Assembly: GCA_001804285.1 (NCBI GenBank) | Contig: MHFR01000042.1 | Span: forward strand, 78,725-142,724 | Length of the DNA: 64,000 nt | Reading direction: 5' to 3' | DNA from: Candidatus Danuiimicrobium aquiferis | GTDB taxonomy: Bacteria > Omnitrophota > Omnitrophia > Omnitrophales > Danuiimicrobiaceae | In this document: in pieces, positions 1 to 64,000 of the stretch | Layout of the letters: each line of letters begins with the position of its first letter | Position numbering within the stretch: position 1 is the first letter of the stretch | Position numbers and translations under genes: made by a program | The notes under the pieces: model-generated | The model's input: the letters and a program-made list of their open reading frames with translations, nothing else | Databases searched by the model: none | Told to the model about the DNA's origin: nothing

Positions 1-524
1 TCTTGGATGAGGGAAGCCCGGTATGCTCTGAATCCGGATGAGTAATCCCGGACGCTTTTCATAGGGAAAATCATTTTCATAAATAAATTAGCCGCGTAAC
101 TGACCGCGGCGCGATAAGTGTTAACACCCGCTTGTCCGCCTCCTTTTTGAAATCGGGAGGCAATGACGACATCGGCTTCGCCTTTTTTAATTTTTTCAGC
201 CATCAAATGGATAATCGCCGGGTCTTGCGTGTCATCGCAGTCCATGCGAATGATCATATCGCTCGGGAGAGCATGCGCGGCGGCGTATTCAAATAAATCG
301 CGTGCCGTTTCTCCAAGCCCGCGATTAATGGAATGTTTAAGAACCGTGATCCGCAAACGGTTTGAAAAGGAAGCAGCCAATTCGGATGTTTTATCCACAC
401 TGCCGTCATCGAGCAAAATGACGGAAATGTCGAGATCATCTTTGCAGGCAAAATCGATTAATTTATTGAACAACCCAATAATCGAGGTTTCTTCATTAAA
501 TGCCGGCAGCAATAAATGAATCAT
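1..524 (-). CDS. GT2 family glycosyltransferase (DPM1-like), 3' end truncated by window start. Manual translation of the minus strand from ATG at 524 gives MIHLLLPAFNEETSIIGLFNKLIDFA...DDGSVD...RMDCDD (DxD-type motifs). The start overlaps the upstream gene stop as ATGA.
   Basis: Manual reverse-complement translation; continuous frame to position 1; GT2 motifs. Not in the ORF track because it has no stop in the window. Confidence 0.65.
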   Translation of the reverse strand, partial: MIHLLLPAFNEETSIIGLFNKLIDFACKDDLDISVILLDDGSVDKTSELAASFSNRLRITVLKHSINRGLGETARDLFEYAAAHALPSDMIIRMDCDDTQDPAIIHLMAEKIKKGEADVVIASRFQKGGGQAGVNTYRAAVSYAANLFMKMIFPMKSVRDYSSGFRAYRASLIQ

Positions 525-2179
525 CGGTTGACCATTTCGGGTAATGGCTGTTCTTCATCAATATCCAAACATTTTAAAATACCGGATTTTGTTTCTTTAT
601 AGCGGAACCCGCTTTCCGGGCAGGTCATCGCGCCGGTTTTGTCGGGTTTTGGCAACCGGACTCCGTGACGGCTCATCCATCCGGTTTGTGCGGCCGGGAC
701 GCCCATCATTAAAGCGTATGGGGGAACATTCCGGGTAACAACGGCCCCTGCGGCGATAAAGGCGTATGACCCGATTTCTACTCCGCAAACGATGGTGGCA
801 TTGGCGCCGATCGTCACTCCGCGGCGAATGATGGTTTTTTTATAAAGTGAATGGCGGTTAATTTCAGAACGCGGATTAATGACATTTGTCAGCACGCAGG
901 AAGGGCCAAGAAATACTTCGTCTTCAATGATCGCACCCGTGTAAACTGAAACATTGTTCTGAATTTTAACGTGACTTCCGATGACGGCATCTTTTGCAAC
1001 GAATACATTTTGCCCGAAATTGCAGTTTTTTCCGATTTTTGCGCCGGATGAAATATGGGAAAAATGCCAAATTTTAGTGTCTTTTCCGATTTCACAGGGT
1101 TCGTCGATGATGGCACTTTCGTGGGCAAAATAAGGTTTTTGTTGAACATGCAGCAAGTTAATTTTAACAGCAACAGCCTCACGATCCAAATCGCAGCTGG
1201 CTTGCTCGAGAATTTGAAGAACTTCTAAAGCACTTTCCCCGCCGGCCGTTTCTACGGGTTTCCCGTCCAGCCGGCCGATGAAATATTCGAGTTCTTTCGC
1301 AAGAGGTTCTCCCGGTTCATAAGGGATGACTTCCGTCGCACCGTCTCGCTTGACGGGTTCACCTTTCTGCCAGTCGATCCCTTTTTCAAAGAAAAGAATT
1401 TGTTTTTCTTTAGAAGAATCTTCAAATTGGAACATTCCTTTTGACCCGATGACGATCAGTCGGTGTTCTTTGAACGGGTGAAGCCAGCTGACGAAAATAT
1501 GGCCCACGATGTTATCCGGGTAAGTCAGGGAAGTGATCGTGACATCATGAATATGCGGTTGCAGGAACATTCCGCCGTTTGCAACCACTTTGATCGGCAG
1601 ATGGCCGATGAAATATTGGAAAATAGAAATGTCATGAGGCGCGAAACTCCAAAGCGCATTTTCTTCCTGCCGGACGGCGCCCAGATTAAGACGGTTGCTG
1701 TAAAGGTACTGAAGCTTTCCGATTTTTCCGTTTGCAATTAACGCTCTCATTTTCCGGATGGCTGGATGAAAGAGGAGAACGTGGCCGACCATAAGATTGA
1801 CTTTGAATTGTTTTGCAAGTTGAATGAGTTCTTGAGCATCCGGAGTGTTGAGAGACAGCGGTTTTTCAACGAGAACGTGTTTTTTGTGTTGAATAATAAA
1901 TTTTGCAGTTTCGTGATGGGTTATTGCCGGTGTTGCGACGACAAAACCAGCAAACGGTTTCTGAATAGCTTTGTTTAAGTGTGAGAAAACAGGGACGTTC
2001 GGATATTGTACGGAAAAAAGTTTTAAACGGGCTGGATCGGTATCGACAATTCCGCCTAAACAGCCCAGTTGATTTAAGGTCCGGATGTGGTTTTGTCCCC
2101 AACGGCCGGCACCAACGACACAGATTAATTTTGTTGTTTTTGGCGTTATTTTAAGAGTCTTTTTTGATTTAGCAGACAT
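521..2179 (-). CDS. Bifunctional Gfo/Idh/MocA NAD-dependent oxidoreductase plus left-handed beta-helix (hexapeptide) N-acetyltransferase, WbpB/WbpD-like fusion for UDP-diacetamido-sugar biosynthesis
   Basis: N-terminal Rossmann GAGRWGQNH; C-terminal half has repeated hexapeptide [LIV]-G-x-x-x-x motifs (IGKNCNFGQNVFV...IGSHVKIQNNV...IGANATIVCGVEIGSYAFIAAGAVV). Confidence 0.75.
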   Translation of the reverse strand: MSAKSKKTLKITPKTTKLICVVGAGRWGQNHIRTLNQLGCLGGIVDTDPARLKLFSVQYPNVPVFSHLNKAIQKPFAGFVVATPAITHHETAKFIIQHKKHVLVEKPLSLNTPDAQELIQLAKQFKVNLMVGHVLLFHPAIRKMRALIANGKIGKLQYLYSNRLNLGAVRQEENALWSFAPHDISIFQYFIGHLPIKVVANGGMFLQPHIHDVTITSLTYPDNIVGHIFVSWLHPFKEHRLIVIGSKGMFQFEDSSKEKQILFFEKGIDWQKGEPVKRDGATEVIPYEPGEPLAKELEYFIGRLDGKPVETAGGESALEVLQILEQASCDLDREAVAVKINLLHVQQKPYFAHESAIIDEPCEIGKDTKIWHFSHISSGAKIGKNCNFGQNVFVAKDAVIGSHVKIQNNVSVYTGAIIEDEVFLGPSCVLTNVINPRSEINRHSLYKKTIIRRGVTIGANATIVCGVEIGSYAFIAAGAVVTRNVPPYALMMGVPAAQTGWMSRHGVRLPKPDKTGAMTCPESGFRYKETKSGILKCLDIDEEQPLPEMVNR

Positions 2180-2430
2180 AACCCATGCTTAAGTTTAAGT
2201 TAAAAAAGCGAATCTATTGTCTCATTATTATCGGCCATTTTCACGCAAATCTTTGAGAAGTTTCTCTTTAAAAAAAACTGTAAGTTTATTCATGCGGAGA
2301 TTCGCAAACCAGAGAGAAATATTCCAGTTTGTTTTACAAAGAATGGATTGGCATAGAGGAAACGGTTTATATTTATGCTTTAGCCGTTTTTATAAAGAGA
2401 CGATGAATGAATGCTTGCATGGAGAGATGA

Positions 2431-3531
2431 ATGAAAGATCAAGATTGTAAATCAAAAAACTGGTTTGAACAAAATCCTAAGAGAACAACCATGTTTCTTA
2501 TTCTGGGTTTTGTTTTATCCGTAGAAGCGATTTCTCAAGGTTGTTTTTTCATTCAGCATCGATATTTTATTTTTAATGATCCCTTTAAGGTGCGGTATAT
2601 TCAGGAGATTCATGATGAAAGGGAATATGCGCTAAAAAAGAATTACCATGATGCGCGTTACCGCATTAACCGTGAAGGGTATCGAGGAGCAATTCTTCAG
2701 GGCGATCCGGACATTCTGATGCTGGGTGATTCCGTTCCTTTTGGATCCGGCGCTAAGGAACAGGAAACCTATCCCTATATTTTATCGAATCGTTATGGTT
2801 TAAAAGTGATTAACGGCGGAGTCCCGAGCTATTCCTATCGTCAGTCTTTGCTGCGCTGGCAAAAAGATTTTAATGGGATTCATCCCAAAATTGTGACGGT
2901 TCAAGCCGCGAACGATACATCGCTTGTCATGGAATATCAGAATGAATGGAAGCCAGGCCGAACGTGGCTTCGCAAGGCATGGATACCGGAAATATCCATA
3001 TTCGATTACGTTTTTAGCAATAGTGCCATTTATCATTATATCAAAATATTTTTTGCGAAAAATAAAAGCAAAACACAGGCAGAATTCGATCAATCCAAAG
3101 AAGAAAGTTTAAATCCGGAATTAGAAAACCGTTTTCTCAATGAGACAGCTTCGGAAATTGATGAGATTATTCGCTACAGCATCGCAACGAAAGCTTATCT
3201 CATATTAATACCGGTTAACCCCTTTTATTACATGGAACCGAAAGATTGGGAAAAGAATAAGAAATTGCATCACTGGACTAAAACATATTTTCAATACTTT
3301 CATTCCCGGACAGCACTATATAAAAAACTGAACGCAATATTGGAGCGTAAAGCTTCTCAATATCCGCATGTATTTTATTTTGATATTATCAGCGAGATGG
3401 ATAAAGGGAACCGTGACTTGATGTACCGGGATTATATCCATCATACGGCATATGGGAATTCTATTTTTGCGACTCAACTCTTTGAATTTATGAAGCAAAA
3501 AGGTCTTTTGGATATTCTCAAGAAGACTTAG
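2431..3531 (+). CDS. SGNH/GDSL hydrolase-family protein with N-terminal membrane anchor (paralog 1 of 3); likely true start at 2491 (MFLILGFVLSV)
   Basis: Block I GDS motif ILMLGDSVPFGSG; C-terminal D-x-x-H block (DYIHHT). Confidence 0.55.
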   Translation: MKDQDCKSKNWFEQNPKRTTMFLILGFVLSVEAISQGCFFIQHRYFIFNDPFKVRYIQEIHDEREYALKKNYHDARYRINREGYRGAILQGDPDILMLGDSVPFGSGAKEQETYPYILSNRYGLKVINGGVPSYSYRQSLLRWQKDFNGIHPKIVTVQAANDTSLVMEYQNEWKPGRTWLRKAWIPEISIFDYVFSNSAIYHYIKIFFAKNKSKTQAEFDQSKEESLNPELENRFLNETASEIDEIIRYSIATKAYLILIPVNPFYYMEPKDWEKNKKLHHWTKTYFQYFHSRTALYKKLNAILERKASQYPHVFYFDIISEMDKGNRDLMYRDYIHHTAYGNSIFATQLFEFMKQKGLLDILKKT

Positions 3532-4615
3532 TGTAACGAGTTTTATTTTTTCGCAACCATTTAAAAATAATATCCGCGATTTTGAAAGAGGCTTTACCGC
3601 TTCCATAAAACGCTTTCCATGCTCCGGGCCGTTTTTCCGCTTTCAGTAATGTTTTTAAATTTTCGATTTTCTTGCCAACTATCCGGTTCCAGCCGTTTTT
3701 CGTTGTTTCAATCCATTCTGTTTCAGTGCGAATCGTGATGCACGGTACTTTCTGTAAATACGCTTCCTTTTGAATGCCTCCCGAATCCGTTAAGATTCTA
3801 AAGGCATGTTTTTGCAGCATGAGCATATCGAAGTAACCAACGGGCGGAATGAAGCAAATCGTTGATTTGAATTGTTTTTTGATAGGTTTTAATATTTTTT
3901 CGGTGCGCGGATGAACGGGAAATATCGTTTTGATATTTGCCGTGTCTTGAATAAGACCGAGAATCTTTTTTAACTGATGTGGATTGTCGACATTTGAAGG
4001 GCGATGCAGCGTTAAAAGTTGGTAATCCTTAGGATTTAAGCGAAGCTTTTTCATGATGTACGAACGTTTTTCTGCAATTCTTGAAAAATGAAGAAGCGAA
4101 TCATACATCACATCACCGGTTAAATGGACGTTCTTTGTGATTCCTTCCTTCTTTAAATTGAATAGAGCTGTTTGAGTTGGCACAAAGAGCAGGCTTGATA
4201 ATCGATCCGCTGCTATCCGGTTGATCTCTTCCGGCATGGCTTGATTGCATGAACGCAAACCGGCCTCTACGTGAAAGATAGGGATATTTAACTTTGCTGC
4301 TGCGAGGGCGCCTGCGAGCGTCGAATTGGTATCCCCGTAAACGATGACGGCATCCGGCGGATGTGAAAGCAGCTCCGATTCGATTTTTCGAAGCGCTTCC
4401 GCTGTCTGTGTTCCGTGACTTCCGGAGCCAACATTAAGGTTGACCGCCGGTTCCGGAAGCCCGAGTTCCTCGAAAAATATTTTCGACATTTTAAAATTAT
4501 AATGTTGGCCGGTATGAATCATCCGTTCGGGAATTTTTTTCTTTTTTAGCACAGAAGACACCATGGCTGCCTTGATGAATTGTGGCCGTGCGCCGACGAT
4601 TGATGTAATGAGCAT
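3518..4615 (-). CDS. wecB: UDP-N-acetylglucosamine 2-epimerase (non-hydrolysing)
   Basis: MLITSIVGARPQFIKAAMV...HTGQHY and other characteristic WecB/MnaA motifs, over the full length. Confidence 0.85.
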   Translation of the reverse strand: MLITSIVGARPQFIKAAMVSSVLKKKKIPERMIHTGQHYNFKMSKIFFEELGLPEPAVNLNVGSGSHGTQTAEALRKIESELLSHPPDAVIVYGDTNSTLAGALAAAKLNIPIFHVEAGLRSCNQAMPEEINRIAADRLSSLLFVPTQTALFNLKKEGITKNVHLTGDVMYDSLLHFSRIAEKRSYIMKKLRLNPKDYQLLTLHRPSNVDNPHQLKKILGLIQDTANIKTIFPVHPRTEKILKPIKKQFKSTICFIPPVGYFDMLMLQKHAFRILTDSGGIQKEAYLQKVPCITIRTETEWIETTKNGWNRIVGKKIENLKTLLKAEKRPGAWKAFYGSGKASFKIADIIFKWLRKNKTRYTKSS

Positions 4616-4848
4616 GCAATCTTTCCGCTTTATTGAGTTTGTGAAGCAAAATGGTTCCTAATAAGATTACGGCCGGATGAAGGTTTTCTATAATCGGTAT
4701 CGGATGAATTCGCTTAATAAATGTCTTCAGCTTGACGAAAATAAGTTGAAGAGGTGAGGGGCTTTCCTCCGTTAGCTGTGGCAATGTATAAATATTTGTA
4801 ATTATTTAGTGTTTTGAAGGTATTCTCTGTAGACAGTATGTTCATTTC

Positions 4849-4918
4849 TGTCATTCCCGCGAAAGCGGGAATCCAGACGAACAGCTGGATGCCCGCTTTA
4901 GGCATGCGGGCATGACAC
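4849..4918. repeat. Paired-hairpin element (GTCATTCCCGC gaaa GCGGGAATCC ... GCCCGC..GCGGGCATGAC), intergenic
   Basis: Two adjacent stem-loops with (A/G)TNCCCGC / GCGGGNAT(G/C) stems. Confidence 0.8.
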
Positions 4919-4973
4919 AACTGGATATTGCCGTTACTTCAAAACGCTATAAATATTTAGCAGAAGGGTTTTC

Positions 4974-5963
4974 TTGATGATAAAGATTCGGTTTCCTTTT
5001 AAATATCTTCTTGTTGTTGTTTTTTCTATCCTTATATTTCTACTGGTCGGAGAAGTTTTGATCCGCTTGTATTTACATTCAAGAATTATTTATGACATTG
5101 AGATGTCCCGTTATTCAATGGCTGCAAAAGCAGATTCCCCGAACTCGAAAATCGAACATGTCCATAAACCGAATGTCCGGGGAAAATTTATGGGGGTTCA
5201 CCTTCGGACGAATTCGGACGGTTTGCGGGATGATGAATACCCCGTTGGAAAAACAGGAAAATACCGGATTATTTTTTTGGGTGATTCACTGACGCTCGGA
5301 TGGGGCGTGGAAGAGAAGGATACGTTTGAGAAAATTTTGGAATCCAAATTAAATCAAATCCGTCCGACCGAGATCCTTAATTTTGGAATCGGGAATTTTA
5401 ACACGGAACAGGAGGTGAATTTATTCCTCGAAAAGGGTTTGAAATACGAACCGGACCAGGCCGTCTTATTTTATTTTATCAATGATGCAGAGCCGACGCC
5501 GAAAAAATCAAAGCTGTGGTTTCTCGGATATTCACAAATCATTACGTTTTATTGGTCGAGGATGCATGCGGTCATCAACCGGTTTGTTCCATCTACGAGT
5601 TTTGGAGGCTATTATTCAAACCTTTATCGCGAAGATCAACCGGGTTGGACTCAAACAATGGAATCGTTTAGTGCATTAAAGAAAATCTGTGCGGAGCGCA
5701 GTATTAAATTGCAAGTTGTTTTGCTGCCGGAATTACATTATTTAAAGGAGTATCCTTTCAAGAAAGAATATCAGCAAGTGAGCGCACTTCTCGCGGCGCT
5801 TGGCATTGAACATCTTGATCTAACGCCATTTTTTAAGAATATTGAAAATCCGATGGAGCTGTGGGTTGCAAAGGATGACGCTCATCCGAATGCTAAAGCG
5901 CATCGGTTGATTGCGGAAGATTCGTTTGATATGCTTTCCAAACCGCTTCAGGGGAAAGCATAA
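4974..5963 (+). CDS. SGNH/GDSL hydrolase-family protein, N-terminal TM helix (paralog 2)
   Basis: IIFLGDSLTLGWGV (block I) and DDAHPN (block V); N-terminal hydrophobic helix. Confidence 0.6.
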   Translation: MMIKIRFPFKYLLVVVFSILIFLLVGEVLIRLYLHSRIIYDIEMSRYSMAAKADSPNSKIEHVHKPNVRGKFMGVHLRTNSDGLRDDEYPVGKTGKYRIIFLGDSLTLGWGVEEKDTFEKILESKLNQIRPTEILNFGIGNFNTEQEVNLFLEKGLKYEPDQAVLFYFINDAEPTPKKSKLWFLGYSQIITFYWSRMHAVINRFVPSTSFGGYYSNLYREDQPGWTQTMESFSALKKICAERSIKLQVVLLPELHYLKEYPFKKEYQQVSALLAALGIEHLDLTPFFKNIENPMELWVAKDDAHPNAKAHRLIAEDSFDMLSKPLQGKA

Positions 5964-6103
5964 AGGATGTAAAATGAAAAATTTTTTTAGCAAATATAAA
6001 ATTTTAATTCTGGTTATGTTTTCATTGCTTATTCTTAGCACACTGATTTTAATTTTATTTTCTGCGGGACCTCAACAAGGCGCTTTTATTTATCAGATTC
6101 ATT

Positions 6104-6338
6104 AACCCGGATTTATCATTGCTAACCCGGTTTTCTCATCGTTTTTCACACTCGATGAGAAAAACCGCTTTGGACAGCACGACTATTGGACGTGCTGTCC
6201 AAAGTTTTGCGCGCATAGACAAAACAGCGCGCAAAAGACAAGCCCTTTTGCGAAAGCAATTTAAATGATTTCCGCAAAAGCTCTTCGAGCGCATTTCTCA
6301 TCTTTATGGATGAGAAATGCGGGCTAATGAGAAATTCC
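6104..6338. repeat. Multi-stem-loop MITE-like element, ~190-230 bp (copy 1, reverse orientation)
   Basis: Shares TTCTCATCGA...TCGATGAGAA, TTGGGCGCAA/TTGCGCCCAAAG and GGGCGCAAAAGA(T/C)AAGCCC blocks with copies at 7519, 17243 and 30285. Confidence 0.8.
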
Positions 6339-6340
6339 GC

Positions 6341-7402
6341 TCATAATACATTTTTATTATTTTGATTTATTTTTTCAGGTTTTAATATCTTCAGATCAGT
6401 CGCTAACTTTCCAGCCATGAGCGCGTAGCCTTTTGGAGTGGGATGGCCGTCATATTCCATGCGAAGGCCTTTTTCAGTGAGATTCCAGCTGGAATAATCG
6501 AGGTATTGAATACCGGCGGTTTTAAAATAAGGAATAATTTTAGGCCCCAGTTTTTTTTGTTCTGGTAAAATAATGACAAAAAAATTGTTGCTTTTGAATT
6601 TTTCTTTGAATAAATCACGCGAACGTTCGAGAATTTTAGCAACCAGTTTAACATCGGAAAATCTTATTCTGGGTGGAAGGTCAATTTTGAAATATTTGAG
6701 AATTTGGCTTTTTCCCAAAAAGCTGTAAAATCTTGATAACCACGGCCGTCCGGTTCGAAAATCTCTACGACGGATGAGCTGGCCGTCTCGAAGTTGATAA
6801 TAAGGCATGGTGCGTCCCCACGCGTTATAAATAACCATCGAACCGATTGCGCGCGAAACATCTCCGTCGTGGAGAAAGTAAATTGCGACCCCGTCTTTTT
6901 GAGAGATTTCTTTTTTAAATTCCGGTCTTCCAAGATGCGCTAACATTTCTTGAGGGCCATATCCGGAGCAGCTGTAGTTATAAGGATAATATTCGGAAGC
7001 AAACCGTGCCATAAACGCAGGCAATGTGACTTCATCATTCACCCCTTCGCCAAAAGGAATGGATCCGCCAAAGAACAAAATGAATTTATCACGAATTTCT
7101 GGGTTCCCCATGGGGGCAATACGGCGGCTATAAGTGTCAGTCGTATATTTAACCCGATATAAAGGTTTTGCACTTACTTCTTTAAAAGCGAAAGTTTCAG
7201 TATTCGGTTTGGGTTTATAACCGATGACAGGATCTACTGAATATAGAGATTGGGAAAAGCCGGATGATTCTTTCAGTTGATTTTTTCGTGCTTTATTCAG
7301 AATTCCGCACGCAAACTCTGCGCAGCAAATAAGAATAACATATGCCAAGAATCCAATCAGGCAGGCCCCCAAAATCTGTTTGAACTTAAAAGTTGACATC
7401 AC
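6341..7402 (-). CDS. SGNH/GDSL hydrolase-family protein, N-terminal TM helix (paralog 3)
   Basis: ILFFGGSIPFGEGV and YDGHPT blocks; same architecture as 2431 and 4974. Confidence 0.5.
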   Translation of the reverse strand: MMSTFKFKQILGACLIGFLAYVILICCAEFACGILNKARKNQLKESSGFSQSLYSVDPVIGYKPKPNTETFAFKEVSAKPLYRVKYTTDTYSRRIAPMGNPEIRDKFILFFGGSIPFGEGVNDEVTLPAFMARFASEYYPYNYSCSGYGPQEMLAHLGRPEFKKEISQKDGVAIYFLHDGDVSRAIGSMVIYNAWGRTMPYYQLRDGQLIRRRDFRTGRPWLSRFYSFLGKSQILKYFKIDLPPRIRFSDVKLVAKILERSRDLFKEKFKSNNFFVIILPEQKKLGPKIIPYFKTAGIQYLDYSSWNLTEKGLRMEYDGHPTPKGYALMAGKLATDLKILKPEKINQNNKNVL

Positions 7403-7518
7403 GAATCAAAAGTAAAAGTTTCTAAGTTGATAATCCATTTAATGCATATCGCCATATTAATCGACTTCATCGCATTTTTCATTAGTTTTTTATCTTGAGA
7501 AGCGTATAATTTCATCTA

Positions 7519-7912
7519 CTAACCCGACTTTCTCATCGATTTTATGAATCGACGAGAAAGTCGCTTTGGGCGCAATAAGTTACGCCCAAAGTTTTGCGCC
7601 CTTGTTAAATCAGGGCGCAAAAGATAAGCCCTGCGTCGCAAAGACGCAAACATCTTTGCACCGCAGCTCTTACGAGCGGAATTTCTTATTAACCCGCATT
7701 TCTCATTGCTAAAGATGAGAAATGCGCTCGAAGAGCTTTTGCGGAAATCATTTAAATTGTTTTCGCAAAAGGGTTTATCTTTTGCGCGCTGTTCTATTTG
7801 GGCGCGCAAAACTTTGGACAGCACATCCGTATTAGTCGTGCTGTCCAAAGCGGTTTTTCTCATCGAGTGAAAAAATCGATGAGAAAACCGGGTTAACGAT
7901 GAGAAATCCGGG
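7519..7912. repeat. Composite: two MITE-like units back to back (a forward unit, then a unit matching 6104-6338 in reverse complement)
   Basis: Direct sequence comparison; the 114-aa track ORF inside it is spurious. Confidence 0.8.
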
Positions 7913-7954
7913 CTAAAAACTAATTATAAATTCTGGCAGACGATTAGGAAATGA

Positions 7955-9556
7955 ATGGGCAGTCGAAATAGATTAGAAACCGGTGCTGTTTACGATATCG
8001 CGGGTTGGCTTCTTGTCGCTACGGCGTTCATTTATACGGTTTTCCGGGCGTATTACCTTCCGATTAATCACGATGAAGCTGTTACTTTTCTGACTCAAAT
8101 CTGGAAGCCGAAATCGGTTTGGCAGATTATCACCTATTCTATTCCAACGGTTAATAACCATATTTTAAACACGCTTTTCATGAAATTGCTTTATTCGTGG
8201 TTTGGTGCTTCTGAATTTGGCTTCCGCATTTCGGCTTTATTCGGACATTTGCTCTATTTGATAGGAATTTATCTGATCTTGAGGCTTTTTATGAAAGGGC
8301 CCCGATTTTTGATCGGATTGCTGTTGTGTGTTAGTCATCCGTTTTTGCTCAATCATTTTTCCATTGCCAAAGGATATCCGCTTGCGCTTGGTTGGTTCAC
8401 GCTGGGATTATACTTTTCTTTTAGAGTCGCTATGGAAAACGATTTTAAGAAAAATAAAGAGGTAGCATACATTGTTCTTTCGTGTGCGATGCTATCGATT
8501 GCGGTGCTTGCCCATCTGACATTTTTAAATGTGTTTCTCTCGATGATCGTTCTCTTTATTATTTTAGAATTTGAAACCTGGTGGAACGAATTTCGGCGAG
8601 GGTCCTTTTTATTGCCTTTGTGGAAAGTGGTTTTGAATAAAATAATTTTACCGATTTTGCCATGGTGTATTTTTTTGGCGCTTATTTATACGGGACCGAT
8701 TATTAAATTACGGAAGTATCACGAATTTTATGTCGGCGGCGATCAAGGATTTTGGGCTGATACCGTTGCGAGTATGATTCAAGTGAGTATTTATCGTAAG
8801 CTTGATTGGGCGGGGGTGCTTATTTTCGGCGGAGTTGCTTTCATTGCAATTGTTTATGCATTTGGAGCGTTTTTAATTTTGGAAAAATTATTTAAGCGAA
8901 AGCCGTTTGAGTTGATCGACCGGCTGCTATCTTGGCTGGTTCTGCTCATGCTTTTTTGCTCTCTCTCAATCGTTTTTCAGCATATTCTTTTTGCGGTGAA
9001 ATACGGCATTGACCGGACGGCAATTTATTTCATCCCCATGTTTCTTCTCTATTTATGTGTATTATGGGAAAAAATCCAGGGCATGAGACCGTATTTAAGA
9101 CGGATTTTAAATCCTCTTTTTTCCGCATTGGCTCTGATTTCCATTGGGTATTTTATTTCTTGTGCAAACGTCAAAGAACATTACGGCAAGAACGGCGCTG
9201 ATATTGATCGATTGATGAATGATGTCCTGTCTTTGCGAAAAGCCGGAATTTTGGCAAAGACGCCGGTTGAAATCGGTTCCGACTGGCCGGATTCTCCGAT
9301 GATTAATTTTTATATCATCAAGAATAAAATGGATTGGACGCGCCCTTTGCCGCGATATCAGAATTTTGATCAGATCCAAAAGCGATTTGACTGCTACTAT
9401 TTAAGAAAAAGAGATGAGCTTTTTATTAAAACACACCGATTGAAAATCATTAAACATTATGAGTTGTCAGATTCTTATTTAGCGATTCCCGTTGAATATG
9501 CGAAGCTTTATGAAGAAAAGTTAATGGCCGTTAAAAAAAATGGGCGTTCTGAGTGA
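7955..9556 (+). CDS. Polytopic membrane protein, ArnT/PMT-like (GT-C fold) glycosyltransferase candidate
   Basis: More than 10 predicted TM helices in the N-terminal two-thirds, soluble C-terminal domain; sits in a glycan gene cluster. Family assignment is by architecture only. Confidence 0.45.
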   Translation: MGSRNRLETGAVYDIAGWLLVATAFIYTVFRAYYLPINHDEAVTFLTQIWKPKSVWQIITYSIPTVNNHILNTLFMKLLYSWFGASEFGFRISALFGHLLYLIGIYLILRLFMKGPRFLIGLLLCVSHPFLLNHFSIAKGYPLALGWFTLGLYFSFRVAMENDFKKNKEVAYIVLSCAMLSIAVLAHLTFLNVFLSMIVLFIILEFETWWNEFRRGSFLLPLWKVVLNKIILPILPWCIFLALIYTGPIIKLRKYHEFYVGGDQGFWADTVASMIQVSIYRKLDWAGVLIFGGVAFIAIVYAFGAFLILEKLFKRKPFELIDRLLSWLVLLMLFCSLSIVFQHILFAVKYGIDRTAIYFIPMFLLYLCVLWEKIQGMRPYLRRILNPLFSALALISIGYFISCANVKEHYGKNGADIDRLMNDVLSLRKAGILAKTPVEIGSDWPDSPMINFYIIKNKMDWTRPLPRYQNFDQIQKRFDCYYLRKRDELFIKTHRLKIIKHYELSDSYLAIPVEYAKLYEEKLMAVKKNGRSE

Positions 9557-9604
9557 CGGACCAAAGACGATCGCCCCCAAATAGGGCTGAATGAGGAGGG
9601 CTGC

Positions 9605-9859
9605 ATGATGAATGATCAAATGTTTTTGCTTCAGGGTATGTTAATTTTAATCATGGGGACAGGAACCGGAATCGGCTTTTTGTCGCTTTTTTGGCCGCTT
9701 CAATCGATCCAACTTTATCAATGGATCATGAAAATATTCAATTGGAAAGTTGAGCCGATAGACTTGAAGCGGGAACTTTCCACCACGAGAGTTCTAGGTT
9801 TCATTGCGATGGTGCTTAGTTTGTTGATTTTTGTCGTGATGAGATATGTGAATGGGTAA
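9605..9859 (+). CDS. Small hypothetical membrane protein (2 TM)
   Basis: GAGGAGGG RBS-like sequence upstream; two hydrophobic helices; no recognised family. Confidence 0.3.
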   Translation: MMNDQMFLLQGMLILIMGTGTGIGFLSLFWPLQSIQLYQWIMKIFNWKVEPIDLKRELSTTRVLGFIAMVLSLLIFVVMRYVNG

Positions 9860-9939
9860 CCCCTTTTATTTTTAAAGAGTAGATTCCAAGGCTATCATCA
9901 TTTTTCAAGTCCGTGGAAAGGTGTTTTGCGGAGCAAAAT

Positions 9940-10209
9940 TCAAGAAATAGCTTCTGCGTCTTTGGTCAAAATAGTGACTTGATTATTTAAAACTTCAATA
10001 ATCCCGGAGCCGATTTTGAAGAACCGGTCACCCGATTGATCGGCTTCATTGATTTTTAACCGGCCGCCGTTTGAGCAGGCGATCAAGGGAGCGTGATTCG
10101 GGAGGATGCCGAAGGAACCGATGTTTCCGGGTGCGACCATGGAACTTACACGGCCGGAATAGAAGGCTTTTTCCGGAGTAACGATTTTTAGAAGAAATGG
10201 TTCAGCCAT
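9940..10209 (-). CDS. atpC: F1 ATP synthase epsilon subunit, short form (89 aa, beta-sandwich only)
   Basis: Position directly after atpD; beta-sandwich N-domain motifs; C-terminal helical hairpin absent. Confidence 0.75.
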   Translation of the reverse strand: MAEPFLLKIVTPEKAFYSGRVSSMVAPGNIGSFGILPNHAPLIACSNGGRLKINEADQSGDRFFKIGSGIIEVLNNQVTILTKDAEAIS

Positions 10210-10211
10210 AG

Positions 10212-12516
<2,305 letters not shown>

Positions 12517-12517
<1 letters not shown>

Positions 12518-14034
12518 TACGCTTTTATCCTTTCGAGAAAGCCGGCTTTGAATTTCCGAACGGCAGATTCCAACGCTTTTATCATTTCATCTGAGATCAC
12601 TTTTTTTGTTTCAATGTCATGTTCGATGGCCGGATGTTTTTCTTCGATAAATTTAAAAAATTCAGCTTCAAACTTTTTAATCCACTCAAGCTTGAGGTCG
12701 TCGAGATATCCGCGTGTTCCGGCAAACAAAATCAGGACTTGTTTCGCAAGCGGCATGGTCGAAAGAATGTCTTGTTTTAAAATTTCCACCATTCGCTCGC
12801 CGTGAGTTAATTGATCGCGCGTTGATTTGTCGAGATCTGCCGAAAGCTGAGCAAACGCCGCGAGTTCGCGGTATTGGGCTAAGTCAAGGCGGAGCATTCC
12901 GGCCACTTGTTTCATAGCTTTGGTTTGCGCATTGCCGCCGACGCGTGACACCGAAAGGCCGACATTGACGGCCGGCCGAACCCCTGAATAAAACAGATCA
13001 CCTTCCAAGTAAATTTGTCCGTCCGTAATGGAAATGACATTGGTCGGGATGTAAGCCGAGATATCGCCGGCCTGTGTTTCGATAATCGGAAGGGCGGTCA
13101 AAGAGCCAGCGCCTTTTTCATCGTTTAATTTTGCCGCGCGTTCGAGGAGTCGGGAATGAAGATAAAAAACATCTCCCGGATACGCTTCCCGTCCGGGCGG
13201 GCGCTGAAGCAGAAGGGAAAGCTGGCGGTACGCTTGAGCATGTTTCGAAAGATCGTCATAAACACAGAGTGCGTGTTTTCCGTTATACAAAAATTCCTCG
13301 GCCATCGCGCAACCGGCGTATGGCGCCAAATATTGAAGCGGAGCGGCATTTTCGGAAGAAGCGACGACAATGGTGGTATATTCCATCGCGCCTTCTTTTT
13401 CAAGCATTTGCGCGAGCTGGACGACCGTCGAAAGTTTTTGCCCGATCGCAACGTAAACGCAATAAACGTCTTTGCCTTTTTGATTCACAATGGTATCGAT
13501 TGCGATCGCCGTTTTCCCCGTTTGCCGGTCGCCGATAATAAGTTCGCGCTGTCCGCGTCCGATCGGGATCATGGAATCGATTGCTTTAATTCCGGTTTGA
13601 AGCGGTTCTTTGACCGGCTGGCGTTCGATCACGTTTGGCGGAATTTTTTCAATGGGCCGGAATGTTTGTGCCGCAATGGGGCCTTTTTCGTCAAGCGGTT
13701 CACCAAGCGCATTGACAATGCGTCCCACCAACGCTTTACCGACCGGAACGGATGCGATTTTTCCGGTTCGCCGGACCAGGCTTCCTTCTTTAATATTTTC
13801 ATCCGATCCTAAAATGACAACGCCGACATTACTGGTTTCAAGATTAAGCACAAGCCCGATGGTTTTATCTTCAAACTCCACAAGTTCGGCCGCCATCACG
13901 TCATCCAAACCGTAGACACGCGCAATTCCGTCGCCGACTTGGACGACGTAGCCGACCGATTCCATGTTGAGTTTCTTTTCATATTTTTCAATTTCAGTTT
14001 TGATGGCCGATGTCACTTCTTCTGGTTTTAGCAT
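12517..14034 (-). CDS. atpA: F1 ATP synthase alpha subunit
   Basis: Walker A GDRQTGKT; full-length alpha conservation. Confidence 0.95.
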
Positions 14035-14053
14035 AATGGGTTACCTTTTATTG

Positions 14054-14102
14054 GTAGGGGCAATTCCTGCCTCGCCGGCAGGCGGGCATGAATTGCCCCT
14101 AC
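14054..14102. repeat. REP-like palindrome GTAGGGGCAATTC[21-bp insert]ATGAATTGCCCCTAC, intergenic atpA-atpH
   Basis: Same palindrome arms as the copies at 39322 and 39606. Confidence 0.8.
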
Positions 14103-14105
14103 GTT

Positions 14106-14651
14106 CTAAGAATGCATGGTACACAACTCACGTTTCAATTCATTTAATTTTGTCCGAAGAGTCCCGTCAATCAGTAAATGGCCGAGCCTGAGTTGAATTC
14201 CGCCGATGAGATCGGGCTCGACTCGTGTTTTATAAATGACGGTTTTCCGCGTTCTGGCTTCCAAGGCTTTGCGGATTTTTTCTCGTATATTTTCCGAGAG
14301 AGATCTTGCCGCAACAATGGTGGCTTCGACGAGCCCTTTTCGTTCATTTAAAAGATTGCTGAAATGTTTTGAAATCGATGGCCACAGCTCGGTCCGGTTT
14401 TTTTCAATTAAGACAAGAAGGAATTTTTTGACAAGCGATTCCGGATTGGATTCGAATATTTTACTTGCCAGCGCACGTTTTTCGGATTTGTTAATAACGG
14501 GGCTGTCAAACAAGGCGAAGGCACGCGAATTTTTTGAAAAAAAAGCGGAAAGTGCTTCAAGCTCCACAAGTGCCGAATCACTCAAATTTTTATTTTCTGC
14601 AATCTGAAAAAGCGCTTTGGTGTATCGTTCGACTGCGAGGTTTGTTTTCAT
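14106..14651 (-). CDS. atpH: F1 ATP synthase delta (OSCP) subunit
   Basis: Operon position between atpF and atpA; helical OSCP-like protein. Confidence 0.8.
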   Translation of the reverse strand: MKTNLAVERYTKALFQIAENKNLSDSALVELEALSAFFSKNSRAFALFDSPVINKSEKRALASKIFESNPESLVKKFLLVLIEKNRTELWPSISKHFSNLLNERKGLVEATIVAARSLSENIREKIRKALEARTRKTVIYKTRVEPDLIGGIQLRLGHLLIDGTLRTKLNELKRELCTMHS

Positions 14652-15148
14652 TTCTGTTTCTCGATTTCCCGGATGATATCCAAAATAATTTCCTCGTCTT
14701 TTGCGGCGTCGATTTTCCGTTGGAGCAGCCGTTCGGTTGCTAAGATGGTTAGACCGGCAATCTCGTGTTGCAAAGATGCTTTTGCTTTGTCGATTTCGAG
14801 CTCAATATCGCTTTTTGCTTTGTCTAAAATCGACCGGGCATTTTGACGCGCTTCATCCTGAAGTTCGCGGCTGATGCGTTTCCCGTCGGCAATGACTTGT
14901 TGAAGTTTTTCTCGCGCCTGATCTTCAATTTGTGCCAGATGCATTTCATAGGTTGTCCGAAGCGATTCGACTTCTTTTTTTGCCTGCTCAATCTTTTCAA
15001 GCTCAAGACGGATTCGTTCCCGCCTCGCATCCATGGCGCCCAGGATTTTTGACCAAGCAAAGGTTTTGAGCACCCATAAGATGATGAGGAAAGCGATGAG
15101 CTGAACAAAAACTTCTTTTAGATTAATTGCGGAAGCAAAGAAATCCAT
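14648..15148 (-). CDS. atpF: Fo ATP synthase subunit b
   Basis: Single N-terminal TM helix followed by a long charged helix; operon position. Confidence 0.8.
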   Translation of the reverse strand: MDFFASAINLKEVFVQLIAFLIILWVLKTFAWSKILGAMDARRERIRLELEKIEQAKKEVESLRTTYEMHLAQIEDQAREKLQQVIADGKRISRELQDEARQNARSILDKAKSDIELEIDKAKASLQHEIAGLTILATERLLQRKIDAAKDEEIILDIIREIEKQK

Positions 15149-15159
15149 AGGTAACCGGA

Positions 15160-15390
15160 TTAAATTTTACCCATCAGCGCAAACCCGAACACGAGCGCGT
15201 AAAGCGTGAGTGCTTCGATGAGCGCGCATCCTGCCATCATATTAACGAGAATTTTCGTGCTGGCCTCGGGTTGGCGCGCCGTTGCGTCCATTGCTGCTGC
15301 GACTGCTTTACCGATTCCAAACGCGGAAGCGAATCCCGTGATCGCGAGTCCGATCGGAAGTGCAAAAGCTAAAGCCATGTGTGAATCCAT
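15160..15390 (-). CDS. atpE: Fo ATP synthase subunit c
   Basis: 76-aa two-helix proteolipid with conserved acidic residue in helix 2. Confidence 0.85.
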   Translation of the reverse strand: MDSHMALAFALPIGLAITGFASAFGIGKAVAAAMDATARQPEASTKILVNMMAGCALIEALTLYALVFGFALMGKI

Positions 15391-15411
15391 TGTAAAGTCT
15401 CCTTTCTATTT

Positions 15412-16272
15412 CTAATGGTTGATTGTTGTTGGTGAATGGGCCAATTCTTTTTCCTCATGGGCCCCATGATCCTCATGAGGAAGTACTTGTGAAATATAAA
15501 CGGTAGATAATAGCATAAAAACAAAAGCCTGAACAAAACTAAACGCAATGGCTAACAAATTAGCAAACAGCTGCAGTAAAAAGGGAATGCCCTTAAACAT
15601 GACATTTAATTCAGCAAATTTAAAGAGAAGCATATCTTCGCTCGAAATATTCGCAAACAAACGAAGGGAAAGGCTCAGGGGAACGGCGACCCATTCGATA
15701 ACAATATTGATGGCGAGCATGAGCGGAATTAACACCAGTCCGAACGCATTGCTCGGATTTCCCGCCATATGTTTGAGATAACTAAAAAAGCTCTGTTCGC
15801 GAATCCCTGTGTATTGAACATAAACCATTACGCAAAGGGCAAGAGCGATTGTGGTGCTCCACGAGGAAGTGGGCGATTTCATGAGGGGAACAAGCCCGCT
15901 CCAGTCCATGAGGAGAATATAAAGGAATAAAGTTCCGAGAAAAGGCAGATGTTTCCTTCCGTGAGACCCAAGAATGCTTGAGACAAAGCCTTCGATGGCT
16001 TCCACGATAAATTCCCAAACGTTTTGAATGCCTTTCGGGATGATACTTTTTTGCCTGGCTGCATAAAGAGCCGTTAGGCAAATCAATAAGGCAATCAGGG
16101 TACAAAAAAAGATGTTTTCCCATTGATGAATGAAATGAAAAAACAGGGAATCCGGCCAAAGCTGGCTCAATAGGGTTGTTATATTGGGAAGTTCATGACT
16201 TCCCGAATGAGCCGCGTGAGACGCTCCGGCGTGTGCCGCAATTTGATGCGCTGCTTGAAGAGTTTCTTCCAT
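15412..16272 (-). CDS. atpB: Fo ATP synthase subunit a; the track ORF extends to 16380, but the start is reassigned to ATG at 16272 (MEETLQ), one base after the stop of the upstream gene
   Basis: Conserved Arg-containing helix (LSLRLFANI) and polytopic profile. The N-terminal extension in the ORF track overlaps the upstream gene. Confidence 0.8.
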   Translation of the reverse strand: MEETLQAAHQIAAHAGASHAAHSGSHELPNITTLLSQLWPDSLFFHFIHQWENIFFCTLIALLICLTALYAARQKSIIPKGIQNVWEFIVEAIEGFVSSILGSHGRKHLPFLGTLFLYILLMDWSGLVPLMKSPTSSWSTTIALALCVMVYVQYTGIREQSFFSYLKHMAGNPSNAFGLVLIPLMLAINIVIEWVAVPLSLSLRLFANISSEDMLLFKFAELNVMFKGIPFLLQLFANLLAIAFSFVQAFVFMLLSTVYISQVLPHEDHGAHEEKELAHSPTTINH

Positions 16273-16274
16273 CG

Positions 16275-16532
16275 TTACGCCTTCGGTTGAGAATTTAAAT
16301 GTTTCTGAAGATTTCGAAGCAAATGATAAACCTGAAGGCCGGAGCCGGCCATTCCGAGAACCATTAAAACCGGAGTCCAAATTTCATTGAGGCCAAAATA
16401 CTTCAATAAAACATAATGCCCGATGAGGTATCCGCCCAGCGGCCCGCTGATCAAAATCATGGGCATGGTTAAAGCAAGTCCAAGCACCCATAACGTTCGT
16501 TCCGGTTTTTTTTCATTTAGCATCAAAGACAT
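16275..16532 (-). CDS. Small membrane protein at the head of the atp operon (AtpI/AtpZ-like)
   Basis: 85 aa, two TM helices, position immediately upstream of atpB. Confidence 0.45.
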   Translation of the reverse strand: MSLMLNEKKPERTLWVLGLALTMPMILISGPLGGYLIGHYVLLKYFGLNEIWTPVLMVLGMAGSGLQVYHLLRNLQKHLNSQPKA

Positions 16533-16771
16533 AGCAGTGAGAATATTTTATAAGTTCAACGTTATCAATTATTTGCGGCAATTTCCCCGCGGGCCATTGA
16601 ATTAACTTTAATCATTATGTTAAAACAACCACTTTAAGTCAATTGTAAAGATAGAAGAGCTTTTTTAAAGGAAAGCTACATTATTTTTGAATTTATTCGA
16701 TAATATTATTATCTTACATACTCAACCTGACCGTTTTTTTTGATTGAGCAGTTTACAACACTTTATGCTGC

Positions 16772-16838
16772 GTCATTCCCGAAAGCTTTTGTCGGGAATC
16801 TACAGCCTTAGATTCCCGCTTAAAACTTGCGGGAATGA
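16772..16838. repeat. Paired-hairpin element, same family
   Basis: GTCATTCCCGA..TCGGGAATC and GATTCCCGC..GCGGGAATGAC. Confidence 0.8.
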
Positions 16839-16885
16839 CAAAAAACCGGTCAACCTGAGTTACATAGAAAGGTTGTTCATAACAT

Positions 16886-17242
16886 ATGCGAAAAAACGAT
16901 TACGACGAATTCGAATTAAAATTTTTTGAACGACTTTTGAAGGCCAATCCCCATTTTGTGGACGCGATGCATCCTTTGGCAGAGGCGTATACGCGCAAAG
17001 GCCTTTATGAAAAGGGGCTTGAAATCGATCGACGGCTTTCTAAGTTGTGCCCGGGAGATCCGATTGTTCATTATAATTTAGCGTGCAGCTTGGCGCTCGT
17101 GGGCTCGAAAGAAGAATCCTTGAATGTGCTCAAGACATCCATTAAAATGGGTTATCGCGACTTCCATCATATGCAGCGGGATCCGGATTTGAAAAGCTTG
17201 CGAGAAGATCCCCGGTTTCAGAAGCTGACGAAGAAAAGCTAA
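16886..17242 (+). CDS. Tetratricopeptide-repeat protein
   Basis: TPR-like helical repeats (AEAYTRKGLYEKGLEIDRR...YNLACSLALVG). Confidence 0.55.
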   Translation: MRKNDYDEFELKFFERLLKANPHFVDAMHPLAEAYTRKGLYEKGLEIDRRLSKLCPGDPIVHYNLACSLALVGSKEESLNVLKTSIKMGYRDFHHMQRDPDLKSLREDPRFQKLTKKS

Positions 17243-17440
17243 CCCGACTTTCACATCGATTTTGAGAATCGGTGCGAAAGTCGCTTTGGGCGCAAGTGGT
17301 TGCGCCCAAAGTTTTGCGCCATTTTTAAATTAGGGCGCAAAAGATAAGCCCTGCGTCGCAAAGATATAAACCATCTTTGCACCGCAGCTCTTACGAGCGG
17401 AATTTCTTTATTAATGATGAGAAATCCGGGCTAATATTGA
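17243..17440. repeat. MITE-like element, single unit (forward)
   Basis: AACCCGACTTTC(A/T)CATCGATTTTGAGAATCG...GGGCGCAAAAGATAAGCCCTGCGTCGCAAAGA...CTTACGAGCGGAATTTCTT matches the first unit at 7519. Confidence 0.85.
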
Positions 17441-17466
17441 AGCCGGCAGATCGGGAGGCTTGAAAC

Positions 17467-18081
17467 ATGATTAATCTTGTTGTGGCGTTGCCCGCAGAAG
17501 CAAAACCGATTATCCAGCATTTTGATCTTGAAAAAGCAAACAACCCGGAACCTTTCCAAATTTATCAGAACGGGAATTTTTCCCTTATTATTTCAGGTGT
17601 CGGTAAAATGGCGGCTTCGTTTGCGACAGCCTACCTTTATGTTTTCCTCGGAAAAAAACCAAATCAAGCATGGCTTAATATCGGAATTGCCGGGCACAGA
17701 CGGTATTCGATCGGCGAATCATTTCTCGCGCATCAAATGATCGATCGAGAAACATCGCGAACATGGAATCTTCCTCTTGTTTCGCAGTCGCTATGTCCTT
17801 CAGAAACTGTATGTACGGTTGAGCAAGCCGAAGAGCTTTATACGGAATCTTATCTTTATGATATGGAAGGAAGCGGTTTTTATGCAACCGCCCGGCGATT
17901 TTCCATCGCGGAATGCATTCAATGTTTTAAAATCGTGTCGGATAATCCTAATTTTCCCTGTAAAAAAATCACCGCTTCGATGGTTGAAAAATTAATCCGG
18001 TCAAAACTCGACACCATCGAGGCGATTACGAATGAATTAGATGAATTCATTTCCCACCAAAGCAAGGTTGTTCTCCGGTAA
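17467..18081 (+). CDS. Nucleoside phosphorylase-family hydrolase (MTA/SAH nucleosidase or futalosine hydrolase-like)
   Basis: N-terminal MINLVVALPAEAKP and later GIAGHRR resemble the PNP_UDP_1 fold; specific enzyme not assignable. Confidence 0.45.
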   Translation: MINLVVALPAEAKPIIQHFDLEKANNPEPFQIYQNGNFSLIISGVGKMAASFATAYLYVFLGKKPNQAWLNIGIAGHRRYSIGESFLAHQMIDRETSRTWNLPLVSQSLCPSETVCTVEQAEELYTESYLYDMEGSGFYATARRFSIAECIQCFKIVSDNPNFPCKKITASMVEKLIRSKLDTIEAITNELDEFISHQSKVVLR

Positions 18082-18173
18082 CGTTTTACGTAATCACGTT
18101 TCCACGATGCCACGCAGCCACGAAAAAGAATAAAATTCCCGGCTGTTGTCCCGCACTCTTCTGACGGTGGTTT

Positions 18174-19613
18174 CTAAAAAACCGGGAACTGGGTGAGGGC
18201 TTTTTCGATGAGGTGAATGACGTGAGACGGGAAAATGCCGATGAGAAGGACGAAGACAAAGGTTGTGATCAATGTGAGTTGAAGTGATAAGGGATTCTGA
18301 ATGGGGGTAACGGTTTTATTTGTCCGCAAATACATGGCGCGGATAATCCGGAAATAATAATAGGCGGCGACGGCGGAATTAAGGGCAATTGCGATTGCAA
18401 GCACGATCGCATCGGCTTTTAGGACTGCCATGAAAATGAAAACCTTTCCGACAAATCCGGCAAGAGGAGGGATTCCCGCAAGCGAAAGAAGAAACACAGC
18501 CATTGAAAGCGCAAGGAACGGATTCCTTTGGGCCAGGCCGTCATAGGCGTCCACTTCGTTTGAATCGGTTTCACGTTCAACGGCGATGACCGTAAAAAAA
18601 GCACCCAGGTTTGTAAATAAGTACGCCAGCAAATAAATTAAAACCGCGCGTAAGCCAAGCACACCCGGAACCGCGAGGCCTGCGAGAACATATCCCGCTT
18701 GAGCAATGCTTGAATAGGCAAGCATGCGTTTAATGTCTGCTTGTGTGATTGCAATAATATTTCCGACCGTCATTGTCAAAATCGAAAGGACGGCAAGCAG
18801 ATTTCCCCAGTGGCTGGCAAGATGAGGAAAAGCGTAAAACAGGACGCGAATGATTACGGCAAATCCGAGAGCTTTCGGTGCGACCGTGAGAAGTGCCGTG
18901 ACCGGCGTCGGTGCGCCCTGATAAACATCCGGGGCCCACATGTGAAACGGAACAATTGAAATTTTAAACCCCAGTCCTACCAGCATGAAAAGGAGCCCGA
19001 CTAAACCGATCGCGTGCATCCCGGAGTTTGCCGATTGAAATGCCGAACCGATTGCCAGCAAGTCGATCGATTGCGTTGCGCCGAAAAGGAGGGACATTCC
19101 GAAAAGCATGGACGCAGATGAAACCGCGCCGAAAAGTAGATATTTGAGGGATGCTTCCGCGGATTGTTTGTTGAATTTTTGAATTCCGGTCAGAACATAG
19201 GAAGTCATTGAGACCGATTCGACAGCGAGAAAAATCATCAAAAGATTTGTTGCGGCGCCCATGACGGTCAGTAGCACACCGAAGCCGAGCAGGAGGAAAT
19301 AAAATTCACCGTGAAGCGAAACAGGGATTTTTTTAAAGGCGAAGCTTGCGAGAATCGTCAATCCGACTGCGGTCAGAGCGAGAAGTCTAAAAAATTGAGC
19401 GAAAAAATCAATCGTAAAGAAATTAAAAAAAAGACCGGTGGCCGGATATGTTTGCGTGCCGGCAAATATTAAAGCTGCGCCGACGGATAAGACGCTGATC
19501 CAGCCGAGCAGTTTTTTATTGGAGATAAAAAAGTCCATCACCAGAACCATGAAGGCGGTTCCGATCAAAATAAGTTCTGTGGTGCAAAACGGGAGGCTAT
19601 TGATTGCGTTCAC
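18174..19613 (-). CDS. nuoN: NADH-quinone oxidoreductase subunit N
   Basis: 14-TM antiporter-like subunit; last gene of the nuo cluster. Confidence 0.9.
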   Translation of the reverse strand: MNAINSLPFCTTELILIGTAFMVLVMDFFISNKKLLGWISVLSVGAALIFAGTQTYPATGLFFNFFTIDFFAQFFRLLALTAVGLTILASFAFKKIPVSLHGEFYFLLLGFGVLLTVMGAATNLLMIFLAVESVSMTSYVLTGIQKFNKQSAEASLKYLLFGAVSSASMLFGMSLLFGATQSIDLLAIGSAFQSANSGMHAIGLVGLLFMLVGLGFKISIVPFHMWAPDVYQGAPTPVTALLTVAPKALGFAVIIRVLFYAFPHLASHWGNLLAVLSILTMTVGNIIAITQADIKRMLAYSSIAQAGYVLAGLAVPGVLGLRAVLIYLLAYLFTNLGAFFTVIAVERETDSNEVDAYDGLAQRNPFLALSMAVFLLSLAGIPPLAGFVGKVFIFMAVLKADAIVLAIAIALNSAVAAYYYFRIIRAMYLRTNKTVTPIQNPLSLQLTLITTFVFVLLIGIFPSHVIHLIEKALTQFPVF

Positions 19614-21073
19614 GCCTGAACTCCCATGATATTAAGCAGGTTTGTAATGCCGGTTGTCATAAAATGGAGCGCGACTTTCGGATAAATGCCGATCAAAAGA
19701 ATCAAAATCATAAGTGGCACGAGCGTAAAAATTTCGCGTGCATTCATATCCGGCAAATTTTCCCATTTCGGATTGAGTTTTCCGAGCAGAACGCGCTGGA
19801 TCATGTAAAGAAGGTAACACGCGGCCAATAAAATACCCAAGCACGAAAACCCGGTCATCCACGGATGAACCGGAAAGCTTCCCATCAGGATCATGAATTC
19901 ACTGACGAATCCCGCAAGGCCGGGAAGTCCGAGGGATGCAAGTGAAATAAAAATCAGAAATCCGCCGTAAACGGTCATTTTAGCGAACAGGCCGCCGAAT
20001 CCGTCAAGATCGCGTATATGGGCCCGGTCATAAAGGACGCCGACGAGTAAGAAGAGCGCGCCGGTGATGAGTCCGTGCGTGACCATTTGCATCATTCCGC
20101 CTTGAAATCCGGCCAGCGTGAATGCGGAAAGGCCGAGGAGGATAAAGCCCATGTGGCTGACGCTCGAATAAGCGACCATGCTTTTAAAATCTTTCTGCGC
20201 GAAGGCGACGAATCCTCCGTAGACGATTCCGATCACAGCCAAAATGCCCATGGCCGGTCCGAACCAAACGGCTGCTTCGGGCAGGATCGGATAACTGATC
20301 CGGTAAAATCCGTACGTGCCCATTTTGAGGAGAACGCCTGCCAGAATGACGCTGATCGGTGTCGGTGCTTCGACGTGTGCGTCGGGAAGCCATGTATGGA
20401 ACGGGAATATCGGAACTTTAATCGCAAAACCGAAAAAGAGCGCGAGAAAAACAATCTGCTGAAATTGAAGAGGGAAGGATTGTTTTGCGAGATCCATGAT
20501 GTCGAAAGTGTGAGAGCTGCTTGTAAGATAAAGCGCCAAAATTCCAAGTAGCATGAATAAACTTCCGGCCAATGTGTACAGGAAAAATTTAATGGCGGCG
20601 TATTCTTTTCTCGGCCCGCCCCAAATTCCGATCAGAAAATACATCGGCACCAAAACGATTTCCCAGAAAATATAGAAAAGGAAAAGATCGATTGAAAGAA
20701 AAGTGCCCATGATGCCGGTTTGGAGCAGAAGGTAAAGCGCGAAATATTCCTTTAAGCGTTCTTTAATCCCAAAAGAAGCGATGCAGGCCAGAAAACCCAA
20801 AAGGCCGGAGACGAACACCATCGGAAGATTGATCCCGTCGATGCCAAGATGATAGAAGACATTCATCTGCGGAATCCAACTGAAATGTTCAACGAATTGG
20901 AGTCCGGTTGCTTGTGCGTCAAACCGGAACAAGAGATACACGGAAAGCACAAATTGGATTCCCGTGATCATTGTTGCGATCGTTTGAATCAACCGGCGGT
21001 TATCTTTGTGCAAGCAAAGAATGATGATCATTCCCGCGACCGGCAGAAAAATTAACGATGATAAAATAGGCAT
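19610..21073 (-). CDS. nuoM: NADH-quinone oxidoreductase subunit M; start reassigned to ATG at 21073, preceded by AAGGAG. The track ORF is extended to 21142 across a repeat element.
   Basis: Antiporter-like subunit conservation; strong RBS; upstream extension encodes repeat-derived WIPAFAGMT. Confidence 0.9.
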   Translation of the reverse strand: MPILSSLIFLPVAGMIIILCLHKDNRRLIQTIATMITGIQFVLSVYLLFRFDAQATGLQFVEHFSWIPQMNVFYHLGIDGINLPMVFVSGLLGFLACIASFGIKERLKEYFALYLLLQTGIMGTFLSIDLFLFYIFWEIVLVPMYFLIGIWGGPRKEYAAIKFFLYTLAGSLFMLLGILALYLTSSSHTFDIMDLAKQSFPLQFQQIVFLALFFGFAIKVPIFPFHTWLPDAHVEAPTPISVILAGVLLKMGTYGFYRISYPILPEAAVWFGPAMGILAVIGIVYGGFVAFAQKDFKSMVAYSSVSHMGFILLGLSAFTLAGFQGGMMQMVTHGLITGALFLLVGVLYDRAHIRDLDGFGGLFAKMTVYGGFLIFISLASLGLPGLAGFVSEFMILMGSFPVHPWMTGFSCLGILLAACYLLYMIQRVLLGKLNPKWENLPDMNAREIFTLVPLMILILLIGIYPKVALHFMTTGITNLLNIMGVQA

Positions 21074-21091
21074 ATAAAACTCCTTTTGACT

Positions 21092-21239
21092 GTTATTCCC
21101 GCCCCGTATCTGTGTCATTCCCGCGAAGGCGGGAATCCACATGCCGAGTAAATCTCAGCGAGAATTATGGATCCCCGCTAACCCCGGAAAAGCTGGGGCC
21201 GGCCCTTTCTTTCCCAAGGGAAACTTGCGGGGATGACAA
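21092..21239. repeat. Composite paired-hairpin elements between nuoL and nuoM (includes the long-loop variant GGATCCCCGC taaccccggaaaagctggggccggccctttctttcccaagggaaactt GCGGGGATGAC)
   Basis: Stems match the family; the loop has nested mini-hairpins. Confidence 0.8.
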
Positions 21240-21257
21240 CGCTTTAATAATGTCACT

Positions 21258-23171
21258 TTATTTTACTGCAACCAATAACATGACCAATAAACCAACCACC
21301 ATAAACAATAAATAATTTTGAACAAAACCTGTCTGAATCATCCTGAGAAGCCCGCTCGATACCTGTGCAGAAAAGCCGACAAAATTGACCAAACCGTCCA
21401 CAATATATTGATCGATCCACCGTTTGATGCGGCTGGTCAGCACCGTTTTCCGGCCGATTTCATTCACGGTTCGATCGATAACGTTTGAGTCAAACCGGAA
21501 TGAAATGCGCGAAATCCATTTGAAGGCGTGGATAAATGTTGAATTATAAATTTCATCAAACCAAAGTTTATTTCGCGAGGCGTCATAAAACATCCAAAAT
21601 TGTCCGGCCAAATGCTGAGGAAGATCAGTTTTAACGAAATAACAAATAAACGCAATGATGAAGCCAATCGTGGCTGACGCAACCGACATGATCATCACAA
21701 ACGTATCCATGTGAACCGCGGCATGGGGTTCAAGAAAATGCTGGAACCAGTGTCCCATGAACGGTGAACCGGGAAGGCCGATTAAAACAGAGCCGATGGC
21801 CAGGACGGCTAACGGAAGGGTCATGACTGCGGGCGATTCGTGAGCGTGGATATGTCCGCGGGTCTTGCCGGCGAAAGTCAGGAACAGCAGGCGGAACATG
21901 TAAAACGAAGTCATCATGGCGGTGATCATCAGAATCCAGAAAATCACCCTGTGATTTCCAAGATAAGCACTTGTGAGGATTTCGTCTTTGCTCCAAAATC
22001 CGGAAAGCGGGGGAACTCCGGCAATTGCAATGGTTGCGATGCAAAGCGGCCAGAATGTATTCGGCATGGCTTTTCTGAGCCCGCCCATTTCACGCATGTC
22101 CTGTGTGCCGGTCCCGTGGATGATGCTGCCTGCGCCCAAGAAGAGAAGCGCTTTAAAAAATGCGTGAGTCATCAAGTGGAAAGTTCCGGCGCCCATTCCT
22201 CCGACACCGAGCGCCGTGATCATAAACCCAAGCTGGCTGATGGTTGAGTAAGCGAGAACTTTTTTAATGTCAAATTGCGTGATGGCAAAGAAAGCACCCA
22301 GGAATGCCGTGGTTGTTCCCACGACGGCAATCGTTTGAGAGGCGTTCGGAAATGTTTCGAGGACCGGCCAAAGCCGCGCGACCATGAAAACGCCTGCCAC
22401 AACCATCGTCGCGGCGTGGATCAGCGCGCTCACGGGTGTCGGGCCTTCCATGGCATCGGGAAGCCAAACATGCAACGGAACTTGCGCTGATTTTCCGATG
22501 GCTCCGCAAAAAAGCAGAATGGTTGCAAAGGTGAGAACAGCTGTATTTGCGTAAGGGTGCATGAATTCCGGCGTGATATCAATAAAGCGGATCGTGCCGG
22601 TCGTATAAAAGAAAAGCGCGATTCCGAGGAAGAAGCCGACATCGCCGATCCGGTTTGTAATAAATGCTTTTCGCCCGGCCTGCGCGGCTTCATATTTTTC
22701 AAACCAGAAGCCGATCAGAAAATAAGAACACAGCCCGACCAGCTCCCAAAAAAAGTACATTTGAACAAGCGTTGACGATAATACCAGCCCGAGCATGGAA
22801 AATAAAAAGAGTGAAAGATAAGCAAAGAATCTGGAAAACCGCGGATCATTGTGCATATAGCCGACGGAATAAATGACAATGAGTGAACCGACAAAAGTTA
22901 CGACAAAAAGCATGACGGAGGAAAGCGGGTCAACGAGGATTCCGAATTCAATCGGTTTCCCGTTAATCATGAGCCATGTGAGTGATGCGTGAAGGGCAGT
23001 CCCGTGATTCAAAATGACCGGCAGAACGACGCTTGCCGATAACAGGCACGACCCGACACTTGCCGCAATGGCGATGAGTGCGCTTTTTGTCCCTAATTTC
23101 TTTCCGAAGAAAATAATCATCGTGAAAGAAATTAGCGGCAGTAATGGAATTAAAATCGCTTGAGTTACCAT
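21258..23171 (-). CDS. nuoL: NADH-quinone oxidoreductase subunit L
   Basis: 637 aa antiporter-like subunit with the long C-terminal lateral helix region. Confidence 0.9.
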   Translation of the reverse strand: MVTQAILIPLLPLISFTMIIFFGKKLGTKSALIAIAASVGSCLLSASVVLPVILNHGTALHASLTWLMINGKPIEFGILVDPLSSVMLFVVTFVGSLIVIYSVGYMHNDPRFSRFFAYLSLFLFSMLGLVLSSTLVQMYFFWELVGLCSYFLIGFWFEKYEAAQAGRKAFITNRIGDVGFFLGIALFFYTTGTIRFIDITPEFMHPYANTAVLTFATILLFCGAIGKSAQVPLHVWLPDAMEGPTPVSALIHAATMVVAGVFMVARLWPVLETFPNASQTIAVVGTTTAFLGAFFAITQFDIKKVLAYSTISQLGFMITALGVGGMGAGTFHLMTHAFFKALLFLGAGSIIHGTGTQDMREMGGLRKAMPNTFWPLCIATIAIAGVPPLSGFWSKDEILTSAYLGNHRVIFWILMITAMMTSFYMFRLLFLTFAGKTRGHIHAHESPAVMTLPLAVLAIGSVLIGLPGSPFMGHWFQHFLEPHAAVHMDTFVMIMSVASATIGFIIAFICYFVKTDLPQHLAGQFWMFYDASRNKLWFDEIYNSTFIHAFKWISRISFRFDSNVIDRTVNEIGRKTVLTSRIKRWIDQYIVDGLVNFVGFSAQVSSGLLRMIQTGFVQNYLLFMVVGLLVMLLVAVK

Positions 23172-23476
23172 TTTAAAAGGTGAATTTCATCCGTGTAAAT
23201 TGTTTTTTGGTTCCGGTAAATATTTAACACAATCGCCAAGCCAACCGCTGCGGTCGCTGCGGCGAGCACGATGGCAAACATGACAAAGATTTGTCCGCTT
23301 TCCGGTGATGAAGCAAAACTTCTCGAAAATGCGATGAAATTGACATTGACCGCATTCAACATAATCTCGATGGAAATTAGAATTCCGACGGCGTTCCGCC
23401 GCGAAAGCGCGCCATAAAGCCCGATCAGGAACAGGATCGATGTGAATACGAGGATATGGTCGATCGGAATGTGCAT
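23165..23476 (-). CDS. nuoK: NADH-quinone oxidoreductase subunit K; start reassigned to ATG at 23476 (MHIPIDH)
   Basis: ~100-aa 3-TM subunit; the track ORF is a 5' over-extension overlapping nuoJ. Confidence 0.85.
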   Translation of the reverse strand: MHIPIDHILVFTSILFLIGLYGALSRRNAVGILISIEIMLNAVNVNFIAFSRSFASSPESGQIFVMFAIVLAAATAAVGLAIVLNIYRNQKTIYTDEIHLLKW

Positions 23477-23478
23477 GG

Positions 23479-23979
23479 TTATTCGCTCCTTGCGATGACA
23501 ATGGCGCCGATGAGCGCGACTAAAAGAACAAGAGAAACCACTTCGAACGGGAACACGTATTGATTCATCAACGCTTTCCCAAGCGTCACGGCATTCACGG
23601 CGGTTTGCGGTTCGGAAGTTTCCCACGGCGTTTTCAAAATGGCGGAAATCAAAATGAATCCGACGAGGCCGAGCGGCAGGAAAACAATTTTTTTATTTTT
23701 AAAACTTTGAGGGACTGCCGGATTCCCCATCCGCGAAGTGAGCATCACGGCGAAAACAATCAGCGTCATAATGGCGCCGACGTATAAAAGGATTTGCATC
23801 GCGGCGATAAATTCGGCTTGAAGAAAGAAATAAAGCATCGCAATTCCGATCAACGTAAATGCGAGAAAAACCGCGGAATGGAACAGGTTCCGCACGGTGA
23901 CGCAGAGCGCGGCGGCAATGAGAATGCCGAGCATGGCGGCGTAAAAGGCGGTGGTGGCCAGAAATTGAAATAAGGTCAT
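23479..23979 (-). CDS. nuoJ: NADH-quinone oxidoreductase subunit J
   Basis: 166 aa, 5-TM profile, operon position. Confidence 0.85.
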   Translation of the reverse strand: MTLFQFLATTAFYAAMLGILIAAALCVTVRNLFHSAVFLAFTLIGIAMLYFFLQAEFIAAMQILLYVGAIMTLIVFAVMLTSRMGNPAVPQSFKNKKIVFLPLGLVGFILISAILKTPWETSEPQTAVNAVTLGKALMNQYVFPFEVVSLVLLVALIGAIVIARSE

Positions 23980-24000
23980 AAAAGATTCCTGAGTGAGAAA

Positions 24001-24112
24001 ATCCCAATGGCCAAGTACGCAATGACCAACGAGATTCCCAAAAGAAGAAATTCCAATTGGAATTTATGATTTGCCAATTTATTGGTCATTGAGATTTGGT
24101 CATTGATCATTT
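24001..24112. repeat. CAATGACC/GGTCATTG-type intergenic element between nuoJ and nuoH
   Basis: CCAATGG..AATGACCAA...TTCCAATTGGAATTT...TTGGTCATTGAGATTTGGTCATTGATCATTTT. Confidence 0.75.
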
Positions 24113-25266
24113 TATTCATATGCATACTTATAAATTCTTTTCTTCGGTGCGACTTTTCTGTTGGCGACGTAAATCATCAAAACAGAAACGGTTAAAATAC
24201 AGAAACTGAGGATGTCATTCAACGGGAAACTCAAATGCACCCAAAGTGCCGCAGCCAATAAATTAATGAATGCAAGCGGAAGGAGTCCTCGCCAGGCGAA
24301 ACCCATGAGCTGATCCACACGCATTCTCGGAAACGTGCCGCGAAACCACATCATGATTGAAATTAAAACGAATGTTTTCGCGAAAAACCAAAGCCAACTC
24401 GGAAGAATCGGCCCCTGCCAGCCGCCGAGATAAACCGTCGTGACAAGAGCAGAAACGCTGAACGCATTCATGTACTCTGCCATATAGAAAAGCGCGAATT
24501 TCATTCCGCTATATTCCGTATGAAATCCCGCGATAATTTCCGACTCGCCTTCGGGAAGATCAAACGGGCAGCGGTTGACTTCGGCCACGCCGGTTAAAAA
24601 GAAAAGAATGAATCCAACCAATCCCCACGGCGTGAAAACAAACCACTGTAAACCTTCCTGTGCGTTGACGATGGCAACCGTGGAAAAGGAGCCGACGACG
24701 AGAAGCGCCGGCACAATCGAAAGCAACATCGGGATTTCATAAGATACCATTTGCGCGACGGCGCGCATTCCGCCGAGGAGTGAAAATTTATTTCGCGAGC
24801 CCCATGCAGCCGTAAAAATCCACAAAGTCGAGGTGGATGCCACCGCGAAAAAGAAAAGAATTCCGATTGAAAGATCGGAAGGAATCATGTTCCGGCCGAA
24901 GGGGATCACCGAAAAAACAAGCAGGGAAGGGATGATCACGGTAATGGGGCCGAGGAAATGAGCAAAGGGGTCGGCTTTTTGGGGCACGATATCTTCTTTG
25001 GTGAACATTTTAATTCCGTCTGATAGGGGTTGAAGAAGGCCAAAGATTCCGCAGCGGTTTGGGCCGTAACGATTTTGCATCCGGCCGATAAATTTCCGTT
25101 CGAGGAGCGTCAGATACATCATGACAACGGGTCCGAAAACGCAAAGCGTGACGATGACGATAAAAATAGAAATCAGGATCATCATCCATTCCGGGAGGAA
25201 CGGCGACAGGATGTCGAGAATGATTTGTTTTGCTTTAATGAATATTTGGTCAATGGTATTTAGCAT
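24112..25266 (-). CDS. nuoH: NADH-quinone oxidoreductase subunit H
   Basis: LLERKFIGRMQNRYGPNRCGIFGLLQPLSDGIKMFTKED matches the NuoH/ND1 signature. Confidence 0.9.
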   Translation of the reverse strand: MLNTIDQIFIKAKQIILDILSPFLPEWMMILISIFIVIVTLCVFGPVVMMYLTLLERKFIGRMQNRYGPNRCGIFGLLQPLSDGIKMFTKEDIVPQKADPFAHFLGPITVIIPSLLVFSVIPFGRNMIPSDLSIGILFFFAVASTSTLWIFTAAWGSRNKFSLLGGMRAVAQMVSYEIPMLLSIVPALLVVGSFSTVAIVNAQEGLQWFVFTPWGLVGFILFFLTGVAEVNRCPFDLPEGESEIIAGFHTEYSGMKFALFYMAEYMNAFSVSALVTTVYLGGWQGPILPSWLWFFAKTFVLISIMMWFRGTFPRMRVDQLMGFAWRGLLPLAFINLLAAALWVHLSFPLNDILSFCILTVSVLMIYVANRKVAPKKRIYKYAYE

Positions 25267-25279
25267 AGGTTAATTTAAA

Positions 25280-25392
25280 ATCTCAATGACCAAGTGTCAA
25301 TGACGCAATGAAATCCCAAAAAGATTAATTTCCAATCGGGATTTAAAATATTGAAATTTTCTTGGTCATTGCGTGCTTGGTCATTGGTCATT
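25280..25392. repeat. CAATGACC-family element between nuoH and nuoI
   Basis: Shared AATGACCAAG / CTTGGTCATTG subunits and AAATCCCAAAAAGAT core. Confidence 0.75.
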
Positions 25393-25891
25393 TCTCTTTT
25401 GCCTTCCTTTTTTCTTCAACCTTCTTTGCTGTTTCCGGCCGGATTTTCGAAAAATATTCGGCTGATTTCGCGAGCCGGTCTTTGGTGTACAAGAATTCTT
25501 CGGATCGTTCGTACGCTGACAGCTCAAATTGACGGTCCATATAAATCGAATCAAACGGACAGACTTCTTCGCAAATTCCGCAATTCATACAAACGGAATA
25601 ATCAATATCGAAAAATTTTGGTTGCTTCAAAGGTTTTCCGGCTTCATCTTGTGCCCGGACAATGCTGATGCATTTTGGCGGACATTCCTTTGCGCAGATT
25701 TCGCACGCAACGCAGCGGAGTTTGTCCGGTGATTCATCGTAAACAAGAATCGGAAACGTTCGAGCGTGCTCGCTTAAGGTAATCCGTTCTTCGGGATATT
25801 GAACAGTGGTTAAACGCTTGCGTGTGAAATAACTGAGCGTAAAATTCTTAATCGTGACCCAAAGGCCCTTTAGAACTCCTAAACCGTACAT
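25388..25891 (-). CDS. nuoI: NADH-quinone oxidoreductase subunit I (2x[4Fe-4S] ferredoxin)
   Basis: Two CxxCxxCxxxCP motifs (CVACEICAKECP, CMNCGICEEVCP). Confidence 0.9.
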   Translation of the reverse strand: MYGLGVLKGLWVTIKNFTLSYFTRKRLTTVQYPEERITLSEHARTFPILVYDESPDKLRCVACEICAKECPPKCISIVRAQDEAGKPLKQPKFFDIDYSVCMNCGICEEVCPFDSIYMDRQFELSAYERSEEFLYTKDRLAKSAEYFSKIRPETAKKVEEKRKAKEK

Positions 25892-25914
25892 TCGATCCCT
25901 TTCTGCTTCTTAAA

Positions 25915-26052
25915 ACTCCAATGACTCAATCTCAATGCCGCAAAGAAATCCCAAAAAGATAAAGTTCCAATTGAAATTTGAAACATTGGAACTTCCTTGG
26001 CCATTGCCTGCCCGCCATGCATTTTGGCGGGGGTTTTGGTCATTGATCATTT
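25915..26052. repeat. CAATGACC-family element between nuoI and nuoD
   Basis: Shares a ~70-bp block with the 28385 copy in reverse complement. Confidence 0.8.
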
Positions 26053-26054
26053 TT

Positions 26055-27215
26055 TTATCTATCTACCTCTCCCAGCACAATATCAATACTTCCTAAAATA
26101 ATAATGACGTCCGCCACTTTTTGCCCGATACACATATCTTCGAGTACGGTCAAATTGATAAAACTTGGTGCGCGAACATGGTAACGATACGGCTTCCCTG
26201 AACCGTCGCTTACAAGATAAAACCCAAGTTCGCCTTTTGGCGCTTCCGTACGCCCATAAGCATCGCCCTTCGGTACCTTTAAGGTGCGCGGCATTTTTGC
26301 TGCTTGCGCGCCGGCCTTGCTAATCACTTCGCCGTCCGGGATTTCGTTAATGGCTTGCTCAAGAATCTGCAGGCTTTCGCGCATTTCAAGAATCCGGACA
26401 TAATAACGGTCGTATACATCGCCCGCTTCGCCCACGGGCACGCGGAATTTAAACCGGCCGTATATAGAGTACTTGTCGATTTTCCGGATATCATACGGAA
26501 TTCCGGACGCGCGAAGCACAGGGCCGGTAATTCCGGCGTTGACCGCCAAAGCTTTCGGCAAGATTCCGACATTTTGGCAGCGGGATAAAAGGATTTCGTT
26601 ATGGGTCAGCAACTCTTCGAGTTCATCCAGGAATTTTGGAAATTGATTCACAATCTCCCGGACGCGTAGAATAAAATCCGGCGGAACATCTCGCTTTACG
26701 CCGCCGAAACGGAAATAATTGCACATCATCCGGCTTCCCGTGACATCTTCAAATAAATCGAGCAATTTCTCCCGTTCGCGGAATGCGTAAAGGACCGGCG
26801 TAAAAAAAGCGCCGAGGTCGTTCAGGAGAAATCCCACGAGAACGATATGGTTTATGAGGCGGGTGAGTTCGGCCATGATGACGCGAAGATATTGCGCGCG
26901 CTCCGGGACTTCAATGCCGGCCAGTTTTTCGACGGCAAGCGCGTATGAAAAATTATTCGCGAGTGCGCAAAAGTAATCCAGACGGTCTGTGTAAGGCATG
27001 CAGGCGAGCCATGACATATTTTCCATCAACTTTTCATGATTCCGGTGGAGATAGCCCATGACTGGTTTCAACCGGATCACTTGCTCGCCGTCCAATACGA
27101 CATCCATTTGAAATACGCCGTGCGTGCTCGGATGTTGCGGGCCGAGGCTTACTTCAAGCCGCTGTGTGTCGAGGGTTGATTGTTGATCCATATTTTGTAG
27201 GTAAGGGCAATTCAT
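26055..27215 (-). CDS. nuoD: NADH-quinone oxidoreductase subunit D (49 kDa)
   Basis: Full-length NuoD conservation including [10 protein letters not shown] and the C-terminal ...GEVDR. Confidence 0.95.
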
Positions 27216-27229
27216 GAATTGCCCCTACG
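27198..27229. repeat. REP-like palindrome GTAAGGGCAATTCATGAATTGCCCCTAC, intergenic nuoD-nuoC
   Basis: Near-identical to the 39322 copy. Confidence 0.85.
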
Positions 27230-27240
27230 GGTAAGTGTGT

Positions 27241-27693
27241 TCATATTTTCCTGTCCTGATCTTCCGTTACATAATCTTTCCGCAAGGGATGTCCAACAAA
27301 ACCTTCCCACATAAAAATGCGCCGCAAATCCGGATGTCCTTCAAAATGAATCCCGAGCAAATCATAGGCTTCTCGCTCTTGGAATTCCGCGCTGCGCCAA
27401 ATTGAGACGACGGACGGAATTTGTGCCGCATTCCGGTCTGTCCGAATTTTGATCACAAGCGGGCCGCATTCTCTTCCCATCGAATACAAATGATAAACCA
27501 CTTCCAAATAGTCTTTGTAATCAGTGCCTGTGACGGAAGAAAGGTAGTCAAATGAATATTCCGGATCTGTTTTTAAAAAGGAAGCAATCTCCGGCCACTT
27601 TTCTTTTGGAATGAGCAGAGAATTATTTTCGATGGAAATTTGAACGCCGAATTTCGTTTCGATAGCTTGTTTGATTTCTTCGATTGTTTTCAT
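27241..27693 (-). CDS. nuoC: NADH-quinone oxidoreductase subunit C (30 kDa)
   Basis: 150 aa, NuoC-type motifs ([21 protein letters not shown]). Confidence 0.9.
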
Positions 27694-27705
27694 GTGATTA
27701 TTGTT

Positions 27706-27733
27706 GTAGGGGCACGGCGCGCCGTGCCCCTAC
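27706..27733. repeat. REP-like variant GTAGGGGCACGGCGCGCCGTGCCCCTAC, intergenic nuoC-nuoB
   Basis: Same GTAGGGGCA...TGCCCCTAC ends, different loop. Confidence 0.75.
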
Positions 27734-27738
27734 GTACA

Positions 27739-28365
27739 TTACACCGGTACGTTTTCCTTTATTTTAAATACTTCCGGATTATACGGCGGAATAAGTCCGT
27801 TCGGGCCGTATTCCGGAACCGGGAATTCGCGTTTGAATCCTTTTTGATACCATTCTGTTTTCTCGACTTCCTGCGATTCGATTTTCTCCTGTAATTTAAT
27901 TAAAGCTTCGAGCAATGCTTCGGGCCTTGGCGGGCATCCGGGGATATGAACGTCAACGGGAATATACCGGTCAATTCCGCGGACGACATTGTAACCGTCG
28001 CGGAATGGGCCGCCTGAAATAGCGCAAGCGCCCATTGCGATACAATATTTCGGTTCCGGCATCTGGTTGTAAAGCCGCACAACCTGTGGAGCCATTTTTT
28101 TCGTGACTGTTCCCGAGATGATCAGCAAATCCGCTTGCCGCGGCGATGGGCGGAACAGCCCGGCCCCGAAACGGTCAATGTCATATCTGGCCGCGGCAGC
28201 CGCAATCATTTCAATCGCACAGCAGGCAAGACCGGCTGTAAGCGGCCAAATCGAATATTTCCGTCCCCAATTATACAGAAAATCGACGGAGGTCAAGAAA
28301 ACCCCGCGTTTCTCCAAGTTGGCTTTAAGTTGAGGATTTATATTGTTTTGGTTCGGGTTAAGCAT
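27739..28365 (-). CDS. nuoB: NADH-quinone oxidoreductase subunit B (20 kDa, N2 cluster)
   Basis: CCAIEM...GACAISGG...PGCPP cysteine motifs. Confidence 0.95.
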
Positions 28366-28384
28366 ATTTATTCATAATTATAAA

Positions 28385-28520
28385 TTCTCAATGACCAAAT
28401 CCCCCTCCAAAATGCATGGCGGGCAGGCAATGGCCAAGGAAGTTCCAATGTTTCAAATTTCAATTGGAACTTTATCTTTTTGGAATTTCTTTGTGTCATT
28501 GAGATTTGGTCATTGGTCAT
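28385..28520. repeat. CAATGACC-family element between nuoB and nuoA
   Basis: Reverse complement of the 25915 copy's core (AATGCATGGCGGGCAGGCAATGGCCAAGGAAGTTCCAATG...). Confidence 0.8.
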
Positions 28521-28526
28521 TTTAAT

Positions 28527-28898
28527 CTATTTCCATTCCAGCACATTCTTTTTCCATGCATAAATTAAACCGAGAATTAAAATTGCGAGAAAAATAAACA
28601 TTTCTACAAGAGCAAATAAGCCCATTTGCTTATAAGCAACCGCCCATGGATAAATAAAAATCACTTCAATATCAAAAATGACAAAAATGAGTGCGTAGAT
28701 ATAATATTGCACTTTGAACTGAATCCACGATTCGCCCTTCGACTCAAGGCCGCATTCGTAAGTTGATTGTTTGACAGGGTTTGGTTTCTTAGGAGCAAGA
28801 AAATAGGCCAATACCAAAGGGATGAAGGGAAAGACAATTGCGACCAGAAAAAACAGGCCTATGAACAGGTACTGATAGCTATATGCGTCTGGGGTCAT
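28527..28898 (-). CDS. nuoA: NADH-quinone oxidoreductase subunit A
   Basis: 123-aa 3-TM protein at the head of the nuo cluster. Confidence 0.85.
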
Positions 28899-28986
28899 CC
28901 GGTTATCTTTGTTGAAGTAAAAACGCGGTTCATCCGCTTCTTAAATTTTATTCATTAAGGTTATAAGCGTATCGAAAATGAGCGTT

Positions 28987-29040
28987 TCTGTCAATTTGAA
29001 AGACAGAACATTTTTTACTTTCAGAGACGTCTTGACGATA
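28987..29040 (-). promoter_or_regulatory. Candidate nuo operon promoter (minus strand: TTGACA - 17 nt - TACGCT) overlapping a 21-bp palindrome TCTGTCAATTTGAAAGACAGA
   Basis: Sequence inspection upstream of nuoA; the palindrome is operator-like. Confidence 0.35.
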
Positions 29041-29163
29041 TATCATGAATAGAGTGATAGAGTTGCTGTTATTGGGAGGATTCCCGCGATTATTGGGCGA
29101 GACGAAAGAAGGTTATTTTAGTTCAGGCCGAATTGTTGCTTGCCCTTTGAAATGGCGAAGACA

Positions 29164-30090
29164 TCACGTTGTAGTTTCGTTTTTCCAATGCGTTAGATCC
29201 CGATTTAATAGACGAGATAACTTATTTCGATCTTCTCTAAAAAAATCAATCAATTCTTTCCGGAATAAGGGATCCAACGGCTTCCGTTTGACAAATATCC
29301 GATTATGGCGCCTAACCCACGGAGCAATTCCAAACCGTTTCAGACCGGTAAGCGTTTTTATCATACGCATTGCCCAGACAACAGCCGGCGGAAGCGCGGA
29401 AAAAAAAGTCGCAAGGCGCGGGTATCGATTTATCTTGTTCCGGTTGATGCGCGGGAACTCGGTGCGTGCATCAGCGGGAACATTCAAAAACTCCAGAACC
29501 TCCCGGTAAATGCATTCGGGTGCTGCGGAAAAATCTTCATTTAAAATTACCTTTATTTGATTGCGCGGGAAGATTGAATACACCCGTTCCAACTGTTCGC
29601 CAAATTTGGCGATGTCCGAATACAAAAGGAACTTAGGATTGTTGCGGAGAGGCGGGAGCGGCTGTTCTGTCCTTCGTTTTTCGATTGCATTCCACGCGTC
29701 TTTCAAATCGGTAATTGGTTCAACACAATTATAAACCAAACAGGCGTGCCATGAAGCCACGAAGTCGACATGATTTCGGATTAAGACAATGATCTTTGAT
29801 TCCGGATTGAATTTCCGGATTTTTTCTACCGCAACTTTCGAAGAGAGATAAAGCACCGCGCCTTCTCCTGCGGCGATATGAAATGGAGTCGCTTCTTTAA
29901 AAAAATCGACGTACTCATCCTCGGTTTTTGCCAAACGCTGTTCCATCCGGCTCGTAGAGAAATCTTCTGCGAAAAAGTGGATTTCTTTGGGGCGGCTCAC
30001 AAAAACCCGCGGATTTGTCCTGAGATAGTCACAGAGAGAAGTGGTTCCGCATCTCGGCGCGCCAAGGATAAAAAAATTAGGATATTTCAT
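29164..30090 (-). CDS. Sulfotransferase-family protein (PAPS-dependent)
   Basis: N-terminal 5'-PSB-like motif ILGAPRCGTTSL; ~300 aa. Confidence 0.6.
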   Translation of the reverse strand: MKYPNFFILGAPRCGTTSLCDYLRTNPRVFVSRPKEIHFFAEDFSTSRMEQRLAKTEDEYVDFFKEATPFHIAAGEGAVLYLSSKVAVEKIRKFNPESKIIVLIRNHVDFVASWHACLVYNCVEPITDLKDAWNAIEKRRTEQPLPPLRNNPKFLLYSDIAKFGEQLERVYSIFPRNQIKVILNEDFSAAPECIYREVLEFLNVPADARTEFPRINRNKINRYPRLATFFSALPPAVVWAMRMIKTLTGLKRFGIAPWVRRHNRIFVKRKPLDPLFRKELIDFFREDRNKLSRLLNRDLTHWKNETTT

Positions 30091-30284
30091 TTGTATTTTA
30101 TGGTTTTCAGATAACGTATCTATCGCACGGATTCTTAAAGTGAATCAATATGATGATATTCTTTTTTGCGGCATATTTCCATTAGTTGATAATAAGGGGT
30201 GCCATCAATCCAACGGATTTTACCAATTTTTCAACAGATTGTCTTTCTGAATTGAAAGAGAAACGTGCTGTTTACTTAGCCCTG

Positions 30285-30560
30285 ATTTCTCATCACTAAT
30301 GAGAGATTCCGCTCGTAAGAGCTGCGGTGCAAAGAGGGTTTACTTCTTTGCGACGCAGGTTTGACTTTCCATAGATCATTTTATAAGGGAGTCAAAACCA
30401 GTCCTTGAGCTTTCATTGAAAGTTAAATTTCGTTTGAGAGTGGCGCAAGGGCAGGGCTTATCTTTTGCGCCCTGTTTGAACAAGGGCGCAAAACTTTGGA
30501 CGCAACTGATTGCGCCCAAAGCGACTTTCTCGTCGATTCACAAAATCGATAAGAAAGTCG
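30285..30560. repeat. MITE-like element (reverse orientation) carrying a ~100-bp internal insertion
   Basis: Ends match the family in reverse complement; central segment 30360-30445 is unique. Confidence 0.75.
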
Positions 30561-30629
30561 GGTTAGTGAGATTCTACGTCGATACAATAGGAAATAAAGG
30601 CGAAATATTGTGAAAGGGGAAGATTTACC

Positions 30630-31295
30630 ATGGGAATAGAATATTATGTTAAACAATTATGGCCGGTTCTCGCCATTTCGGGTTTTTTCGGGCTTGTTTT
30701 ATATGTGAATTATTATCTTCAGAGAAAACGGACACAAACTTTGCAGCAAGCGGCAATGACGCTGGGTTTTTCATTTGAAGAAGAAGCACCGGAAATGTTC
30801 CATGAGAACTTTTCGCTCCCGATTTTTGAGCGCGGACATTCACATCATGTCCGGAATGTGATGCGGGGCGAAACGGCCGGAACGGAAAGCCTCTTTTTTG
30901 ATTTCCGGTATACCGTAGGACATGGTAAACATAGTTCGACCTCTAATCAGACGATTGCAGCATTTCATTTGGCAAACGGCAAACTTTGCGGCTTTGAATT
31001 AAGGCCCGAGTTTATTTTTCACCAGCTGACTGAGCCATTTGGTTACCATGATATTGATTTTCCGGAAAACCCTGTATTTTCCAAGAAATATTTCCTGTGC
31101 AGTGAAAGTGAAGCGGCTGTGCGAAACTTATTTAACATGGAAGTTCTTCAATTTTTCGAAAATGCATCCGGCTGGTGCGTGCAGGCAAACCAAGAATGGT
31201 TGATTGTGTATCGAAGCGCGAAGTTGGTGAAACCGGAAAACTTTCAGCAGTTTGTGTCGGAGATGTCGAATATCCTGCGGTTGTTCCATCAATAA
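30630..31295 (+). CDS. Hypothetical protein with N-terminal TM helix
   Basis: ORF with RBS-like sequence and a downstream hairpin terminator; no family recognised. Confidence 0.4.
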   Translation: MGIEYYVKQLWPVLAISGFFGLVLYVNYYLQRKRTQTLQQAAMTLGFSFEEEAPEMFHENFSLPIFERGHSHHVRNVMRGETAGTESLFFDFRYTVGHGKHSSTSNQTIAAFHLANGKLCGFELRPEFIFHQLTEPFGYHDIDFPENPVFSKKYFLCSESEAAVRNLFNMEVLQFFENASGWCVQANQEWLIVYRSAKLVKPENFQQFVSEMSNILRLFHQ

Positions 31296-31309
31296 AAGGT
31301 ACTTTATAA

Positions 31310-31350
31310 GAAAAAGGGCAACCCCTCATTTTCAGGAGTTGCCCTCACAA
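31310..31350. terminator. Hairpin terminator between convergent genes 30630-31295 and 31372-31698
   Basis: AAAAAGGGCAAC ccctcattttcaggag TTGCCCT. Confidence 0.55.
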
Positions 31351-31371
31351 GTTAAACAAATCGGTTTAATT

Positions 31372-31698
31372 CTAGTAATTTTGGTTTAAAAAATCTTGAA
31401 TTTTCTCGGCCTCATTGGCGTTGATAAACCCATCCTGGTTTGTGTCGTATTTTTTGACGAATTTTTGTTTTGTAACAGCCGATTTTCCGTCGGAATTTAC
31501 TTGGTCAACGACGCTTTGTAATGTTTTTTTGACAAATGCGTCATATTTGGTTTGATTGAAAGCGTTTGCATTTCCAATGAAAGTGCCAAATACCATGACG
31601 AGTAGCGTGATAGAAATGATCATTGTTTTCATGTTGGTTCTCCTTTGTTGGTTTGTTAAAAAGCGCGAATCATTTTTGTTCACAATTTTATTGGACAA
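31372..31698 (-). CDS. Small secreted EF-hand calcium-binding protein
   Basis: Signal-peptide-like N-terminus; canonical EF-hand loop DTNQDGFINANE. Confidence 0.5.
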   Translation of the reverse strand: MSNKIVNKNDSRFLTNQQRRTNMKTMIISITLLVMVFGTFIGNANAFNQTKYDAFVKKTLQSVVDQVNSDGKSAVTKQKFVKKYDTNQDGFINANEAEKIQDFLNQNY

Positions 31699-32200
31699 TA
31701 GGATTGTTTTCAGGGATACCTCCTTCGGCAGGTTTTTTTGTATTTTGTAAATTAGCGTAAACTTCTTGTCCTAAAACATTTTTTGCCAATACGTCTTTAT
31801 CTTCTCCGTTATCAAAATCGTATTCCATGACGGCGAGAATTTTGATAGCGGTTGGTAATCCTTGGGAAAAACCGGGGGTTTGCTTTAGGAGTTGGCTTAC
31901 CCCGTCAACGTAAAACTCTGCCGGTTTCCGGAGGATTGCTTTTTCGCGTATTTTAAATAACTCAATCGTGGTTTGAACGGCTTTCAGTTTATAAGCGGGC
32001 AAAATGTCGTTCCAGTTTTTTAATGTGCTCATTAATTCATTCATCATCAGCTGATAAATGGCAGGATTGATTTTTTCTTTGCTATTGTCTGGTTGGCGAG
32101 AAGCTTCTTTTTCAATCAGTTTGTTTGATTCGCCGGGTTTCTGTTCAGAACACGAAACCAGCGCGAAGCTTATCATGACTATCCATATGAATATTTGCAT
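31688..32200 (-). CDS. Hypothetical lipoprotein (start at MQIFIW..., lipobox LVSC)
   Basis: Signal peptide plus LVSC lipobox; the track ORF is 5'-extended to 32251. Confidence 0.4.
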   Translation of the reverse strand: MQIFIWIVMISFALVSCSEQKPGESNKLIEKEASRQPDNSKEKINPAIYQLMMNELMSTLKNWNDILPAYKLKAVQTTIELFKIREKAILRKPAEFYVDGVSQLLKQTPGFSQGLPTAIKILAVMEYDFDNGEDKDVLAKNVLGQEVYANLQNTKKPAEGGIPENNPIVQ

Positions 32201-32227
32201 ATAACCGCCTTTTTGCTTTTGGCCTAA

Positions 32228-32275
32228 CCCGACTTCCTCATCGATTCGCAAAATCGATGAGGAAGTCGGGTTAAT
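32228..32275. repeat. Mini-copy: terminal hairpin of the MITE-like family only (AACCCGACTTCCTCATCGATTCGCAAAATCGATGAGGAAGTCGGGTTA)
   Basis: Perfect 20-bp stem; same terminal sequence as the family. Confidence 0.7.
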
Positions 32276-32284
32276 TTCTTATTG

Positions 32285-32345
32285 GCTAATAATATGCCAC
32301 ATGGATCATGAAGTTAACGTGACGGAAAAATGAATTTTTCTTCAT
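32285..32345 (+). promoter_or_regulatory. Conserved ~60-nt motif (ATGCCACA...CATGAAGTT...TGACGGAAAAAT..TTTTCTTCATTTCC) upstream of the response-regulator/histidine-kinase operon; a second copy lies at 36010-36070 upstream of nfeD
   Basis: Two near-identical copies found by eye; a third partial GAAATGACGGCAAAAC at 36207-36222. Confidence 0.4.
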
Positions 32346-32498
32346 TTTCCATACGAAAAACAGAGTCGAAAGAGGGTTTTAATAGGCTTTCAAATTCACG
32401 CCGTGTTATAATAAAAACGCGTAACGAAAAACGTCATTATCCTCAGTTTCGATAGCTTTATTTTGATGGGTAATGACTATCAGGTTAAGGAAATCCAC

Positions 32499-33179
32499 AT
32501 GCGTATTTTAATTATTGAAGACGAAGAAAAAGTAGCACGGTTTGTCAAAGAGGGATTGGAAGAAAATAATTTTTCGGTTGATATTGCACATGACGGTGAA
32601 CAAGGTTTGTTTTTGGCCCAAAACGAAAAGTATGACGCTATTATTTTAGATTTAACCCTTCCTAAACGGGATGGTCTGGACATTTTGAAAACGCTCCGTA
32701 CGCAAGGCCATTCAGTTCCTGTTTTGTGTCTTACGGCAAGAGGCAAATTAGAGGAAAAACTTGCGGGATTTAATGCGGGTTCGGATGATTATCTTGTGAA
32801 ACCTTTTCGTTTTGCGGAACTTCTTGCGCGGGTTAGAGCATTGATTAAACGGGTTTATCAAATGGTGCCTAATACCCAGTTGAAAATCGAGGATTTATGC
32901 TTGGATCAGCTGACTAGGAAAGTGACGAGAGGGAGTCGTGAAATTTTTTTGACGGCAAAAGAATACGCAATTTTGGAGTACTTGATGCTGAATGCCGGAC
33001 AAATTGTTACCCGGACCATGATTTCGGAAACAGCGTGGGACTACAATTTCGGATCGATGTCAAACGTCATTGATGTTCATGTGAAGCGGCTTCGCGAAAA
33101 AATCGACGGAGATGAGAAAGAAAAATTGATACATACAGTCAGGGGTGCAGGGTATGCTCTTAAAAAAGCGGAAATTTGA
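32499..33179 (+). CDS. OmpR-family two-component response regulator (start at MRILIIEDE)
   Basis: Receiver domain with conserved Asp; C-terminal winged-helix (trans_reg_C-like). Confidence 0.85.
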   Translation: MRILIIEDEEKVARFVKEGLEENNFSVDIAHDGEQGLFLAQNEKYDAIILDLTLPKRDGLDILKTLRTQGHSVPVLCLTARGKLEEKLAGFNAGSDDYLVKPFRFAELLARVRALIKRVYQMVPNTQLKIEDLCLDQLTRKVTRGSREIFLTAKEYAILEYLMLNAGQIVTRTMISETAWDYNFGSMSNVIDVHVKRLREKIDGDEKEKLIHTVRGAGYALKKAEI

Positions 33180-34605
33180 AAAATTCACATTCAAAAGTGT
33201 TGGTTGGAAACTAACGTTTTGGCATGCTGCGGTATTCTTAGTTTCGATCGTTTTGCTGGCTTCGTATTTGTACTACCGGCTCGAAACAAAATTATACCGA
33301 GAAGGGGATTTTTATTTGGCTGACGAAACGAATGAATTTGTTCAATTTGTCACTGACCATAAAGAGGATCTTCGCGCGATTGAACATCAAATACAAAAGG
33401 AAACGGTTGCGATCCGGAAATATTATCAAATGTACTATGCCGTCGTAAGTTCCGGCGGGAAAGTTATTCTGGAATCAAGCGAATTCACGCCATTTATCCA
33501 CGGAACAAAGCCCGTTGTTTCATCGGCCGTTGCGGATGCTGTCGTCCGGGAGTATGCGTTGGGAACCGCGGCTGACATGTATCATGTCAGAGTCGTCACG
33601 CATTCTATTTATAAAGGCGAAGACCTTTTGTATTATGTTCAAGTCGGGATGAACCTTTCACAGTTGGAAGCGACCTTACTGGATTACCGGCAGATTTTGA
33701 TTTATGCGATTCCTTTGTTTTTTATGGTTTCTTTGGGGGGCGGTTATTTTTTGGCGCGGCGCACGATGAAACCGATTTCTGAAATTATGAAGACCGCGAA
33801 ATCAATCACCGCGTCCAATTTAAGCGAGAAGTTTCATATCCGCGGAACGGGAGATGAGTTTGATGAGCTATCGAGGACATTTAACGAAATGATTGAACGG
33901 CTTGAGGAGGCGTATCGTAAACTGTCACGCTTTTCGCAAGATGTTGCTCATGAGTTGCGGACGCCGATTACAGCTTTGATCGGAGAAGTCGAAATTGCGC
34001 TCGCAAAAGAAAGAACGAATCAAGATTATAAAACGGTTCTTTTGAGTAATTTAGAAGAACTGATTCGTTTGATGCGTTTGACGGAAAATTTGCTTTTATT
34101 TTCTCAGGACGGCAGTCAACTTGAAGTTAAAGAAGTAAATCTTAACGATGTTATTTTAGATGCAGTGGAATTGTTCCGGCCGGTTGCCGAAGAAAGAAAT
34201 GTCATACTTAAGATGGATACTGTTACCCAAATATTTTTTGTCCGGGGAAATAAATCGCATTTCGAACAAGTTCTTTCAAACTTGCTTGATAATGCGATTC
34301 GTTATAACCGGCCGGGAAGCGATGTGTCGGTGTCGCTCAATCAAGTTGACGAATTTGTCGAGCTCGTAGTTGCCGATCGGGGAATCGGAATCCCGGAGAA
34401 TGAACAAGGGAAAATTTTTGATCGTTTTTACCGGGGAGAATCTTCCGAGGTGCGCAGCGCCGGCGGAACAGGGCTTGGTTTAAGCATTGTCCGGTCGATT
34501 GTCGAAGGGTTCGGCGGTACGATTACGGTAGCAAGCCAGTCCGGTGTGGGAAGCGCTTTTACTGTCCGATTTCCTGTGTGTCATTCCGAGTTGGCGGCGG
34601 TTTGA
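33145..34605 (+). CDS. Sensor histidine kinase (2 TM, HAMP, HisKA, HATPase_c)
   Basis: H-box HELRTPIT; N, G1 and G2 boxes (DNAIRY, DRGIGIP, GGTGLGLSIV); overlaps the regulator gene. Confidence 0.85.
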   Translation: MQGMLLKKRKFEKFTFKSVGWKLTFWHAAVFLVSIVLLASYLYYRLETKLYREGDFYLADETNEFVQFVTDHKEDLRAIEHQIQKETVAIRKYYQMYYAVVSSGGKVILESSEFTPFIHGTKPVVSSAVADAVVREYALGTAADMYHVRVVTHSIYKGEDLLYYVQVGMNLSQLEATLLDYRQILIYAIPLFFMVSLGGGYFLARRTMKPISEIMKTAKSITASNLSEKFHIRGTGDEFDELSRTFNEMIERLEEAYRKLSRFSQDVAHELRTPITALIGEVEIALAKERTNQDYKTVLLSNLEELIRLMRLTENLLLFSQDGSQLEVKEVNLNDVILDAVELFRPVAEERNVILKMDTVTQIFFVRGNKSHFEQVLSNLLDNAIRYNRPGSDVSVSLNQVDEFVELVVADRGIGIPENEQGKIFDRFYRGESSEVRSAGGTGLGLSIVRSIVEGFGGTITVASQSGVGSAFTVRFPVCHSELAAV

Positions 34606-34781
34606 TTTCAATTTCGATACCCCTTCCAAATGTACGGTTTAACAACTCAAGGACAGCGTTAAGCTCAAAAAAGGGGACAGGTTTTGACGCCATTGAACCA
34701 GAACCTGATCCCTTTTTTCTATTCGATTCGTTTCAAAGGGATATACATCCGTACAGGGTGCTGCGGTGAGGGGACCGGGGA

Positions 34782-35945
34782 TTAATTCAAAAAGACCGGT
34801 TGTATGAATGCGATTTTTTTCTTGGAATTTGTGATTTTCCCTCTGATATAAATTTCATCACCACGCGGAATATATGTGGCTTTTTTCCCTTCAACTGATT
34901 TCAAAATGCGGCCCTTGGCACCAATGAATTCGATGAAATATAAAACCCCGGGTTCCGGTTGTACTTCAATTTTCAATTCTGCAGATTTGGAAAAATCGAG
35001 CGTTTTTAGTTGAATCCCATTAGTGGCATAGAAATTTCCATTTTCTATCGCAGCCATGATAGCTTCAGGCGTTAGTTCTTCCGTTTTCGCCCAAATCCAA
35101 CGAGTCCCCGGGACTAGAATATCTTTGTAAGTAAAATCATCATAAGGGTCGTTTAACTGAACCTGTTCCGGGTGATCATATGTTTTAAATAAGTGGGCAT
35201 CGTCAACAGCAAGGCCGTAAAGCCGACGCTTTGAGGTCAGTAATTGGTCCCACATATTTTCCGAGAGATAATCGCCGTGGGCCGGGCTCATTAATTCAAA
35301 CAGATTAAGCCCACGGATTTTTTTAACTTCGTTTGCGGAAAATGCGACAGAAGGGTGATTGAGGACTGCGACTCCACCACCGCTTCGGATTTGCTGCATC
35401 ACATTTTCGATTCGTGAACGGTTTTTAAGAAGATAAAGCATCCGTCGAATATCTTTTCTCTCAGGATATTTGATTAATAGCGCCCGCGAGAAAGCTTTCC
35501 ATTTTTCCGAATCTTCGGCATCCGGGTTGTAGATAATTGGTGCTTTTAAGTTCAGGGCATTCATATGTATGTGATGCTGTCGTTCGATGGAGATTTCAGT
35601 CCCCGGGATAACAAGCATTTGATGCTTGCCATTTTTTTTTATCATGGTTTTCAAAGGCGGTTGATCATGGTCGGTAATCGCAATAAAATCATACTGATGG
35701 TCAAAATACCATTGAATGACTTCTTCCGTGGAAGTATCTCCGCCCGGTGCGCGGTTGGAATGCGCGTGGACATTGCCCTTAAACCATTTCATTTCAGCCG
35801 ATTGGCAAGGAAGGCTCAGCATACCACTTAAAAGGTAAGTTGTAATAGCAAGCGGCAATATAAGATAGAAGCGGTGCGCGCTGAAAAATAGCAAGGTCAA
35901 AACGGCCTTTTTCTTGCGGATTGAATTAGGCGATAACGGGTACAA
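34782..35945 (-). CDS. Secreted PHP-domain / CehA-like metal-dependent phosphoesterase candidate
   Basis: N-terminal signal peptide; HAHS...DH metal-binding motifs (GNVHAHSN, ITDHDQ). Confidence 0.5.
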   Translation of the reverse strand: MYPLSPNSIRKKKAVLTLLFFSAHRFYLILPLAITTYLLSGMLSLPCQSAEMKWFKGNVHAHSNRAPGGDTSTEEVIQWYFDHQYDFIAITDHDQPPLKTMIKKNGKHQMLVIPGTEISIERQHHIHMNALNLKAPIIYNPDAEDSEKWKAFSRALLIKYPERKDIRRMLYLLKNRSRIENVMQQIRSGGGVAVLNHPSVAFSANEVKKIRGLNLFELMSPAHGDYLSENMWDQLLTSKRRLYGLAVDDAHLFKTYDHPEQVQLNDPYDDFTYKDILVPGTRWIWAKTEELTPEAIMAAIENGNFYATNGIQLKTLDFSKSAELKIEVQPEPGVLYFIEFIGAKGRILKSVEGKKATYIPRGDEIYIRGKITNSKKKIAFIQPVFLN

Positions 35946-36231
35946 TTGAATTTGTCTCCTGTTGTGAAACCGCCTTTTTGTTTTTTTAATTTCTTTTTTT
36001 ATTCATAATAATTATGCCACACTCATCATGAAGTTGAAATGACGGAAAAATTAAATTTTCTTCATTTCCGCCATAAGCGGATAACCTCCGCGCATAGATT
36101 TGCCGCAGAAGATAGGAAAAAATAAAAGTTTCACCGCGCATGATTAGGATTATAATATTTATTATGTTTTAGGATAGCAACGCGTTAAGGTAAAGAGTTA
36201 AAATAGAAATGACGGCAAAACAATTCCTTCT

Positions 36232-37704
36232 ATGAAATATCGCTACAAACCCGATTCTTTTTTCGTTGCTTTGATTGCGCATTTTTTGTTTTACGGATTC
36301 ATTTTGTTAACGTCACAACCATGCTTTTCTGCCGAAACCGGGCAGGTTAACGTCATAGCGCTGGATGATGCGACGATTAATCCCGTGACCGCCGCTTACA
36401 TTACGAAAGCGATCGATCGTGCGGCTGAAGATAGGTCAGAATGCCTGATCATTAAATTGGATACGCCAGGCGGGTTAGTTACATCGACGCGCGAAATTGT
36501 GAAGAAAATGATGTCTTCAACCATTCCCGTTGTGGTTTATGTGGCTCCGTCGGGTGCGCGAGCGGGTTCGGCTGGTGTTTTCATTACTTACGCGAGCCAT
36601 GTCGCGGCGATGGCGCCGTCGACCAATATCGGCGCGGCACATCCGGTTGAGGTGGGCGGTGGCGGAGACCGGACACGGAATGTTTGGGATGCGGTCCGCG
36701 ATTTATTGGATTTGTATTCAAAGAAACTTTCAAAAGAATTCGGCGGGAAACAAATTCCCCAAGGCGAAACGAAGGAGAGCGAGGCAAGTCCGCCTGCGGG
36801 CGAGGCAAGCAATCAGGATATTTTGAGCGGCAAAATTTTAAACGATACGCTTGCGTTTATTAAGGCGATTGCGGTCGAACGGAACCGGAATGTTGAGTGG
36901 GCGGTGAAAGCCGTTCGGGAAAGCGCATCCATTACGGAAACGGAAGCCAAACAAACCGGCGTAATTGAAATCATCGCGAAAGAAGAACAGGATCTTTTGA
37001 CGCAGCTGGATGGGCGGGTTGTGAAAGTTGCGGGGCAGGAAAAAATACTTAAAACTTTGAATGTGGTCGTGAAAGAAATTCCCATGAGTTTGAGTGAGCG
37101 GATTTTGAATGTGCTCGCCCACCCGAACATTGCTTATATTTTCATGATGCTCGGGTTTTACGGACTTCTGTTTGAAGTGACGCATCCCGGGACCGGTATC
37201 CCCGGAATTTTAGGAACGATTTTTATTGTCATTGCCTTTTTCAGTATGCAGATGCTCCCGACCAATTATGCGGGCTTGGCGTTAATTATTTTGGCAATTG
37301 TGTTATTCATTGCTGACGTGAAGGTCCCCGGTTTTGGTTTTTTTACGCTTGCCGGTTTGGTTTCGCTCGTTTTGGGGTCGCTTCTTCTGTTTCAATCTCA
37401 AGATGAAGTGATGAGGCTCTCGATGTCGATCGTGATGTCTTTTGCGATCGCAACGGCGATGATTACAACCGCGCTGGTAAGGCTTGTGTTTTTGTCTCAC
37501 CGGAGGAAAATTAAAAGTGGGAAAGAAGCAATGATCGGCGAAATGGGTGAGGCATTTTCGGATTTTAAACCAAACGGCGAAGGAAAAGTGTTCATCGTCG
37601 GCGAAATTTGGGATGCGGTTTCGAAAGATGAATTACGGAAAGGGGATAAAGTTAAGATATTGAAGGTGAAAGGGTTGATGTTGGAAGTGGAGAAAGTCAA
37701 ATGA
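36232..37704 (+). CDS. NfeD-like membrane-bound ClpP-class serine protease with C-terminal OB-fold
   Basis: ClpP-like N-domain (TPGGLV...), multi-TM middle, soluble beta-rich C-terminal domain; paired with a stomatin gene downstream. Confidence 0.8.
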   Translation: MKYRYKPDSFFVALIAHFLFYGFILLTSQPCFSAETGQVNVIALDDATINPVTAAYITKAIDRAAEDRSECLIIKLDTPGGLVTSTREIVKKMMSSTIPVVVYVAPSGARAGSAGVFITYASHVAAMAPSTNIGAAHPVEVGGGGDRTRNVWDAVRDLLDLYSKKLSKEFGGKQIPQGETKESEASPPAGEASNQDILSGKILNDTLAFIKAIAVERNRNVEWAVKAVRESASITETEAKQTGVIEIIAKEEQDLLTQLDGRVVKVAGQEKILKTLNVVVKEIPMSLSERILNVLAHPNIAYIFMMLGFYGLLFEVTHPGTGIPGILGTIFIVIAFFSMQMLPTNYAGLALIILAIVLFIADVKVPGFGFFTLAGLVSLVLGSLLLFQSQDEVMRLSMSIVMSFAIATAMITTALVRLVFLSHRRKIKSGKEAMIGEMGEAFSDFKPNGEGKVFIVGEIWDAVSKDELRKGDKVKILKVKGLMLEVEKVK

Positions 37705-37743
37705 ACGCGCGATCTTACGGAACGTAAGTCGCTGCGTGAATTT

Positions 37744-37851
37744 GATCCCCGAATGTCTTTATCGGGGAACCATGTTTATTAGATTCCCGCTAACCCCGGA
37801 AAAACTGGGGCCGGTCCTTTCTTTCCCAAGGGGAGCATGCGGGAATGACAC
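37744..37851. repeat. Paired-hairpin element with long-loop variant between nfeD and the stomatin gene
   Basis: GATCCCCGA..TCGGGGAAC then GATTCCCGC taaccccgg...ggggagcat GCGGGAATGAC; a compensatory stem change relative to the 21171 copy. Confidence 0.8.
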
Positions 37852-37912
37852 AAAAACTGTAACGAGAGTAATTAAAAGAAAACACAATAATTTTTAACAT
37901 CAGGAGGTTCAC

Positions 37913-38656
37913 ATGCCGCCAGTTTTAGTGATTGTCGGAGTGGTTGTTTTTTATCTGTTAAGTTCGATCAAGATTATCAATGAATATGAACGCGCCGTGA
38001 TTTTTCGTTTAGGGCGCGTGCTCGATCAGCCGAAAGGGCCGGGCGTTATTTTCGTATTTGCACCGATTGACCGCGCGGTGAAAGTCAATTTGCAGGTGAT
38101 GACGCTTGATATTCCGCCGCAGGATGTGATCACGAAAGATAATATTTCGGCCAAAATTAACGCCGTCACTTATTTTCGCGTGGTGGATCCGATTAAAGCA
38201 ACCGTTGCCGTTCAAAATTATCAGTATGCCATTTCACAAATGGCGCAGACGACGCTCCGAAGCGTGACCGGACAGCTCGATCTGGATGAAATATTGTCAC
38301 AACGCGAAAAAATAAATGAACAATTGCAAACGATCCTTGACCATCAAACCGATCCGTGGGGAATTAAAGTAACAAATGTCGAGCTCAAACATCTCGACCT
38401 ATCGGAAGATCTTCGCCGTGCGATGGCCCGCCAGGCAGAAGCTGAACGAGAACGCCGCGCAAAAGTGATTGCCGCGGAAGGTGAATTTCAGGCCGCTGAG
38501 AAAATTGTCGCTGCCGCAAAACTCATGGAAGCGAGTCCGATGTCGCTTCAGCTCCGGTATTTGCAAACGCTTGTCGAAATCGGAAACGATACGCAGACGA
38601 AAACATTAATTCCGATTCCGATTGATTTGATGAAAATGCTGGGCGGGAGTAAATAG
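37913..38656 (+). CDS. SPFH/band 7 (stomatin/prohibitin-like) protein
   Basis: N-terminal TM helix; SPFH core ([11 protein letters not shown]...), C-terminal coiled coil. Confidence 0.85.
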
Positions 38657-38678
38657 GCTGCCACGTTCTCTGCTAAAA

Positions 38679-38733
38679 TAAAAAAAAGGACAGTACCCTT
38701 TTTGCATAGCAAACAGGGTACTGTCCTTTTTAA
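38679..38733. terminator. Bidirectional rho-independent terminator between the convergent stomatin gene and the 38761 gene
   Basis: AAAAAAAGGACAGTACCC ttttgcatagcaaac GGGTACTGTCCTTTTT: 13-bp GC-containing stem flanked by A and T tracts. Confidence 0.8.
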
Positions 38734-38760
38734 TTATTATTTCAAAATTTTTAGAATCAG

Positions 38761-39270
38761 TTACGTTTGATCCGTCGGATTTTGTCCGAACGGGTTGTTC
38801 TGATAGGGAGGATTGGGGTTGTTGTCCGGAGAAATGGGCTGATACGGGTTGCTTGGCGGAGTGGCAGGATTTTGCGTTTGGGTTGTTTGGGTTGTTGTTG
38901 ATGGGGTAGCGGTTTTTGACTTTGTGCTTTTTTGGGTGGATTTTGATTTTAACGCTCCAGAGCCTGACCCTGAGCTTGCACCGGTATTTTTGAGGAACCA
39001 GTAATAACCTTTGGATCCCGCGTCTGATTTTGTATTCCACGTTGATTTTGAAGTGCCTGCATTTTGAAGGCCCGGAGTTGTTTGAGAAGCAGTAGTAGCT
39101 GTGGAACCGGGGGCTGTCGAATCGGGCTGCGTTGTCCCTTGCGGCTGAGGATTGCCGGTATCGGAAAGGCCGCCCAGAGGATTGTTGTTAGAGTCTCCTA
39201 AACAGAATGCCGCCGGAGTGCATACTATAATTCCGAGAAATATAAAGATAACAAACGTGAATATTTTCAT
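38761..39270 (-). CDS. Secreted low-complexity Thr/Ser/Pro/Gln-rich protein
   Basis: Signal peptide then a compositionally biased T/S/P/Q/N-rich sequence; could partly be compositional artefact. Confidence 0.4.
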   Translation of the reverse strand: MKIFTFVIFIFLGIIVCTPAAFCLGDSNNNPLGGLSDTGNPQPQGTTQPDSTAPGSTATTASQTTPGLQNAGTSKSTWNTKSDAGSKGYYWFLKNTGASSGSGSGALKSKSTQKSTKSKTATPSTTTQTTQTQNPATPPSNPYQPISPDNNPNPPYQNNPFGQNPTDQT

Positions 39271-39321
39271 AAAATGACCCCTTCAATAGATAACATGAAA
39301 AAAGGGGATTTGCAAGGGAGA

Positions 39322-39349
39322 AGTAGGGGCAATTCATGAATTGCCCCTA
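39322..39349. repeat. REP palindrome GTAGGGGCAATTCATGAATTGCCCCTAC (canonical copy) downstream of the RAYT gene
   Basis: Perfect 28-bp palindrome with 5' GTAG. Confidence 0.9.
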
Positions 39350-39375
39350 CAAAACGGCAAATAAAATGTCAAAGG

Positions 39376-39903
39376 TTAATGAAGGTATTCTGGATCCGAT
39401 TCCCATTTGAGAGGATTTTCTTGAATATATTTTCGATATTCAAATAATTCGTTTTCGTTGCGGATGATGTGTTCGTAATAATTACGTTGCCAGACAGGGG
39501 TGCCGGGGGTATCCCGAAGACGGTTGATTTGTTTGGCGGTGTTCATTTTCAAATATCCGATAATTTTTGATAATAACATATTCCGTCGTTTTGGACGGGT
39601 GGTTTGTAGGGGCAATTCATGAATTGCCCCTACGGATGCGGTATTATCGGGTGAGATGTAAATGATTCCATGGATATGGTCAGGCATCATGATGAATTCG
39701 TCGGTTTTAATATTTTGAAAACGATGTTCCAATTCATTCCATATTTTTGGGACCATAACACCAAAACAGCTCGGGACAAATTCGCTGTTTTTCATATGTC
39801 CCAATAAATATTGACGATCTCGTGTGCATATTGTAACAAAGTAATAACCTGATGATGAGTAATCCCAGTATTTTAACCGCAGAGTTTTGCGATTATTCGT
39901 CAT
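39376..39903 (-). CDS. REP-associated tyrosine transposase (RAYT, IS200/IS605 Y1 HUH family); start at 39903, overlapping the upstream stop as ATGA
   Basis: YYFVTICTRDRQ (cf. RAYT YFFTVNT), HUH motif PDHIHGII, catalytic Tyr motif WQRNYYEHIIRNE. A REP palindrome is embedded in frame at 39606-39633. Confidence 0.8.
   Translation of the reverse strand: MTNNRKTLRLKYWDYSSSGYYFVTICTRDRQYLLGHMKNSEFVPSCFGVMVPKIWNELEHRFQNIKTDEFIMMPDHIHGIIYISPDNTASVGAIHELPLQTTRPKRRNMLLSKIIGYLKMNTAKQINRLRDTPGTPVWQRNYYEHIIRNENELFEYRKYIQENPLKWESDPEYLH
39606..39633. repeat. REP palindrome identical to 39322, inside the RAYT coding sequence in frame (encodes VGAIHELPL)
   Basis: Exact 28-bp match; the reading frame is maintained. 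Confidence 0.9.
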
Positions 39904-41609
39904 TGAACCTTGGGATTTTCTACAGGTGCTTCCCACAACTGATAAAATTCAGGCTGATCACTGTAAATTGTTTCAAGTGCTTTCGTCAAAAAACCATTCG
40001 TGTAAGCATCAATATTTGCGGTGAGCTCATCAATCCGGAGGAGTGCGTTCATTCGTTCCGGAAAAGATTCTCGCGGCTCGAGGATAAATTCCAGCTGGTT
40101 TCGCCGGCGTTCGTAATAAAGCCGCGTGATTTCGCCGAGGAGATCGTTCCGGAGTTCCACCATCATTTTCTGGCGGGAATCGATGGACGTTTGTGCGGAA
40201 TTAAATAGCAAATCACCGACGTCCCATCCGAGATCAAAATCCCAACTTTCGTCAGTGTCGGCCGGGCCGAAGATAAATTTGTCGGCATCGCTGGTTCCGC
40301 CGCGGTCGAGATCGACATTGTTTGATGTCGAAAAACTTTTTCCGATTGAAAATGAAGGAATAAGAGCGCGAAGGCGCGACGTCCACTGCCAGCGTTTGAT
40401 TTTCCAGTTGCTCACATCAGCGTACAGGATCACTTCCTTCTGGACAGCCCGGACTGGCGGCTCTTCGCGCAGCAAATCATTTAATAAATTCCAGTGGCCG
40501 GGCGAAAAAATAACGGGATTTTCAGGATAAAAAACCTTCGGATCAATGGTGATGAAAAAAATACCATCGTCGGTTGCTGCGTAAAGGATTTCAGTCTGGT
40601 TTTTCCGTGCTAACATTAATTGCCGGGCGGCTGTGGCCGGCAGGCCTTCGTATAATTCTTTCCAGCCCCGGGATTTTTCATCGTAAAAGAAAACGCCTTT
40701 TTCTGTGCCTGCAATAACGGTTTTTGCTTTTGCCGAATAAACAAGATCGAGGACGTTTGTATTCAGAAGGCCTGTTTGCGGAAGGCTCTCCCAGTGATTT
40801 CCTTCGTCATCGCTTGTGAAAACTCCGCGCGTTGTACCGATGAAAATCCGGGAAAACGGATACGGTAAAATGAGAATTTTCTGAATTCGGAACGGATTTC
40901 GTGTTAGCGCTTCGTTCGATTCGCCGGAGCCGTTATTTTCCGTCTCTTCCATCGTTTCAATTTCCGTCAAATCAGAAAGAACCGATTGCGTGTAATAAAT
41001 GCGGTCTATTTGACGGCGGGAAGAAATATACCGGTAAAGTCCTTTTTCACTTGCAATAAACATTTCTTCGTTTTCAAAATCTGTTTTTAAATCCCAAACG
41101 ACTTCGCGCGAAAATTCATTTGTTTCTGCCGCCCAAGTTTTTCCGTTATCGTTACTTTTGAAAATGCCGCCGTGCGTGGCGAGATAAAAAATTTCAGGTG
41201 TTTTCGGGTCACGGCTGATGTTAATGGTGTTTTGATCGTTTGGATTCACGCCGTTAAAAATTTTTGTCCATTTTCCGCCGTTGTCTTCCGATATATAAAC
41301 GCCGTCTGAAGTGAGCAGAAAAAACCGGTTTTCCTGAATGACCAAATGATTCATTTGAAGCTCGGAAGCAAAGGCTGTCAGAGTTTTCCAGTTTTTTCCG
41401 GCGTCATCCGAGCGGTATAAATTTCCGCGCCATCCGATAAAAAGGCAATCCGGGTTTTCGGGGTGAGAAATAACAAAGTCGGTTTTTCCGTGTGCCGGCG
41501 ATTGGGATAAAATTTCCCAGCCTTGCGCGAATGCAAATTTGGTGTATACTCCGCAGATTAGGAGAAAGAGAAGAAAGCTAAAACGTGTTTTTTTGCCCAC
41601 AAATGTCAT
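39900..41609 (-). CDS. Secreted BNR/Asp-box repeat beta-propeller protein (start reassigned to 41609)
   Basis: Four S-x-D-x-G-x-x-W Asp-box repeats (SDDAGKNW, SEDNGGKW, SNDNGKTW, SDDEGNHW); signal peptide after the reassigned start; the upstream extension lies in a repeat. Confidence 0.6.
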   Translation of the reverse strand: MTFVGKKTRFSFLLFLLICGVYTKFAFAQGWEILSQSPAHGKTDFVISHPENPDCLFIGWRGNLYRSDDAGKNWKTLTAFASELQMNHLVIQENRFFLLTSDGVYISEDNGGKWTKIFNGVNPNDQNTINISRDPKTPEIFYLATHGGIFKSNDNGKTWAAETNEFSREVVWDLKTDFENEEMFIASEKGLYRYISSRRQIDRIYYTQSVLSDLTEIETMEETENNGSGESNEALTRNPFRIQKILILPYPFSRIFIGTTRGVFTSDDEGNHWESLPQTGLLNTNVLDLVYSAKAKTVIAGTEKGVFFYDEKSRGWKELYEGLPATAARQLMLARKNQTEILYAATDDGIFFITIDPKVFYPENPVIFSPGHWNLLNDLLREEPPVRAVQKEVILYADVSNWKIKRWQWTSRLRALIPSFSIGKSFSTSNNVDLDRGGTSDADKFIFGPADTDESWDFDLGWDVGDLLFNSAQTSIDSRQKMMVELRNDLLGEITRLYYERRRNQLEFILEPRESFPERMNALLRIDELTANIDAYTNGFLTKALETIYSDQPEFYQLWEAPVENPKVQ

Positions 41610-41673
41610 CCCCGAATGTTTTAGTCGGGGATCTATAGTTTGTGGATTCCCGCTTAAAGCATGCGGGAATGAC
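41605..41673. repeat. Paired-hairpin element at the 5' end of the BNR gene
   Basis: ATCCCCGA..TCGGGGAT and GATTCCCGC..GCGGGAATGAC. Confidence 0.8.
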
Positions 41674-41794
41674 AATAAAGAGGGAAAAAATCGAAATAGG
41701 TTGTTTTTTTTCATGTTGTTTAGATCTCCTTATAATTGATTTATGATCATAAAGTATATGATTTATAAGAATAATGTCAAGGGGGAAGTTTCAA

Positions 41795-41945
41795 GGATGA
41801 AATTCCAATGACCAAGCACACAATGACCAAGTACACAATGACCAAGCACACAATGACCAAGGAATTTCCAATATTTCAAAATCCAATTGGGAATTTATTT
41901 CTTTGGGATTTATTTGCGTCATTGGGTTTTGGGCATTGGTTATTC
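41795..41945. repeat. CAATGACC-family element upstream of ychF with a 4x tandem 13-bp subrepeat (CACAATGACCAAG)
   Basis: Direct subrepeats plus terminal GTCATTGGGTTTTGGGCATTGGTT. Confidence 0.75.
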
Positions 41946-41963
41946 TAATTTGAGGGAACCAAA

Positions 41964-43058
41964 ATGGGACTTAAAATCGGGATTGTCGGGCTTCCGAACG
42001 TCGGAAAATCAACCGTATTTAACGCGCTGACCAAGGCGGGCGCCGCGGTTGCGAATTATCCCTTTTGTACGATTGATCCAAACGTCGGCATTGTTCCGGT
42101 TCCGGACGCGCGGCTCAAGAAACTTGCCGACATGTATCATCCGAAAAAAGTAACGCCGACCGCGATCGAATTTGTTGATATTGCGGGGCTTGTGAAAGGC
42201 GCGTCTGAAGGGGAAGGATTGGGCAATCAGTTTCTCGGGACCATCAAAGAGGTTGATGCGGTTCTTTATGTGGTGCGGTGTTTTGAAGACGGAAATGTGA
42301 TTCACGTTTCCGGGAAAGTCGATCCGGAAAGCGATATCGGGATTATTCATACCGAACTTTGTTTGAAAGATTTGGATACGGTGACGACCCGCATTCAACG
42401 TCTTGAAAAAGTTTCGCGCACCGGAGATAAGGACGCGAAAACGCAGCTTGAGACACTCAAGAAAGCCGCCGAGCTGCTTGAAGCGGGGAACCCGATCCGG
42501 AGTGGCACGTGGACGAAAGAGGATGCGCCTGTTCTTCAGGAATTACAACTTCTGACGCAAAAGCCGGTGCTTTATTGTGCAAACGTCAAAGAATCCGAGC
42601 TGCCGAAAGGCGGGCCGTTCGTGGATGTCGTGAGAGCGATTGCTACGAAAGAAAATTCAGAAGTGGTTGTGATTTCAGGGAAAGTCGAAGCGGAAGTTGC
42701 GGAGCTTCCCGAAGACGAAGCGATTTTATATTTGAAAGAATTGGGGCTTGAAGAGCCGGGACTTAATCAATTAATTCGCGCCGGTTATAAATTGCTCGGA
42801 CTGATTACATTTCTAACGGCCGGTGAACCGGAAGTTCGCGCCTGGACGGTTAAGAAAGGGTCCACTGCGCCGCAAGCGGCTGGTGTCATTCACTCGGATT
42901 TTGAGCGTGGGTTTATCCGCGCGGAAATTATGCGCTACGACGACCTCATGGAACTCGGCAGCCAGCACGCCGTGAAGGAAAAAGGCCTCTATCGTCTCGA
43001 AGGCAAAGAATACATTATGCAGGACGGCGATGTGGTGTATTTTCGGTTTAATGTGTGA
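41964..43058 (+). CDS. ychF: Ribosome-binding ATPase YchF (Obg-family GTPase)
   Basis: G1 GLPNVGKST; TGS-like C-terminal domain; full length. Confidence 0.9.
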   Translation: MGLKIGIVGLPNVGKSTVFNALTKAGAAVANYPFCTIDPNVGIVPVPDARLKKLADMYHPKKVTPTAIEFVDIAGLVKGASEGEGLGNQFLGTIKEVDAVLYVVRCFEDGNVIHVSGKVDPESDIGIIHTELCLKDLDTVTTRIQRLEKVSRTGDKDAKTQLETLKKAAELLEAGNPIRSGTWTKEDAPVLQELQLLTQKPVLYCANVKESELPKGGPFVDVVRAIATKENSEVVVISGKVEAEVAELPEDEAILYLKELGLEEPGLNQLIRAGYKLLGLITFLTAGEPEVRAWTVKKGSTAPQAAGVIHSDFERGFIRAEIMRYDDLMELGSQHAVKEKGLYRLEGKEYIMQDGDVVYFRFNV

Positions 43059-43150
43059 TGTGTTGAGATATTGAATTCGTTGTTCCTCTTCGCTTTCTTG
43101 CGTGCGCCGATTTTAGCCCAACCGGCTAAACAAAATCGGTGTACTCAGCC

Positions 43151-43186
43151 TATACCAATAAGCTTCGAGCGGAAGCTTATTGGTAT
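43151..43186. terminator. Perfect hairpin downstream of ychF
   Basis: ATACCAATAAGCTTC gagc GGAAGCTTATTGGTAT (15-bp stem); no strong T tract, so a weaker terminator call. Confidence 0.45.
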
Positions 43187-43395
43187 AAAGGCGCTCCGAG
43201 AAACAACGAGTTCAATATTTTATATATTTTGTTAAGAGAAAATCTCTGGGAGTTGTTCGCCGCGAGTTTGGCGAGCCAAATTTTCAAATTATTTTGGCGA
43301 GACACTGTCCGAGCGCCGAGCAACTCCCAGAGATAAATCACTTTTGACTTATTATCAAACCTGCTACAATACGCCATTAACAAGGAGCAGAGCGT

Positions 43396-44037
43396 ATGTT
43401 TCGAACCATCATTGAAGATTATAAAGTCGTATTTAAACGTGATCCGGCCGCGCGTACGATTCTCGGCTGGCTTGAAGTCCTGCTGCTTTATTCCGGATTT
43501 CACGCGATTTTCTGGCACCGAATCAATCATTTTCTCCACAGCAAACTCCATATCCCATTTTTCCCGCGCTTGATCGCGCAATTAGTCCGCTGGTTTACCG
43601 GTATTGAAATTCATCCGGGCGCTGAGCTCGGTCCCGGCTTTTTCATTGATCACGGAATGGGCGTGGTGATCGGCGAGACGACGGTTACCGGAAAAAATGT
43701 GATTCTGTATCAAGGCGCCACACTCGGCGGAACGGGATCAGAACGCGGCAAACGTCATCCGACGCTCGGTGACAATGTGGTGGTCGGTGCTGGCGGGAAG
43801 GTGCTTGGGAATATTACCATCGGAAACAATGTAAAAATCGGTGCCGGATCAGTGGTGATTCATCCCGTACCGGATAACGCGACGGTGGTGGGCGTTCCCG
43901 GTGAAATTGTTCGGGTGAACGGAAAGAAAGTGAGCGACACCGGCATGCTTGATCACGGCGACCTTCCGGATCCGGTACTCGAATTGAAAGAGAAGCTGGA
44001 GAAGCTCGAGAAAGAAATCGAAAGATTAAGAAAATAA
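43396..44037 (+). CDS. cysE: Serine O-acetyltransferase with short C-terminal coiled-coil tail
   Basis: SAT N-terminal motif plus hexapeptide repeats; C-terminal [18 protein letters not shown]. Confidence 0.8.
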
Positions 44038-44160
44038 ACTGAAAATCCCAATGTCCAAATCCACAATGACCAAAAAAATCCCAAGAAAATCAAATATCCA
44101 ATTGGACTTTGGACATTGGGAGTTATTTGCGTCATTGTGTGCTTGGCCATTGGTCATTTA
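44038..44160. repeat. CAATGACC-family element between cysE and rnhA
   Basis: AATCCCAATGTCCAAATCCACAATGACCAAA ... GCGTCATTGTGTGCTTGGCCATTGGTCATTT. Confidence 0.75.
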
Positions 44161-44178
44161 ATTCACACGTTTAGCATT

Positions 44179-44595
44179 ATGCGTTTCAAACTCTACACAG
44201 ACGGCGGGGCACGGGGAAATCCGGGGCCGGCAGCGATTGGCATTTACCTTTGTCATCTCGATGGTGAGGTGGTGCTTGAGCACGGTGAAACGATCGGTGT
44301 TGCCACGAATAACGTTGCGGAATACCGCGCTTTAATTGAAGGCCTTAAACGCGCGAGAGATTTGGACGCGAAATCCCTCGAATGTTTTCTCGATAGCGAG
44401 CTTGTGGTTAAACAACTCCAGGGTGAATATCAGATCAAAAATTTTCAACTTCAAAAACTGTTTGATGAAGTGCGAAGGGCCGAAGTCAGTTTTGAATATG
44501 TTTCCTATACGCATTTACCGCGGGAAAATGAAAACATGCGCAGGGCGGACCAATTAGTTAATTACGCGCTCGACTACGAACAGGGACGGGCCTAG
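44179..44595 (+). CDS. rnhA: Ribonuclease HI (start at MRFKLYTDGG)
   Basis: YTDGGARGNPGPAA active-site motif; the track ORF 5'-extension lies in a repeat. Confidence 0.8.
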   Translation: MRFKLYTDGGARGNPGPAAIGIYLCHLDGEVVLEHGETIGVATNNVAEYRALIEGLKRARDLDAKSLECFLDSELVVKQLQGEYQIKNFQLQKLFDEVRRAEVSFEYVSYTHLPRENENMRRADQLVNYALDYEQGRA

Positions 44596-44632
44596 GCCCG
44601 TCCCCAAAATCGAACTAAATAGAGAGGTAAAC

Positions 44633-44986
44633 ATGACATTGTTTCTAACCGTACTTATTTGTCTTATTGCCGGTTTGGCGAGCTCACTTCTCGGAATCGG
44701 CGGCGGAGCGATTCTGGTGCCGCTATTTCATTATTTGCTTAAAATGGATATGCATCTTGCCATCGGTACATCCCTTGCGGTCATTATACCAACGACACTT
44801 GCCGGAACCTTTCAACACATCGTGGCAAAAAACGTGGATTGGCGCGTTTTTGCCATTGCGTCCGTCTGCGCTATTATCGGCGCGATCATCGGGGCTAATC
44901 TTTGTATGAAGATTGACGCTCAGATGTTGAAAAAGATTTTTGCGGTTTTTATCCTCCTGATAGCCATCCGGATGCTGATACAGTAG
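44633..44986 (+). CDS. TSUP (TauE/SafE, DUF81) half-size membrane transporter
   Basis: 4-TM protein with GIGGGAILVP motif. Confidence 0.55.
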   Translation: MTLFLTVLICLIAGLASSLLGIGGGAILVPLFHYLLKMDMHLAIGTSLAVIIPTTLAGTFQHIVAKNVDWRVFAIASVCAIIGAIIGANLCMKIDAQMLKKIFAVFILLIAIRMLIQ

Positions 44987-45061
44987 GGTTCTATTCCCCT
45001 TCAATCTCCTTATAAAAAGTATCTGTTTAGCGTTCTGAAGTGGCGAACACGCCAGGTTCGT

Positions 45062-45125
45062 GTCATGCCCGCATGCTTAAGGCGGGCATCCACAGTTTCT
45101 GGATTCCCGCTTTCGCGGGAATGAC
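45062..45125. repeat. Paired-hairpin element downstream of the TSUP gene
   Basis: GTCATGCCCGC..GCGGGCATCC and GATTCCCGC tttc GCGGGAATGAC. Confidence 0.8.
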
Positions 45126-45139
45126 AAAAAAACAGATGC

Positions 45140-45406
45140 TCTTTTACAGATAATCGCTTCAAAGCGCTAAACAAATACTATAAAAACGCCTAAAAATTGT
45201 ATCTTATTAAATACATTTATAATACATAAAGCACATTTCTAAACAAATGTAAGCTATTTATATATACGTATGTAATAAATATAGTATTCTTTGAAAATAC
45301 CTTTCTAAATTACTTGAAAAACTTAAACTCAGCGTGTATACTTCAAACTGATTCGAACATTCCATGGTATTCCCAAAAATCCGCAGTACTGGAATGTTAG
45401 GGGAAC
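45140..45406 (+). promoter_or_regulatory. AT-rich leader/promoter region of the giant ORF, ending in RBS AGGGGAAC before ATG 45407
   Basis: Local AT richness distinct from surrounding DNA; immediately follows a paired-hairpin element. Confidence 0.4.
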
Positions 45407-48400
45407 ATGAGGGGAAAATCCAGAATACTTAGATCGATAGCAGCGGTGACCGTATTCTTTTTTTTCTGGAATACCGCTACAGCGTACAGCTTGCCGGTTC
45501 TCGGACTTTTGCCGGCCAAGTTAGGCACCGTCCAATCCACACCTGAGCATATTCCGTCACAATCAACCGACAAAACAGTTCTGCTTTTATTAAATGCTCA
45601 TACTTCAAGTGACGCACAAAAAAACATCGCCGAAATGCTGGAGTTCTTTCAGGCTCAAGGCATTGACCTGATTGGCTTAGAAGGCGCGGATGATCGGATC
45701 GACGGTGAGATATTCCGCAGGTTCCCGCATAAAGAGTCGCTTGCGAAAGCCGCTTGGCAGATGGTAAAAGACGGAAAGCTGACCGGAGCGGAATACTTTT
45801 ACGTTACAGCGGAAAAAATACCGGCATTTTACGGGATCGAAGACAAAGCGCTTTATCACGAAAATAAAAATGCATTTGTCGCGACTACCCAATTGCGTGA
45901 AAAACTTGCCGTAACTTTAGAAAAGGTTTCAAACGCCGCCGCCGAACTCAAAAACAAAATTTACTCCAAAAAACTCAAGAATTTCGATTCCCTTGTCACA
46001 CGCCATAAAAATCAGGACACAAGCTTCCTCGATTACTTTTCACAATTAAACGAAGCCTCCGACGATGCGGATATCGCGATTCCGACTTATCCGAATGTTT
46101 ACGCCTTATCAAAAGCAGTTGAAAAGGAAAAAACCCTCAATCAGAAAAAAGTTGCCAAAGATATCGAAAAAATCAAGAAAACCCTCCCGAAAGACGCAAT
46201 CCGGGAAGATATTTTTTCAATGGCCGGTAAAAACGATCTTGAATCTCGGAATAAAGATGAAAATGAAGATGTTTTATATATATATAAGAAGCTCTACACG
46301 TATTTTTCGGGGTTGGTTAATCCAAACGTAGGGGCGGGGTCATCCCGCCCGTTTGAGAAGGGCGCGGAGACCGCGCCCCTACAATTGAATGATTTCAAAC
46401 ATTTTAAGCGTTACTACGAATGGCTTGAAGCCGTTACGGCAGTCAAGCAGGCATCTCTTTTCGAAGAATTAGATGCGCTTGTGGTGCAAATTTACAGCCG
46501 GATCGCAAAATCGGATAAAGAGAAAACGCTGCTTGAAATCAACCGTTCTTTTGAGACATTTCAACAGAAACTTGCAATTCAATTGACGCAAAAAGATTGG
46601 GCGAGGGTGAAGGCTATAAAGGTGCCTGGCACGTTTTTTGTGCCTGGCACCTTTTCCGAACTCGGCGACCGTGCTCCTCAAATTTCACCGGAAGAACTCT
46701 TATTGATCGAACAGGCGAATGCACAGGCCTCCCAATTTTATGAAGTTGCCGAAAAACGAAACGTAATTTTCACAGATAAAATTATCAACCAGATGGAGAC
46801 ATCACAGAAAAACGTTTCCGTTGTTGTGGTCGGCGGTTTCCACGAAGCCGGCCTCAGAGCAGCGCTCGAAGCAAAAGGCGTTCATACGGCCGTGATTACG
46901 CCGAAAATGAAAGATGCGATTTCTGACATTCCGTATATAGAACGAATGACGGGAAAGCCCACCCAGCTTGAAAAAATCATTACCGAAGCCATGAGCGCGC
47001 TCGAACGTGAAATCGTGATTTCCGGAAACGCACCGGACGAGATGCGGCGAAATGCTGCAGTGGAACTTGTAACGGCTTCCGTGCTTGAGCGGTTGTGGAA
47101 TACGGATCCGGCACGCCGGGAACAGGTTGCCGATGAATTGAGTCGATCGATTTCCAGAATAATTCCGGGCGTTCAACTTGGTTTGCAGAAACCGGTTATC
47201 CCGGATGATTGCGAAGGTTCGGAAAAGTGTTTGCAAATTCCCGTTGTAATCAACGGAAAACAAATCGGCTTGTCCTTAAAACAGAATGGCGCGTCGAAAA
47301 CGTTTAGCATAGAGCGGGCAAAAGCCGGGGCGCTTCATGAATCGCCCGTACAACAACCATCCGAAGGGGCAATTTATGAATTGCCCGTACCGGTGAATGA
47401 GAATCCAATATTTCCCGGCGCAAAGCGATCTTTGTTCGCTGGTCACCTTGGTGCTGCAGCGGCAGTTGTCATTTCCCGTTCGGAAGTGCGGACCGTTACA
47501 GTTACCAGAGAAGAAAATGTTACGACGATTACGTTTGATGACGGAACGACAGTTTCTGATAGCAATGCGCAAAAATTAGCGGAAAAACTCAAAGCGGTAC
47601 TTCCTGAAAATCTGAGGACAGGAGTTTTAGAGGGAACCGATAAAGCAGCACAGATTTATGTTGTCTCGGGGTCGCGTGGGCGGGATATATACATATGGAA
47701 TACGGATGAACTTCAAACTGCTTTAAATGAATTATTAACTTCCAAATCCGCAACGCCACAGTTTCCGGCAGCAGCATCTCCGGTTATTGAGGCTCGCTCA
47801 GAACACCGTGTTGCTAAAATATTGACTGTGGTGGGTGTTATGGCGGGAGCGATTGCTTCTTACATAATTCCTAATCAAGCGATTCATTTGATCCAGCAAT
47901 ATAATGCGGATATATTTAAATGGGGTTTGATCAGTGTGGCCGGAACTCTTGTTGGGGGTGCGGTCATAGGATTGCTTTGGCATGAAGAAAGAGCGTGGCG
48001 CCAGGCCGCCGCGAAAACGCGCAACATAACAGATCGTTCCAGTGCTGATCAAGAGAAAGCCCAACGCTCCGAAGTGCGGATGAACGCTGATTTTGATGAT
48101 TTGTTCGGTACAAATTTATTTTCGTCAAGGTTGTCATTGGTGTTTGGGGTAATCCTTGTTGTCGGTATCGGCATCGGTATTGCTGTGAATCGGCATGAAC
48201 GTGGGAATACTCCTTTTCCAACCACTATGCCGGCAGAAAGTGCGCCCTCAAGTAATATTCAACCAGCCACCTGGCCAGCGGCGCGCTCCGAAGTGCGGAC
48301 GCAAAGATCGCCGGAGGAACTTTTAAACTTGTATGGAAGATTTGCGCGTGAATTTGCACAAAGAGCCGCGCCGTATCCCATAGATGAAGTCGGAATTTTT

Positions 48401-51400
48401 CACGTCATTAATTGTTTGAGAAAAATCCCCCGCGATACGAGTGACCGGGAAGGAATGGCGGATCCAAGACTATCAAAACCAATCGCTTATGCTATCGTGA
48501 AGCAAGCCCAGCAAGATGATGCTGAATCGAAAGCGTTGGCCGACCGATTACATATTCCTAAGATCAACCCATTGTATCTCGCGGCATTTGAACAATACTG
48601 GAAATATTTAACTACGCGACAGCCTCCCGTCAGTGACATAAGCCAAACTCTCGGAGTCCCCGTGACCTCCTGGCGGTTTGTGAAAGCGCTTCCGAAAGAT
48701 TCCGGCGAACTCAAAATTGTTCTGGATTATTTTCTGCAAATGCTGCGGAAAACCAAAGCGCAATTAGACCGGTCCCATGAAAGCATGATGGGCGATTCAA
48801 CGATAGTGGATGACATTTTAGGCGGAAGCACAATTCCAAACGGCGAACAGGTCGAAGCGATCAGAATGAGTTATGGCGACGAAGCTGTCGAACCGACGTT
48901 GAGGGAACAAGTTAAAGAATTATTATCGAAAGTGCCCGCACCGCAAGCCCGGCCCAAAGACCTGCAAAAAATTTCATTTGAGAAAATTCGTAAAGATCCG
49001 ACAAATGTGGAGAACTGGGAAACGCTGATCGCGGAATTTAATAAAGCGTTTGTTTATTTGCAGGGTTCTATCAATAAGGAAGCCGACGAGATTCGGAAAG
49101 ATGTAAAAAAGCTACGTGCCGAACCCGGCATGCGGGCATGGCTCGTCAACGGTTTTAAAATCAAGAATTTAATTAGAAAAATTGACCAGGGATACAGAAC
49201 CATCCAGTTTTATTCGGATATTAGCGCGCAGCTAAGCCAGTTGAGAATTCTTGCCCAGGCGGTCCATGACGCCAAGGCGAGTCCGCAAAAATTGAGAGCT
49301 TCTCCCAAGACGGGAAGCGGTCGTTCGGAAGTGCGTGGGTCCTTGAGAGAACGGATGAAAGGTTTTTGGAATGAATTTTCACCGGCTCAACAGCATATTC
49401 TCCGCCGTCAAGCTGGGACCTTGCTATTTATTATCGGAGTTGTCGGAATTGCAGTGGGGTCTGCTTTATTTGAACGCAAATCATCGCCGCCGACGACAGC
49501 TCCTTCTCCTACAAGTCAAAGATCAGAAATACGGACAACGCCAAGCACAGAGGAATTACTTCGGATTTCCGAATATATGAGGTTTAAGGATTGGCAAATT
49601 ATTTACAAGGCCGGATCCGGCCATCCGGGCGGAACTCTTTCCGCGACAGAAATTCTGGCAACGCTTTATTCCGACAGGGAGTTGCTTCGTATCGACCCAG
49701 TGCGGGACAGAAATACAGACTATACAAAACGTTGGAAAAACCGTGACCGGCTTGTGCTGTCTAAAGCACACGTCGTTCCGATTCAATATGTGGCTTTGTA
49801 TCTTTCCGGACTTTTGACGCGCGAGGAGATTGAAGCTTTACGTCAAGATTCCCAAGGACTTGCTCAAGGGCACGCGACAATGACGACGTCCGGTATTGAT
49901 CTTTCGGGAGGCGTACTCGGTTACGGGGCTCCGGCAGCGATGGGAATGGCGGTAGCGGCAAAAATGGACGGCCGCGATTATCATACCTTCACGCTGATCG
50001 GCGACGGTGAAATGCAAAAAGGTCCGATGTTCGAAATGATGCAAATCGCTCCGCAGCTCGGCCTCGATAATTTTACGGCGATCGTGGATTACAACCAGTA
50101 TCAGCAGAATCGCGCCAGCACCGGTTACACGGCCTTTGATTATGACAAGATGTCGAGTGTGTGGGAACTCGCCGGATGGAATGTCATCAAAGTGGACGGA
50201 GAAGATTTCAAAGACAACGCCCGTTATATTGAAGAATTGCGGAAAGGTCTTCGCGATTCCAAGAAAATGAAAAACAGCAAACCGACGGTTGTGATGGTGA
50301 AGTCCATCAAAGGCCGCGGCATTTCGGTCGCAGAAAATTTATTCCGCGCCGGCAATACAAAATTTCATGGTAGCGCTCCGAATGCACAGCAATATGAAGA
50401 AGGCGTGCGGGAAATCGCACCCCGGCTCGGCGTGAGTGTTGAGGACAGAAATCTGGCAGATATTGAAAATGATTTAGAAACAATCGGCGACGAACTGCGG
50501 GGAAAATTCCATGACAAATGGCAGATTAGGCAAGGCGGCTTTTTTGGAATCGATCAGAGGAATGACACGTCAGCAGCCCTTGCTTACCGGGAACGGGCGG
50601 CAAAGGTTGGCCAGATTCAACCCAAAGCATACAAACCCGGAGAGGAAGTCGCGACGCGTGTCGCCGCCGGAGACAAACTTCTTTATGAGGCAAGCAGAGA
50701 TCCTTCCCTTGTGTTTGTGAGTCCTTCTGATTTACAGGATTCCGTCAATTTCAAACCGATTGCGAAAGTATTAGGCGAATTTGGTTCACCGGACAAAATA
50801 GGTGACTTTGGTCCCAAAAGTCCGCAAGGCAGATTAGTCACTATCGGAATTATGGAAGACGGCGGCGTGGCTTTGTCGGTTGGAATTTCGGCTGCAGGAT
50901 TAGGATTTAAACCTTTTGTCGGAACGTTTGATCGTTTCGTCGACATTATGCTGACCACCGTTGAAATGGCTGCGCTTAACAGAATTCCTGTTGGAATTGT
51001 CGGCACTCACGCGGGTTCCGAAACCGGGCCTGATGGCGGCGGAAATTTTTCCATTAAAACACCGGCGTTGATAGGCGCTATTGCAGATCACGGACAGGAT
51101 ATGGCGATGTTCGAGCCTGCGGATGCTCCGGGAACCGTGATGGCGGTTGATCAAATGATTACTACTTTAACATCCGGCATGCCGGCTTATTTAAGAGCCA
51201 GCCGTTCTCCGCGGCTCGTGAGAGATCGCGCAATGGCTGTTCGAGATGAAGGAGAAAATGGATTTATTGTTTGGAAATATGCCCTGAATCCCAAAATTAT
51301 TTTAGTCGCAAGCGGTGCGACAGTGACCAATACCATTAAAGCAACCGAGCTGTTGGAATCTCAAGGGATACCTGTCAGTGTTATCGAAATTACGTCGGTG

Positions 51401-54400
51401 ACGGGAATCGAAAAACCGTTTTCCGGCAATCGTCTTGCCCAAACGTGGCTTGCACCGCAAGTTCCGGTTTATACCATTCATGATGCATCAGCAAATGCTC
51501 TTCATGATCCCGTTCTTGGAGTTGCGCAGAGAACGAGAGCTTACGTTCCGGTTTATTCGCGCGGGATCACCGATGCGGGTTCCGCGTCTCCGGCTGCCAT
51601 GTTTACGGCCAATCGTTTTAATGCAGATCAAATTGCCGAAGATGCGGAGGTTATTGTAAAAGGATCAGTTCCTCCGGGTGTTTTCGTCCGGTCTGAAACC
51701 CGCAACATGACAAATAGTTCCAGTGAGGAGTTAACCGAAGCGCGCAACCGTGAAAATAATTCAGAGGGAATGTCAACGGAAAGCGCGCAAGAGTCCTCGT
51801 CTGATCAAAGTGCTAAGACAAGGGCCGAAGCCAGGGAGTTATTGTTACAAAAATTAGAAGGCCTCCTCGGACAATTAGAACAAATCAAGGACGAAGCAAA
51901 TGCCGATCGAATAAAAACATATCTCCACAGTGTGTCGGAGATGATCAAGATGGCGGGCTGGATGCCGGAAGTAGAGAAATTTATTAAAGAGCATTATGAG
52001 ACAACTTCCGGGGCTCAGGTGTTTGAGCCAACGGTGGATGAGCAAACAAACCAAGATTCTTTAGTGGCGCGACGAATCCGGGAGTTAAGGGAAATATTCT
52101 TCGCTAGTTTCAAAAATGCAGCTGAAGACAAAATCATGCAAGTGGCGGGCGGCTATCTGCCGATGCTCGAAGACTTCCAACGCAAACTTGCTTCCTTAGC
52201 CGAAATCGAAAGTTTTGTGAAAGAAAAGATACAACAACAGATACTGGCATTGGTTGAAAAAACGTTCAACGCTATTTTTGAAAATCCTGCTTTGATAGAT
52301 CCTGAAATTAGAGAGGCTTCCTATGTGTTTTCTGTGATCGGAGACGTTGGCGGGAAAGAAGCGGCGCTTAAAAACATTGCCGCTTGGCTTCGGGAAAACA
52401 AGTTGGAACTTCTTCGCACGCGCATTGAAGAAGGGTTGATACTATTAGGAAAGAATGACGCCAAGACCGACTTAAGTCATGCCTATGAGCTTTTGACGGG
52501 GCGTCCTGCGCCTTCGTATCAAGATGATCAAGTGGGATCCCTTGTCGCAAGCCCCATCCGCTCCGAAGCGCGCAACGAATTAAGTTCCGAGTTGGAAGTT
52601 CAAAGTTTGAAGTTGGGGAAAGAAGGTAAACCTGAAACTTTAAACTCAGAACTTGGAACTCAACTTAGGGCCGAAGCCCGCAACATAACAGATAGGTCCA
52701 GTGAGGAGTTAACCGAAGCGGGTGCCGGTACTTTGGCTGATCAAGAGAAAGCCAAACGTGCCGAAGTGCGCAACCTCGGAAATAGTTCAGAGGAAACATC
52801 AATAGAAAGCGCGCAAGTGTCCTTGTCTGATCAAAGCGCTAAGACAAGGGCCGAAGTGCGGGAAGTTGACTACGCCTATTTGGGGGCTTACGGTTTTGTC
52901 GGGGCCGCGATGCTTGGCGCAGCATTTTATGGGAATTATGCCGCTAACCGCAAAGTAAAAACACCAGTCCAGGAAGCCGTATCGCCGACAGCGCACAGCT
53001 TGATCCTTCCGGTTGTCGATACAACAATCTATGTGACGGAACAGGAATTTCAAGAAATCGTTCAAAAAGCGTTTCCGGCGATTGGGACAGCGCCGCTTGT
53101 GTTTGTGACTCCCGAACAGAATACTGCGTTTCTTAAAACATTTTTACCGCACAGAGAACAACATCTATTCAAAAATCTGGTTTTGGATGAACCGCAGCGA
53201 ACGCTCGGGGGGTCTATTAGTTCGGATCGGGTGCTGACGGGTGTAGGGCAGCCAATCAAAGTATTCGGATTTGTCGGAAATGATGATGCGGGTATATTTG
53301 CGCTTGAGAAACTTAAAGGATCCGGCATCGCGACAGGGATCCAGGTGCTGGATGGCGGAATGACATCTCAAACGCTTGTGATTGAAGTGGTGAAGCCCAA
53401 GACGGACGGCAGTGGCGGTTATGATTCGGCAGGAAGATACTTTTTGCATGTTAAAGGCGTGAATGAAGAACTTGGGAAATATTTAGAAAACGGACGTTTG
53501 AAAAGATGGTTTCTTCAGGAGTTCGGAGAAAACGAAAAGCCGATTCTCCATATCGGTTACGAGGCGCTTTCGTCGGAATATTATTTCCGGAATTTATACC
53601 GGCTGATTCGGGAACTTCGTGCGGAAGTGCCCGGCTTGCGTGTTGCGTTGGATACGGTTGCTGATTTCGGGAATTTATGGGGCAAATTTTCAGATGATGG
53701 GAAAAAATTACTCGCAGAACTGGATGTGCTGACCGTTAGTCTCGACGAAGCGGTAGCCATTTACGAAAAGCTGACAGAAAAAAAACTTACGGACATGAAA
53801 GAAAAAGATATGACGCTCGCTCAGGCGGAAGCGGTGTCGAGAGTCATGGTGCCTTGGTTTCTTGCGACAATGGAAAAAGGCACGGTTTTAATCAAGGCGG
53901 GCAATAAGGGAAGTTTTTATGGATCGAATCATTGGCCGAATGGCGGCTGGCGGAACCGAAAGATTCCGTTTGCATGGATGCCGATTGTTCCTAATGAATT
54001 GATACAAGCTGAATATGCGGCAGAAGTGGATGGCGAAAAAGTTGCCAATACGACCGGTGCGGGCGATGCGGCTTCTGCCGGTTTTATTCAGGCGCTGCAT
54101 GACGGCTATGATGTCCATCAGGCGGCGGCACTGGCTTCGGTCTACGGAGGTTTAAGTTACGGCCAACTCGGAGGAGGCGTCATCGGGCACCCTGCCGAAA
54201 CAGTGGGGAAACTTTATCAGGATTTTGTTGCGGCAAACCGCGGCGATTACCGGCCGGCAGCATTTAGACAATCGTCACTCGCGGAGATGACGGACAAAGA
54301 AATTGAGACCCTGATCATCCGGAGAATTGTTGCTAATAACTTTAAGACAGTAAAACCATGGAGTTTTGGGGCTAAAATTGTAAATGTGGAACCGGTCGAT

Positions 54401-57400
54401 ATTAGTGAAGCGATTGAAAAAGTAGGCGCTGATTTGATTAAACAAGTCCGCGAAATTATTTTGAAATATGGGGAGTTTCGAATTGGGATAGAACCGTCTC
54501 ATGACCTTAAAGAGGATGATACGTCTGAGCCCCAAAGCATGTGGGTTTATCCGCCGTCTTTTGCGACTCAGGGAAGAATGTTTTTCGAATGGGTATATGA
54601 TGCTGTTGCGCAGTATGGAGAAGAACTTTCCGGAAACGGCCATCGTATTTCTTCTTTACAGATGGAACAAATCAGAAAGTTTTTGGCGGCATATCCGGAT
54701 GACAACATTCTCGGCATTGTCGCGATCGACCGTTTTCATTCTCAATATAAAAGAGTAAACAAAATAAACGACGGACAACTCCATTATTTTATTGTCAGAC
54801 GGAATTCTTTTGAGGACGATAATTTTCTCGTTTTGCATCCTGCCGATCAGGACTTTGCGGTAGCGTTTGCCCGTGCAATGCCTTTCGAATTTCACCGGAT
54901 GCCCTTAGGGGCTCTGGTGTTAAATACTCCTGAAGAATTGGGCCAGATCAGCGGTACGGATGTTGTGCTCCAGATGCAGTTTATCCCCGTCTCGAAAATG
55001 GCCGGAGTGACTGCTTACAATTTTGATCCGAATCATGCCTTGATCCAGAAATGGTCTGTGCTTGCAGGAACGCCTGTGTTAGAAAATTGGATAAGAAATC
55101 AGCTTGAGATTCGGATTGCAGAACTTTCCCGCTCGGAAGTGCGAAATACGTTTACTCCGGCGGAACTCGGCGAAATCACGCAGCCGCTGATCGACATTCT
55201 CCATCTTGTCCGCGAATTAGATGCCACATCGAACGGATCTTCTCAATTGAGAGCATTCATTCCTCAAGTCCGGCGGGAAATTGAACGCCTCAACATCGAA
55301 GGATTGAATGCCGTTTTGGTCGGAAAAATTATGCCGGTTGCACAGGGGCTTAGCCATGCGGAGCGGGCTCACCACAGATTTTGGACAGAAACAATGCCTG
55401 CGCCGGTCAGTCGGATGGCTCAAGAATTAGCAACCCGGCAGCAATCGTTAACAGGTGATATTGATCAAAAACTGACAAGAGCAAAGGCTGCTGCGTTGAA
55501 GCCCGTAATTACTCATTTAGTAAAAGCGTATGATTTGGTTGCCGATGCACGCGCAATGCAAAGAAAAGTTTTGCAGGATTCAGAAATTGACGGGTTGTTT
55601 AAATCAACCATTGAGAAAATCGAAGCACTTCAAATTGAAGAAGCGATTGGGTTGATTGATCAAATTGTTGAAACGATAAATTCTCTTCTTGAACTTGATC
55701 CGAAGCAATTGCCTTCAATGGTTTCAAATTTAGAACAAACACGGACCGAACTAAACATTGTTCGCCGTCTATTAGAACCGCGTGCCAATGCCGGCGCGGA
55801 TGTAGCTGATGCGAGGGCCGAAGCCCGCGACCTTGGAAGTTCTTTTGTCATTCCCGCGTCCGCCAAACAACGCGGTCGGATCCGCCAAAGCGTTAGTGGC
55901 GGAAAAGCGGGAATCCAGCTGGATCCCCACTTGCGTGGGGATGACACCAATTTGAGAGCCGAAGTGCGGACTGATCAGGTATCGGCGGAAGATTTGGATT
56001 GGGAACGTGCGCGGCTTGAGCAAGAAGAGGAAGATTTAAGAATTAAATGGGAAGCAACGGAATCGGCATATCTTAGATTAAAACAGCTTAGATCAAAGCA
56101 GCAAGGCGGAATTAGTCATAAGGCACTTACGGATGCTCAACAAAGAGCCGCTGAGGCTAACGGGCAATATCTAAAAGCGCAGCAAGCTTTGTTAGCTTTT
56201 CAGAGACGGATTGCTTCGCGAAACGTTTCTTCGAAACCTTCCGAAACTTTAGTGCAACTTCCGGCGTGGATGTACTCTGCTGTTGGGATTGGTAAACCCA
56301 CGTTCCCGACCGTTGCGGCTCAAGTTGCGGCATTAACCGGTATCGGCGGAGCTTCGATTCCAGTACCGCGTCAGGTGCCAACGTCGTTGCTGCAAATTAT
56401 TAGGTCGGAAGCGCGCAACGATCGAAGTTCTTCTGTCATTCCCGCAAAAGCGGGAATCCAGCTGGATCCCCACTTGCGTGGGGATGACACCAATTTGAGA
56501 TCCGAAGTACGGGGCACAGAGTCCCCAGTGCAAGCGGCGCTCAAAAATATTCTGAATGCGCATTTTTATTTAGGAATCATTCCGGGCCTGATTGCATTTT
56601 CGGTTTTTCCATTATGGAGCGCATCGTTTAGTGCGGAGCGCAGACTTCTTCAGACGAAATTAAGCCGGCAGGGAATTTCTTATTGGCAAGTGGATTGGTC
56701 CGAAATTCCGGCTGACGTGTATGATCAAATCAAAGCCATCCGGGCGTCCGGCGGCGATTTTGATGTTCAGTTCAGTCCGGCCAGGGTTGATGATGAATAC
56801 TCAGACTATCATTATCCGCAAACGCTTCGCATTGTGCCGGTTTCCCTAGAAAAGGGGACAGGCAATCGTTCGCTTTTGAGTCATATGCCTGTCCCCTTTT
56901 CTGCGTTAAACGCTGATCAAGCGCGAGCCGAAGTAAGAAGTGAATTCGGAGAAGTCTTAAATCCAATTTTGGCGGATGTTTATAAGATTTTAGAAAGAGC
57001 CGGACGGAAGTTAAGTTTAAGTCCTCTCGAAATCGAAGAAATCAAAACGCCGGTTAACACCTTCTTGAAATGGGTTGAGTCAGAACACGCGTTATCGCAC
57101 GGTCAATATGAACAAGCGCTGGATATCCGCGTCCGGCATAGTAATCCCATCGGGAAAGACGGAAAACCCGAGCGCGCCCAGGGCGGAATTCGCATTTTAC
57201 TGCCGGAAAATCTCGGAAAAGGGTTCAATGACGAGAAATCCAAATTCTACCAAACGCTCAACAGAATGATTGCTGACGGAAAAATCCAGTTAAATGATAG
57301 TGACCACGAAGTTCAAGCTGCATTAAATCGATTCCTGGAGCAGTGGCTGACCGAAGAAACGACAGCGCTTGCCATTGACATGAGTCTGAAAAATAAAATT

Positions 57401-60400
57401 ATGGGGCTTCCGCACGGCGGCGGGAAAGGGATTTCCTTTTTAGGAAAATGGGAAAAAGTTAATGGTGCCTGGAAATTAGTGCCGATTGTGAAGGCCCAGA
57501 TTCAAGACGGCAAACGTGTGTTTCGAACATCGGATGTGGCGATTTTGATGAGGGATATCGGAAGAACATTTGCCGAAAACAATGTGATTCATGAATTGCT
57601 TGACGGCGGCGCGCCCGATCTAAATCCATTCGGCCCGTCGATTACCACGGAGCTATTAATTTCATGGATGATGGATGAAACTATCGCCGTTCTGATGCGG
57701 AATGAAAATGATGACATTTGGAAACAAAATCCCGGGTTGCTTGAGGAATTAAAGGATGCGGATGATAATGTCATTACCAACCCCGCATTTTTAAAGGTTT
57801 GTATGGCGTATACACAGCGGCATCCCGAAAAGATCCTTCCGTTTCTATCGCGGTACACCGGTAAACCGGTCGGATTAGGCGGGTTGCAGTATCGTAAAAA
57901 AGCAACAGGCGAAGGCGTCGTGGTGGCGGCAGAACGCATGGTCACGAAACTTCTTCCGGAGCGGGCGAAATTAGAAAAACCATTATCCGGATTAACGATT
58001 GGTGTTCAGGGACTTGGGAATGTGGGCACTTGGGTGGCAAAAGAAGCTGATCAGCGGGGTGCTTTAGTGACTGTATTAAGCGATGAGGGCGGGGCTATTC
58101 AATCCCCGCAATTTACGGGTGAGAAGTTGACGACGATTGGGACGTACCGCGATCTCACAAAAACAAGAAGCCTGTTGGGAGTTACAAAGCCAACGCTCGA
58201 TGGCCGGCCGAATCCATATTATATTGAAGGTGTTGAAGTCTTAGCGAGAGGAACGGAAGAAGGAAATATAGCGCTTTTTAAATCGAATACTCAGATTAAA
58301 GTAACGGCGGCAGTACAGGGAGCTATTGATGAAAGCAATGTTGATTTAATCGGAGAAGGAACATTATTCATTGATGATGGTGCTAACGGAGGAACGACGA
58401 GCGAAGCAGGCCGTTTGTTATATCAACGGGCTCCAAAAGTTCACGCACTTTCCGCAATCTTAGTCAGCGGCGGTGGCGTCGGACAATCTTCCCGTGAAGT
58501 GGTGGCGAATCTGACGAATCGCTATACTTCGGAAGGGGAAGACAGGGCATGGGTGTCCGAAAGAATCAACGCTGCTGTGGATGCCACTTGGACGGTTAGC
58601 CGGGCGAATGAGGTTGATATGGGGCTTGCGGCGGCGATGCTTGGAATCAAGCGTTTACGCGGGATTTCATCTTTCCGTGAAGTTCAACCCAATGTTTTGA
58701 AGAATGAAAAGCCTTCCACGATTGATGAGTCGCTTGCGATTGATGAAATCCGGTTGGCGGCTGAACGCCTTCGTCAATATGGAATTGAACAGCTAAATTT
58801 ATTGGCGGCGGCAAAGTTGTCTGAAAATGCCGGTGTCCCGGTTGAAGTTCTCGATGAAACCCTTCATTTGAGTAACTCCTTCAAAATTTTAGGATCTCTT
58901 AATTTTATTTTACGTGAACTGGAAAAGGCAAAACGGCAGGGTGTTACGATTACCACGATCGGGACGCAAACAACATTTAATCACGGATATGCGCTTGCGA
59001 TTGCTTACAATATTCTTGTTAATAAGAATGTCATTGATCCGAAACAGACAGAGCTTGTGATTTATGTCGGGAAAGAGATGCCGCCCGAAAATGTCAAACG
59101 GCTTGAAACGCTTCACGCGCGTGTTGTGCAGTTCGAGAATTACGAAAAAGCCAGATATGAAATGGACCGTACAAAGGAACAACTCCGGGATCAAATGATC
59201 CGGGTTGAGCATTTTAACGGGGTTTGGGAAGGATACGCGACTATTTTCCTCCATCTGTTCGATCAAACTAAAGCAAAAGTCGTAAGCGGCGAGTGGGAAA
59301 ACAAAACAATCGGAGTGACGGTTCCGGTCGGCACGGGCGGATTAATTGCCGGTGCGCAAGTGCTCAAGAAATTGGTTCAGGATGAAAAGCTTCCCGTGAA
59401 CATTAAAATCATCGCGGTTCAAACACCCGAAATCGACAGTTTATATCAATCGCTTCTACAAGGAAGAACCGTGCAAAGGAAGTTTCCCCCGATGGTTTAT
59501 GCCAGAGGAATTGGCGTAGAGGAACCGGAAATATCTGTTGGACTGGCGGAATCGTTTATCGATTACGTGGTGTTGGCGGATGAAAGAACACAGGGAATTC
59601 CGGCGACGAAATTACTTTATGACGATATGTCCATGCACGGTCTGGGAGCGCAGAAATATGAAGTCACCTCAGGTTTGACGGCATCTGTGGCGGTTGCCCA
59701 GAAAGAATTTTTTGCGCGCGAAGGAATTGATCTCTTTATTCCGGTGTTAAGCGGAGCAAATGAAATCGAGTCTGTTTGGGAAGAAGTTTTGAAGAGTGAT
59801 GGACAAATTGCCCGATCCGAAGCGCGCGGAATTTCTGGTGCAGGGCAGAATTCGCTGACAAATCTTACTTTTGCTGAATTTTCGGAATATGTCAAAACCG
59901 GAGAAATCGGCCGGGGAGATCGAATTCAAGTCAGAACCAAAGGCGGCCGGATTGACGAAGTTATTTTCGAGCAACTAGAACCTGAAGGAGGGATTTTTCA
60001 ACCGACCGAAATTCAGGGTATTAAAAAAGTTCGGGAGGCAGGACAGCGTTCCCAGGATGTCGAGGTTGCTTATCAGGCTAAAGATGTTCAAACGGTCAGT
60101 GTCATTGCCCGCAGCAACGGTTCACTGCCTGAATTGTTGATACAGCGTGTTGCCTTACAAGATCGCATGGAACAGATTGTGGATGAAATGGTTGTGCCGA
60201 GCGAGGAATTGCTGAGTTTCAGCGGACGAATGATAGACGAAATGAATGCCGGCCTTCGCGGCGATCCCAAGTCATTAAAAATGATTGCGAGCATGGTGCC
60301 GGAAGCAACGGGGAACGAAAAAGGAATTTATGGATCTACCGATATGGGTGGGACAAACCTCAGGAATTTATTTATTAAAATTGAAAATGGCGAAGCGTCT

Positions 60401-63400
60401 CTTGTGGCAATGACAAAGGCCACGATTCCGGTCAATTTAATGGGCAAATCGTCCAGCGCAAAGAAGTTATTTAAATTTGTTGCCGGCAAACGTAACGAAT
60501 TTCTAAAATCCAGAGTATTAAACAAAGCGCTTAAAGATCAAAAAATTAGTATTCCAGAAAAAGATTTGATCGGATTTGCGTATTCTTATCCGGCCGATAT
60601 GGGCGCGATTGATATCGCTTATTCAAGTGGAGCGACTAAATATATGTTACTGACGGATATTGAGGGAAAAGATGTCGGCGCGCTTTACAACGAGGAGCTT
60701 CAAGCCTTGGGATTAACGGCAAGTCGAGTGGGCGCCATTATCAATGATACGGTGGCAACCGGCGCGCTTGCGCAGCTTGCCAACAAAAATGTTCTCGGCG
60801 GTGGCATATTAGGAACGGGCGAAAACTGGGCTTATCTCGAAGATATTGAAAATATTCTTACTTTAACTGAGGCGCAAAGGCAGTGGCTTCGCGAACATGG
60901 CATCAAGAGGATGTGGATCAACATAGAAGCCGGCGGTTTTGATCGAGTGCGACAGACCGAATATGATAAGCAAATGGATCAAATTTCGCCGAAACCCGGT
61001 TCGCAGTTGGCGGAAAAAATGATTTCCGGCATGTATTTGGGCGAACTGGTTCGCGTGATATTGACAGATTTGGCAGGCAAAAAGCTCCTTTTTAACAGTC
61101 AAACCGGGAATCTGTTAGAGACTTCTTTCGGAAAAGATGAATACGCCTATGTTTCAATTTTCGGAATCAGGATCCCTCTTTTTAAGAAACTTGCGGAGCT
61201 TCTGAAAACTATCGGATTAGGCAGATGGATCCGGAAGAATGTTTTCACCTCTTCCGATATGGATCCTATTGCGGCGGATACAACACCCAATCTTAGCATG
61301 ACACGAAATGTTCTCCGGAAATTTGGCATTATGCAAACGACTTATGAGGAACGGAAGGCCGTCAAACGAATTGTGGATCAAGTTGCTTTGCGATCGGCTT
61401 CTCTTGCGGCTGCTCAGATCATGGCAATTATTTTAAAAGTAGATCCGAATCTGGAGCGGTTCCATGGGATGGCTATTGACGGAAGTTTGTTTGAGAAATA
61501 TCCGCGCTACGAAAAGATGATGATGGGTGCGCTCCGTAAAATTGCGGAGAGGAAGTTCGGGGACTCAAGAAAGGTTGATCAAATCACACTGACGCTCAAG
61601 AAAGACGGAACAGGCAAAGGCGGCGGAGCGGTGACTGCGATTGCCGATCAGACAAAAATTGCCGAATTGCCTCGGTTCCCTCGCGTACAAACGGGAGAAA
61701 ATTTCCGGAACCTATCGATTCAGAAAGTGGTTGAGTTGGTGAATGCGCTTGATCTGGGCTATCAGCAGGCTCAAGGGCTCAGGGCGGTGATGGTCCAATC
61801 GTCCGGCCAGAATGTCCAGGTTTTCTGGCGGGAAGGAAGACAACCCATCGGCGGTTTTAGCCGTGCGCTGAACGAAATTAGCCAGATGTTACGCGGCCTT
61901 GGAAGTCCCATATTTGATTTATATGAAGTGAGCCACAAAGGCGCGCTGGGACTTGTCATTGTTCTTTCCGGGCAAACTCCTGCACGCGGAAAAATCGGTG
62001 ACGTGTTTAACATTGCCAGGGCCGAAGCGCGAGTGGCGCAAACGGCGGAGGAATTTGGCAGACTTGCCCAGGCGGCACAAGAAAAAGGATGGATTTCAGA
62101 GGCGGCGTTAGCGAATATCATATCGTGGGGCAGTTCCGAATATAATTTGCGGCTCGGACAATTTTTGACCAAAATGTTTTCCGGTTTCGATGAAGATATC
62201 ACAGTCCACGAAGCCATTACGAAACAGTTTAATGCTGCCGGCCAAAATGAAAAAGTCTGGAAAGAAATCGGCGATGCTTGGTATGAAATCCTGAAAGTCG
62301 GAACAGCCGGTATGCGCGGCAAGATCGGATTCGGCACGAACCGGATCAATCTTTTTACGATCGGAAAGCTTGAGCTTGCTCACGCTTTGGCGGTTGCGGA
62401 TGATCAATATAATGACATTGTGAAGAAGGTGGATTCTCAATTTGATCCGATGACGGAAAGAAAAGCGGTTGTAATCGGCGGTGATTCGCGGCATGGTTCA
62501 TGGCTTCCGGATGCGAAGCAGCCGAACGGCGGAACGCCGGGCTGGCAAATTAAATTAGAAGCTTTGTTGAATGTTGTCCACGGTGTTCGCGCGTATGTTT
62601 ATCAAATTCCAACTTCAACGCCACAAATTGCATGGTCGACGCACAGCCTTGAAGTGGCCGAAGGTTACCGGATTGTGTCCGGCTCGATGAATACGGCAAG
62701 TCATAATCCCGCCACGGACAACGGAAACAAACCCTACAAACCGGACGGCTCCCAGTCGACCGGCGAGTTTGCTGATCTGCTGAAGGACCTGGTCAAGAAG
62801 GCGACACCGGACTATCTTGCGACGCTTCAATATGCCAACCGCAATATTTTAGAAAACATTGATGAGCTGTTCGAACAGGCCGTGAAGAATGGCGAGATTG
62901 TGCTGATCGGCGGCGACAACGATCCGCTTAACGTGGATGATCAATTTGTCGAGGTGGAGCTTGACGAAGCGATTCATACGATCGGAGATTTGTTTGATCA
63001 ATCGAAAATTGATTTAGAAAACGCAAAAATTGTTATTTCACCGCTTTGGGGTGTTTCAAAGCATATCTTGGCTAAAATTTTAAAACGACGGGGCCTTCGC
63101 GACGATCAGATCATTTGGGTGGAGGATGTGCCGAATCCTGATTTTCCGGGTGTGAAAGAAGGAAAGCCGAATCCTGAATCGCCGAAAGCACGGGAAGTGG
63201 CACTGCAGAAAGCGATTGATACGGGCGCGGGTCTTGTGTTGTGGACGGATCCGGATTCCGATCGTCCTGCGGTTGCGGTATTGAAAGATCCCAAAGCCAA
63301 GCCGGCCAATTTTGACGATTTTATTTCTTTGAACGGCAATATGCAGCTGGCTGTGTTGACGGATTATTTGATTCGTGAAATTAAGGAATTGGGAGATTTG

Positions 63401-64000
63401 GAAGCGGATACGGTTACGGGCGAGCAAAATTCAGCGATTGTTCAAAAAGCGGCAAAGATTGTTTATTGGATTCATCATACCTTTATGGCCAGTACTGTTG
63501 TGTCAGGTGATTTGATGAAGGTGATTGCTCGCGCGGCCGAGATTCAGGTGGTGGAAACTCTCACGGGGTTTAAATATATCGGTGATGAAGTGGAAAAGCG
63601 CGCGAAAGCAATTCAAAAACTTTCTGGATTTACGGAGCGCGAGTGGGTGAAAATGCCAAAGGCAAAGAAAATTGAATTGGCATTGCAACATTCCGAATTG
63701 TTCTTGTTTGGAGGAGAGGAATCGTTGGGTTCACTTTCGAGCGACGGTCCGCACGATAAAGATGCAATTAGCGGTGTCATGTGGTTTATCGAAATTTACG
63801 GGCGGCTCACGAAAGAGGGAACGTCGATCGGAGAAAGACTGGAAGCAATTTATAAAAAATACGGATATTTTGCGGAACGATTTCCCATGTTTGAAGTGGC
63901 CAAGAAATACGCAGGCGTTGAATTCTCGGAAGAAGAAGCGATGGGGCTGATTAAAGGAATCAAGAAGGATAAAGATGATGCCGATCGTCCCAACATTATC
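45407..64000 (+). CDS. Giant multi-domain ORF, at least 6198 aa in the window and 3' open at the window end. Signal-peptide-like N-terminus, then modules separated by TM helices and R-[S/A]-E-[V/A]-R linkers. Approximate domain positions: transketolase TPP-binding half 49550-50500 (GSGHPGG, GDGEMQKG); transketolase pyrimidine-binding/C-terminal half 50620-51700; PfkB/ribokinase kinase 53000-54200 (NTTGAGDA); Glu/Leu/Phe/Val dehydrogenase 57050-58650 (GLPHGGGKG, GVQGLGNVG); fold-type II PLP enzyme 58700-59810 (SFKILGS, GTGGLIAG); hexokinase 60200-61650 (DMGGTNLR, INDTVATG, GTGENWAY); alpha-D-phosphohexomutase 62040-64000+ (GTAGMRG, TASHNP, GGEESLG).
   Basis: Manual in-frame translation from ATG 45407, preceded by AGGGGAAC. 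Spot checks across the window found no in-frame stops. Motif codons at 49607, 60341 and 62693 are all in the same frame as the start. No competing plus-strand ORF in the track beyond 47579. Absent from the ORF track, presumably because it has no stop within the window. Confidence 0.8.
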   Translation, partial: MRGKSRILRSIAAVTVFFFFWNTATAYSLPVLGLLPAKLGTVQSTPEHIPSQSTDKTVLLLLNAHTSSDAQKNIAEMLEFFQAQGIDLIGLEGADDRIDGEIFRRFPHKESLAKAAWQMVKDGKLTGAEYFYVTAEKIPAFYGIEDKALYHENKNAFVATTQLREKLAVTLEKVSNAAAELKNKIYSKKLKNFDSLVTRHKNQDTSFLDYFSQLNEASDDADIAIPTYPNVYALSKAVEKEKTLNQKKVAKDIEKIKKTLPKDAIREDIFSMAGKNDLESRNKDENEDVLYIYKKLYTYFSGLVNPNVGAGSSRPFEKGAETAPLQLNDFKHFKRYYEWLEAVTAVKQASLFEELDALVVQIYSRIAKSDKEKTLLEINRSFETFQQKLAIQLTQKDWARVKAIKVPGTFFVPGTFSELGDRAPQISPEELLLIEQANAQASQFYEVAEKRNVIFTDKIINQMETSQKNVSVVVVGGFHEAGLRAALEAKGVHTAVITPKMKDAISDIPYIERMTGKPTQLEKIITEAMSALEREIVISGNAPDEMRRNAAVELVTASVLERLWNTDPARREQVADELSRSISRIIPGVQLGLQKPVIPDDCEGSEKCLQIPVVINGKQIGLSLKQNGASKTFSIERAKAGALHESPVQQPSEGAIYELPVPVNENPIFPGAKRSLFAGHLGAAAAVVISRSEVRTVTVTREENVTTITFDDGTTVSDSNAQKLAEKLKAVLPENLRTGVLEGTDKAAQIYVVSGSRGRDIYIWNTDELQTALNELLTSKSATPQFPAAASPVIEARSEHRVAKILTVVGVMAGAIASYIIPNQAIHLIQQYNADIFKWGLISVAGTLVGGAVIGLLWHEERAWRQAAAKTRNITDRSSADQEKAQRSEVRMNADFDDLFGTNLFSSRLSLVFGVILVVGIGIGIAVNRHERGNTPFPTTMPAESAPSSNIQPATWPAARSEVRTQRSPEELLNLYGRFAREFAQRAAPYPIDEVGIFHVINCLRKIPRDTSDREGMADPRLSKPIAYAIVKQAQQDDAESKALADRLHIPKINPLYLAAFEQYWKYLTTRQPPVSDISQTLGVPVTSWRFVKALPKDSGELKIVLDYFLQMLRKTKAQLDRSHESMMGDSTIVDDILGGSTIPNGEQVEAIRMSYGDEAVEPTLREQVKELLSKVPAPQARPKDLQKISFEKIRKDPTNVENWETLIAEFNKAFVYLQGSINKEADEIRKDVKKLRAEPGMRAWLVNGFKIKNLIRKIDQGYRTIQFYSDISAQLSQLRILAQAVHDAKASPQKLRASPKTGSGRSEVRGSLRERMKGFWNEFSPAQQHILRRQAGTLLFIIGVVGIAVGSALFERKSSPPTTAPSPTSQRSEIRTTPSTEELLRISEYMRFKDWQIIYKAGSGHPGGTLSATEILATLYSDRELLRIDPVRDRNTDYTKRWKNRDRLVLSKAHVVPIQYVALYLSGLLTREEIEALRQDSQGLAQGHATMTTSGIDLSGGVLGYGAPAAMGMAVAAKMDGRDYHTFTLIGDGEMQKGPMFEMMQIAPQLGLDNFTAIVDYNQYQQNRASTGYTAFDYDKMSSVWELAGWNVIKVDGEDFKDNARYIEELRKGLRDSKKMKNSKPTVVMVKSIKGRGISVAENLFRAGNTKFHGSAPNAQQYEEGVREIAPRLGVSVEDRNLADIENDLETIGDELRGKFHDKWQIRQGGFFGIDQRNDTSAALAYRERAAKVGQIQPKAYKPGEEVATRVAAGDKLLYEASRDPSLVFVSPSDLQDSVNFKPIAKVLGEFGSPDKIGDFGPKSPQGRLVTIGIMEDGGVALSVGISAAGLGFKPFVGTFDRFVDIMLTTVEMAALNRIPVGIVGTHAGSETGPDGGGNFSIKTPALIGAIADHGQDMAMFEPADAPGTVMAVDQMITTLTSGMPAYLRASRSPRLVRDRAMAVRDEGENGFIVWKYALNPKIILVASGATVTNTIKATELLESQGIPVSVIEITSVTGIEKPFSGNRLAQTWLAPQVPVYTIHDASANALHDPVLGVAQRTRAYVPVYSRGITDAGSASPAAMFTANRFNADQIAEDAEVIVKGSVPPGVFVRSETRNMTNSSSEELTEARNRENNSEGMSTESAQESSSDQSAKTRAEARELLLQKLEGLLGQLEQIKDEANADRIKTYLHSVSEMIKMAGWMPEVEKFIKEHYETTSGAQVFEPTVDEQTNQDSLVARRIRELREIFFASFKNAAEDKIMQVAGGYLPMLEDFQRKLASLAEIESFVKEKIQQQILALVEKTFNAIFENPALIDPEIREASYVFSVIGDVGGKEAALKNIAAWLRENKLELLRTRIEEGLILLGKNDAKTDLSHAYELLTGRPAPSYQDDQVGSLVASPIRSEARNELSSELEVQSLKLGKEGKPETLNSELGTQLRAEARNITDRSSEELTEAGAGTLADQEKAKRAEVRNLGNSSEETSIESAQVSLSDQSAKTRAEVREVDYAYLGAYGFVGAAMLGAAFYGNYAANRKVKTPVQEAVSPTAHSLILPVVDTTIYVTEQEFQEIVQKAFPAIGTAPLVFVTPEQNTAFLKTFLPHREQHLFKNLVLDEPQRTLGGSISSDRVLTGVGQPIKVFGFVGNDDAGIFALEKLKGSGIATGIQVLDGGMTSQTLVIEVVKPKTDGSGGYDSAGRYFLHVKGVNEELGKYLENGRLKRWFLQEFGENEKPILHIGYEALSSEYYFRNLYRLIRELRAEVPGLRVALDTVADFGNLWGKFSDDGKKLLAELDVLTVSLDEAVAIYEKLTEKKLTDMKEKDMTLAQAEAVSRVMVPWFLATMEKGTVLIKAGNKGSFYGSNHWPNGGWRNRKIPFAWMPIVPNELIQAEYAAEVDGEKVANTTGAGDAASAGFIQALHDGYDVHQAAALASVYGGLSYGQLGGGVIGHPAETVGKLYQDFVAANRGDYRPAAFRQSSLAEMTDKEIETLIIRRIVANNFKTVKPWSFGAKIVNVEPVDISEAIEKVGADLIKQVREIILKYGEFRIGIEPSHDLKEDDTSEPQSMWVYPPSFATQGRMFFEWVYDAVAQYGEELSGNGHRISSLQMEQIRKFLAAYPDDNILGIVAIDRFHSQYKRVNKINDGQLHYFIVRRNSFEDDNFLVLHPADQDFAVAFARAMPFEFHRMPLGALVLNTPEELGQISGTDVVLQMQFIPVSKMAGVTAYNFDPNHALIQKWSVLAGTPVLENWIRNQLEIRIAELSRSEVRNTFTPAELGEITQPLIDILHLVRELDATSNGSSQLRAFIPQVRREIERLNIEGLNAVLVGKIMPVAQGLSHAERAHHRFWTETMPAPVSRMAQELATRQQSLTGDIDQKLTRAKAAALKPVITHLVKAYDLVADARAMQRKVLQDSEIDGLFKSTIEKIEALQIEEAIGLIDQIVETINSLLELDPKQLPSMVSNLEQTRTELNIVRRLLEPRANAGADVADARAEARDLGSSFVIPASAKQRGRIRQSVSGGKAGIQLDPHLRGDDTNLRAEVRTDQVSAEDLDWERARLEQEEEDLRIKWEATESAYLRLKQLRSKQQGGISHKALTDAQQRAAEANGQYLKAQQALLAFQRRIASRNVSSKPSETLVQLPAWMYSAVGIGKPTFPTVAAQVAALTGIGGASIPVPRQVPTSLLQIIRSEARNDRSSSVIPAKAGIQLDPHLRGDDTNLRSEVRGTESPVQAALKNILNAHFYLGIIPGLIAFSVFPLWSASFSAERRLLQTKLSRQGISYWQVDWSEIPADVYDQIKAIRASGGDFDVQFSPARVDDEYSDYHYPQTLRIVPVSLEKGTGNRSLLSHMPVPFSALNADQARAEVRSEFGEVLNPILADVYKILERAGRKLSLSPLEIEEIKTPVNTFLKWVESEHALSHGQYEQALDIRVRHSNPIGKDGKPERAQGGIRILLPENLGKGFNDEKSKFYQTLNRMIADGKIQLNDSDHEVQAALNRFLEQWLTEETTALAIDMSLKNKIMGLPHGGGKGISFLGKWEKVNGAWKLVPIVKAQIQDGKRVFRTSDVAILMRDIGRTFAENNVIHELLDGGAPDLNPFGPSITTELLISWMMDETIAVLMRNENDDIWKQNPGLLEELKDADDNVITNPAFLKVCMAYTQRHPEKILPFLSRYTGKPVGLGGLQYRKKATGEGVVVAAERMVTKLLPERAKLEKPLSGLTIGVQGLGNVGTWVAKEADQRGALVTVLSDEGGAIQSPQFTGEKLTTIGTYRDLTKTRSLLGVTKPTLDGRPNPYYIEGVEVLARGTEEGNIALFKSNTQIKVTAAVQGAIDESNVDLIGEGTLFIDDGANGGTTSEAGRLLYQRAPKVHALSAILVSGGGVGQSSREVVANLTNRYTSEGEDRAWVSERINAAVDATWTVSRANEVDMGLAAAMLGIKRLRGISSFREVQPNVLKNEKPSTIDESLAIDEIRLAAERLRQYGIEQLNLLAAAKLSENAGVPVEVLDETLHLSNSFKILGSLNFILRELEKAKRQGVTITTIGTQTTFNHGYALAIAYNILVNKNVIDPKQTELVIYVGKEMPPENVKRLETLHARVVQFENYEKARYEMDRTKEQLRDQMIRVEHFNGVWEGYATIFLHLFDQTKAKVVSGEWENKTIGVTVPVGTGGLIAGAQVLKKLVQDEKLPVNIKIIAVQTPEIDSLYQSLLQGRTVQRKFPPMVYARGIGVEEPEISVGLAESFIDYVVLADERTQGIPATKLLYDDMSMHGLGAQKYEVTSGLTASVAVAQKEFFAREGIDLFIPVLSGANEIESVWEEVLKSDGQIARSEARGISGAGQNSLTNLTFAEFSEYVKTGEIGRGDRIQVRTKGGRIDEVIFEQLEPEGGIFQPTEIQGIKKVREAGQRSQDVEVAYQAKDVQTVSVIARSNGSLPELLIQRVALQDRMEQIVDEMVVPSEELLSFSGRMIDEMNAGLRGDPKSLKMIASMVPEATGNEKGIYGSTDMGGTNLRNLFIKIENGEASLVAMTKATIPVNLMGKSSSAKKLFKFVAGKRNEFLKSRVLNKALKDQKISIPEKDLIGFAYSYPADMGAIDIAYSSGATKYMLLTDIEGKDVGALYNEELQALGLTASRVGAIINDTVATGALAQLANKNVLGGGILGTGENWAYLEDIENILTLTEAQRQWLREHGIKRMWINIEAGGFDRVRQTEYDKQMDQISPKPGSQLAEKMISGMYLGELVRVILTDLAGKKLLFNSQTGNLLETSFGKDEYAYVSIFGIRIPLFKKLAELLKTIGLGRWIRKNVFTSSDMDPIAADTTPNLSMTRNVLRKFGIMQTTYEERKAVKRIVDQVALRSASLAAAQIMAIILKVDPNLERFHGMAIDGSLFEKYPRYEKMMMGALRKIAERKFGDSRKVDQITLTLKKDGTGKGGGAVTAIADQTKIAELPRFPRVQTGENFRNLSIQKVVELVNALDLGYQQAQGLRAVMVQSSGQNVQVFWREGRQPIGGFSRALNEISQMLRGLGSPIFDLYEVSHKGALGLVIVLSGQTPARGKIGDVFNIARAEARVAQTAEEFGRLAQAAQEKGWISEAALANIISWGSSEYNLRLGQFLTKMFSGFDEDITVHEAITKQFNAAGQNEKVWKEIGDAWYEILKVGTAGMRGKIGFGTNRINLFTIGKLELAHALAVADDQYNDIVKKVDSQFDPMTERKAVVIGGDSRHGSWLPDAKQPNGGTPGWQIKLEALLNVVHGVRAYVYQIPTSTPQIAWSTHSLEVAEGYRIVSGSMNTASHNPATDNGNKPYKPDGSQSTGEFADLLKDLVKKATPDYLATLQYANRNILENIDELFEQAVKNGEIVLIGGDNDPLNVDDQFVEVELDEAIHTIGDLFDQSKIDLENAKIVISPLWGVSKHILAKILKRRGLRDDQIIWVEDVPNPDFPGVKEGKPNPESPKAREVALQKAIDTGAGLVLWTDPDSDRPAVAVLKDPKAKPANFDDFISLNGNMQLAVLTDYLIREIKELGDLEADTVTGEQNSAIVQKAAKIVYWIHHTFMASTVVSGDLMKVIARAAEIQVVETLTGFKYIGDEVEKRAKAIQKLSGFTEREWVKMPKAKKIELALQHSELFLFGGEESLGSLSSDGPHDKDAISGVMWFIEIYGRLTKEGTSIGERLEAIYKKYGYFAERFPMFEVAKKYAGVEFSEEEAMGLIKGIKKDKDDADRPNII
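46328..46382. repeat. REP-like element with internal insert (GTAGGGGCGG...CGCGCCCCTAC) in frame in the giant ORF
   Basis: GTAGGGGC / GCCCCTAC ends; encodes VGAGSSRPFEKGAETAPL. Confidence 0.7.
47327..47391. repeat. Two tandem degenerate REP copies (GGGGCGCTTCATGAATCGCCCGTAC; GGGGCAATTTATGAATTGCCCGTAC) in frame in the giant ORF
   Basis: Arms and loop recognisably related to the canonical REP. Confidence 0.65.
55847..55946. repeat. Paired-hairpin element inserted in frame in the giant ORF (GTCATTCCCGCG...GCGGGAATCCAGCTGGATCCCCACTTGCGTGGGGATGACAC)
   Basis: Family stems; no stop codon introduced; flanked by CCGAAG(C/T)NCG motif copies. Confidence 0.8.
56435..56490. repeat. Second in-frame paired-hairpin element in the giant ORF (shorter)
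   Basis: GTCATTCCCGC aaaa GCGGGAATCCAGCTGGATCCCCACTTGCGTGGGGATGACAC. Confidence 0.8.

Follow-up and report, generated by a model that had tools for sequence, protein, structure and literature searches.

Hairpin doublets nearly identical to the Neisseria Transformation Sequence in an Omnitrophota genome

The paired hairpins in the 64-kb stretch of DNA analysed here (the window) are a known type of repeat, here spread through an Omnitrophota genome. Their short-loop form, TGTCATTCCCGCGAAAGCGGGAATCCAG, agrees with the published Neisseria Transformation Sequence (NTS) at 27 of 28 positions, and their long-loop form is the same hairpin carrying a 39-nt insert. We consider it probable, at roughly 60%, that the hairpins are repeats of the NTS/SRM class acted on by an Ssn-type nuclease.

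A sequence-only reading of this DNA had proposed a paired-hairpin family, and the family is real. The window holds eight inverted doublets (16 hairpins), with a perfect 8-bp stem in 15 of the 16 hairpins and both the GTC and the C flank, again, in 15. Every hairpin copy is headed by GTCAT, with no GTAG. In this genome most hairpins are arranged in inverted doublets whose GTC ends point outward, and no gene lies between the two hairpins. Across the doublets, the two stems differ. Partners and spacers occur in many different combinations. When folded, doublet 1 forms one long hairpin, and doublets 3, 4 and 7 form two separate hairpins each. The doublets occur in intergenic spacers, an operon, a MITE-like element and a giant ORF. 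The host, 'Ca. Danuiimicrobium aquiferis', is a groundwater bacterium of the Omnitrophota that has not been cultured and is represented by a MAG. The features are as follows.

4849-4917, plus strand: doublet 1; hairpin A (4850-4873) is GTC + ATTCCCGC GAAA GCGGGAAT + C; hairpin B (4888-4916) is inverted, with a 9-nt loop; surrounded by a degenerate MITE-like element (~4790-4957)
16772-16839, plus strand: doublet 2; two 9-nt-loop hairpins, ATTCCCGA..TCGGGAAT and ATTCCCGC..GCGGGAAT, between divergent atpB and TPR genes
21095-21103, plus strand: orphan half-arm ATTCCCGCC, just 5' of doublet 3
21113-21140, plus strand: doublet 3 hairpin A, TGTCATTCCCGCGAAGGCGGGAATCCAC, NTS-like (2 mismatches), overlapped by the mechanical 510-aa nuoM ORF
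21167-21237, plus strand: doublet 3 hairpin B, long-loop copy 1; stem arms ATCCCCGC (21171-21178) and GCGGGGAT (21227-21234), 48-nt loop, GAC to 21237; in the nuoL-nuoM spacer, both genes on the minus strand
21182-21220, plus strand: 39-nt module, copy 1, CCCCGGAAAAGCTGGGGCCGGCCCTTTCTTTCCCAAGGG
37741-37771, plus strand: doublet 4 partner hairpin, degenerate, 9-nt loop, TTG + ATCCCCGA ATGTCTTTA TCGGGGAA; GTC flank gone and outermost pair mismatched
37779-37849, plus strand: doublet 4 hairpin B, long-loop copy 2; stem arms ATTCCCGC (37783-37790) and GCGGGAAT (37839-37846), 48-nt loop, GAC to 37849; in the nfeD-stomatin spacer, both genes on the plus strand
37794-37832, plus strand: 39-nt module, copy 2, with 2 differences from copy 1
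41605-41673, plus strand: doublet 5; ATCCCCGA..TCGGGGAT plus ATTCCCGC TTAAAGCAT GCGGGAAT, between divergent BNR-protein and ychF genes
45019-45178, minus strand: MITE-like composite with 24-bp terminal inverted repeats (TIRs; 45019-45042 and 45155-45178) and an 8-bp target duplication, TATAAAAA, at 45011-45018 and 45179-45186
45062-45125, within this composite: doublet 6, inverted relative to the other doublets
55847-55945, plus strand: doublet 7, in the giant ORF; hairpin A has a distinct loop module of 45 nt (55858-55902) that consists of TCCGCC..GGCGGA mini-hairpins, and hairpin B is ATCCCCAC TTGC GTGGGGAT
56435-56488, plus strand: doublet 8, in the giant ORF, in-frame translation ..VIPAKAGIQLDPHLRGDD..

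The NTS consensus, CGTCATTCCCGCGMAVGCGGGAATCYRG, is matched with at most 2 mismatches by four hairpins in the window, two of them at 27/28, where 100 shuffles gave no match. These include hairpin A of doublet 1 (4849-4876, 1 mismatch) and, on the minus strand, a hairpin of doublet 6 (45099-45126). The published degenerate SRM pattern has seven matches, three of them 9-nt-loop hairpins, against 0.12 expected (the mean of 50 composition-matched first-order Markov simulations). A chance origin of the NTS/SRM matches is excluded. The flanks agree as well. In a set of 56 different hairpins, drawn from the window and from related contigs, a C directly follows the palindrome in all 56; GTC is also present in this set, although there the search itself demanded GTC, on one side only. 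Both flanks are critical for cleavage and binding by SsnA, which binds and cuts single-stranded DNA only, and neither double-stranded DNA nor RNA (PMC11893778). In an unrelated contig (L063), hairpins of the same sequence stand around a 97-aa GIY-YIG gene in the order NTS -> gene <- NTS, an architecture reported around ssn genes (PMC11893778).

Pairing in the stem is maintained. Stems are perfect in 52 of the 56 hairpins, and compensated change is found at three stem positions, chiefly position 3 (T-A in 34, G-C in 12, C-G in 9 and one mismatch); a few A-T pairs occur at positions 7 and 8, position 8 being C-G in 48 and A-T in 7. Both long-loop hairpins exist as first described, their ends lying an immaterial 2–4 nt from where they had been placed. 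Position 3 is C-G in one and T-A in the other, so the outer-stem change between them is indeed compensated. The two loops share 43 of 48 positions, and identity over the full 69-nt element is 90%. DNA folding and the RNAalifold consensus also bear out two adjacent mini-hairpins in the big loop; one is CCCCGG/CTGGGG, which includes a single G.T, and the other is CCCTT/AAGGG. The operon contexts, NuoL/NuoM and NfeD/Band_7 stomatin, were correctly named. The elements at both loci are identical in all sampled assemblies and thus give no sign of current mobility.

The broader claim of selection on secondary structure, with covariation across genomic copies as its check, is only partly supported; compensated changes do preserve stem pairing, but the argument does not hold for the loop. 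In 13 aligned long-loop copies, one of the 19 proposed pairs covaries, and the outer stem has four single uncompensated substitutions. Neither mini-hairpin (helices 2 and 3) has any compensatory change in these copies; helix 2 is invariant, in part because the search pattern forced its sequence, whereas helix 3 is broken in two cases and has a wobble in one. A folded single-strand hairpin that a protein recognises is the best reading of the element.

The conserved loop, rather than having been moulded by covariation, is an ordinary 9-nt loop into which a discrete 39-nt module is precisely inserted. Exactly these 39 nt separate two near-identical MITE copies from a single metagenome bin. The module varies roughly sixfold less than the adjoining loop bases (0.02–0.05 versus 0.29–0.33 pairwise differences). 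Hairpins with each of the three position-3 pairs carry it, as do hairpins with every kind of partner. Hairpins of the other type show recurrent loop inserts of their own. In one copy (L027), an additional small hairpin is inserted in an arm. It is conceivable, if doubtful, that one hairpin type gains and loses the module as a discrete unit at one exact point of its apical loop, TTA^AAR. The module might then be a very small, non-autonomous cassette for insertion or recombination that targets folded single-strand hairpin loops; otherwise it might be an addition that selection retains as a second binding site. One possibility is that such a cassette would be a relic or miniature of an IS110-type hairpin-targeting element.

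Mobile elements offer two other accounts of the doublets. The hairpins could be REP/REPIN elements moved by the window's own RAYT, an HUH Y1 transposase, with the doublets as REPINs and the compensated stems as RAYT recognition; an HUH transposase had also been suggested by the sequence-only reading. A RAYT-like gene with HIH and YxxxNP motifs does lie at 39376-39936, 1.5–1.7 kb from two doublets, the nearest GTCAT hairpins. It scores 29.1 bits with Pfam Y1_Tnp (cutoff 23) and E 2.3e-17 with NCBIfam REP_Tyr_transpos, although the 63 bits of the latter fall below that model's cutoff of 80. The inverted doublets, and the single long hairpin of doublet 1, would also suit a REPIN. However, this gene has a different, GTAG-headed palindrome, GTAGGGGCAATTCATGAATTGCCCCTAC, 24 nt past its stop codon (39323-39350) and again inside the gene, whereas the GTCAT hairpins do not adjoin it, lack GTAG and carry the motif of the Ssn GIY-YIG enzymes, which makes movement by this RAYT unlikely. 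Alternatively, the hairpins could be passengers of a mobile unit, a MITE of ~160–195 nt with 24-bp TIRs moved by a DDE transposase. Doublet 6 does lie within such an element, bounded by its 8-bp duplication, duplications of 8 bp (TCTCTTTT, TATTCCCA, TCGGTTTG) are likewise seen for five related copies, and degenerate TIRs are found at doublet 1. Yet TIRs are present at only two of the eight doublets in the window and absent from the other six, including both long-loop copies, and a TIR search of the window at up to 3 mismatches returned just one element. Hairpins are found beside many different partners and spacers. Passage in a MITE accounts for the spread of some copies but not for the hairpin itself; the window data already lean against it as the general mechanism, which we regard as quite improbable.

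A function at the RNA level, also raised by the sequence-only reading, has lost ground. The transcribed hairpin would be an mRNA stabiliser, an operon attenuator or a small RNA, with the loop mini-hairpins as functional RNA structure. The two long-loop copies do lie between co-transcribed genes, the predicted structure is stable, and the G.T of mini-hairpin 1 would be G.U in RNA. Orientation of the module relative to co-directional genes is mixed, however, with 3 copies sense and 5 antisense, and since the module is not palindromic the antisense RNA has C.A in place of G.U. The mini-hairpins lack covariation, the conserved GTC and C stand outside the helix, and among the other copies are some in divergent promoter regions and some within an ORF. 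In relatives (66–67% NuoL identity), the orthologous nuo operons have a nuoL-nuoM spacer of 19–21 nt with no hairpin, so the doublet in the window is a derived insertion in a compact operon. An NTS-like hairpin does form part of FtrB, an experimentally detected Francisella sRNA, and FtrB is the best lenient Rfam match in the window, although a weak one (21.8 bits against a threshold of 66); every Rfam family stays below its gathering score there, deletion of FtrB gave no phenotype, and SsnA does not bind the RNA form of its repeat (PMC11893778). We therefore consider an RNA role very unlikely.

We favour recognition by an Ssn-type nuclease. Repeats of the NTS/SRM class are short palindromes in DNA whose flanks are asymmetric, with GTC on the upstream side and C downstream; once single-stranded, such a repeat folds into a hairpin, which a small Ssn-family GIY-YIG nuclease binds, cutting the DNA close by. 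The doublets have spread to the spacers, operon, MITE-like element and giant ORF in which they are found. Recognition or propagation is probably limited to copies that can fold, which would account for the upkeep of pairing. Most stem positions are fixed in sequence, and a few, chiefly position 3, can vary if the pair is maintained. The long-loop variant is the 9-nt-loop hairpin with the discrete insert at TTA^AAR, which has either been copied to many loci or come and gone at them; the 39-nt module is the single feature left over, for which the Ssn model offers no account. A search of the 64-kb window, of the 10 kb adjoining it on the left and of ~150 kb of related contigs found no GIY-YIG or Ssn ORF, so an Ssn-type enzyme acting on the hairpins in this genome is a partner that we infer. 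Two large protein searches with Ssn-type queries gave no Omnitrophota-labelled homologue in the best 120 matches, a result that is little informative either way. Among genomes in which SRMs number over 200, 19% have no Ssn homologue (PMC11893778). By analogy with their Neisseria counterparts, which restrict incoming single-stranded DNA, the hairpins may have a similar role in the cell here.

Several known repeats share parts of this design. REP, BIME and REPIN elements are likewise extragenic palindromes with inverted doublets, compensated stems and recognition as folded single-stranded DNA, and a RAYT is encoded in the window; the hairpins here, however, lack the GTAG head, and the repeat flanking the RAYT gene is another family. 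The ~115-nt Francisella transcript FtrB (Rfam RF02748) contains GTCATTCCCGCGTAGGCGGGAATC, an NTS-like hairpin, whereas the window match is far under threshold and the remainder of FtrB is missing. The Neisseria repeat dRS3 has a core, ATTCCC-N8-GGGAAT, that is present in the 4-nt-loop hairpins, and dRS3 and NIMEs share the mosaic arrangement of repeat units, although dRS3 is defined without oriented flanks. In NIMEs, copies of dRS3 flank RS units of 50–150 bp, whereas the extra sequence here sits within the hairpin loop. QMITE2 of Coxiella burnetii, a MITE of 150–190 bp with 21–31 bp TIRs and 7–13 bp direct repeats (PMC5896051), has an extragenic palindrome in its middle, the same build as the element at 45019-45178, but differs in organism, TIRs and palindrome, the Coxiella palindrome being of the GTAG type (PMC5896051).

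The closest likeness is to the NTS/SRM repeats, with their SsnA nucleases, that occur in many bacteria, Neisseria meningitidis among them (PMC11893778, 2025). The sequence is nearly identical, the oriented GTC and C flanks and the mostly extragenic placement are common to both, and the doublets share the NTS -> ... <- NTS arrangement of ssn-gene flanks. They differ in host, Omnitrophota being a phylum absent from the text of PMC11893778, in having no gene between the hairpins and in pairing with a partner that has a 9-nt loop. SRMs are described as 20–50 nt in size (PMC11893778), and the long-loop forms, as 64-nt hairpins, lie beyond that range. Both hairpin types have such forms, with structured inserts of 39 nt or 45–88 nt, and two of the doublets, 7 and 8, lie in frame within one giant ORF.

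The GTCAT hairpins of the window are of a known kind, the hairpin repeats of the Neisseria Transformation Sequence (NTS) and the Ssn-related motifs (SRMs), Ssn being a family of GIY-YIG ssDNA nucleases; what is new here is the host and the packaging. They form eight inverted doublets, at about 4850 and at 16772, 21114, 37741, 41605, 45062, 55847 and 56435, and 15 of the 16 hairpins have a perfect 8-bp stem. The hairpins are asymmetric, with GTC 5' and C 3' of the palindrome, and within a doublet the GTC ends point outward. Three loop classes recur, of 4 nt (GAAA-like), of 9 nt (TTAAAGCAT-like, plus strand) and long. Both long-loop hairpins singled out by the sequence-only reading were present as described, in the operon contexts that it gave (NuoL/NuoM and NfeD/Band_7), and read in the sequence as follows.

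21171-21178: left stem of copy 1, ATCCCCGC, in the nuoL-nuoM spacer (doublet 3)
21227-21234: right stem of copy 1, GCGGGGAT, after a 48-nt loop and followed by GAC
37783-37790: left stem of copy 2, ATTCCCGC, in the nfeD-stomatin spacer (doublet 4)
37839-37846: right stem of copy 2, GCGGGAAT, after a 48-nt loop and followed by GAC

The two copies differ in the stem by a compensated change at position 3 (C-G in copy 1, T-A in copy 2), and their loops are the same at 43 of 48 positions.

The published description of the NTS (CGTCATTCCCGCGMAVGCGGGAATCYRG; PMC11893778, Nat Commun 2025) matches these hairpins closely. The short-loop hairpin of the window, TGTCATTCCCGCGAAAGCGGGAATCCAG, is identical to the NTS consensus at 27 of 28 positions, and the consensus at up to two mismatches found four sites in the window against none in 100 shuffles. 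The published degenerate SRM pattern had seven matches, 9-nt-loop hairpins among them, where 0.12 were expected. In that study SsnA, a 94-aa GIY-YIG protein, bound and cut the NTS solely as ssDNA and on one strand, not as dsDNA or RNA; cleavage was governed mainly by the three bases 5' of the palindrome, and binding depended most on the C immediately 3' of it. That 3' base was C in each of 56 different hairpins of the window and the related contigs. A different GTCAT-headed hairpin type, GTCATTGCGAG...CTCGCAAT, adjoins NTS-like doublets in two of the compared contigs (L005 16480-16530 and L043 20240-20280), and possibly represents another family of Ssn-related motifs.

In many phyla ssn genes are bordered by SRMs, and among genomes carrying over 200 SRMs 81% also have an ssn homologue (PMC11893778). 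A textbook unit of this kind lies on an unrelated IMG/VR contig (L063 2950-3377), where two NTS copies in inverted orientation flank a 97-aa GIY-YIG gene. Its hairpins are identical in sequence to the short-loop hairpin of the window, and the closest named relatives of its protein are from Sphingomonadales. The window doublets share the outward-GTC arrangement of this unit with just 10-40 nt between hairpins, and so read, from their sequence, as gene-less derivatives of an NTS-ssn-NTS unit. Plasmid BLAST with doublet 1 placed the short hairpin in, among others, Neisseria, Azospirillum, Sphingopyxis and Legionella, but did not lead to a partner gene in the present genome. No Ssn gene was found in the window, in 10 kb past its left end or in about 150 kb of related contigs; regular-expression and phmmer searches for GIY-YIG ORFs in the window and the compared loci were negative. 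Large protein searches, which could not be restricted to this organism, returned thousands of matches, environmental or Sphingomonadales proteins, with no Omnitrophota label among the 120 listed. One query was the L063 protein itself, and the other was a GIY-YIG consensus, checked as a GIY-YIG probe by its PDB matches (1zg2/1ywl). From the motif, the functional flanks and the published association of motif with ssn, we infer that an Ssn enzyme would act on the window hairpins.

Recognition by an HUH transposase had been proposed for these hairpins, and the window does encode a candidate, a gene (39376-39936, minus strand) like RAYT, the HUH Y1 transposase of REP repeats. It scored over the cutoff for Y1_Tnp (29.1 bits, precomputed Pfam) and under the model's cutoff for the NCBIfam REP-associated tyrosine transposase (E 2.3e-17), and carries HIH and Y..ENP motifs. 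However, a GTAG-headed palindrome, GTAGGGGCAATTCATGAATTGCCCCTAC, lies 24 nt past its stop codon (39323-39350), with a second, in-frame copy in the coding sequence, where it separates the HUH from the Tyr motif (39606-39633) and a variant, GTAGGGGCACGGCGCGCCGTGCCCCTAC, at 27706-27733. The HUH enzyme of this genome thus has its own, better-matched repeat family, to which the GTCAT hairpins do not belong, and the proposal is weakened. The other proposal, that the hairpins function as RNA, was called plausible from the position of copies in operons. It has one precedent, the Francisella sRNA FtrB, which includes an NTS-like hairpin (probe sequence, PMC3091763), but FtrB deletion gave no phenotype (PMC3091763) and the match of the window to the FtrB family in Rfam was far under threshold. 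Orientation is also mixed: relative to their operons copy 1 is antisense and copy 2 sense, and long-loop loci with co-directional neighbours comprised three sense and five antisense cases, besides two convergent loci and one divergent. As the inserted part of the long loop is non-palindromic, the two orientations would be different RNAs. Divergent genes flank three doublets, and a giant open reading frame encloses two. In relatives with 66-67% NuoL identity, the nuoL-nuoM spacer is 19-21 nt long and holds just a ribosome-binding site, and their nuo loci of about 22 kb have few or no hairpins (one, on contig L043, has a doublet elsewhere). This marks the nuoL-nuoM doublet as inserted in a derived state rather than as a regulator conserved in the operon. 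An RNA-level function is not supported.

Selection on secondary structure had been argued from covariation and a conserved loop, and the stem pairing is indeed maintained. Scanning metagenomes for the loop core yielded 27 stretches, namely 16 complete long-loop hairpins, one partial hairpin (contig L030) and 10 chance matches in unrelated contexts; scanning one genome per species yielded just four matches, all chance. With the window included there were 14 distinct long-loop sequences, 13 of which were aligned; the fourteenth (contig L027, 1003-1094) was excluded because another small hairpin interrupts its right arm (GCGG-ACCTGCCTGCCGGACAGGCAG-GGATGAC). The proposed structure was 97% paired across the alignment, but two-sided change occurred at just one of 19 pairs, stem position 3 (U-A 7, G-C 4, C-G 1). 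Elsewhere the outer stem showed four single uncompensated substitutions. Mini-hairpin 1 was invariant, which is due in part to the search pattern, and mini-hairpin 2 had two breaks and a wobble, and no compensatory change. In a census of 56 hairpins, for which the search pattern held positions 1, 2 and 4-6 fixed, 52 stems were perfect; the pairs were T-A 34, G-C 12, C-G 9 and one C.A mismatch at position 3, G-C 53, A-T 1 and two mismatches at position 7, and C-G 48, A-T 7 and T.G 1 at position 8. Within the 9-nt and long-loop classes all three position-3 pairs are seen, so this change occurred, or was transferred, more than once. Overall the stem is largely fixed in sequence, a few of its positions are free to vary, and the flanking bases beyond the helix are conserved. 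This pattern agrees with a protein that recognises the folded DNA strand, and not with an RNA constraint on structure alone. Stem pairing might be kept by selection on propagation, or by mutation itself, for instance through templated correction within the hairpin.

Doublets were also found within larger elements and coding sequence. The MITE-like element listed below has a hairpin doublet in its middle, and two further repeat types share the window.

45011-45186, with a degenerate copy at about 4790-4957 and others on compared contigs L017, L022, L023, L029 and L037: MITE-like element of 160-195 nt with 24-bp TIRs (GTATTTGTTTAGCGTTTTGAAGTG) and 8-bp target duplications
6120-6171, 7517-7568, 7844-7895, 17237-17288, 30514-30565 and 32222-32273: six copies of the palindromic repeat TAACCCGACTTTCTCATCGATT..AATCGATGAGAAAGTCGGGTTA, some within larger 130-nt repeats (7519-7651, 17239-17371)
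23997-24117, 25276-25397, 26035-26056, 28480-28527, 41806-41950 and 44041-44163: short CAATGACCAAG / TTTGGTCATTG-type repeats, in part arranged in tandem at a period of 15 nt (41806-41861), with inverted blocks flanking several genes

An open frame running from 45401 past the window end at 64000 (plus strand, at least 6200 codons) is a giant gene, in which doublets 7 and 8 are in frame and translated as ..SSSVIPAKAGIQLDPHLRGDDTNLR..; a 45-nt loop insert there adds 15 codons. The nuo operon has 11 genes, without nuoE/F/G, and repeat-filled spacers of 120-185 nt (23171-28527); their counterparts in relatives adjoin or overlap one another. The longest nuoM ORF, called mechanically at 510 aa, starts at 21142 inside hairpin A, whereas other assemblies have 487 aa with a start near 21073; the repeat thus produces a spurious N-terminal extension. 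The repeats give rise to such extensions, and to peptide motifs such as VIPAKAGIQ, and call for caution in annotation.

The long loop is an ordinary 9-nt loop with 39 nt added, for example TTA + CCCCGGAAAAGCTGGGGCCGGCCCTTTCTTTCCCAAGGG + AAGCAT against TTAAAGCAT at 41654-41662. Mean pairwise differences among 13 copies were 0.29-0.33 for the loop bases adjoining the insert, 0.12-0.13 for the arms and 0.05 for the 18 module bases left unconstrained by the search. The module was found with every kind of partner hairpin. A 195-nt composite element carries it in four diverged copies (contigs L017, L023, L037 and L022), and a fifth copy (L029, from the same bin as L020) is nearly identical to that of L023 minus exactly the 39 nt; on this small tree parsimony favours a single precise loss over multiple gains. 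Inserts of another kind recur in the 4-nt-loop hairpin; these are 45 to about 88 nt long and consist of TCCGCC..GGCGGA mini-hairpins (window 55858-55902 and contigs L015, L018 and L019). The 39- and 45-nt modules are both multiples of three. We found no diverged module copies in the compared contigs, no match of its second half to viral contigs and, in Rfam, nothing at gathering thresholds and only sub-threshold matches at lenient settings. The partial L030 hairpin hints at a free-standing module, on a putative join of two loci.

The NuoL protein of the window matches exactly in four NCBI MAG records (Omnitrophica bacterium RIFCSP...; in UniRef, Candidatus Danuiimicrobium aquiferis) and recurs in Rifle aquifer metagenome assemblies; MAG assemblies with this NuoL include GCA_001804155.1 and those of OGW80502.1, OGW89633.1, OGW97439.1 and OGX04512.1. 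Presence/absence polymorphism of the module was sought among same-population assemblies; the elements at both long-loop loci were identical in all those sampled, and there is thus no evidence of ongoing movement. Two same-population contigs (L005 at 16451 and L006 at 16452, window about 16715) diverge completely about 55 nt beyond doublet 2, directly after AAAAAACGGTCAGGTTGAG, a motif that likewise comes after a doublet in contig L024. This points to a rearrangement with its breakpoint at a cluster of repeats.

The description of this hairpin family dates only from 2025, when it was identified as the target of site-specific ssDNA nucleases of a new class, and a nearly identical motif in an uncultured Omnitrophota genome widens its host range. 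Only one feature, the precise and conserved 39-nt insert of the loop, has no explanation in current models; if it were an independent unit targeting hairpin loops, which the data only suggest, few known mobile sequences would be smaller. Packaging in this genome takes the form of gene-less inverted doublets, within a MITE and translated in frame in a giant gene, and is in line with NTS-ssn-NTS being, now or formerly, a mobile unit that leaves non-autonomous copies. The Coxiella QMITE (PMC5896051) is comparable solely in its architecture, a MITE with a palindrome.

Follow-up and report, generated by a model that had tools for sequence, protein, structure and literature searches.

An in-frame REP palindrome within a subclass 2.4-like RAYT gene from an uncultured bacterium

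REPs inside the genes of their presumed mobilising enzymes

REP-associated tyrosine transposases (RAYTs, or TnpA-REP proteins) are domesticated transposases presumed to spread small DNA hairpin repeats, the REPs. In-frame internal REPs have been described as the defining peculiarity of one group of RAYTs, subclass 2.4 of the TnpA-REP proteins (Quentin, Siguier, Chandler & Fichant 2018, BMC Genomics 19:475; PMC6006769), which corresponds to group 4 in the RAYT scheme of Bertels et al. 2017. In that account, subclass 2.4 is further characterised by 'double foot' REPs, by a variable insertion between beta3 and alphaC, and by the motifs NH[IFV]H, WQ and YIxNNP. Table S1 of the same paper (PMC6006769) gives, as the double-foot REP of the subclass 2.4 gene ABB27827.1, the exact 28-mer examined here, GTAGGGGCAATTCATGAATTGCCCCTAC. 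The RAYTs that have been studied biochemically belong to groups 2 and 3, and REP cleavage and strand transfer have been demonstrated in those groups only, so that activity on a perfect double-foot REP is an extrapolation from them. Nunvar 2010 and Di Nocera 2013 make no mention of REPs within RAYT genes, and a literature search for the VGAIHELPL peptide and for the REP DNA strings found nothing relevant.

The locus analysed here lies in a 64-kb stretch of DNA (the window) and compares closely with this published group. The palindrome has the double-foot form (5' GT[AG]G, 3' C[TC]AC, three G-C pairs at the base of the stem), reading GTAG-GGGC...GCCC-CTAC, and one copy lies in frame inside the RAYT gene, at residues 91-99, between H78 and Y159. 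The protein has the WQ motif of the subclass, with two single-residue departures elsewhere in the signature: DHIH rather than NH[IFV]H, and YIQENP rather than YIxNNP. Homologues at 45-59% identity to it carry PNH[IVLF]H and YIxNNP. The HUH and W motifs are 64 aa apart in the window protein and 48-86 aa apart across homologues. The original prediction held that a REP inside its own RAYT is unusual; it is instead a published hallmark of subclass 2.4, and a similar hairpin is present in 64 of 81 homologues. The locus is an ordinary further example, from an uncultured bacterium, of a feature already published for this subclass.

The RAYT gene and the REP copies of the window

The subclass 2.4-like RAYT (TnpA-REP) gene occupies positions 39376-39903 of the minus strand and encodes 175 aa, as judged from the open reading frame, Pfam, alignment to 4ER8 and Foldseek. 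We place its start at the ATG at 39903; an alternative GTG at 39936 would give a longer frame and is less likely. The ATG overlaps the stop codon of an upstream gene for a 604-aa BNR/Sortilin-like protein (ATGA), in an apparent operon with a strong promoter-like site 5' of the BNR/Sortilin-like gene. The protein passes the Pfam cut-off for Y1_Tnp (PF01797; 29.1 bits against 23). Its score of 63.3 bits against the NCBIfam model REP_Tyr_transpos (NF047646) falls below the cut-off of 80; that model was presumably built mainly from other RAYT groups, in which case the low score weakens the equivalence to those groups and not the assignment of fold and motifs. A Foldseek search with the AlphaFold model returned the E. 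coli TnpA-REP (4er8_A) as the top PDB match, followed by 2vjv_A and 2xm3_A, at probability 1.00; the TnpA proteins of IS608 and ISDra2 follow 4er8_A among these matches.

When the family profile was aligned to 4ER8, both the HUH and the WQ...YI..NP motifs could be placed. The HUH motif predicted at PDHIHGII is real: H76-I77-H78 (39670-39678, minus strand) aligns with H59-M60-H61 of the E. coli enzyme and lies on a strand spanning residues 76-83 in the model. The catalytic tyrosine had been assigned to the wrong motif, WQRNYYEHIIRNE. The 4ER8 alignment pairs Y115 of E. coli TnpA-REP with Y159 in RKYIQENP (39427-39429, minus strand), and this predicted catalytic residue is invariant in homologue alignment A1 and sits on a helix spanning residues 150-169 of the model. 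The segment WQRNYYEHIIRN (39457-39492, minus strand) aligns with residues 94-105 of 4ER8 and is the equivalent of the GTAG-contacting region, not the site of the catalytic tyrosine; in the alignment its W138, Q139, E144, H145 and R148 correspond to E. coli W94, Q95, E100, H101 and R104, the residues that contact GTAG (Quentin et al. 2018, PMC6006769). The protein ends 16 residues past Y159, with no C-terminal extension domain.

The original prediction had asked whether the nine residues encoded by the internal REP fall in a loop, and in the AlphaFold model they do. Residues 84-109 have no regular structure there (pLDDT ~59-65), and the predicted loop follows the HUH strand and precedes the next helix, a position corresponding to the beta3-alphaC loop of 4ER8. 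Directly after the REP-encoded loop comes helix alphaC (residues 110-130, LSKIIGYLKMNTAKQIN...; 39514-39576, minus strand), predicted to bind the REP hairpin; K82 of the equivalent 'conserved DNA binding' helix touches the hairpin in the E. coli enzyme.

The 28-bp palindrome GTAGGGGCAATTCATGAATTGCCCCTAC is perfect and occurs in two 28/28 copies, at 39606-39633 and 39323-39350. The first is read without a break in the frame as GTA GGG GCA ATT CAT GAA TTG CCC CTA, that is, VGAIHELPL (V91-L99), exactly where an identical intragenic copy had been predicted. The second, the flanking REP of this REPtron, lies 26 nt downstream of the RAYT stop codon; the palindrome predicted there exists at 28/28, though its coordinates had been given one base off, as 39322-39349. 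Zero copies of the 28-mer are expected from 100 dinucleotide-preserving shuffles. As RNA, the intragenic REP folds into a hairpin with a local MFE of -27.5 kcal/mol (z -6.2); as DNA the hairpin has -11.9 kcal/mol. The downstream REP was not scored as a canonical intrinsic terminator. A perfect double-foot palindrome is without orientation.

Further copies had been reported at three intergenic sites, and all three exist, in less uniform form than was claimed. The REP between atpA and atpH (14054-14102) has its apex split by a 21-nt insert that is a small hairpin in its own right; this copy was missed by the mismatch search owing to the insert and was seen on reading the spacer. The REP between nuoD and nuoC (27201-27228) has one mismatch, and that between nuoC and nuoB (27706-27733) represents a second core type, GTAGGGGCACGGCGCGCCGTGCCCCTAC; the RAYT of one homologous locus, L043, has this same sequence as its internal REP. 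The window holds one copy of the RAYT gene, and a search within it for a second RAYT as the source of this second REP type found none. Two copies absent from the earlier account form a degenerate doublet at 47324-47390 (47324-47351 and 47363-47390), in frame within a giant ORF and translated as ..AGALHESPV..EGAIYELPV... The window thus contains seven REP copies or variants in total. Among exact copies of the 28-mer sampled from metagenomes, 81 of 84 are far from any RAYT, mostly in intergenic positions. With seven copies or variants in the window and metagenome copies away from RAYTs, the REP is a genuine dispersed element. The original proposal of a REP-RAYT pair with a cognate REP in frame within the gene is supported.

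Passenger or selected element

We surveyed 80 homologous loci from many phyla, which with the window make 81 genes. A perfect GC-clamped hairpin is present in the same loop in 64 of them, some having two or three tandem or nested copies. This internal site (64/81, 79%) is filled more often than the 300 nt upstream (26/77, 34%) or the 300 nt downstream (19/76, 25%). In about 9-17 of the 81 the hairpin is degenerate or absent, and the frames are still intact. Of 34 in-frame double-foot REPs, 22 are read in phase 0 (V-G-A-xxxx-P-L), 12 in phase 1 (x-R-G-xxxx-A-P-T) and none in the phase that reads TAG. The same REP type can be found in either phase among related genes (loci L019 and L037, and likewise L032 and L011). 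Third codon positions are 92% identical across the REP codons; for the codons of the protein-invariant WQRNYYEH in the same genes the figure is 50%. The 28-mer is nucleotide-identical between genes whose proteins are merely ~45-59% identical. Since the hairpin occurs in both stop-free phases, what is maintained is the DNA, with the peptide carried along as a passenger.

We consider it probable that the gene is a subclass 2.4 RAYT, not inactivated, whose internal REP is a tolerated passenger of the REP population in a surface loop. The substrate would be the double-foot REP GTAG-GGGCAATTCATGAATTGCCC-CTAC. If it works as E. coli TnpA-REP does, the enzyme would bind the hairpin of the palindrome on single-stranded DNA, with the 5' GTAG read by the WQ..EH..R motif and the stem by helix alphaC, and the DNA would be cut and rejoined by Y159 and the HUH-bound metal. 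Copies beside the RAYT gene, in the atp and nuo spacers and in frame within coding sequences may all stem from such activity; the internal copy would be one member of that population, lodged in the loop that joins the HUH strand (beta3) to alphaC. Tolerance of both stop-free phases in this loop would make VGAIHELPL a passenger and not a functional protein motif. The copy might persist for two reasons: imprecise deletion would disrupt the reading frame, and replacement, gene conversion or hairpin-templated correction could hold it to the active REP consensus. The unit, at 28 nt, is not divisible by three, and the passenger view leaves its in-frame insertion unaccounted for.

The 'passive passenger' part of this reading is weakened by the internal occupancy of 64/81 and by the identity of the 28-mer, which fit direct selection of the hairpin equally well. 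The internal hairpin could then be under selection as a cis-element in this RAYT subclass rather than tolerated as an insertion: the RAYT might bind it for autoregulation, on its own single-stranded DNA or mRNA; it might act as a brake on translation or mRNA stability; or it might be a protected 'home copy' by which substrate and recognition helix are inherited together. We regard this as rather unlikely, while acknowledging what speaks for it, namely that the internal site is the most consistently filled REP site at the locus, that the REP DNA is conserved well past the needs of the peptide, that the RNA hairpin is highly stable, and that the stem type tracks the adjacent helix. Against it, the homologues with a degenerate hairpin or none keep intact frames; homologues differ in the number of copies and in their precise place in the loop, and nested and decayed copies point to the birth and death of insertions; and homogenisation with extragenic REPs would also yield conservation.

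The co-variation with helix alphaC deserves separate mention. Across homologues, alphaC identity is 0.55 between genes with the same REP stem type and 0.33 between genes with different types; the N-terminal part barely co-varies with stem type (0.51 against 0.49) and the C-terminal part does not (0.55 against 0.55). The pairs of helix and stem include FK-MN with AATTC stems, FK-TVS with GGTTCGCG, FK-IG with GAAWA, and LK-TFSARR with GGGTTT..AAACCC. From these sequences we tentatively suggest that a 'code' may link the REP stem to helix alphaC; if so, it could guide specificity swaps in RAYT group 4. It is possible, though doubtful, that the intragenic REP serves as the maintained home copy within a specificity cassette, the hairpin and the adjacent helix alphaC evolving or being exchanged as one. 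Every subclass 2.4 RAYT gene would in that case bear a copy of the substrate of its own product, and this home copy, as the most stable REP, might seed extragenic REPs anew or dampen RAYT expression. The co-variation of stem type with the helix, and an internal site fuller than either flank, are possibly the new aspects of this analysis.

It is very improbable that the REP insertion marks a recently pseudogenised RAYT, as the original prediction had suggested, or that the gene is an ordinary mobile IS200/IS605 transposase. A repeat within a transposase gene often does mean disruption, and there is a weak match to the NCBIfam IS200 model (NF033573); at 20.4 bits, however, this is far under the cut-off of 55, and the locus has neither a TnpB gene nor IS ends. 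The reading frame is unbroken, with every catalytic and GTAG-binding residue present and conserved. The overlap of the start with the upstream stop, and the promoter-like site before the upstream gene, also argue against this reading, as does the occurrence of an identical RAYT protein with the same neighbours, in the same chromosomal context, on 23 metagenome contigs. At the DNA level the gene is identical across the four metagenome contigs compared, which is uninformative on population variation.

We have dropped as scarcely credible the reading in which VGAIHELPL is a conserved functional protein motif, with the palindrome and its extragenic look-alikes secondary (for example, decayed RAYT fragments): the peptide was apparently invariant in 26 homologues from many phyla in a first search, but this is largely an artefact of a word-seeded search and a locus scan patterned on VGAIHE[LS]PL, many other cores, in either reading phase, are seen at loci retrieved via WQRNYYEH, third codon positions are frozen in the REP codons, and the extragenic copies are found in the short spacers between atp and nuo genes, where nothing RAYT-like flanks them.

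As it stands, the locus leaves current understanding unchanged. It does offer a clean test case, in which the internal and the flanking REP are both perfect and several copies in decay lie within the same 64 kb. If the internal hairpin were selected, this would be an unusual enzyme gene, one bearing its own DNA substrate as a functional element.

Comparison with known systems

The closest likeness is to subclass 2.4 itself, which shares with the window RAYT the HUH, WQ and YI..NP tyrosine motifs, a length of ~175-200 aa without a C-terminal extension domain, the variable beta3-alphaC insertion, GTAG...CTAC REPs both flanking the gene and in frame inside it, and the identical 28-mer; the subclass is scattered over many phyla. 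The window RAYT differs in its DHIH and YIQENP motifs, its uncultured host and its apparent operon with a BNR-repeat gene.

The E. coli TnpA-REP (RayT / YafM, 4ER8; group 2 / subclass 2.2) has the same fold, HUH motif, catalytic tyrosine and GTAG-contacting residues, and its REPs likewise begin with 5' GTAG. Its sequence identity to the window RAYT is ~19%, however, and its own REPs are imperfect and bulged, with a single-sided GTAG foot. The E. coli protein also has a short beta3-alphaC loop without a REP, and a C-terminal tail (E161) that is missing from the window RAYT. The TnpA proteins of IS200/IS605 elements (IS608, ISDra2) are, like the RAYT, HUH/Y1 single-strand DNA enzymes that recognise DNA hairpins; unlike them, the window gene is single within the 64 kb and syntenic, without subterminal left-end and right-end hairpins and without tnpB.

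Palindromic repeats tolerated in frame, presumably in loops, are also known from the Rickettsia RPEs and from the GTAG/CGTC REPs in uvrA, recB and other genes (Di Nocera et al. 2013), and the doublet in the giant ORF of the window (47324-47390) is a second in-frame case that resembles the insertions described there. Those insertions are sporadic and lie at varied sites in unrelated genes, whereas in the RAYT the host gene is that of the presumed mobilising enzyme, and the same loop is filled in most homologues.

The RAYT gene and its product

The window RAYT (REP-associated tyrosine transposase, TnpA-REP) is encoded by ORF 39376-39903 on the reverse strand and is 175 aa long. It clears the 23-bit Pfam Y1_Tnp threshold with 29.1 bits, scores below the NCBIfam REP_Tyr_transpos cut-off (63.3 against 80), and matches NCBIfam IS200 weakly (20.4 against a cut-off of 55). 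The family profile aligns with E. coli TnpA-REP (PDB 4ER8) over the HUH strand and the WQ...YI..NP region, and the PDB entry closest to an AlphaFold model (mean pLDDT 81.6) is 4er8_A, with the IS608 and ISDra2 transposases next. [quoted passage not shown] 2012). By these assignments the HUH motif of the window protein is H76-I77-H78, in agreement with the original prediction, and the predicted catalytic tyrosine is Y159, in RKYIQENP. The tyrosine had been placed in WQRNYYEHIIRN, a segment that instead corresponds to the GTAG-foot-contacting residues W94, Q95, E100, H101 and R104 of E. coli.

The ATG of the RAYT gene overlaps the stop codon of an upstream 604-aa BNR/Sortilin-like gene (ATGA), which is itself preceded by a strong promoter-like site (11/12 positions); the RAYT is therefore probably co-transcribed with this host gene. 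An identical protein with the same neighbours occurs on 23 metagenome contigs, and the gene was identical at the DNA level in all four contigs checked. The suggestion that the RAYT was recently inactivated thus fails: the gene is intact, appears stably placed, and is not a pseudogene.

REP copies and other repeats in the window

The perfect 28-bp palindrome GTAGGGGCAATTCATGAATTGCCCCTAC has two copies, for which 100 dinucleotide-preserving shuffles give an expectation of zero matches. One flanks the RAYT gene, as predicted, but at 39323-39350, one base later than first assigned; the other lies in frame inside the gene at 39606-39633, where it is read as VGAIHELPL (residues 91-99), exactly as proposed. 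In the AlphaFold model these nine residues fall within a stretch of no regular structure (residues 84-109, pLDDT about 59-65), which links the HUH strand (76-83) to a long helix (110-130) and is equivalent to the beta3-alphaC loop of 4ER8, so the insertion is indeed in a loop. The internal hairpin is stable in RNA form (local MFE -27.5 kcal/mol, z -6.2) and in DNA form (-11.9 kcal/mol).

The copies reported for the atp and nuo operons are present, but none is exact. That in the atpA/atpH spacer (14054-14102) is split exactly at its apex, between TTC and ATG, by 21 inserted nucleotides (CTGCCTCGCCGGCAGGCGGGC) able to fold into a small hairpin of their own; the internal REP of L007, one of 80 homologous RAYT loci (L001-L080), has likewise accepted an apex-nested insertion. 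The nuoD/nuoC copy (27201-27228) carries one mismatch, and the nuoC/nuoB copy (27706-27733) has the ends GTAGGGGC...GCCCCTAC of the others around a different core, ACGGCGCGCCGT. This second REP type, GTAGGGGCACGGCGCGCCGTGCCCCTAC, exactly matches the REP inside the L043 RAYT gene (a Chloroflexia MAG) and has no cognate RAYT within the 64-kb window, which suggests that a second RAYT of the same subclass, 2.4, resides elsewhere in this genome. Because the REP apex, CATG, contains an ATG, mechanical ORF calls begin inside the REP ('MNCPY...') at 27201-27215 for nuoD (26055-27215) and at 39323-39337 for a 49-aa ORF (39188-39337); nuoD itself probably starts at the following Met (MDQQ...).

Beyond the window, the exact 28-mer occurs at least 84 times in metagenome contigs, at no fewer than 80 loci. 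Among the 84 matches listed, one is inside a RAYT gene, two are within 300 nt of one and 81 are elsewhere; of these 81, most are at positions that have no long open frame, and about seven fall within long ORFs. The 28-mer is a true dispersed REP.

A second case of a REP tolerated in coding sequence is a degenerate doublet (47324-47351 and 47363-47390) that is in frame within a giant ORF rather than intergenic, reading AGALHESPV...EGAIYELPV. This frame (45407-64000, forward strand) continues past the window end, with more than 6,197 codons without a stop, and strings together domains of ordinary metabolic enzymes (transketolase N and pyrimidine-binding, PfkB kinase, Glu/Leu dehydrogenase, PLP-dependent enzyme, hexokinase, phosphoglucomutase) with TM-like and low-complexity stretches between them. 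Between the enzyme domains, at 47477-62032, there are 18 occurrences of R-[SA]-E-[VAI]-R, against 0.1 expected from composition and one in all six frames of the remaining window. The copies use different codons, so conservation is at the level of the peptide rather than the DNA; the motif resembles a linker or processing site that recurs along a polyprotein.

Repeats are unusually abundant in the window. An unrelated composite palindromic family (GTCATTCCCGC...GCGGGAATGAC / GGATCCCCAC..GTGGGGATGACA) is found at 4846-4922, 16771-16845, 21110-21243, 37741-37855, 41604-41679, 45061-45112, 55888-55969 and 56431-56512; copies form in-frame coding sequence within the giant ORF (VIPAKAGIQLDPHLRGDD) and the N-terminal end of the BNR gene. 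Several further small dispersed families, among them 55-nt hairpins (AACCCGGTTTTCTCATCGA...), CTTTGGGCGCAA..TTGCGCCCAAAG and short tandem arrays of CAATGACCAAG type, lie at 6118-7896, 17239-17434, 30494-30566 and 32220-32274, and also at 24005-24117, 25276-25397, 28480-28527, 41806-41950 and 44041-44163; one array, 3.7 copies of a 15-mer, immediately precedes the start of the BNR-RAYT operon.

Internal REPs across the family

The 80 homologous loci were recovered with the scan patterns VGAIHE[LS]PL and WQRNYYEH, many of them via the latter. In a first protein search VGAIHELPL had appeared invariant in homologues from many phyla, but this is largely an artefact, because the search was seeded on shared words and VGAIHE[LS]PL is itself a scan pattern. 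What nearly every gene has in the same loop is a GC-clamped palindrome, usually with the common ends, whose inner 12 nt vary between genes while staying perfectly complementary (e.g. CAATTCATGAATTG, GGTTCGCGAACC, GCACGGCCGTGC, GTATGGCCATAC, ACGGCATGCCGT). Under a uniform criterion (a perfect stem of at least 8 containing GGG), and with the window gene included, a REP is present inside the RAYT gene at 64/81 loci, within 300 nt upstream at 26/77 and within 300 nt downstream at 19/76; at distances above 1 kb the background is 0.073 hairpins per kb. A degenerate copy persists in about eight of the 17 genes scored as empty, and in some genes there are two or three copies, in tandem or nested (e.g. 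L007, L008, L048, L050, L053). At L006 (Gracilimonas amylolytica) a 50-bp perfect palindrome (stem 25) lies within the RAYT coding sequence at 10254-10303, positions 290-339 of the ORF starting at 9965, the REP being extended symmetrically into flanking codons.

The entity maintained is DNA, not peptide. Among 34 in-frame double-foot REPs (GTAG...CTAC), 22 are read in the phase V-G-A-xxxx-P-L and 12 as x-R-G-xxxx-A-P-T, with none in the third phase, which would read TAG. Related genes can carry one REP type in both phases (VGAYGHTPL at L019 vs GRGVWPYAPT at L037; VGAVREPP at L032 vs RGGSRTAP at L011). Where the core is AATTCATGAATT (eight genes), third codon positions show a pairwise identity of 92% in REP codons and 50% in the codons of the protein-invariant WQRNYYEH. 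A conserved peptide motif is contradicted by the varied cores, the two phases, the frozen third positions and the dispersed copies of the 28-mer.

Tentatively, the stem sequence of the internal REP also co-varies with the helix that follows the REP-encoded loop. Identity in the helix segment is 0.55 between genes of the same REP type and 0.33 between different types, a difference reached in 0/2000 permutations; the corresponding values are 0.45 and 0.26 for the 14-residue helix core (0/5000), 0.51 and 0.49 for the N-terminal part (0/2000), and 0.55 and 0.55 for the C-terminal part (429/2000). In the L001-L080 RAYT genes (usually at 10001-10550), stem type predicts the residues past the conserved (F/L)K of helix alphaC, and hardly predicts the rest of the protein: K-MN pairs with an AATTC stem, K-TVS with GGTTCGCG, K-IG with GAAWA, K-TFSARR with GGGTTT..AAACCC and K-YQ with GGGGTTACCCC. 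The E. coli TnpA-REP counterpart of this helix, known as the 'conserved DNA binding' helix, contacts the hairpin through K82, so such covariation is expected of a specificity determinant. Alternatively, since the helix adjoins the REP physically in the DNA, the two may have been co-transferred by recombination.

Passenger or selected element, and relation to subclass 2.4

The best-supported explanation is a subclass 2.4 RAYT, active now or until recently, in which the internal REP is a tolerated passenger. The palindrome would be the cognate double-foot REP, copied next to the gene, into operon spacers and, in frame, into genes, and the internal copy would be one that a permissive loop tolerates. 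No function need be invoked for its persistence: an imprecise deletion would disrupt the frame, and replacement or conversion from an active REP population would hold the copy at consensus. The main rival is that the internal hairpin is itself selected, for autoregulation (as the original prediction had also suggested), for control of expression, or because it serves as a protected home copy coupled to the recognition helix. High internal occupancy, DNA-level conservation and covariation with the helix are in its favour; however, some genes have lost the hairpin, and copy number and position vary. The present data fit selection and homogenisation alike. An inactivated or ordinary IS transposase is contradicted by the IS200 score, the conserved residues, the 4ER8 alignment and the synteny on 23 contigs.

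As far as we found, later literature does not address the function of the internal copy, and the biochemically studied RAYT enzymes belong to groups 2 and 3 only. A REP inside its own RAYT had been considered unusual, yet internal REPs are published for subclass 2.4 of the TnpA-Y1 proteins by Quentin, Siguier, Chandler and Fichant 2018 (PMC6006769), who divided these proteins into subclasses and equated 2.4 with the group 4 that Bertels et al. 2017 had defined. According to Table 1 of the 2018 study, the subclass has the motifs NH[IFV]H, WQ and YIxNNP, a mean length of 194 aa and a variable beta3-alphaC insertion, and is distributed in Cyanobacteria, Bacteroidetes and various other phyla; its authors regard the insertion as a peripheral extension that probably affects activity little. 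Table S1 of the same study lists GTAGGGGCAATTCATGAATTGCCCCTAC itself as a double-foot REP of the subclass 2.4 protein ABB27827.1. The window RAYT matches the defining features, departing from the signature at two single residues (DHIH, YIQENP). Its internal REP is an already published feature, and the locus, judged by sequence, adds a probable new member to the subclass. Tentatively, the higher occupancy of the internal site than of either flank, the covariation of stem and helix, and the apex nesting of REPs may go beyond that study. In E. coli TnpA-REP the beta3-alphaC loop is short and without a repeat, whereas that of the window RAYT carries a REP.

Follow-up and report, generated by a model that had tools for sequence, protein, structure and literature searches.

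A giant Omnitrophota gene whose enzyme modules are delimited by a recurrent pentapeptide and may form a cellular polyprotein

We identify a giant gene from an uncultivated Omnitrophota bacterium whose product joins divergent enzymes of sugar and amino-acid metabolism, small membrane modules and spacers in one chain and, as newly found here, is punctuated by a short delimiter peptide at every module boundary. The gene is real. Our leaning is that it encodes a polyprotein cut after the last Arg of each delimiter; the cleavage, the position of the cut, the cytoplasmic destination of the products and the protease are what we infer from the features described below. The first-pass annotation of this DNA had set three readings side by side, a processed polyprotein, a tethered metabolon and a secreted or injected effector. 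The first of these now gains specific support from the boundary delimiters, their coincidence with native termini, and the exchange of motifs between lineages.

Results

One open frame encodes the giant protein

The window is the whole 64,000-nt stretch of DNA that was analyzed, and its features are collected in Table 1. From the ATG at 45407 to base 64000 there are 6,198 codons with zero stops (the open frame begins at 45401), and the second-longest stop-free run in the six frames of the whole window has 642 codons. In 31 of 31 consecutive 600-nt windows, codon usage scores highest for the giant frame. On a 72.7-kb ENA contig (k141_2858407), the same gene is called with an 11,856-aa product and ends within the contig. 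The uninterrupted frame described by the first-pass annotation stands on a six-frame check: the codons it used as checkpoints (49607, 60341 and 62693) are all in frame with the start, 16 of its 16 quoted peptide signatures are present in the translation, and the ENA call places a further 5,658 aa, 48% of the protein, beyond the window. Six independent assemblies (three ENA, one NCBI MAG, two JGI) match the window at 99.99–100% identity in a comparison that reaches base 53058, and the NCBI MAG GCA_001804155.1 contains the identical locus. The chimeric assembly about which the annotation had warned is thereby ruled out over the gene's first 7.6 kb, the part that the comparison covers. The neighborhood of the gene is housekeeping (ATP synthase, complex I).

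Table 1. Features of the giant gene and its upstream region (window coordinates; aa, residue of the giant protein).
Feature	Position	Strand	Basis
REP-like palindrome 5' of giant ORF	45060-45133		repeat families D3, I14-I16
AT-rich stretch 5' of Shine-Dalgarno-like AGGGGA	about 45160-45390		
Purine-rich Shine-Dalgarno-like AGGGGA, 2 nt 5' of ATG	45399..45404	+	direct sequence reading
Giant ORF, first 6,198 of 11,856 codons, runs past window end	45407..64000	+	stop-free frame, longer contig, codon usage
Signal-peptide-like N-terminus, aa 1-27	45407..45487	+	judged by eye
Head module, aa 28-690, putative TIKI/TraB-superfamily hydrolase	45488..47476	+	alignments, weak Pfam matches
REP-like palindrome copies (GGGGCAATTyATGAATTGCCC), in frame, near head module end	47324..47392	+	repeat D8
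Delimiter 1, RSEVR, aa 691	47477..47491	+	
Delimiter 2, RSEHR, aa 797	47795..47809	+	
M3, two hydrophobic helices (aa 803-821, 836-854), and M4, one (aa 909-927)	47810..48283	+	hydropathy, module cuts
Delimiter 3, RSEVR, aa 887	48065..48079	+	
Delimiter 4, RSEVR, aa 960	48284..48298	+	
M5, 341 aa, no recognizable family	48299..49321	+	
Delimiter 5, RSEVR, aa 1306	49322..49336	+	
M6, 61 aa, one hydrophobic helix (aa 1337-1355)	49337..49519	+	hydropathy, module cuts
Delimiter 6, RSEIR, aa 1372, 27 residues ahead of transketolase SGHPGG	49520..49534	+	
M7, 718 aa, complete transketolase-like unit (N, pyrimidine-binding, C domains)	49535..51688	+	Pfam, motifs
Delimiter 7, RSETR, aa 2095, transketolase module end	51689..51703	+	
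Spacer region, Ser/Glu-rich peptides M8 and M10-M12 plus helical M9	51704..52846	+	module cuts, DNA repeats
Delimiter 8, RAEAR, aa 2139	51821..51835	+	
Delimiter 9, RSEAR, aa 2385	52559..52573	+	
Delimiter 10, RAEAR, aa 2421	52667..52681	+	
Delimiter 11, RAEVR, aa 2451	52757..52771	+	
Delimiter 12, RAEVR, aa 2481	52847..52861	+	
M13, 756 aa, with PfkB-family sugar kinase	52862..55129	+	Pfam
Delimiter 13, RSEVR, aa 3242	55130..55144	+	
M14-M18	55145..56923	+	hydropathy, module cuts, repeats
Delimiter 14, RAEAR, aa 3470	55814..55828	+	
REP-like palindrome (GCGGGAATCCAG.. / ..GGGGATGAC), first copy	55888..55969	+	repeats D12, D13, I13
Delimiter 15, RAEVR, aa 3517	55955..55969	+	
Delimiter 16, RSEAR, aa 3666	56402..56416	+	
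Second copy of the 55888..55969 REP element, 96% identical, between delimiters 16 and 17	56431..56512	+	D12, D13, D17, I15, I20
Delimiter 17, RSEVR, aa 3698	56498..56512	+	
Delimiter 18, RAEVR, aa 3840	56924..56938	+	
M19, 958 aa, Glu/Leu/Phe/Val-dehydrogenase-like and PLP fold-II domains	56939..59812	+	Pfam
Delimiter 19, RSEAR, aa 4803	59813..59827	+	
M20, 730 aa, small N-terminal domain, hexokinase, small C-terminal domain	59828..62017	+	Pfam
Delimiter 20, RAEAR, aa 5538, exact start of PGM-module homology to other giants	62018..62032	+	
M21, 656 aa or more, alpha-D-phosphohexomutase domains I-III, clipped by window end	62033..64000	+	Pfam

Divergent enzymes, membrane helices and spacers make up the cargo

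Pfam matches above the gathering score comprise Transketolase_N (1e-31), Transket_pyr, PfkB, ELFV_dehydrog (5e-29), PALP (5e-23), Hexokinase_1/2 (1e-33, 7e-54) and PGM_PMM_I/II/III. At least 12 families from seven enzyme superfamilies are represented in the first 6,198 aa, one copy each, with envelopes that cover about 33% of the chain. All six enzyme classes named by the first-pass annotation are thus supported in the order it gave, as are the hydrophobic segments and linkers it placed between them, five segments in 6,198 aa reaching a 19-residue Kyte-Doolittle mean of 1.6 or more.

Its description of these as textbook housekeeping enzymes holds for the catalytic motifs, which are kept, but not for the scores. 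The transketolase module retains SGHPGG, the thiamine-diphosphate motif GDG..N and the SKAH/QGH histidines; the PfkB kinase of M13 retains GAGD, between a Gly/Ala-rich, weakly hydrophobic N-terminus and ~310 aa with no assigned family; M19, whose two domains are joined without a delimiter, keeps the GGGKG lysine and, in a PLP fold-II domain resembling threonine/serine dehydratases, the SFKILGS lysine. The hexokinase, 28% identical to animal hexokinases, keeps DMGGTNLR, NDTVAT and GTGENWAY, and M21 keeps the TASHNP serine, the DPDSDR metal loop and GGEES. The transketolase, hexokinase and PGM modules extend over the whole length of standalone homologues. Every enzyme module nonetheless misses the NCBIfam equivalog cut-offs widely (transketolase, 279 bits against 488; GdhA, 87 against 750; threonine/serine dehydratase, 62 against 371; GlmM/PGM, 45 against 439), and the hexokinase module has no NCBIfam match. 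We therefore reject canonical housekeeping transketolase, GdhA, IlvA, TdcB or GlmM identity on these cut-offs, while Pfam superfamily membership holds. Enzymes this divergent may fit a housekeeping function less well than an effector function.

The remaining modules are of other kinds. M8 and M10-M12 are peptides of 25–39 aa each that form DNA-level repeats (D9, D11, D19), and M9 (241 aa, helical) belongs to no family; M14 and M16 are likewise helical without an assigned family. M18 consists of one hydrophobic helix (aa 3715-3733) followed by a domain of about 100 aa. M15 and M17 are peptides translated from REP-like palindromes, the first copy being read in frame as ..KAGIQLDPHLRGDDTNL.. and flanked by delimiters 14 and 15. 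This bracketing suggests that junk is tolerated only between delimiters.

A pentapeptide marks every module boundary

The delimiter R-[S/A]-E-[V/A/I]-R and its variants occur in 20 copies in 6,198 aa, against 0.07 expected from shuffles, and all R.E.R occurrences in the giant protein are of this type. Strict copies number 17 in the giant frame and one across the remaining five frames of the entire window. A delimiter stands at 20 of 20 module boundaries, and all 20 lie outside the Pfam envelopes (chance about 3e-4, given about 33% coverage). All six Arg codons and several Ser, Ala and Val codons are used, and at related loci GAA and GAG encode the Glu at background frequency; the Ser is almost always TCN. 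This codon variety argues for selection at the peptide level. The copies are not all independent, because about half of them sit in junction cassettes duplicated at the DNA level; about ten have no flanking DNA similarity.

Related giants share the junctions and exchange the motif

Related giants combine a conserved head, variable shuffled cargo and a conserved C-terminal tail. They include a head homologue (P0002) from 'Omnitrophica bacterium RIFCSPLOWO2_12_FULL_50_11' and two PGM-module loci, L008 and L010, from Candidatus Omnitrophota. Delimiters total 137 sites in ten proteins, at the same junctions (11 copies in L008, 19 in L009, 21 in L011 and 16 in L012), and the first delimiter lies at aa 671-704 in L008, L011 and L012.

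Delimiters coincide with the native starts and ends of standalone homologues. When the PGM module is compared with other giants, similarity sets in exactly at the delimiter, upstream modules being unrelated, and the module ends in a conserved RFPE[KR]F followed at once by a delimiter, where standalone PGMs also end. Two modules of the relatives, PGI and CsrA, are spanned in full: in L009, delimiters at aa 3 and 575 enclose a full-length PGI (Pfam 66-566), and in L011 and L012 the CsrA Met1 immediately follows the last Arg of a delimiter. The second CsrA copy is joined without a delimiter and should remain attached for dimer formation.

Other giants carry KSEVR, GARL or A[AS]SLG at the identical junction position, one type per protein, and these are the top over-represented k-mers in their respective giants. 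Such lineage-specific replacement is what one would expect if the site and its protease co-evolved. Across the 137 sites, N-end-rule destabilizing residues are scarce directly behind the last Arg (12% against 30.5%, p=2e-7), a depletion stronger than at any other flanking position; Leu directly follows the motif at 11 of the 137.

The head module is a candidate protease

Residues 1-27 comprise a basic n-region, a hydrophobic core (IAAVTVFFFFW) and ATA/YS, and a signal-peptide-like layout is also found in 12 of 12 related heads. The head that follows is present at the N-terminus of all related giants and carries a long helical insert. H65, E92 (+27), R451 and H479 (+28; GGFH) are invariant in 9–12 heads, with spacing similar to H3902/E3930 (+28) and R4001/H4030 (+29) of RRSP, a MARTX effector and TIKI-family sequence-specific endopeptidase (PMC6254334). 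The TIKI/TraB/ChaN/erythromycin-esterase superfamily has a catalytic set of two His and two Glu with a conserved basic residue (PMC6254334). At the first acidic position, two residues ahead of the first His, most heads have D, this one has N, and others have T or S. Weak Tiki-superfamily Pfam matches to the same motif occur in five of ten heads, and no other family recurs; the best matches to Pfam family profiles are sub-threshold (PF04187, 15.7 bits against a cut-off of 27.7; PF01963, 15.3 against 26.8) and profile searches against the PDB gave no match. The fold typical of the superfamily has a parallel beta-sheet core with helices around it. An AlphaFold2 model of the head (mean pLDDT 48, from a 5-sequence alignment) predicts strands at the conserved motifs and is too poor to use. 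We tentatively read the head as TIKI-endopeptidase-like with a His/Glu/Arg/His set, a weakly supported assignment.

No peptidase Pfam domain was found in the first 6,198 aa, none is common to the 12 related giants, and no conservation was found among the neighboring genes of the related giants. The head is thus the sole conserved in-cis candidate. Because it looks exported, a protease encoded elsewhere is no less likely; placed behind a signal-peptide-like segment, the head may be separated from most junctions by the membrane.

Discussion

We propose that one promoter and one ribosome-binding site would yield a single 11,856-residue chain, in which the signal-peptide-like segment and head precede cargo modules sized like normal proteins. 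Within the window this cargo would comprise the transketolase-like enzyme, the PfkB kinase, the fusion of GDH-like and PLP-dehydratase-like domains, the hexokinase and the phosphohexomutase, together with small membrane-anchor modules, modules of unknown fold and junk spacers that include translated REP elements. A sequence-specific endopeptidase would cut following the last Arg of each pentapeptide. Soluble enzymes would thereby reach the cytoplasm of the producing cell, hydrophobic modules would remain as small membrane proteins, and the spacers would be discarded. The giant gene would then be operon-like, with fixed stoichiometry from one message. Since hydrophobic helices lie between the transketolase, the PfkB kinase and the block from GDH to PGM, an uncleaved chain would leave one or more of the enzymes that need ATP or a cofactor outside the cytoplasm, a paradox noted for Omnitrophota giants in the literature that cleavage would remove.

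We would give even chances to the broader view that Omnitrophota giants are cellular polyproteins with a lineage-specific punctuation code and a co-evolving endopeptidase, possibly their own TIKI-like head. Under such a code, insertions of junk DNA would be tolerated, since processing would remove them from the protein. The delimiters provide candidate cut sites for asking whether giant proteins become ordinary-sized ones.

It is unlikely, in our judgment, that the protein is an uncleaved, inner-membrane-anchored multi-enzyme scaffold whose pentapeptide belongs to the linkers and is not cut, serving for example in partner docking, as a chaperone or translocon pause signal, or as a regulatory modification site. 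For many long Omnitrophota proteins the literature favors membrane anchoring with the domains on one face, and this accords with the helices scattered among the modules and with the absence of a Pfam-recognizable protease from the 6,198 aa and the 12 related giants. The eukaryotic multi-enzyme fusions AROM, CAD and FAS function uncleaved and offer a precedent. A linker, however, would not be expected to swap for chemically unrelated sequences such as RSEVR, ASSLG and GARL, strictly one type per protein, nor to match native N- and C-termini including the CsrA Met1. The translated REP junk between delimiters, the avoidance of N-end-rule residues after the motif and the cofactor-dependent enzymes that would probably end up outside the cell also argue against it.

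An exported multi-effector resembling MARTX toxins seems to us quite unlikely. Signal peptide and head would export the chain, hydrophobic modules would insert into a prey or host membrane, and enzymes and regulators would be delivered into the prey, where the head or a prey-activated protease would cut the delimiters. The signal-peptide-like N-terminus is indeed followed by a head putatively of a superfamily known for extracytoplasmic and toxin-borne endopeptidases, RRSP among them (PMC6254334); the order of head, shuffled cargo and conserved C-terminal tail parallels MARTX, and the enzymes are strongly divergent. Published accounts propose a predatory or episymbiotic lifestyle for Omnitrophota and describe one giant protein as commoner on prey contact. 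Yet the cargo consists of ordinary central-carbon enzymes and CsrA with no toxins, the window holds no RTX repeats, C80 cysteine protease domain or secretion genes, the neighborhood is housekeeping, and exporting 11,856 residues with multiple stop-transfer helices would be mechanistically hard.

We regard it as very improbable that the delimiter has no function in the protein and reflects, in translation, a junction at the DNA level, for example a recombination site or shuffling cassette. Motif-bearing junction cassettes are duplicated at 84–96% DNA identity (D9, D11, D13, D17, D19), modules have clearly been shuffled between giants, and the Ser is nearly always TCN. Against this, synonymous positions vary freely (six Arg codons, many Val, Ile and Ala codons, GAA/GAG at background in relatives), the frame is kept every time, and about ten copies lack flanking DNA similarity; the fixed nucleotides are those set by the amino acids only, so they are too few for a recombinase core site.

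In metagenomes assembled from short reads, contigs break and are mis-joined at repeats such as the REP copies and internal repeats of this gene, and the second-assembly comparison stops at base 53058 of 64000. A chimera or decaying fused pseudogenes without a single translated product are nevertheless hardly credible given the agreement of six assemblies over 7.6 kb, the 11,856-codon call on an independent contig, 18.6 kb without stops and with uniform coding signal in one frame, and homologous giants of the same organization in at least nine other assemblies. In addition, Seymour et al. 2023 are cited as reporting that Omnitrophota ORFs reaching 20 kb or more are transcribed on single mRNAs.

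Comparison with known systems

Multi-enzyme Omnitrophota giants with phosphoglucomutase, hexokinase and glycolytic domains and with TM helices or signal peptides have been described (bioRxiv 10.1101/2023.11.21.568195; 10.64898/2026.06.07.730766), so that calling this gene highly unusual, as the first-pass annotation did, was an overstatement. Its relatives belong to the phylum of the giants published in 2023 and 2026, and the architecture is hence not unprecedented. It resembles the class 1 'multi-enzyme metabolic clusters' of Nielsen and Lui 2026 (10.64898/2026.06.07.730766) in phylum (assigned indirectly, through relatives), in exceeding 10,000 aa, in having many enzyme Pfams with none dominating (phosphoglucomutase and hexokinase among them), and in its signal-peptide-like N-terminus and scattered TM helices (94% of that catalogue has either or both). 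Post-translational cleavage has already been suspected for Omnitrophota giants (10.1101/2023.11.21.568195; 10.64898/2026.06.07.730766). The C39 and S8 peptidases named for published giants are absent from the first 6,198 aa, where the head is putatively TIKI-like instead.

Archaeovorins (West-Roberts et al. 2023, 10.1101/2023.11.21.568195) reach 30,000 aa or more, against 11,856 aa here, and carry a C39/S8 peptidase near the N-terminus, HEAT, TPR and GT1 content and SecA-like domains near the C-terminus. HEAT, TPR, GT1, SecA, C39 and S8 have no Pfam match in the first 6,198 aa, and we reject Archaeovorin membership on length and on the lack of these Pfams in that part.

MARTX toxins of Vibrio and relatives are likewise giant, with conserved ends, variable recombining modules and unstructured linkers that are cut to release the modules. 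Their linker is loose and Leu-containing, in contrast to the strict pentapeptide here, and their T1SS signal is purely C-terminal whereas the signal-like segment here is N-terminal and Sec-type. We reject membership: RTX glycine-rich repeats and the C80 cysteine protease have no Pfam match in 6,198 aa or the 12 related giants, and toxin-type effectors are missing.

Fungal AROM, CAD, fatty-acid synthase and PKS/NRPS megasynthases also combine several related-pathway enzymes per polypeptide, but their 2–10 domains serve a single pathway and are connected by ordinary linkers, and they lack a repeated delimiter, interspersed TM helices and junk spacers, all three of which the giant has. Precursors of the prohormone and polyubiquitin type are also processed at short recurrent sites (dibasic, or after Gly-Gly) with loss of the spacer peptides, and the P1 Arg with an upstream Arg in the delimiter recalls kexin/furin sites; these precursors, however, are eukaryotic and yield small peptides or identical repeats, not different full-size enzymes.

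Viral polyproteins (picornavirus, potyvirus, flavivirus, nidovirus pp1a/pp1ab) likewise encode many proteins in one ORF. Their short, family-specific junction motifs vary with the protease by lineage, as the delimiters of the giants similarly vary, and they combine an in-chain protease with interspersed membrane anchors, where the giant has the anchors and a candidate protease only. Unlike them, the giant is a chromosomal bacterial gene among housekeeping genes, its cargo is metabolic, and its cleavage is what we infer. If the punctuation code is true, a bacterium would express entire sets of metabolic enzymes, regulators and membrane proteins as RNA viruses express their proteomes.

Results

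An open frame of 6,198 codons

The first-pass annotation had described a single open plus-strand frame from the ATG at 45407 to the window end, and re-translation bears this out: the frame holds 6,198 codons without a stop. All three standard stops were already counted as stops, which rules out stop-codon reassignment as the source of the giant open reading frame (ORF). Six-frame translation of the 64 kb gives a longest stop-free run of 642 codons in any other frame, and a codon-usage score trained on the window's other genes is best for the giant frame in 31 of 31 consecutive 600-nt windows. The three checkpoint codons named earlier share the start's frame, all 16 quoted peptide signatures are present in the translation, and the named enzyme domains are matched by Pfam in the order first reported (Table). 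A Shine-Dalgarno-like AGGGGA lies 5' of the ATG. The giant gene is real and was correctly described.

The neighboring gene ychF is present on 22 public contigs. Six of them (three ENA assemblies, NCBI MAG GCA_001804155.1 and two JGI Rifle-aquifer metagenomes) were compared and are 99.99-100% identical to the window up to base 53058, where their reach ends; bases 53059-64000 are covered by one assembly and by a gene call on a second. In ENA assembly ERZ27254845 the 72.7-kb contig k141_2858407 carries the giant gene on its reverse strand, from about 57596 down to 22025; the called product has 11,856 residues and terminates within the contig, so the window covers 52% of the giant protein. The remaining window is ordinary chromosome, encoding F-type ATP synthase alpha and beta, complex I subunits, a two-component system, NfeD/SPFH, YchF and RNase H, with no tRNA or Rfam feature found within the 64 kb. 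Homologues of the N-terminal module and of the alpha-D-phosphohexomutase (PGM) module originate from Omnitrophica/Omnitrophota MAGs.

Directly upstream of the giant gene's promoter region lies a 117-aa ORF that aligns with the TauE/SafE sulfite-exporter model over its C-terminal half alone (profile 129-237 of 237); the gene is either truncated or a family member of half the usual size. Upstream of ychF are tandem 15-nt repeats (CACAATGACCAAG..), and related CAATGACCAA-rich sequences recur at three further sites, all intergenic.

A pentapeptide delimiter between modules

The pentapeptide R-[S/A]-E-[V/A/I/T/H]-R, hereafter the delimiter, occurs 20 times in the 6,198 residues, where composition-matched shuffles average 0.07, and the giant protein has no R.E.R of any other type. 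In the whole window the giant frame has 17 copies of its strict form, and the other five frames together have one. All 20 copies lie outside Pfam envelopes, and together they split the window's part of the chain into 21 modules (Table). All six arginine codons and several serine, alanine and valine codons are in use, and glutamate is encoded by GAG as well as GAA in relatives; what is conserved in the delimiter is therefore the peptide, a point against an RNA element or a recombination site. A nucleotide-level signal of this sort (RNA structure or recombination site) had been suggested by the GAA found in 20 of 20 window copies and was rejected in view of the free use of GAG in relatives. Three further candidates were rejected: internal translation starts, because methionine follows only one window delimiter; 2A-like ribosome skipping, because nothing upstream of the pentapeptide is conserved; and an autocatalytic N-O shift at the serine, because alanine replaces it in about a quarter of sites.

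Several junction cassettes (a spacer with its delimiter) occur as DNA-level duplicates, so that about half of the 20 delimiters are non-independent; some ten have no flanking DNA similarity. The duplicated spacer peptides read ..N[IM]T[ND][RS]SSEELTEA.., ..SDQSAKT.. and ..ADQEKA[KQ].., and the cassettes appear to have been copied within the giant gene. Separately, delimiter serine is encoded by TCN at all but one of about 60 serine sites in the window and in four related giant loci (L008, L009, L011 and L012), in genes where AGY makes up about 30% of serine codons. Either Ser/Ala toggling (TCN/GCN) under purifying selection or a shared ancestry of the junction cassettes would fit this bias.

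Table. Features of the window, the giant protein and related giants (nucleotide positions are those of the window)
Feature	Position	Strand	Remark
Transketolase_N/pyr/C	giant protein aa 1388-2029	+	Pfam, above gathering score
PfkB	giant protein, up to aa 2923	+	Pfam, above gathering score
ELFV dehydrogenase	giant protein aa 3975-4418	+	Pfam, above gathering score
PALP	giant protein aa 4459-4726	+	Pfam, above gathering score
Hexokinase_1/2	giant protein aa 4921-5411	+	Pfam, above gathering score
PGM_PMM_I-III	giant protein aa 5725-6152	+	Pfam, above gathering score
Head module			690 aa; first of the 21 modules
Five enzyme modules			656-958 aa each; among the 21
Short modules with one or two hydrophobic helices			among the 21
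Several modules without recognizable family			100-340 aa; among the 21
Spacers			25-42 aa; among the 21
Ser/Glu-rich spacer peptides plus delimiters	48009-48078, 51690-51837, 52668-52863		DNA-level repeats, 84-91% identity
REP-like palindromic elements, intergenic	4846-4922, 16771-16845, 21110-21243, 27201-27230, 37741-37855, 39323-39353, 39603-39635, 41604-41679, 45060-45133
Same elements, in frame within the giant ORF	47324-47392	+
Same elements, in frame within the giant ORF	55888-55969, 56431-56512	+	delimiters on both sides of each
Y1/IS200-like transposase ORF	39376-39936	-	small ORF; Pfam E 1e-6, no stretch above threshold
Perfect inverted palindromes adjoining it	39323-39353, 39603-39633
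Tandem 15-nt repeats	41800-41860		upstream of ychF
Sequences related to these repeats	23997-24051, 25276-25330, 44041-44095		intergenic
TauE/SafE-like ORF	44633-44986	+
Embedded CsrA	L011 giant aa 4111-4230 and 4887-4950; L012 giant aa 3945-4060

REP-like palindromes common in the window's intergenic DNA, where they form two families (TGTCATTCCCGC..GCGGGAATCCAG and GTAGGGGCAATTCATGAATTGCCCCTAC), also lie in frame within the giant ORF (Table). One small ORF resembling a transposase is adjoined by inverted copies of the GTAGGGGCAATTCATGAATTGCCCCTAC palindrome, an arrangement similar to that of REP-associated tyrosine transposases. In other MAGs, the N-terminal modules of four related proteins (P0002, P0003, P0035 and P0056) carry in-frame insertions resembling translated REP/MITE elements (..SVILSP..GTKNPE.., ..GLLRRPDGLLAMT.. 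and ..VIPAEAGIH..), and these proteins seem in general to tolerate such elements in frame.

Delimiters and modules in related giants

Scans with the PGM module matched related giants in other Omnitrophota assemblies. In a representative library of 1.8 billion proteins, its 13 closest relatives are 52-62% identical and are all long proteins or their fragments, of at most 5,896 aa; standalone PGMs of 550-740 aa in the same library are only 33-39% identical. This exhaustive library holds no protein of the giant's family above about 5,900 aa, species-representative genomes and metagenomes searched for the window's own gene return only relatives at 53-55% identity, and in a 90%-cluster protein database the giant's N-terminus finds only a 715-aa fragment and its hexokinase module no self match.

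The delimiter recurs in L008 (11 copies), L009 (19), L011 (21) and L012 (16), and 137 sites were collected from ten related proteins, with flanks unconserved save for small residues just ahead of the motif. Similarity between the window protein and its relatives starts exactly at the delimiter before the PGM module, while modules upstream are unrelated; modules therefore behave as shuffled cassettes. The cargo of 12 related giants includes PGK, transaldolase, transketolase, UDP-glucose pyrophosphorylase, galactokinase and enzymes of a similar kind. A complete phosphoglucose isomerase (Pfam 66-566) sits between delimiters at aa 3 and 575 of L009. The PGM module ends in a conserved RFPE[KR]F followed at once by a delimiter, at the point where the standalone proteins P0051 and P0055 terminate.

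CsrA is normally a 60-aa homodimeric RNA-binding regulator and an obligate dimer. In L011 and L012, CsrA's own Met1 stands directly after the delimiter's last arginine (…PRSEVR/MLVLSRK… and …RRAEVR/MLILSRK…, the slash marking the junction), and a delimiter-free linker of about 15 aa joins a second copy to the first, the tandem copies forming single-chain dimers, as expected if both halves should remain together. Because of these junctions we place the predicted cut after the last arginine. Over the 137 sites, the next residue is L, F, Y, W, R or K in 12%, against a background of 30.5% (p=2e-7); of thirteen flanking positions, none is more strongly depleted. The pattern fits avoidance of bacterial N-end-rule degrons; we count it as supportive only, since eleven of the sites have leucine there.

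Other giants carry different motifs at the same junctions: KSEVR in P0038, GARL in P0039, and A[AS]SLG in P0040, P0047, P0053, P0054 and P0056. By an unbiased k-mer test these are the most over-represented words of their proteins (GARL, for example, 8 times against 0.12 expected), and the types are mutually exclusive within one protein. Two more distant proteins, P0050 (3,340 aa) and P0078 (1,967 aa), have PGM-type modules 40% and 33% identical, one of them together with the conserved N-terminal module; none of the four delimiter types was found in either, and they may use a fifth motif or none.

Conserved head, possible tail signal and diverged enzymes

All related giants with an intact N-terminus begin with a signal-peptide-like segment (signal peptides and transmembrane helices were called by simple hydropathy and inspection), followed under every delimiter type by a homologous head of about 500-700 aa; the first delimiter stands at aa 671-704 in four of them. 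Invariant head residues are H65, E92, R451 and H479, the last within a GGFH motif. Five of ten heads give weak Pfam matches to PF04187 or PF01963 (E 0.015-0.05, below gathering thresholds). These matches all lie at the GGFH region, and the two families are the only ones to recur among the ten. The catalytic set of RRSP, a MARTX effector and TIKI-family endopeptidase, is H3902, E3930 (+28) and R4001/H4030 (+29) (PMC6254334); the head has the same residues at spacings of +27 and +28, and differs in that the first acidic residue of the TIKI set is asparagine in the window's head. Profile searches of the head against PDB sequences returned noise only, and its AlphaFold model is unusable (pLDDT 48). 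Membership in the TIKI/TraB/ChaN superfamily is a reasonable lead suggested by these residues and matches.

At the other end, 13 of 14 complete relatives, a set that includes L009 (ORF end 16726), L012 (ORF end 19363) and P0037-P0056, terminate in -AA (10), -SA (2) or -QA (1) after an amphipathic C-terminal helix, an ending that standalone PGM homologues do not have; the window gene's own C-terminus lies outside the window. This ending may be a conserved tail signal, such as a degron, a secretion signal or a tail-specific-protease recognition site.

The enzyme modules keep their catalytic signatures. Aligned with human HK2, the hexokinase module retains DxGGTNxR, NDTVxT, GTGxN and the EKMISGMYLGE helix; the transketolase module, closest in likeness to split-chain transketolases, retains SGHPGG, GDGExxxG…N and the catalytic histidines; the PGM module keeps the TASHNP serine and the PfkB module GAGD. 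All fall far under NCBIfam equivalog cut-offs, nothing among 5.8 billion proteins exceeds 33% identity to the hexokinase module, and a PDB search with the PGM module gives no match at 1e-5. Judged by these motifs, the modules are probably active and strongly diverged.

Discussion

We propose, as the somewhat favored reading of these sequence patterns, that the giant gene encodes a polyprotein cut after the last arginine of each delimiter. The whole chain would be translated as one unit; cutting would free soluble enzymes in the cytoplasm, leave the hydrophobic modules as small membrane proteins and discard the spacers. Hydropathy places hydrophobic helices between the transketolase, PfkB and glutamate dehydrogenase-type-to-PGM modules, so that in an uncleaved chain one or more enzymes dependent on ATP, NAD(P), TPP or PLP must end up outside the cytoplasm; cleavage would remove this topology paradox. 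No peptidase Pfam domain was found in the window's 6,198 residues, no protease domain common to the 12 related giants, and no conserved neighbor gene, protease included, beside them. The head is the only conserved candidate for a protease in cis, and it appears exported.

The chain might instead remain intact as a membrane-tethered scaffold. We consider this unlikely, given the lineage-specific delimiter code, the coincidence of delimiters with native termini and the junk carried in spacers. Slightly more doubtful is an exported, MARTX-like multi-effector processed in prey: the signal-peptide-like N-terminus judged by hydropathy and inspection, the head and tail architecture, the divergence of the enzymes and the predatory lifestyle proposed for the phylum all speak for it, but both the cargo and the gene neighborhood are of housekeeping type and fit poorly. 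That the delimiter is a footprint left by DNA-level events at the junctions is very improbable, as its synonymous positions vary freely, and an artefact is hardly credible.

The high degree of unusualness first assigned to this architecture is overstated, because giant multi-enzyme proteins are a recognized trait of the phylum, known since 2023. West-Roberts et al. 2023 (bioRxiv 10.1101/2023.11.21.568195) reported triose-phosphate isomerase, PGI, FBPase, PGM/PMM and aldolase domains in 'Archaeovorins' and suspected their proteolytic processing. Among 916 proteins of at least 10 kAA, Nielsen & Lui 2026 (bioRxiv 10.64898/2026.06.07.730766) defined 'multi-enzyme metabolic clusters' as a class, with PGM and hexokinase Pfams prominent and TM helices or a signal peptide in 94%, and remarked that the predictions, awkwardly, place metabolic domains outside the membrane. 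Those describing Omnitrophota giants left open whether they act as single molecules or as cut pieces, subdivision being impossible without cleavage points. Junction motifs, linkers and processing sites go unmentioned in both papers, and the literature searched does not pair 'polyprotein' with Omnitrophota. What is new, and was not found reported in that literature, is a strict lineage-specific delimiter at every module boundary together with a conserved TIKI-like head.

The delimiter makes cleavage of these giants a directly testable question, with explicit candidate cut sites (20 in the window and 137 in relatives), and over-represented k-mers offer a simple route to the equivalent motif in any lineage. 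With it, giants can be divided computationally into units the size of single proteins for structure prediction and annotation, neo-termini can be looked for in existing metaproteomes, and the protease can be sought by phylogenetic profiling against delimiter type. If cleavage is true, a cellular organism would use a polyprotein strategy for chromosomal housekeeping-type genes, and metabolic reconstructions of the phylum would change, as upper-glycolysis steps scored missing may hide inside giants. Chemically unrelated motifs at one structural position, uniform within each protein, are what a site co-evolving with a specific reader would produce; of a passive linker such motif exchange would not be expected. 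In viral polyproteins the recognition site co-evolves with its specific reader, and the lineage-specific motifs of the giants show this same pattern.
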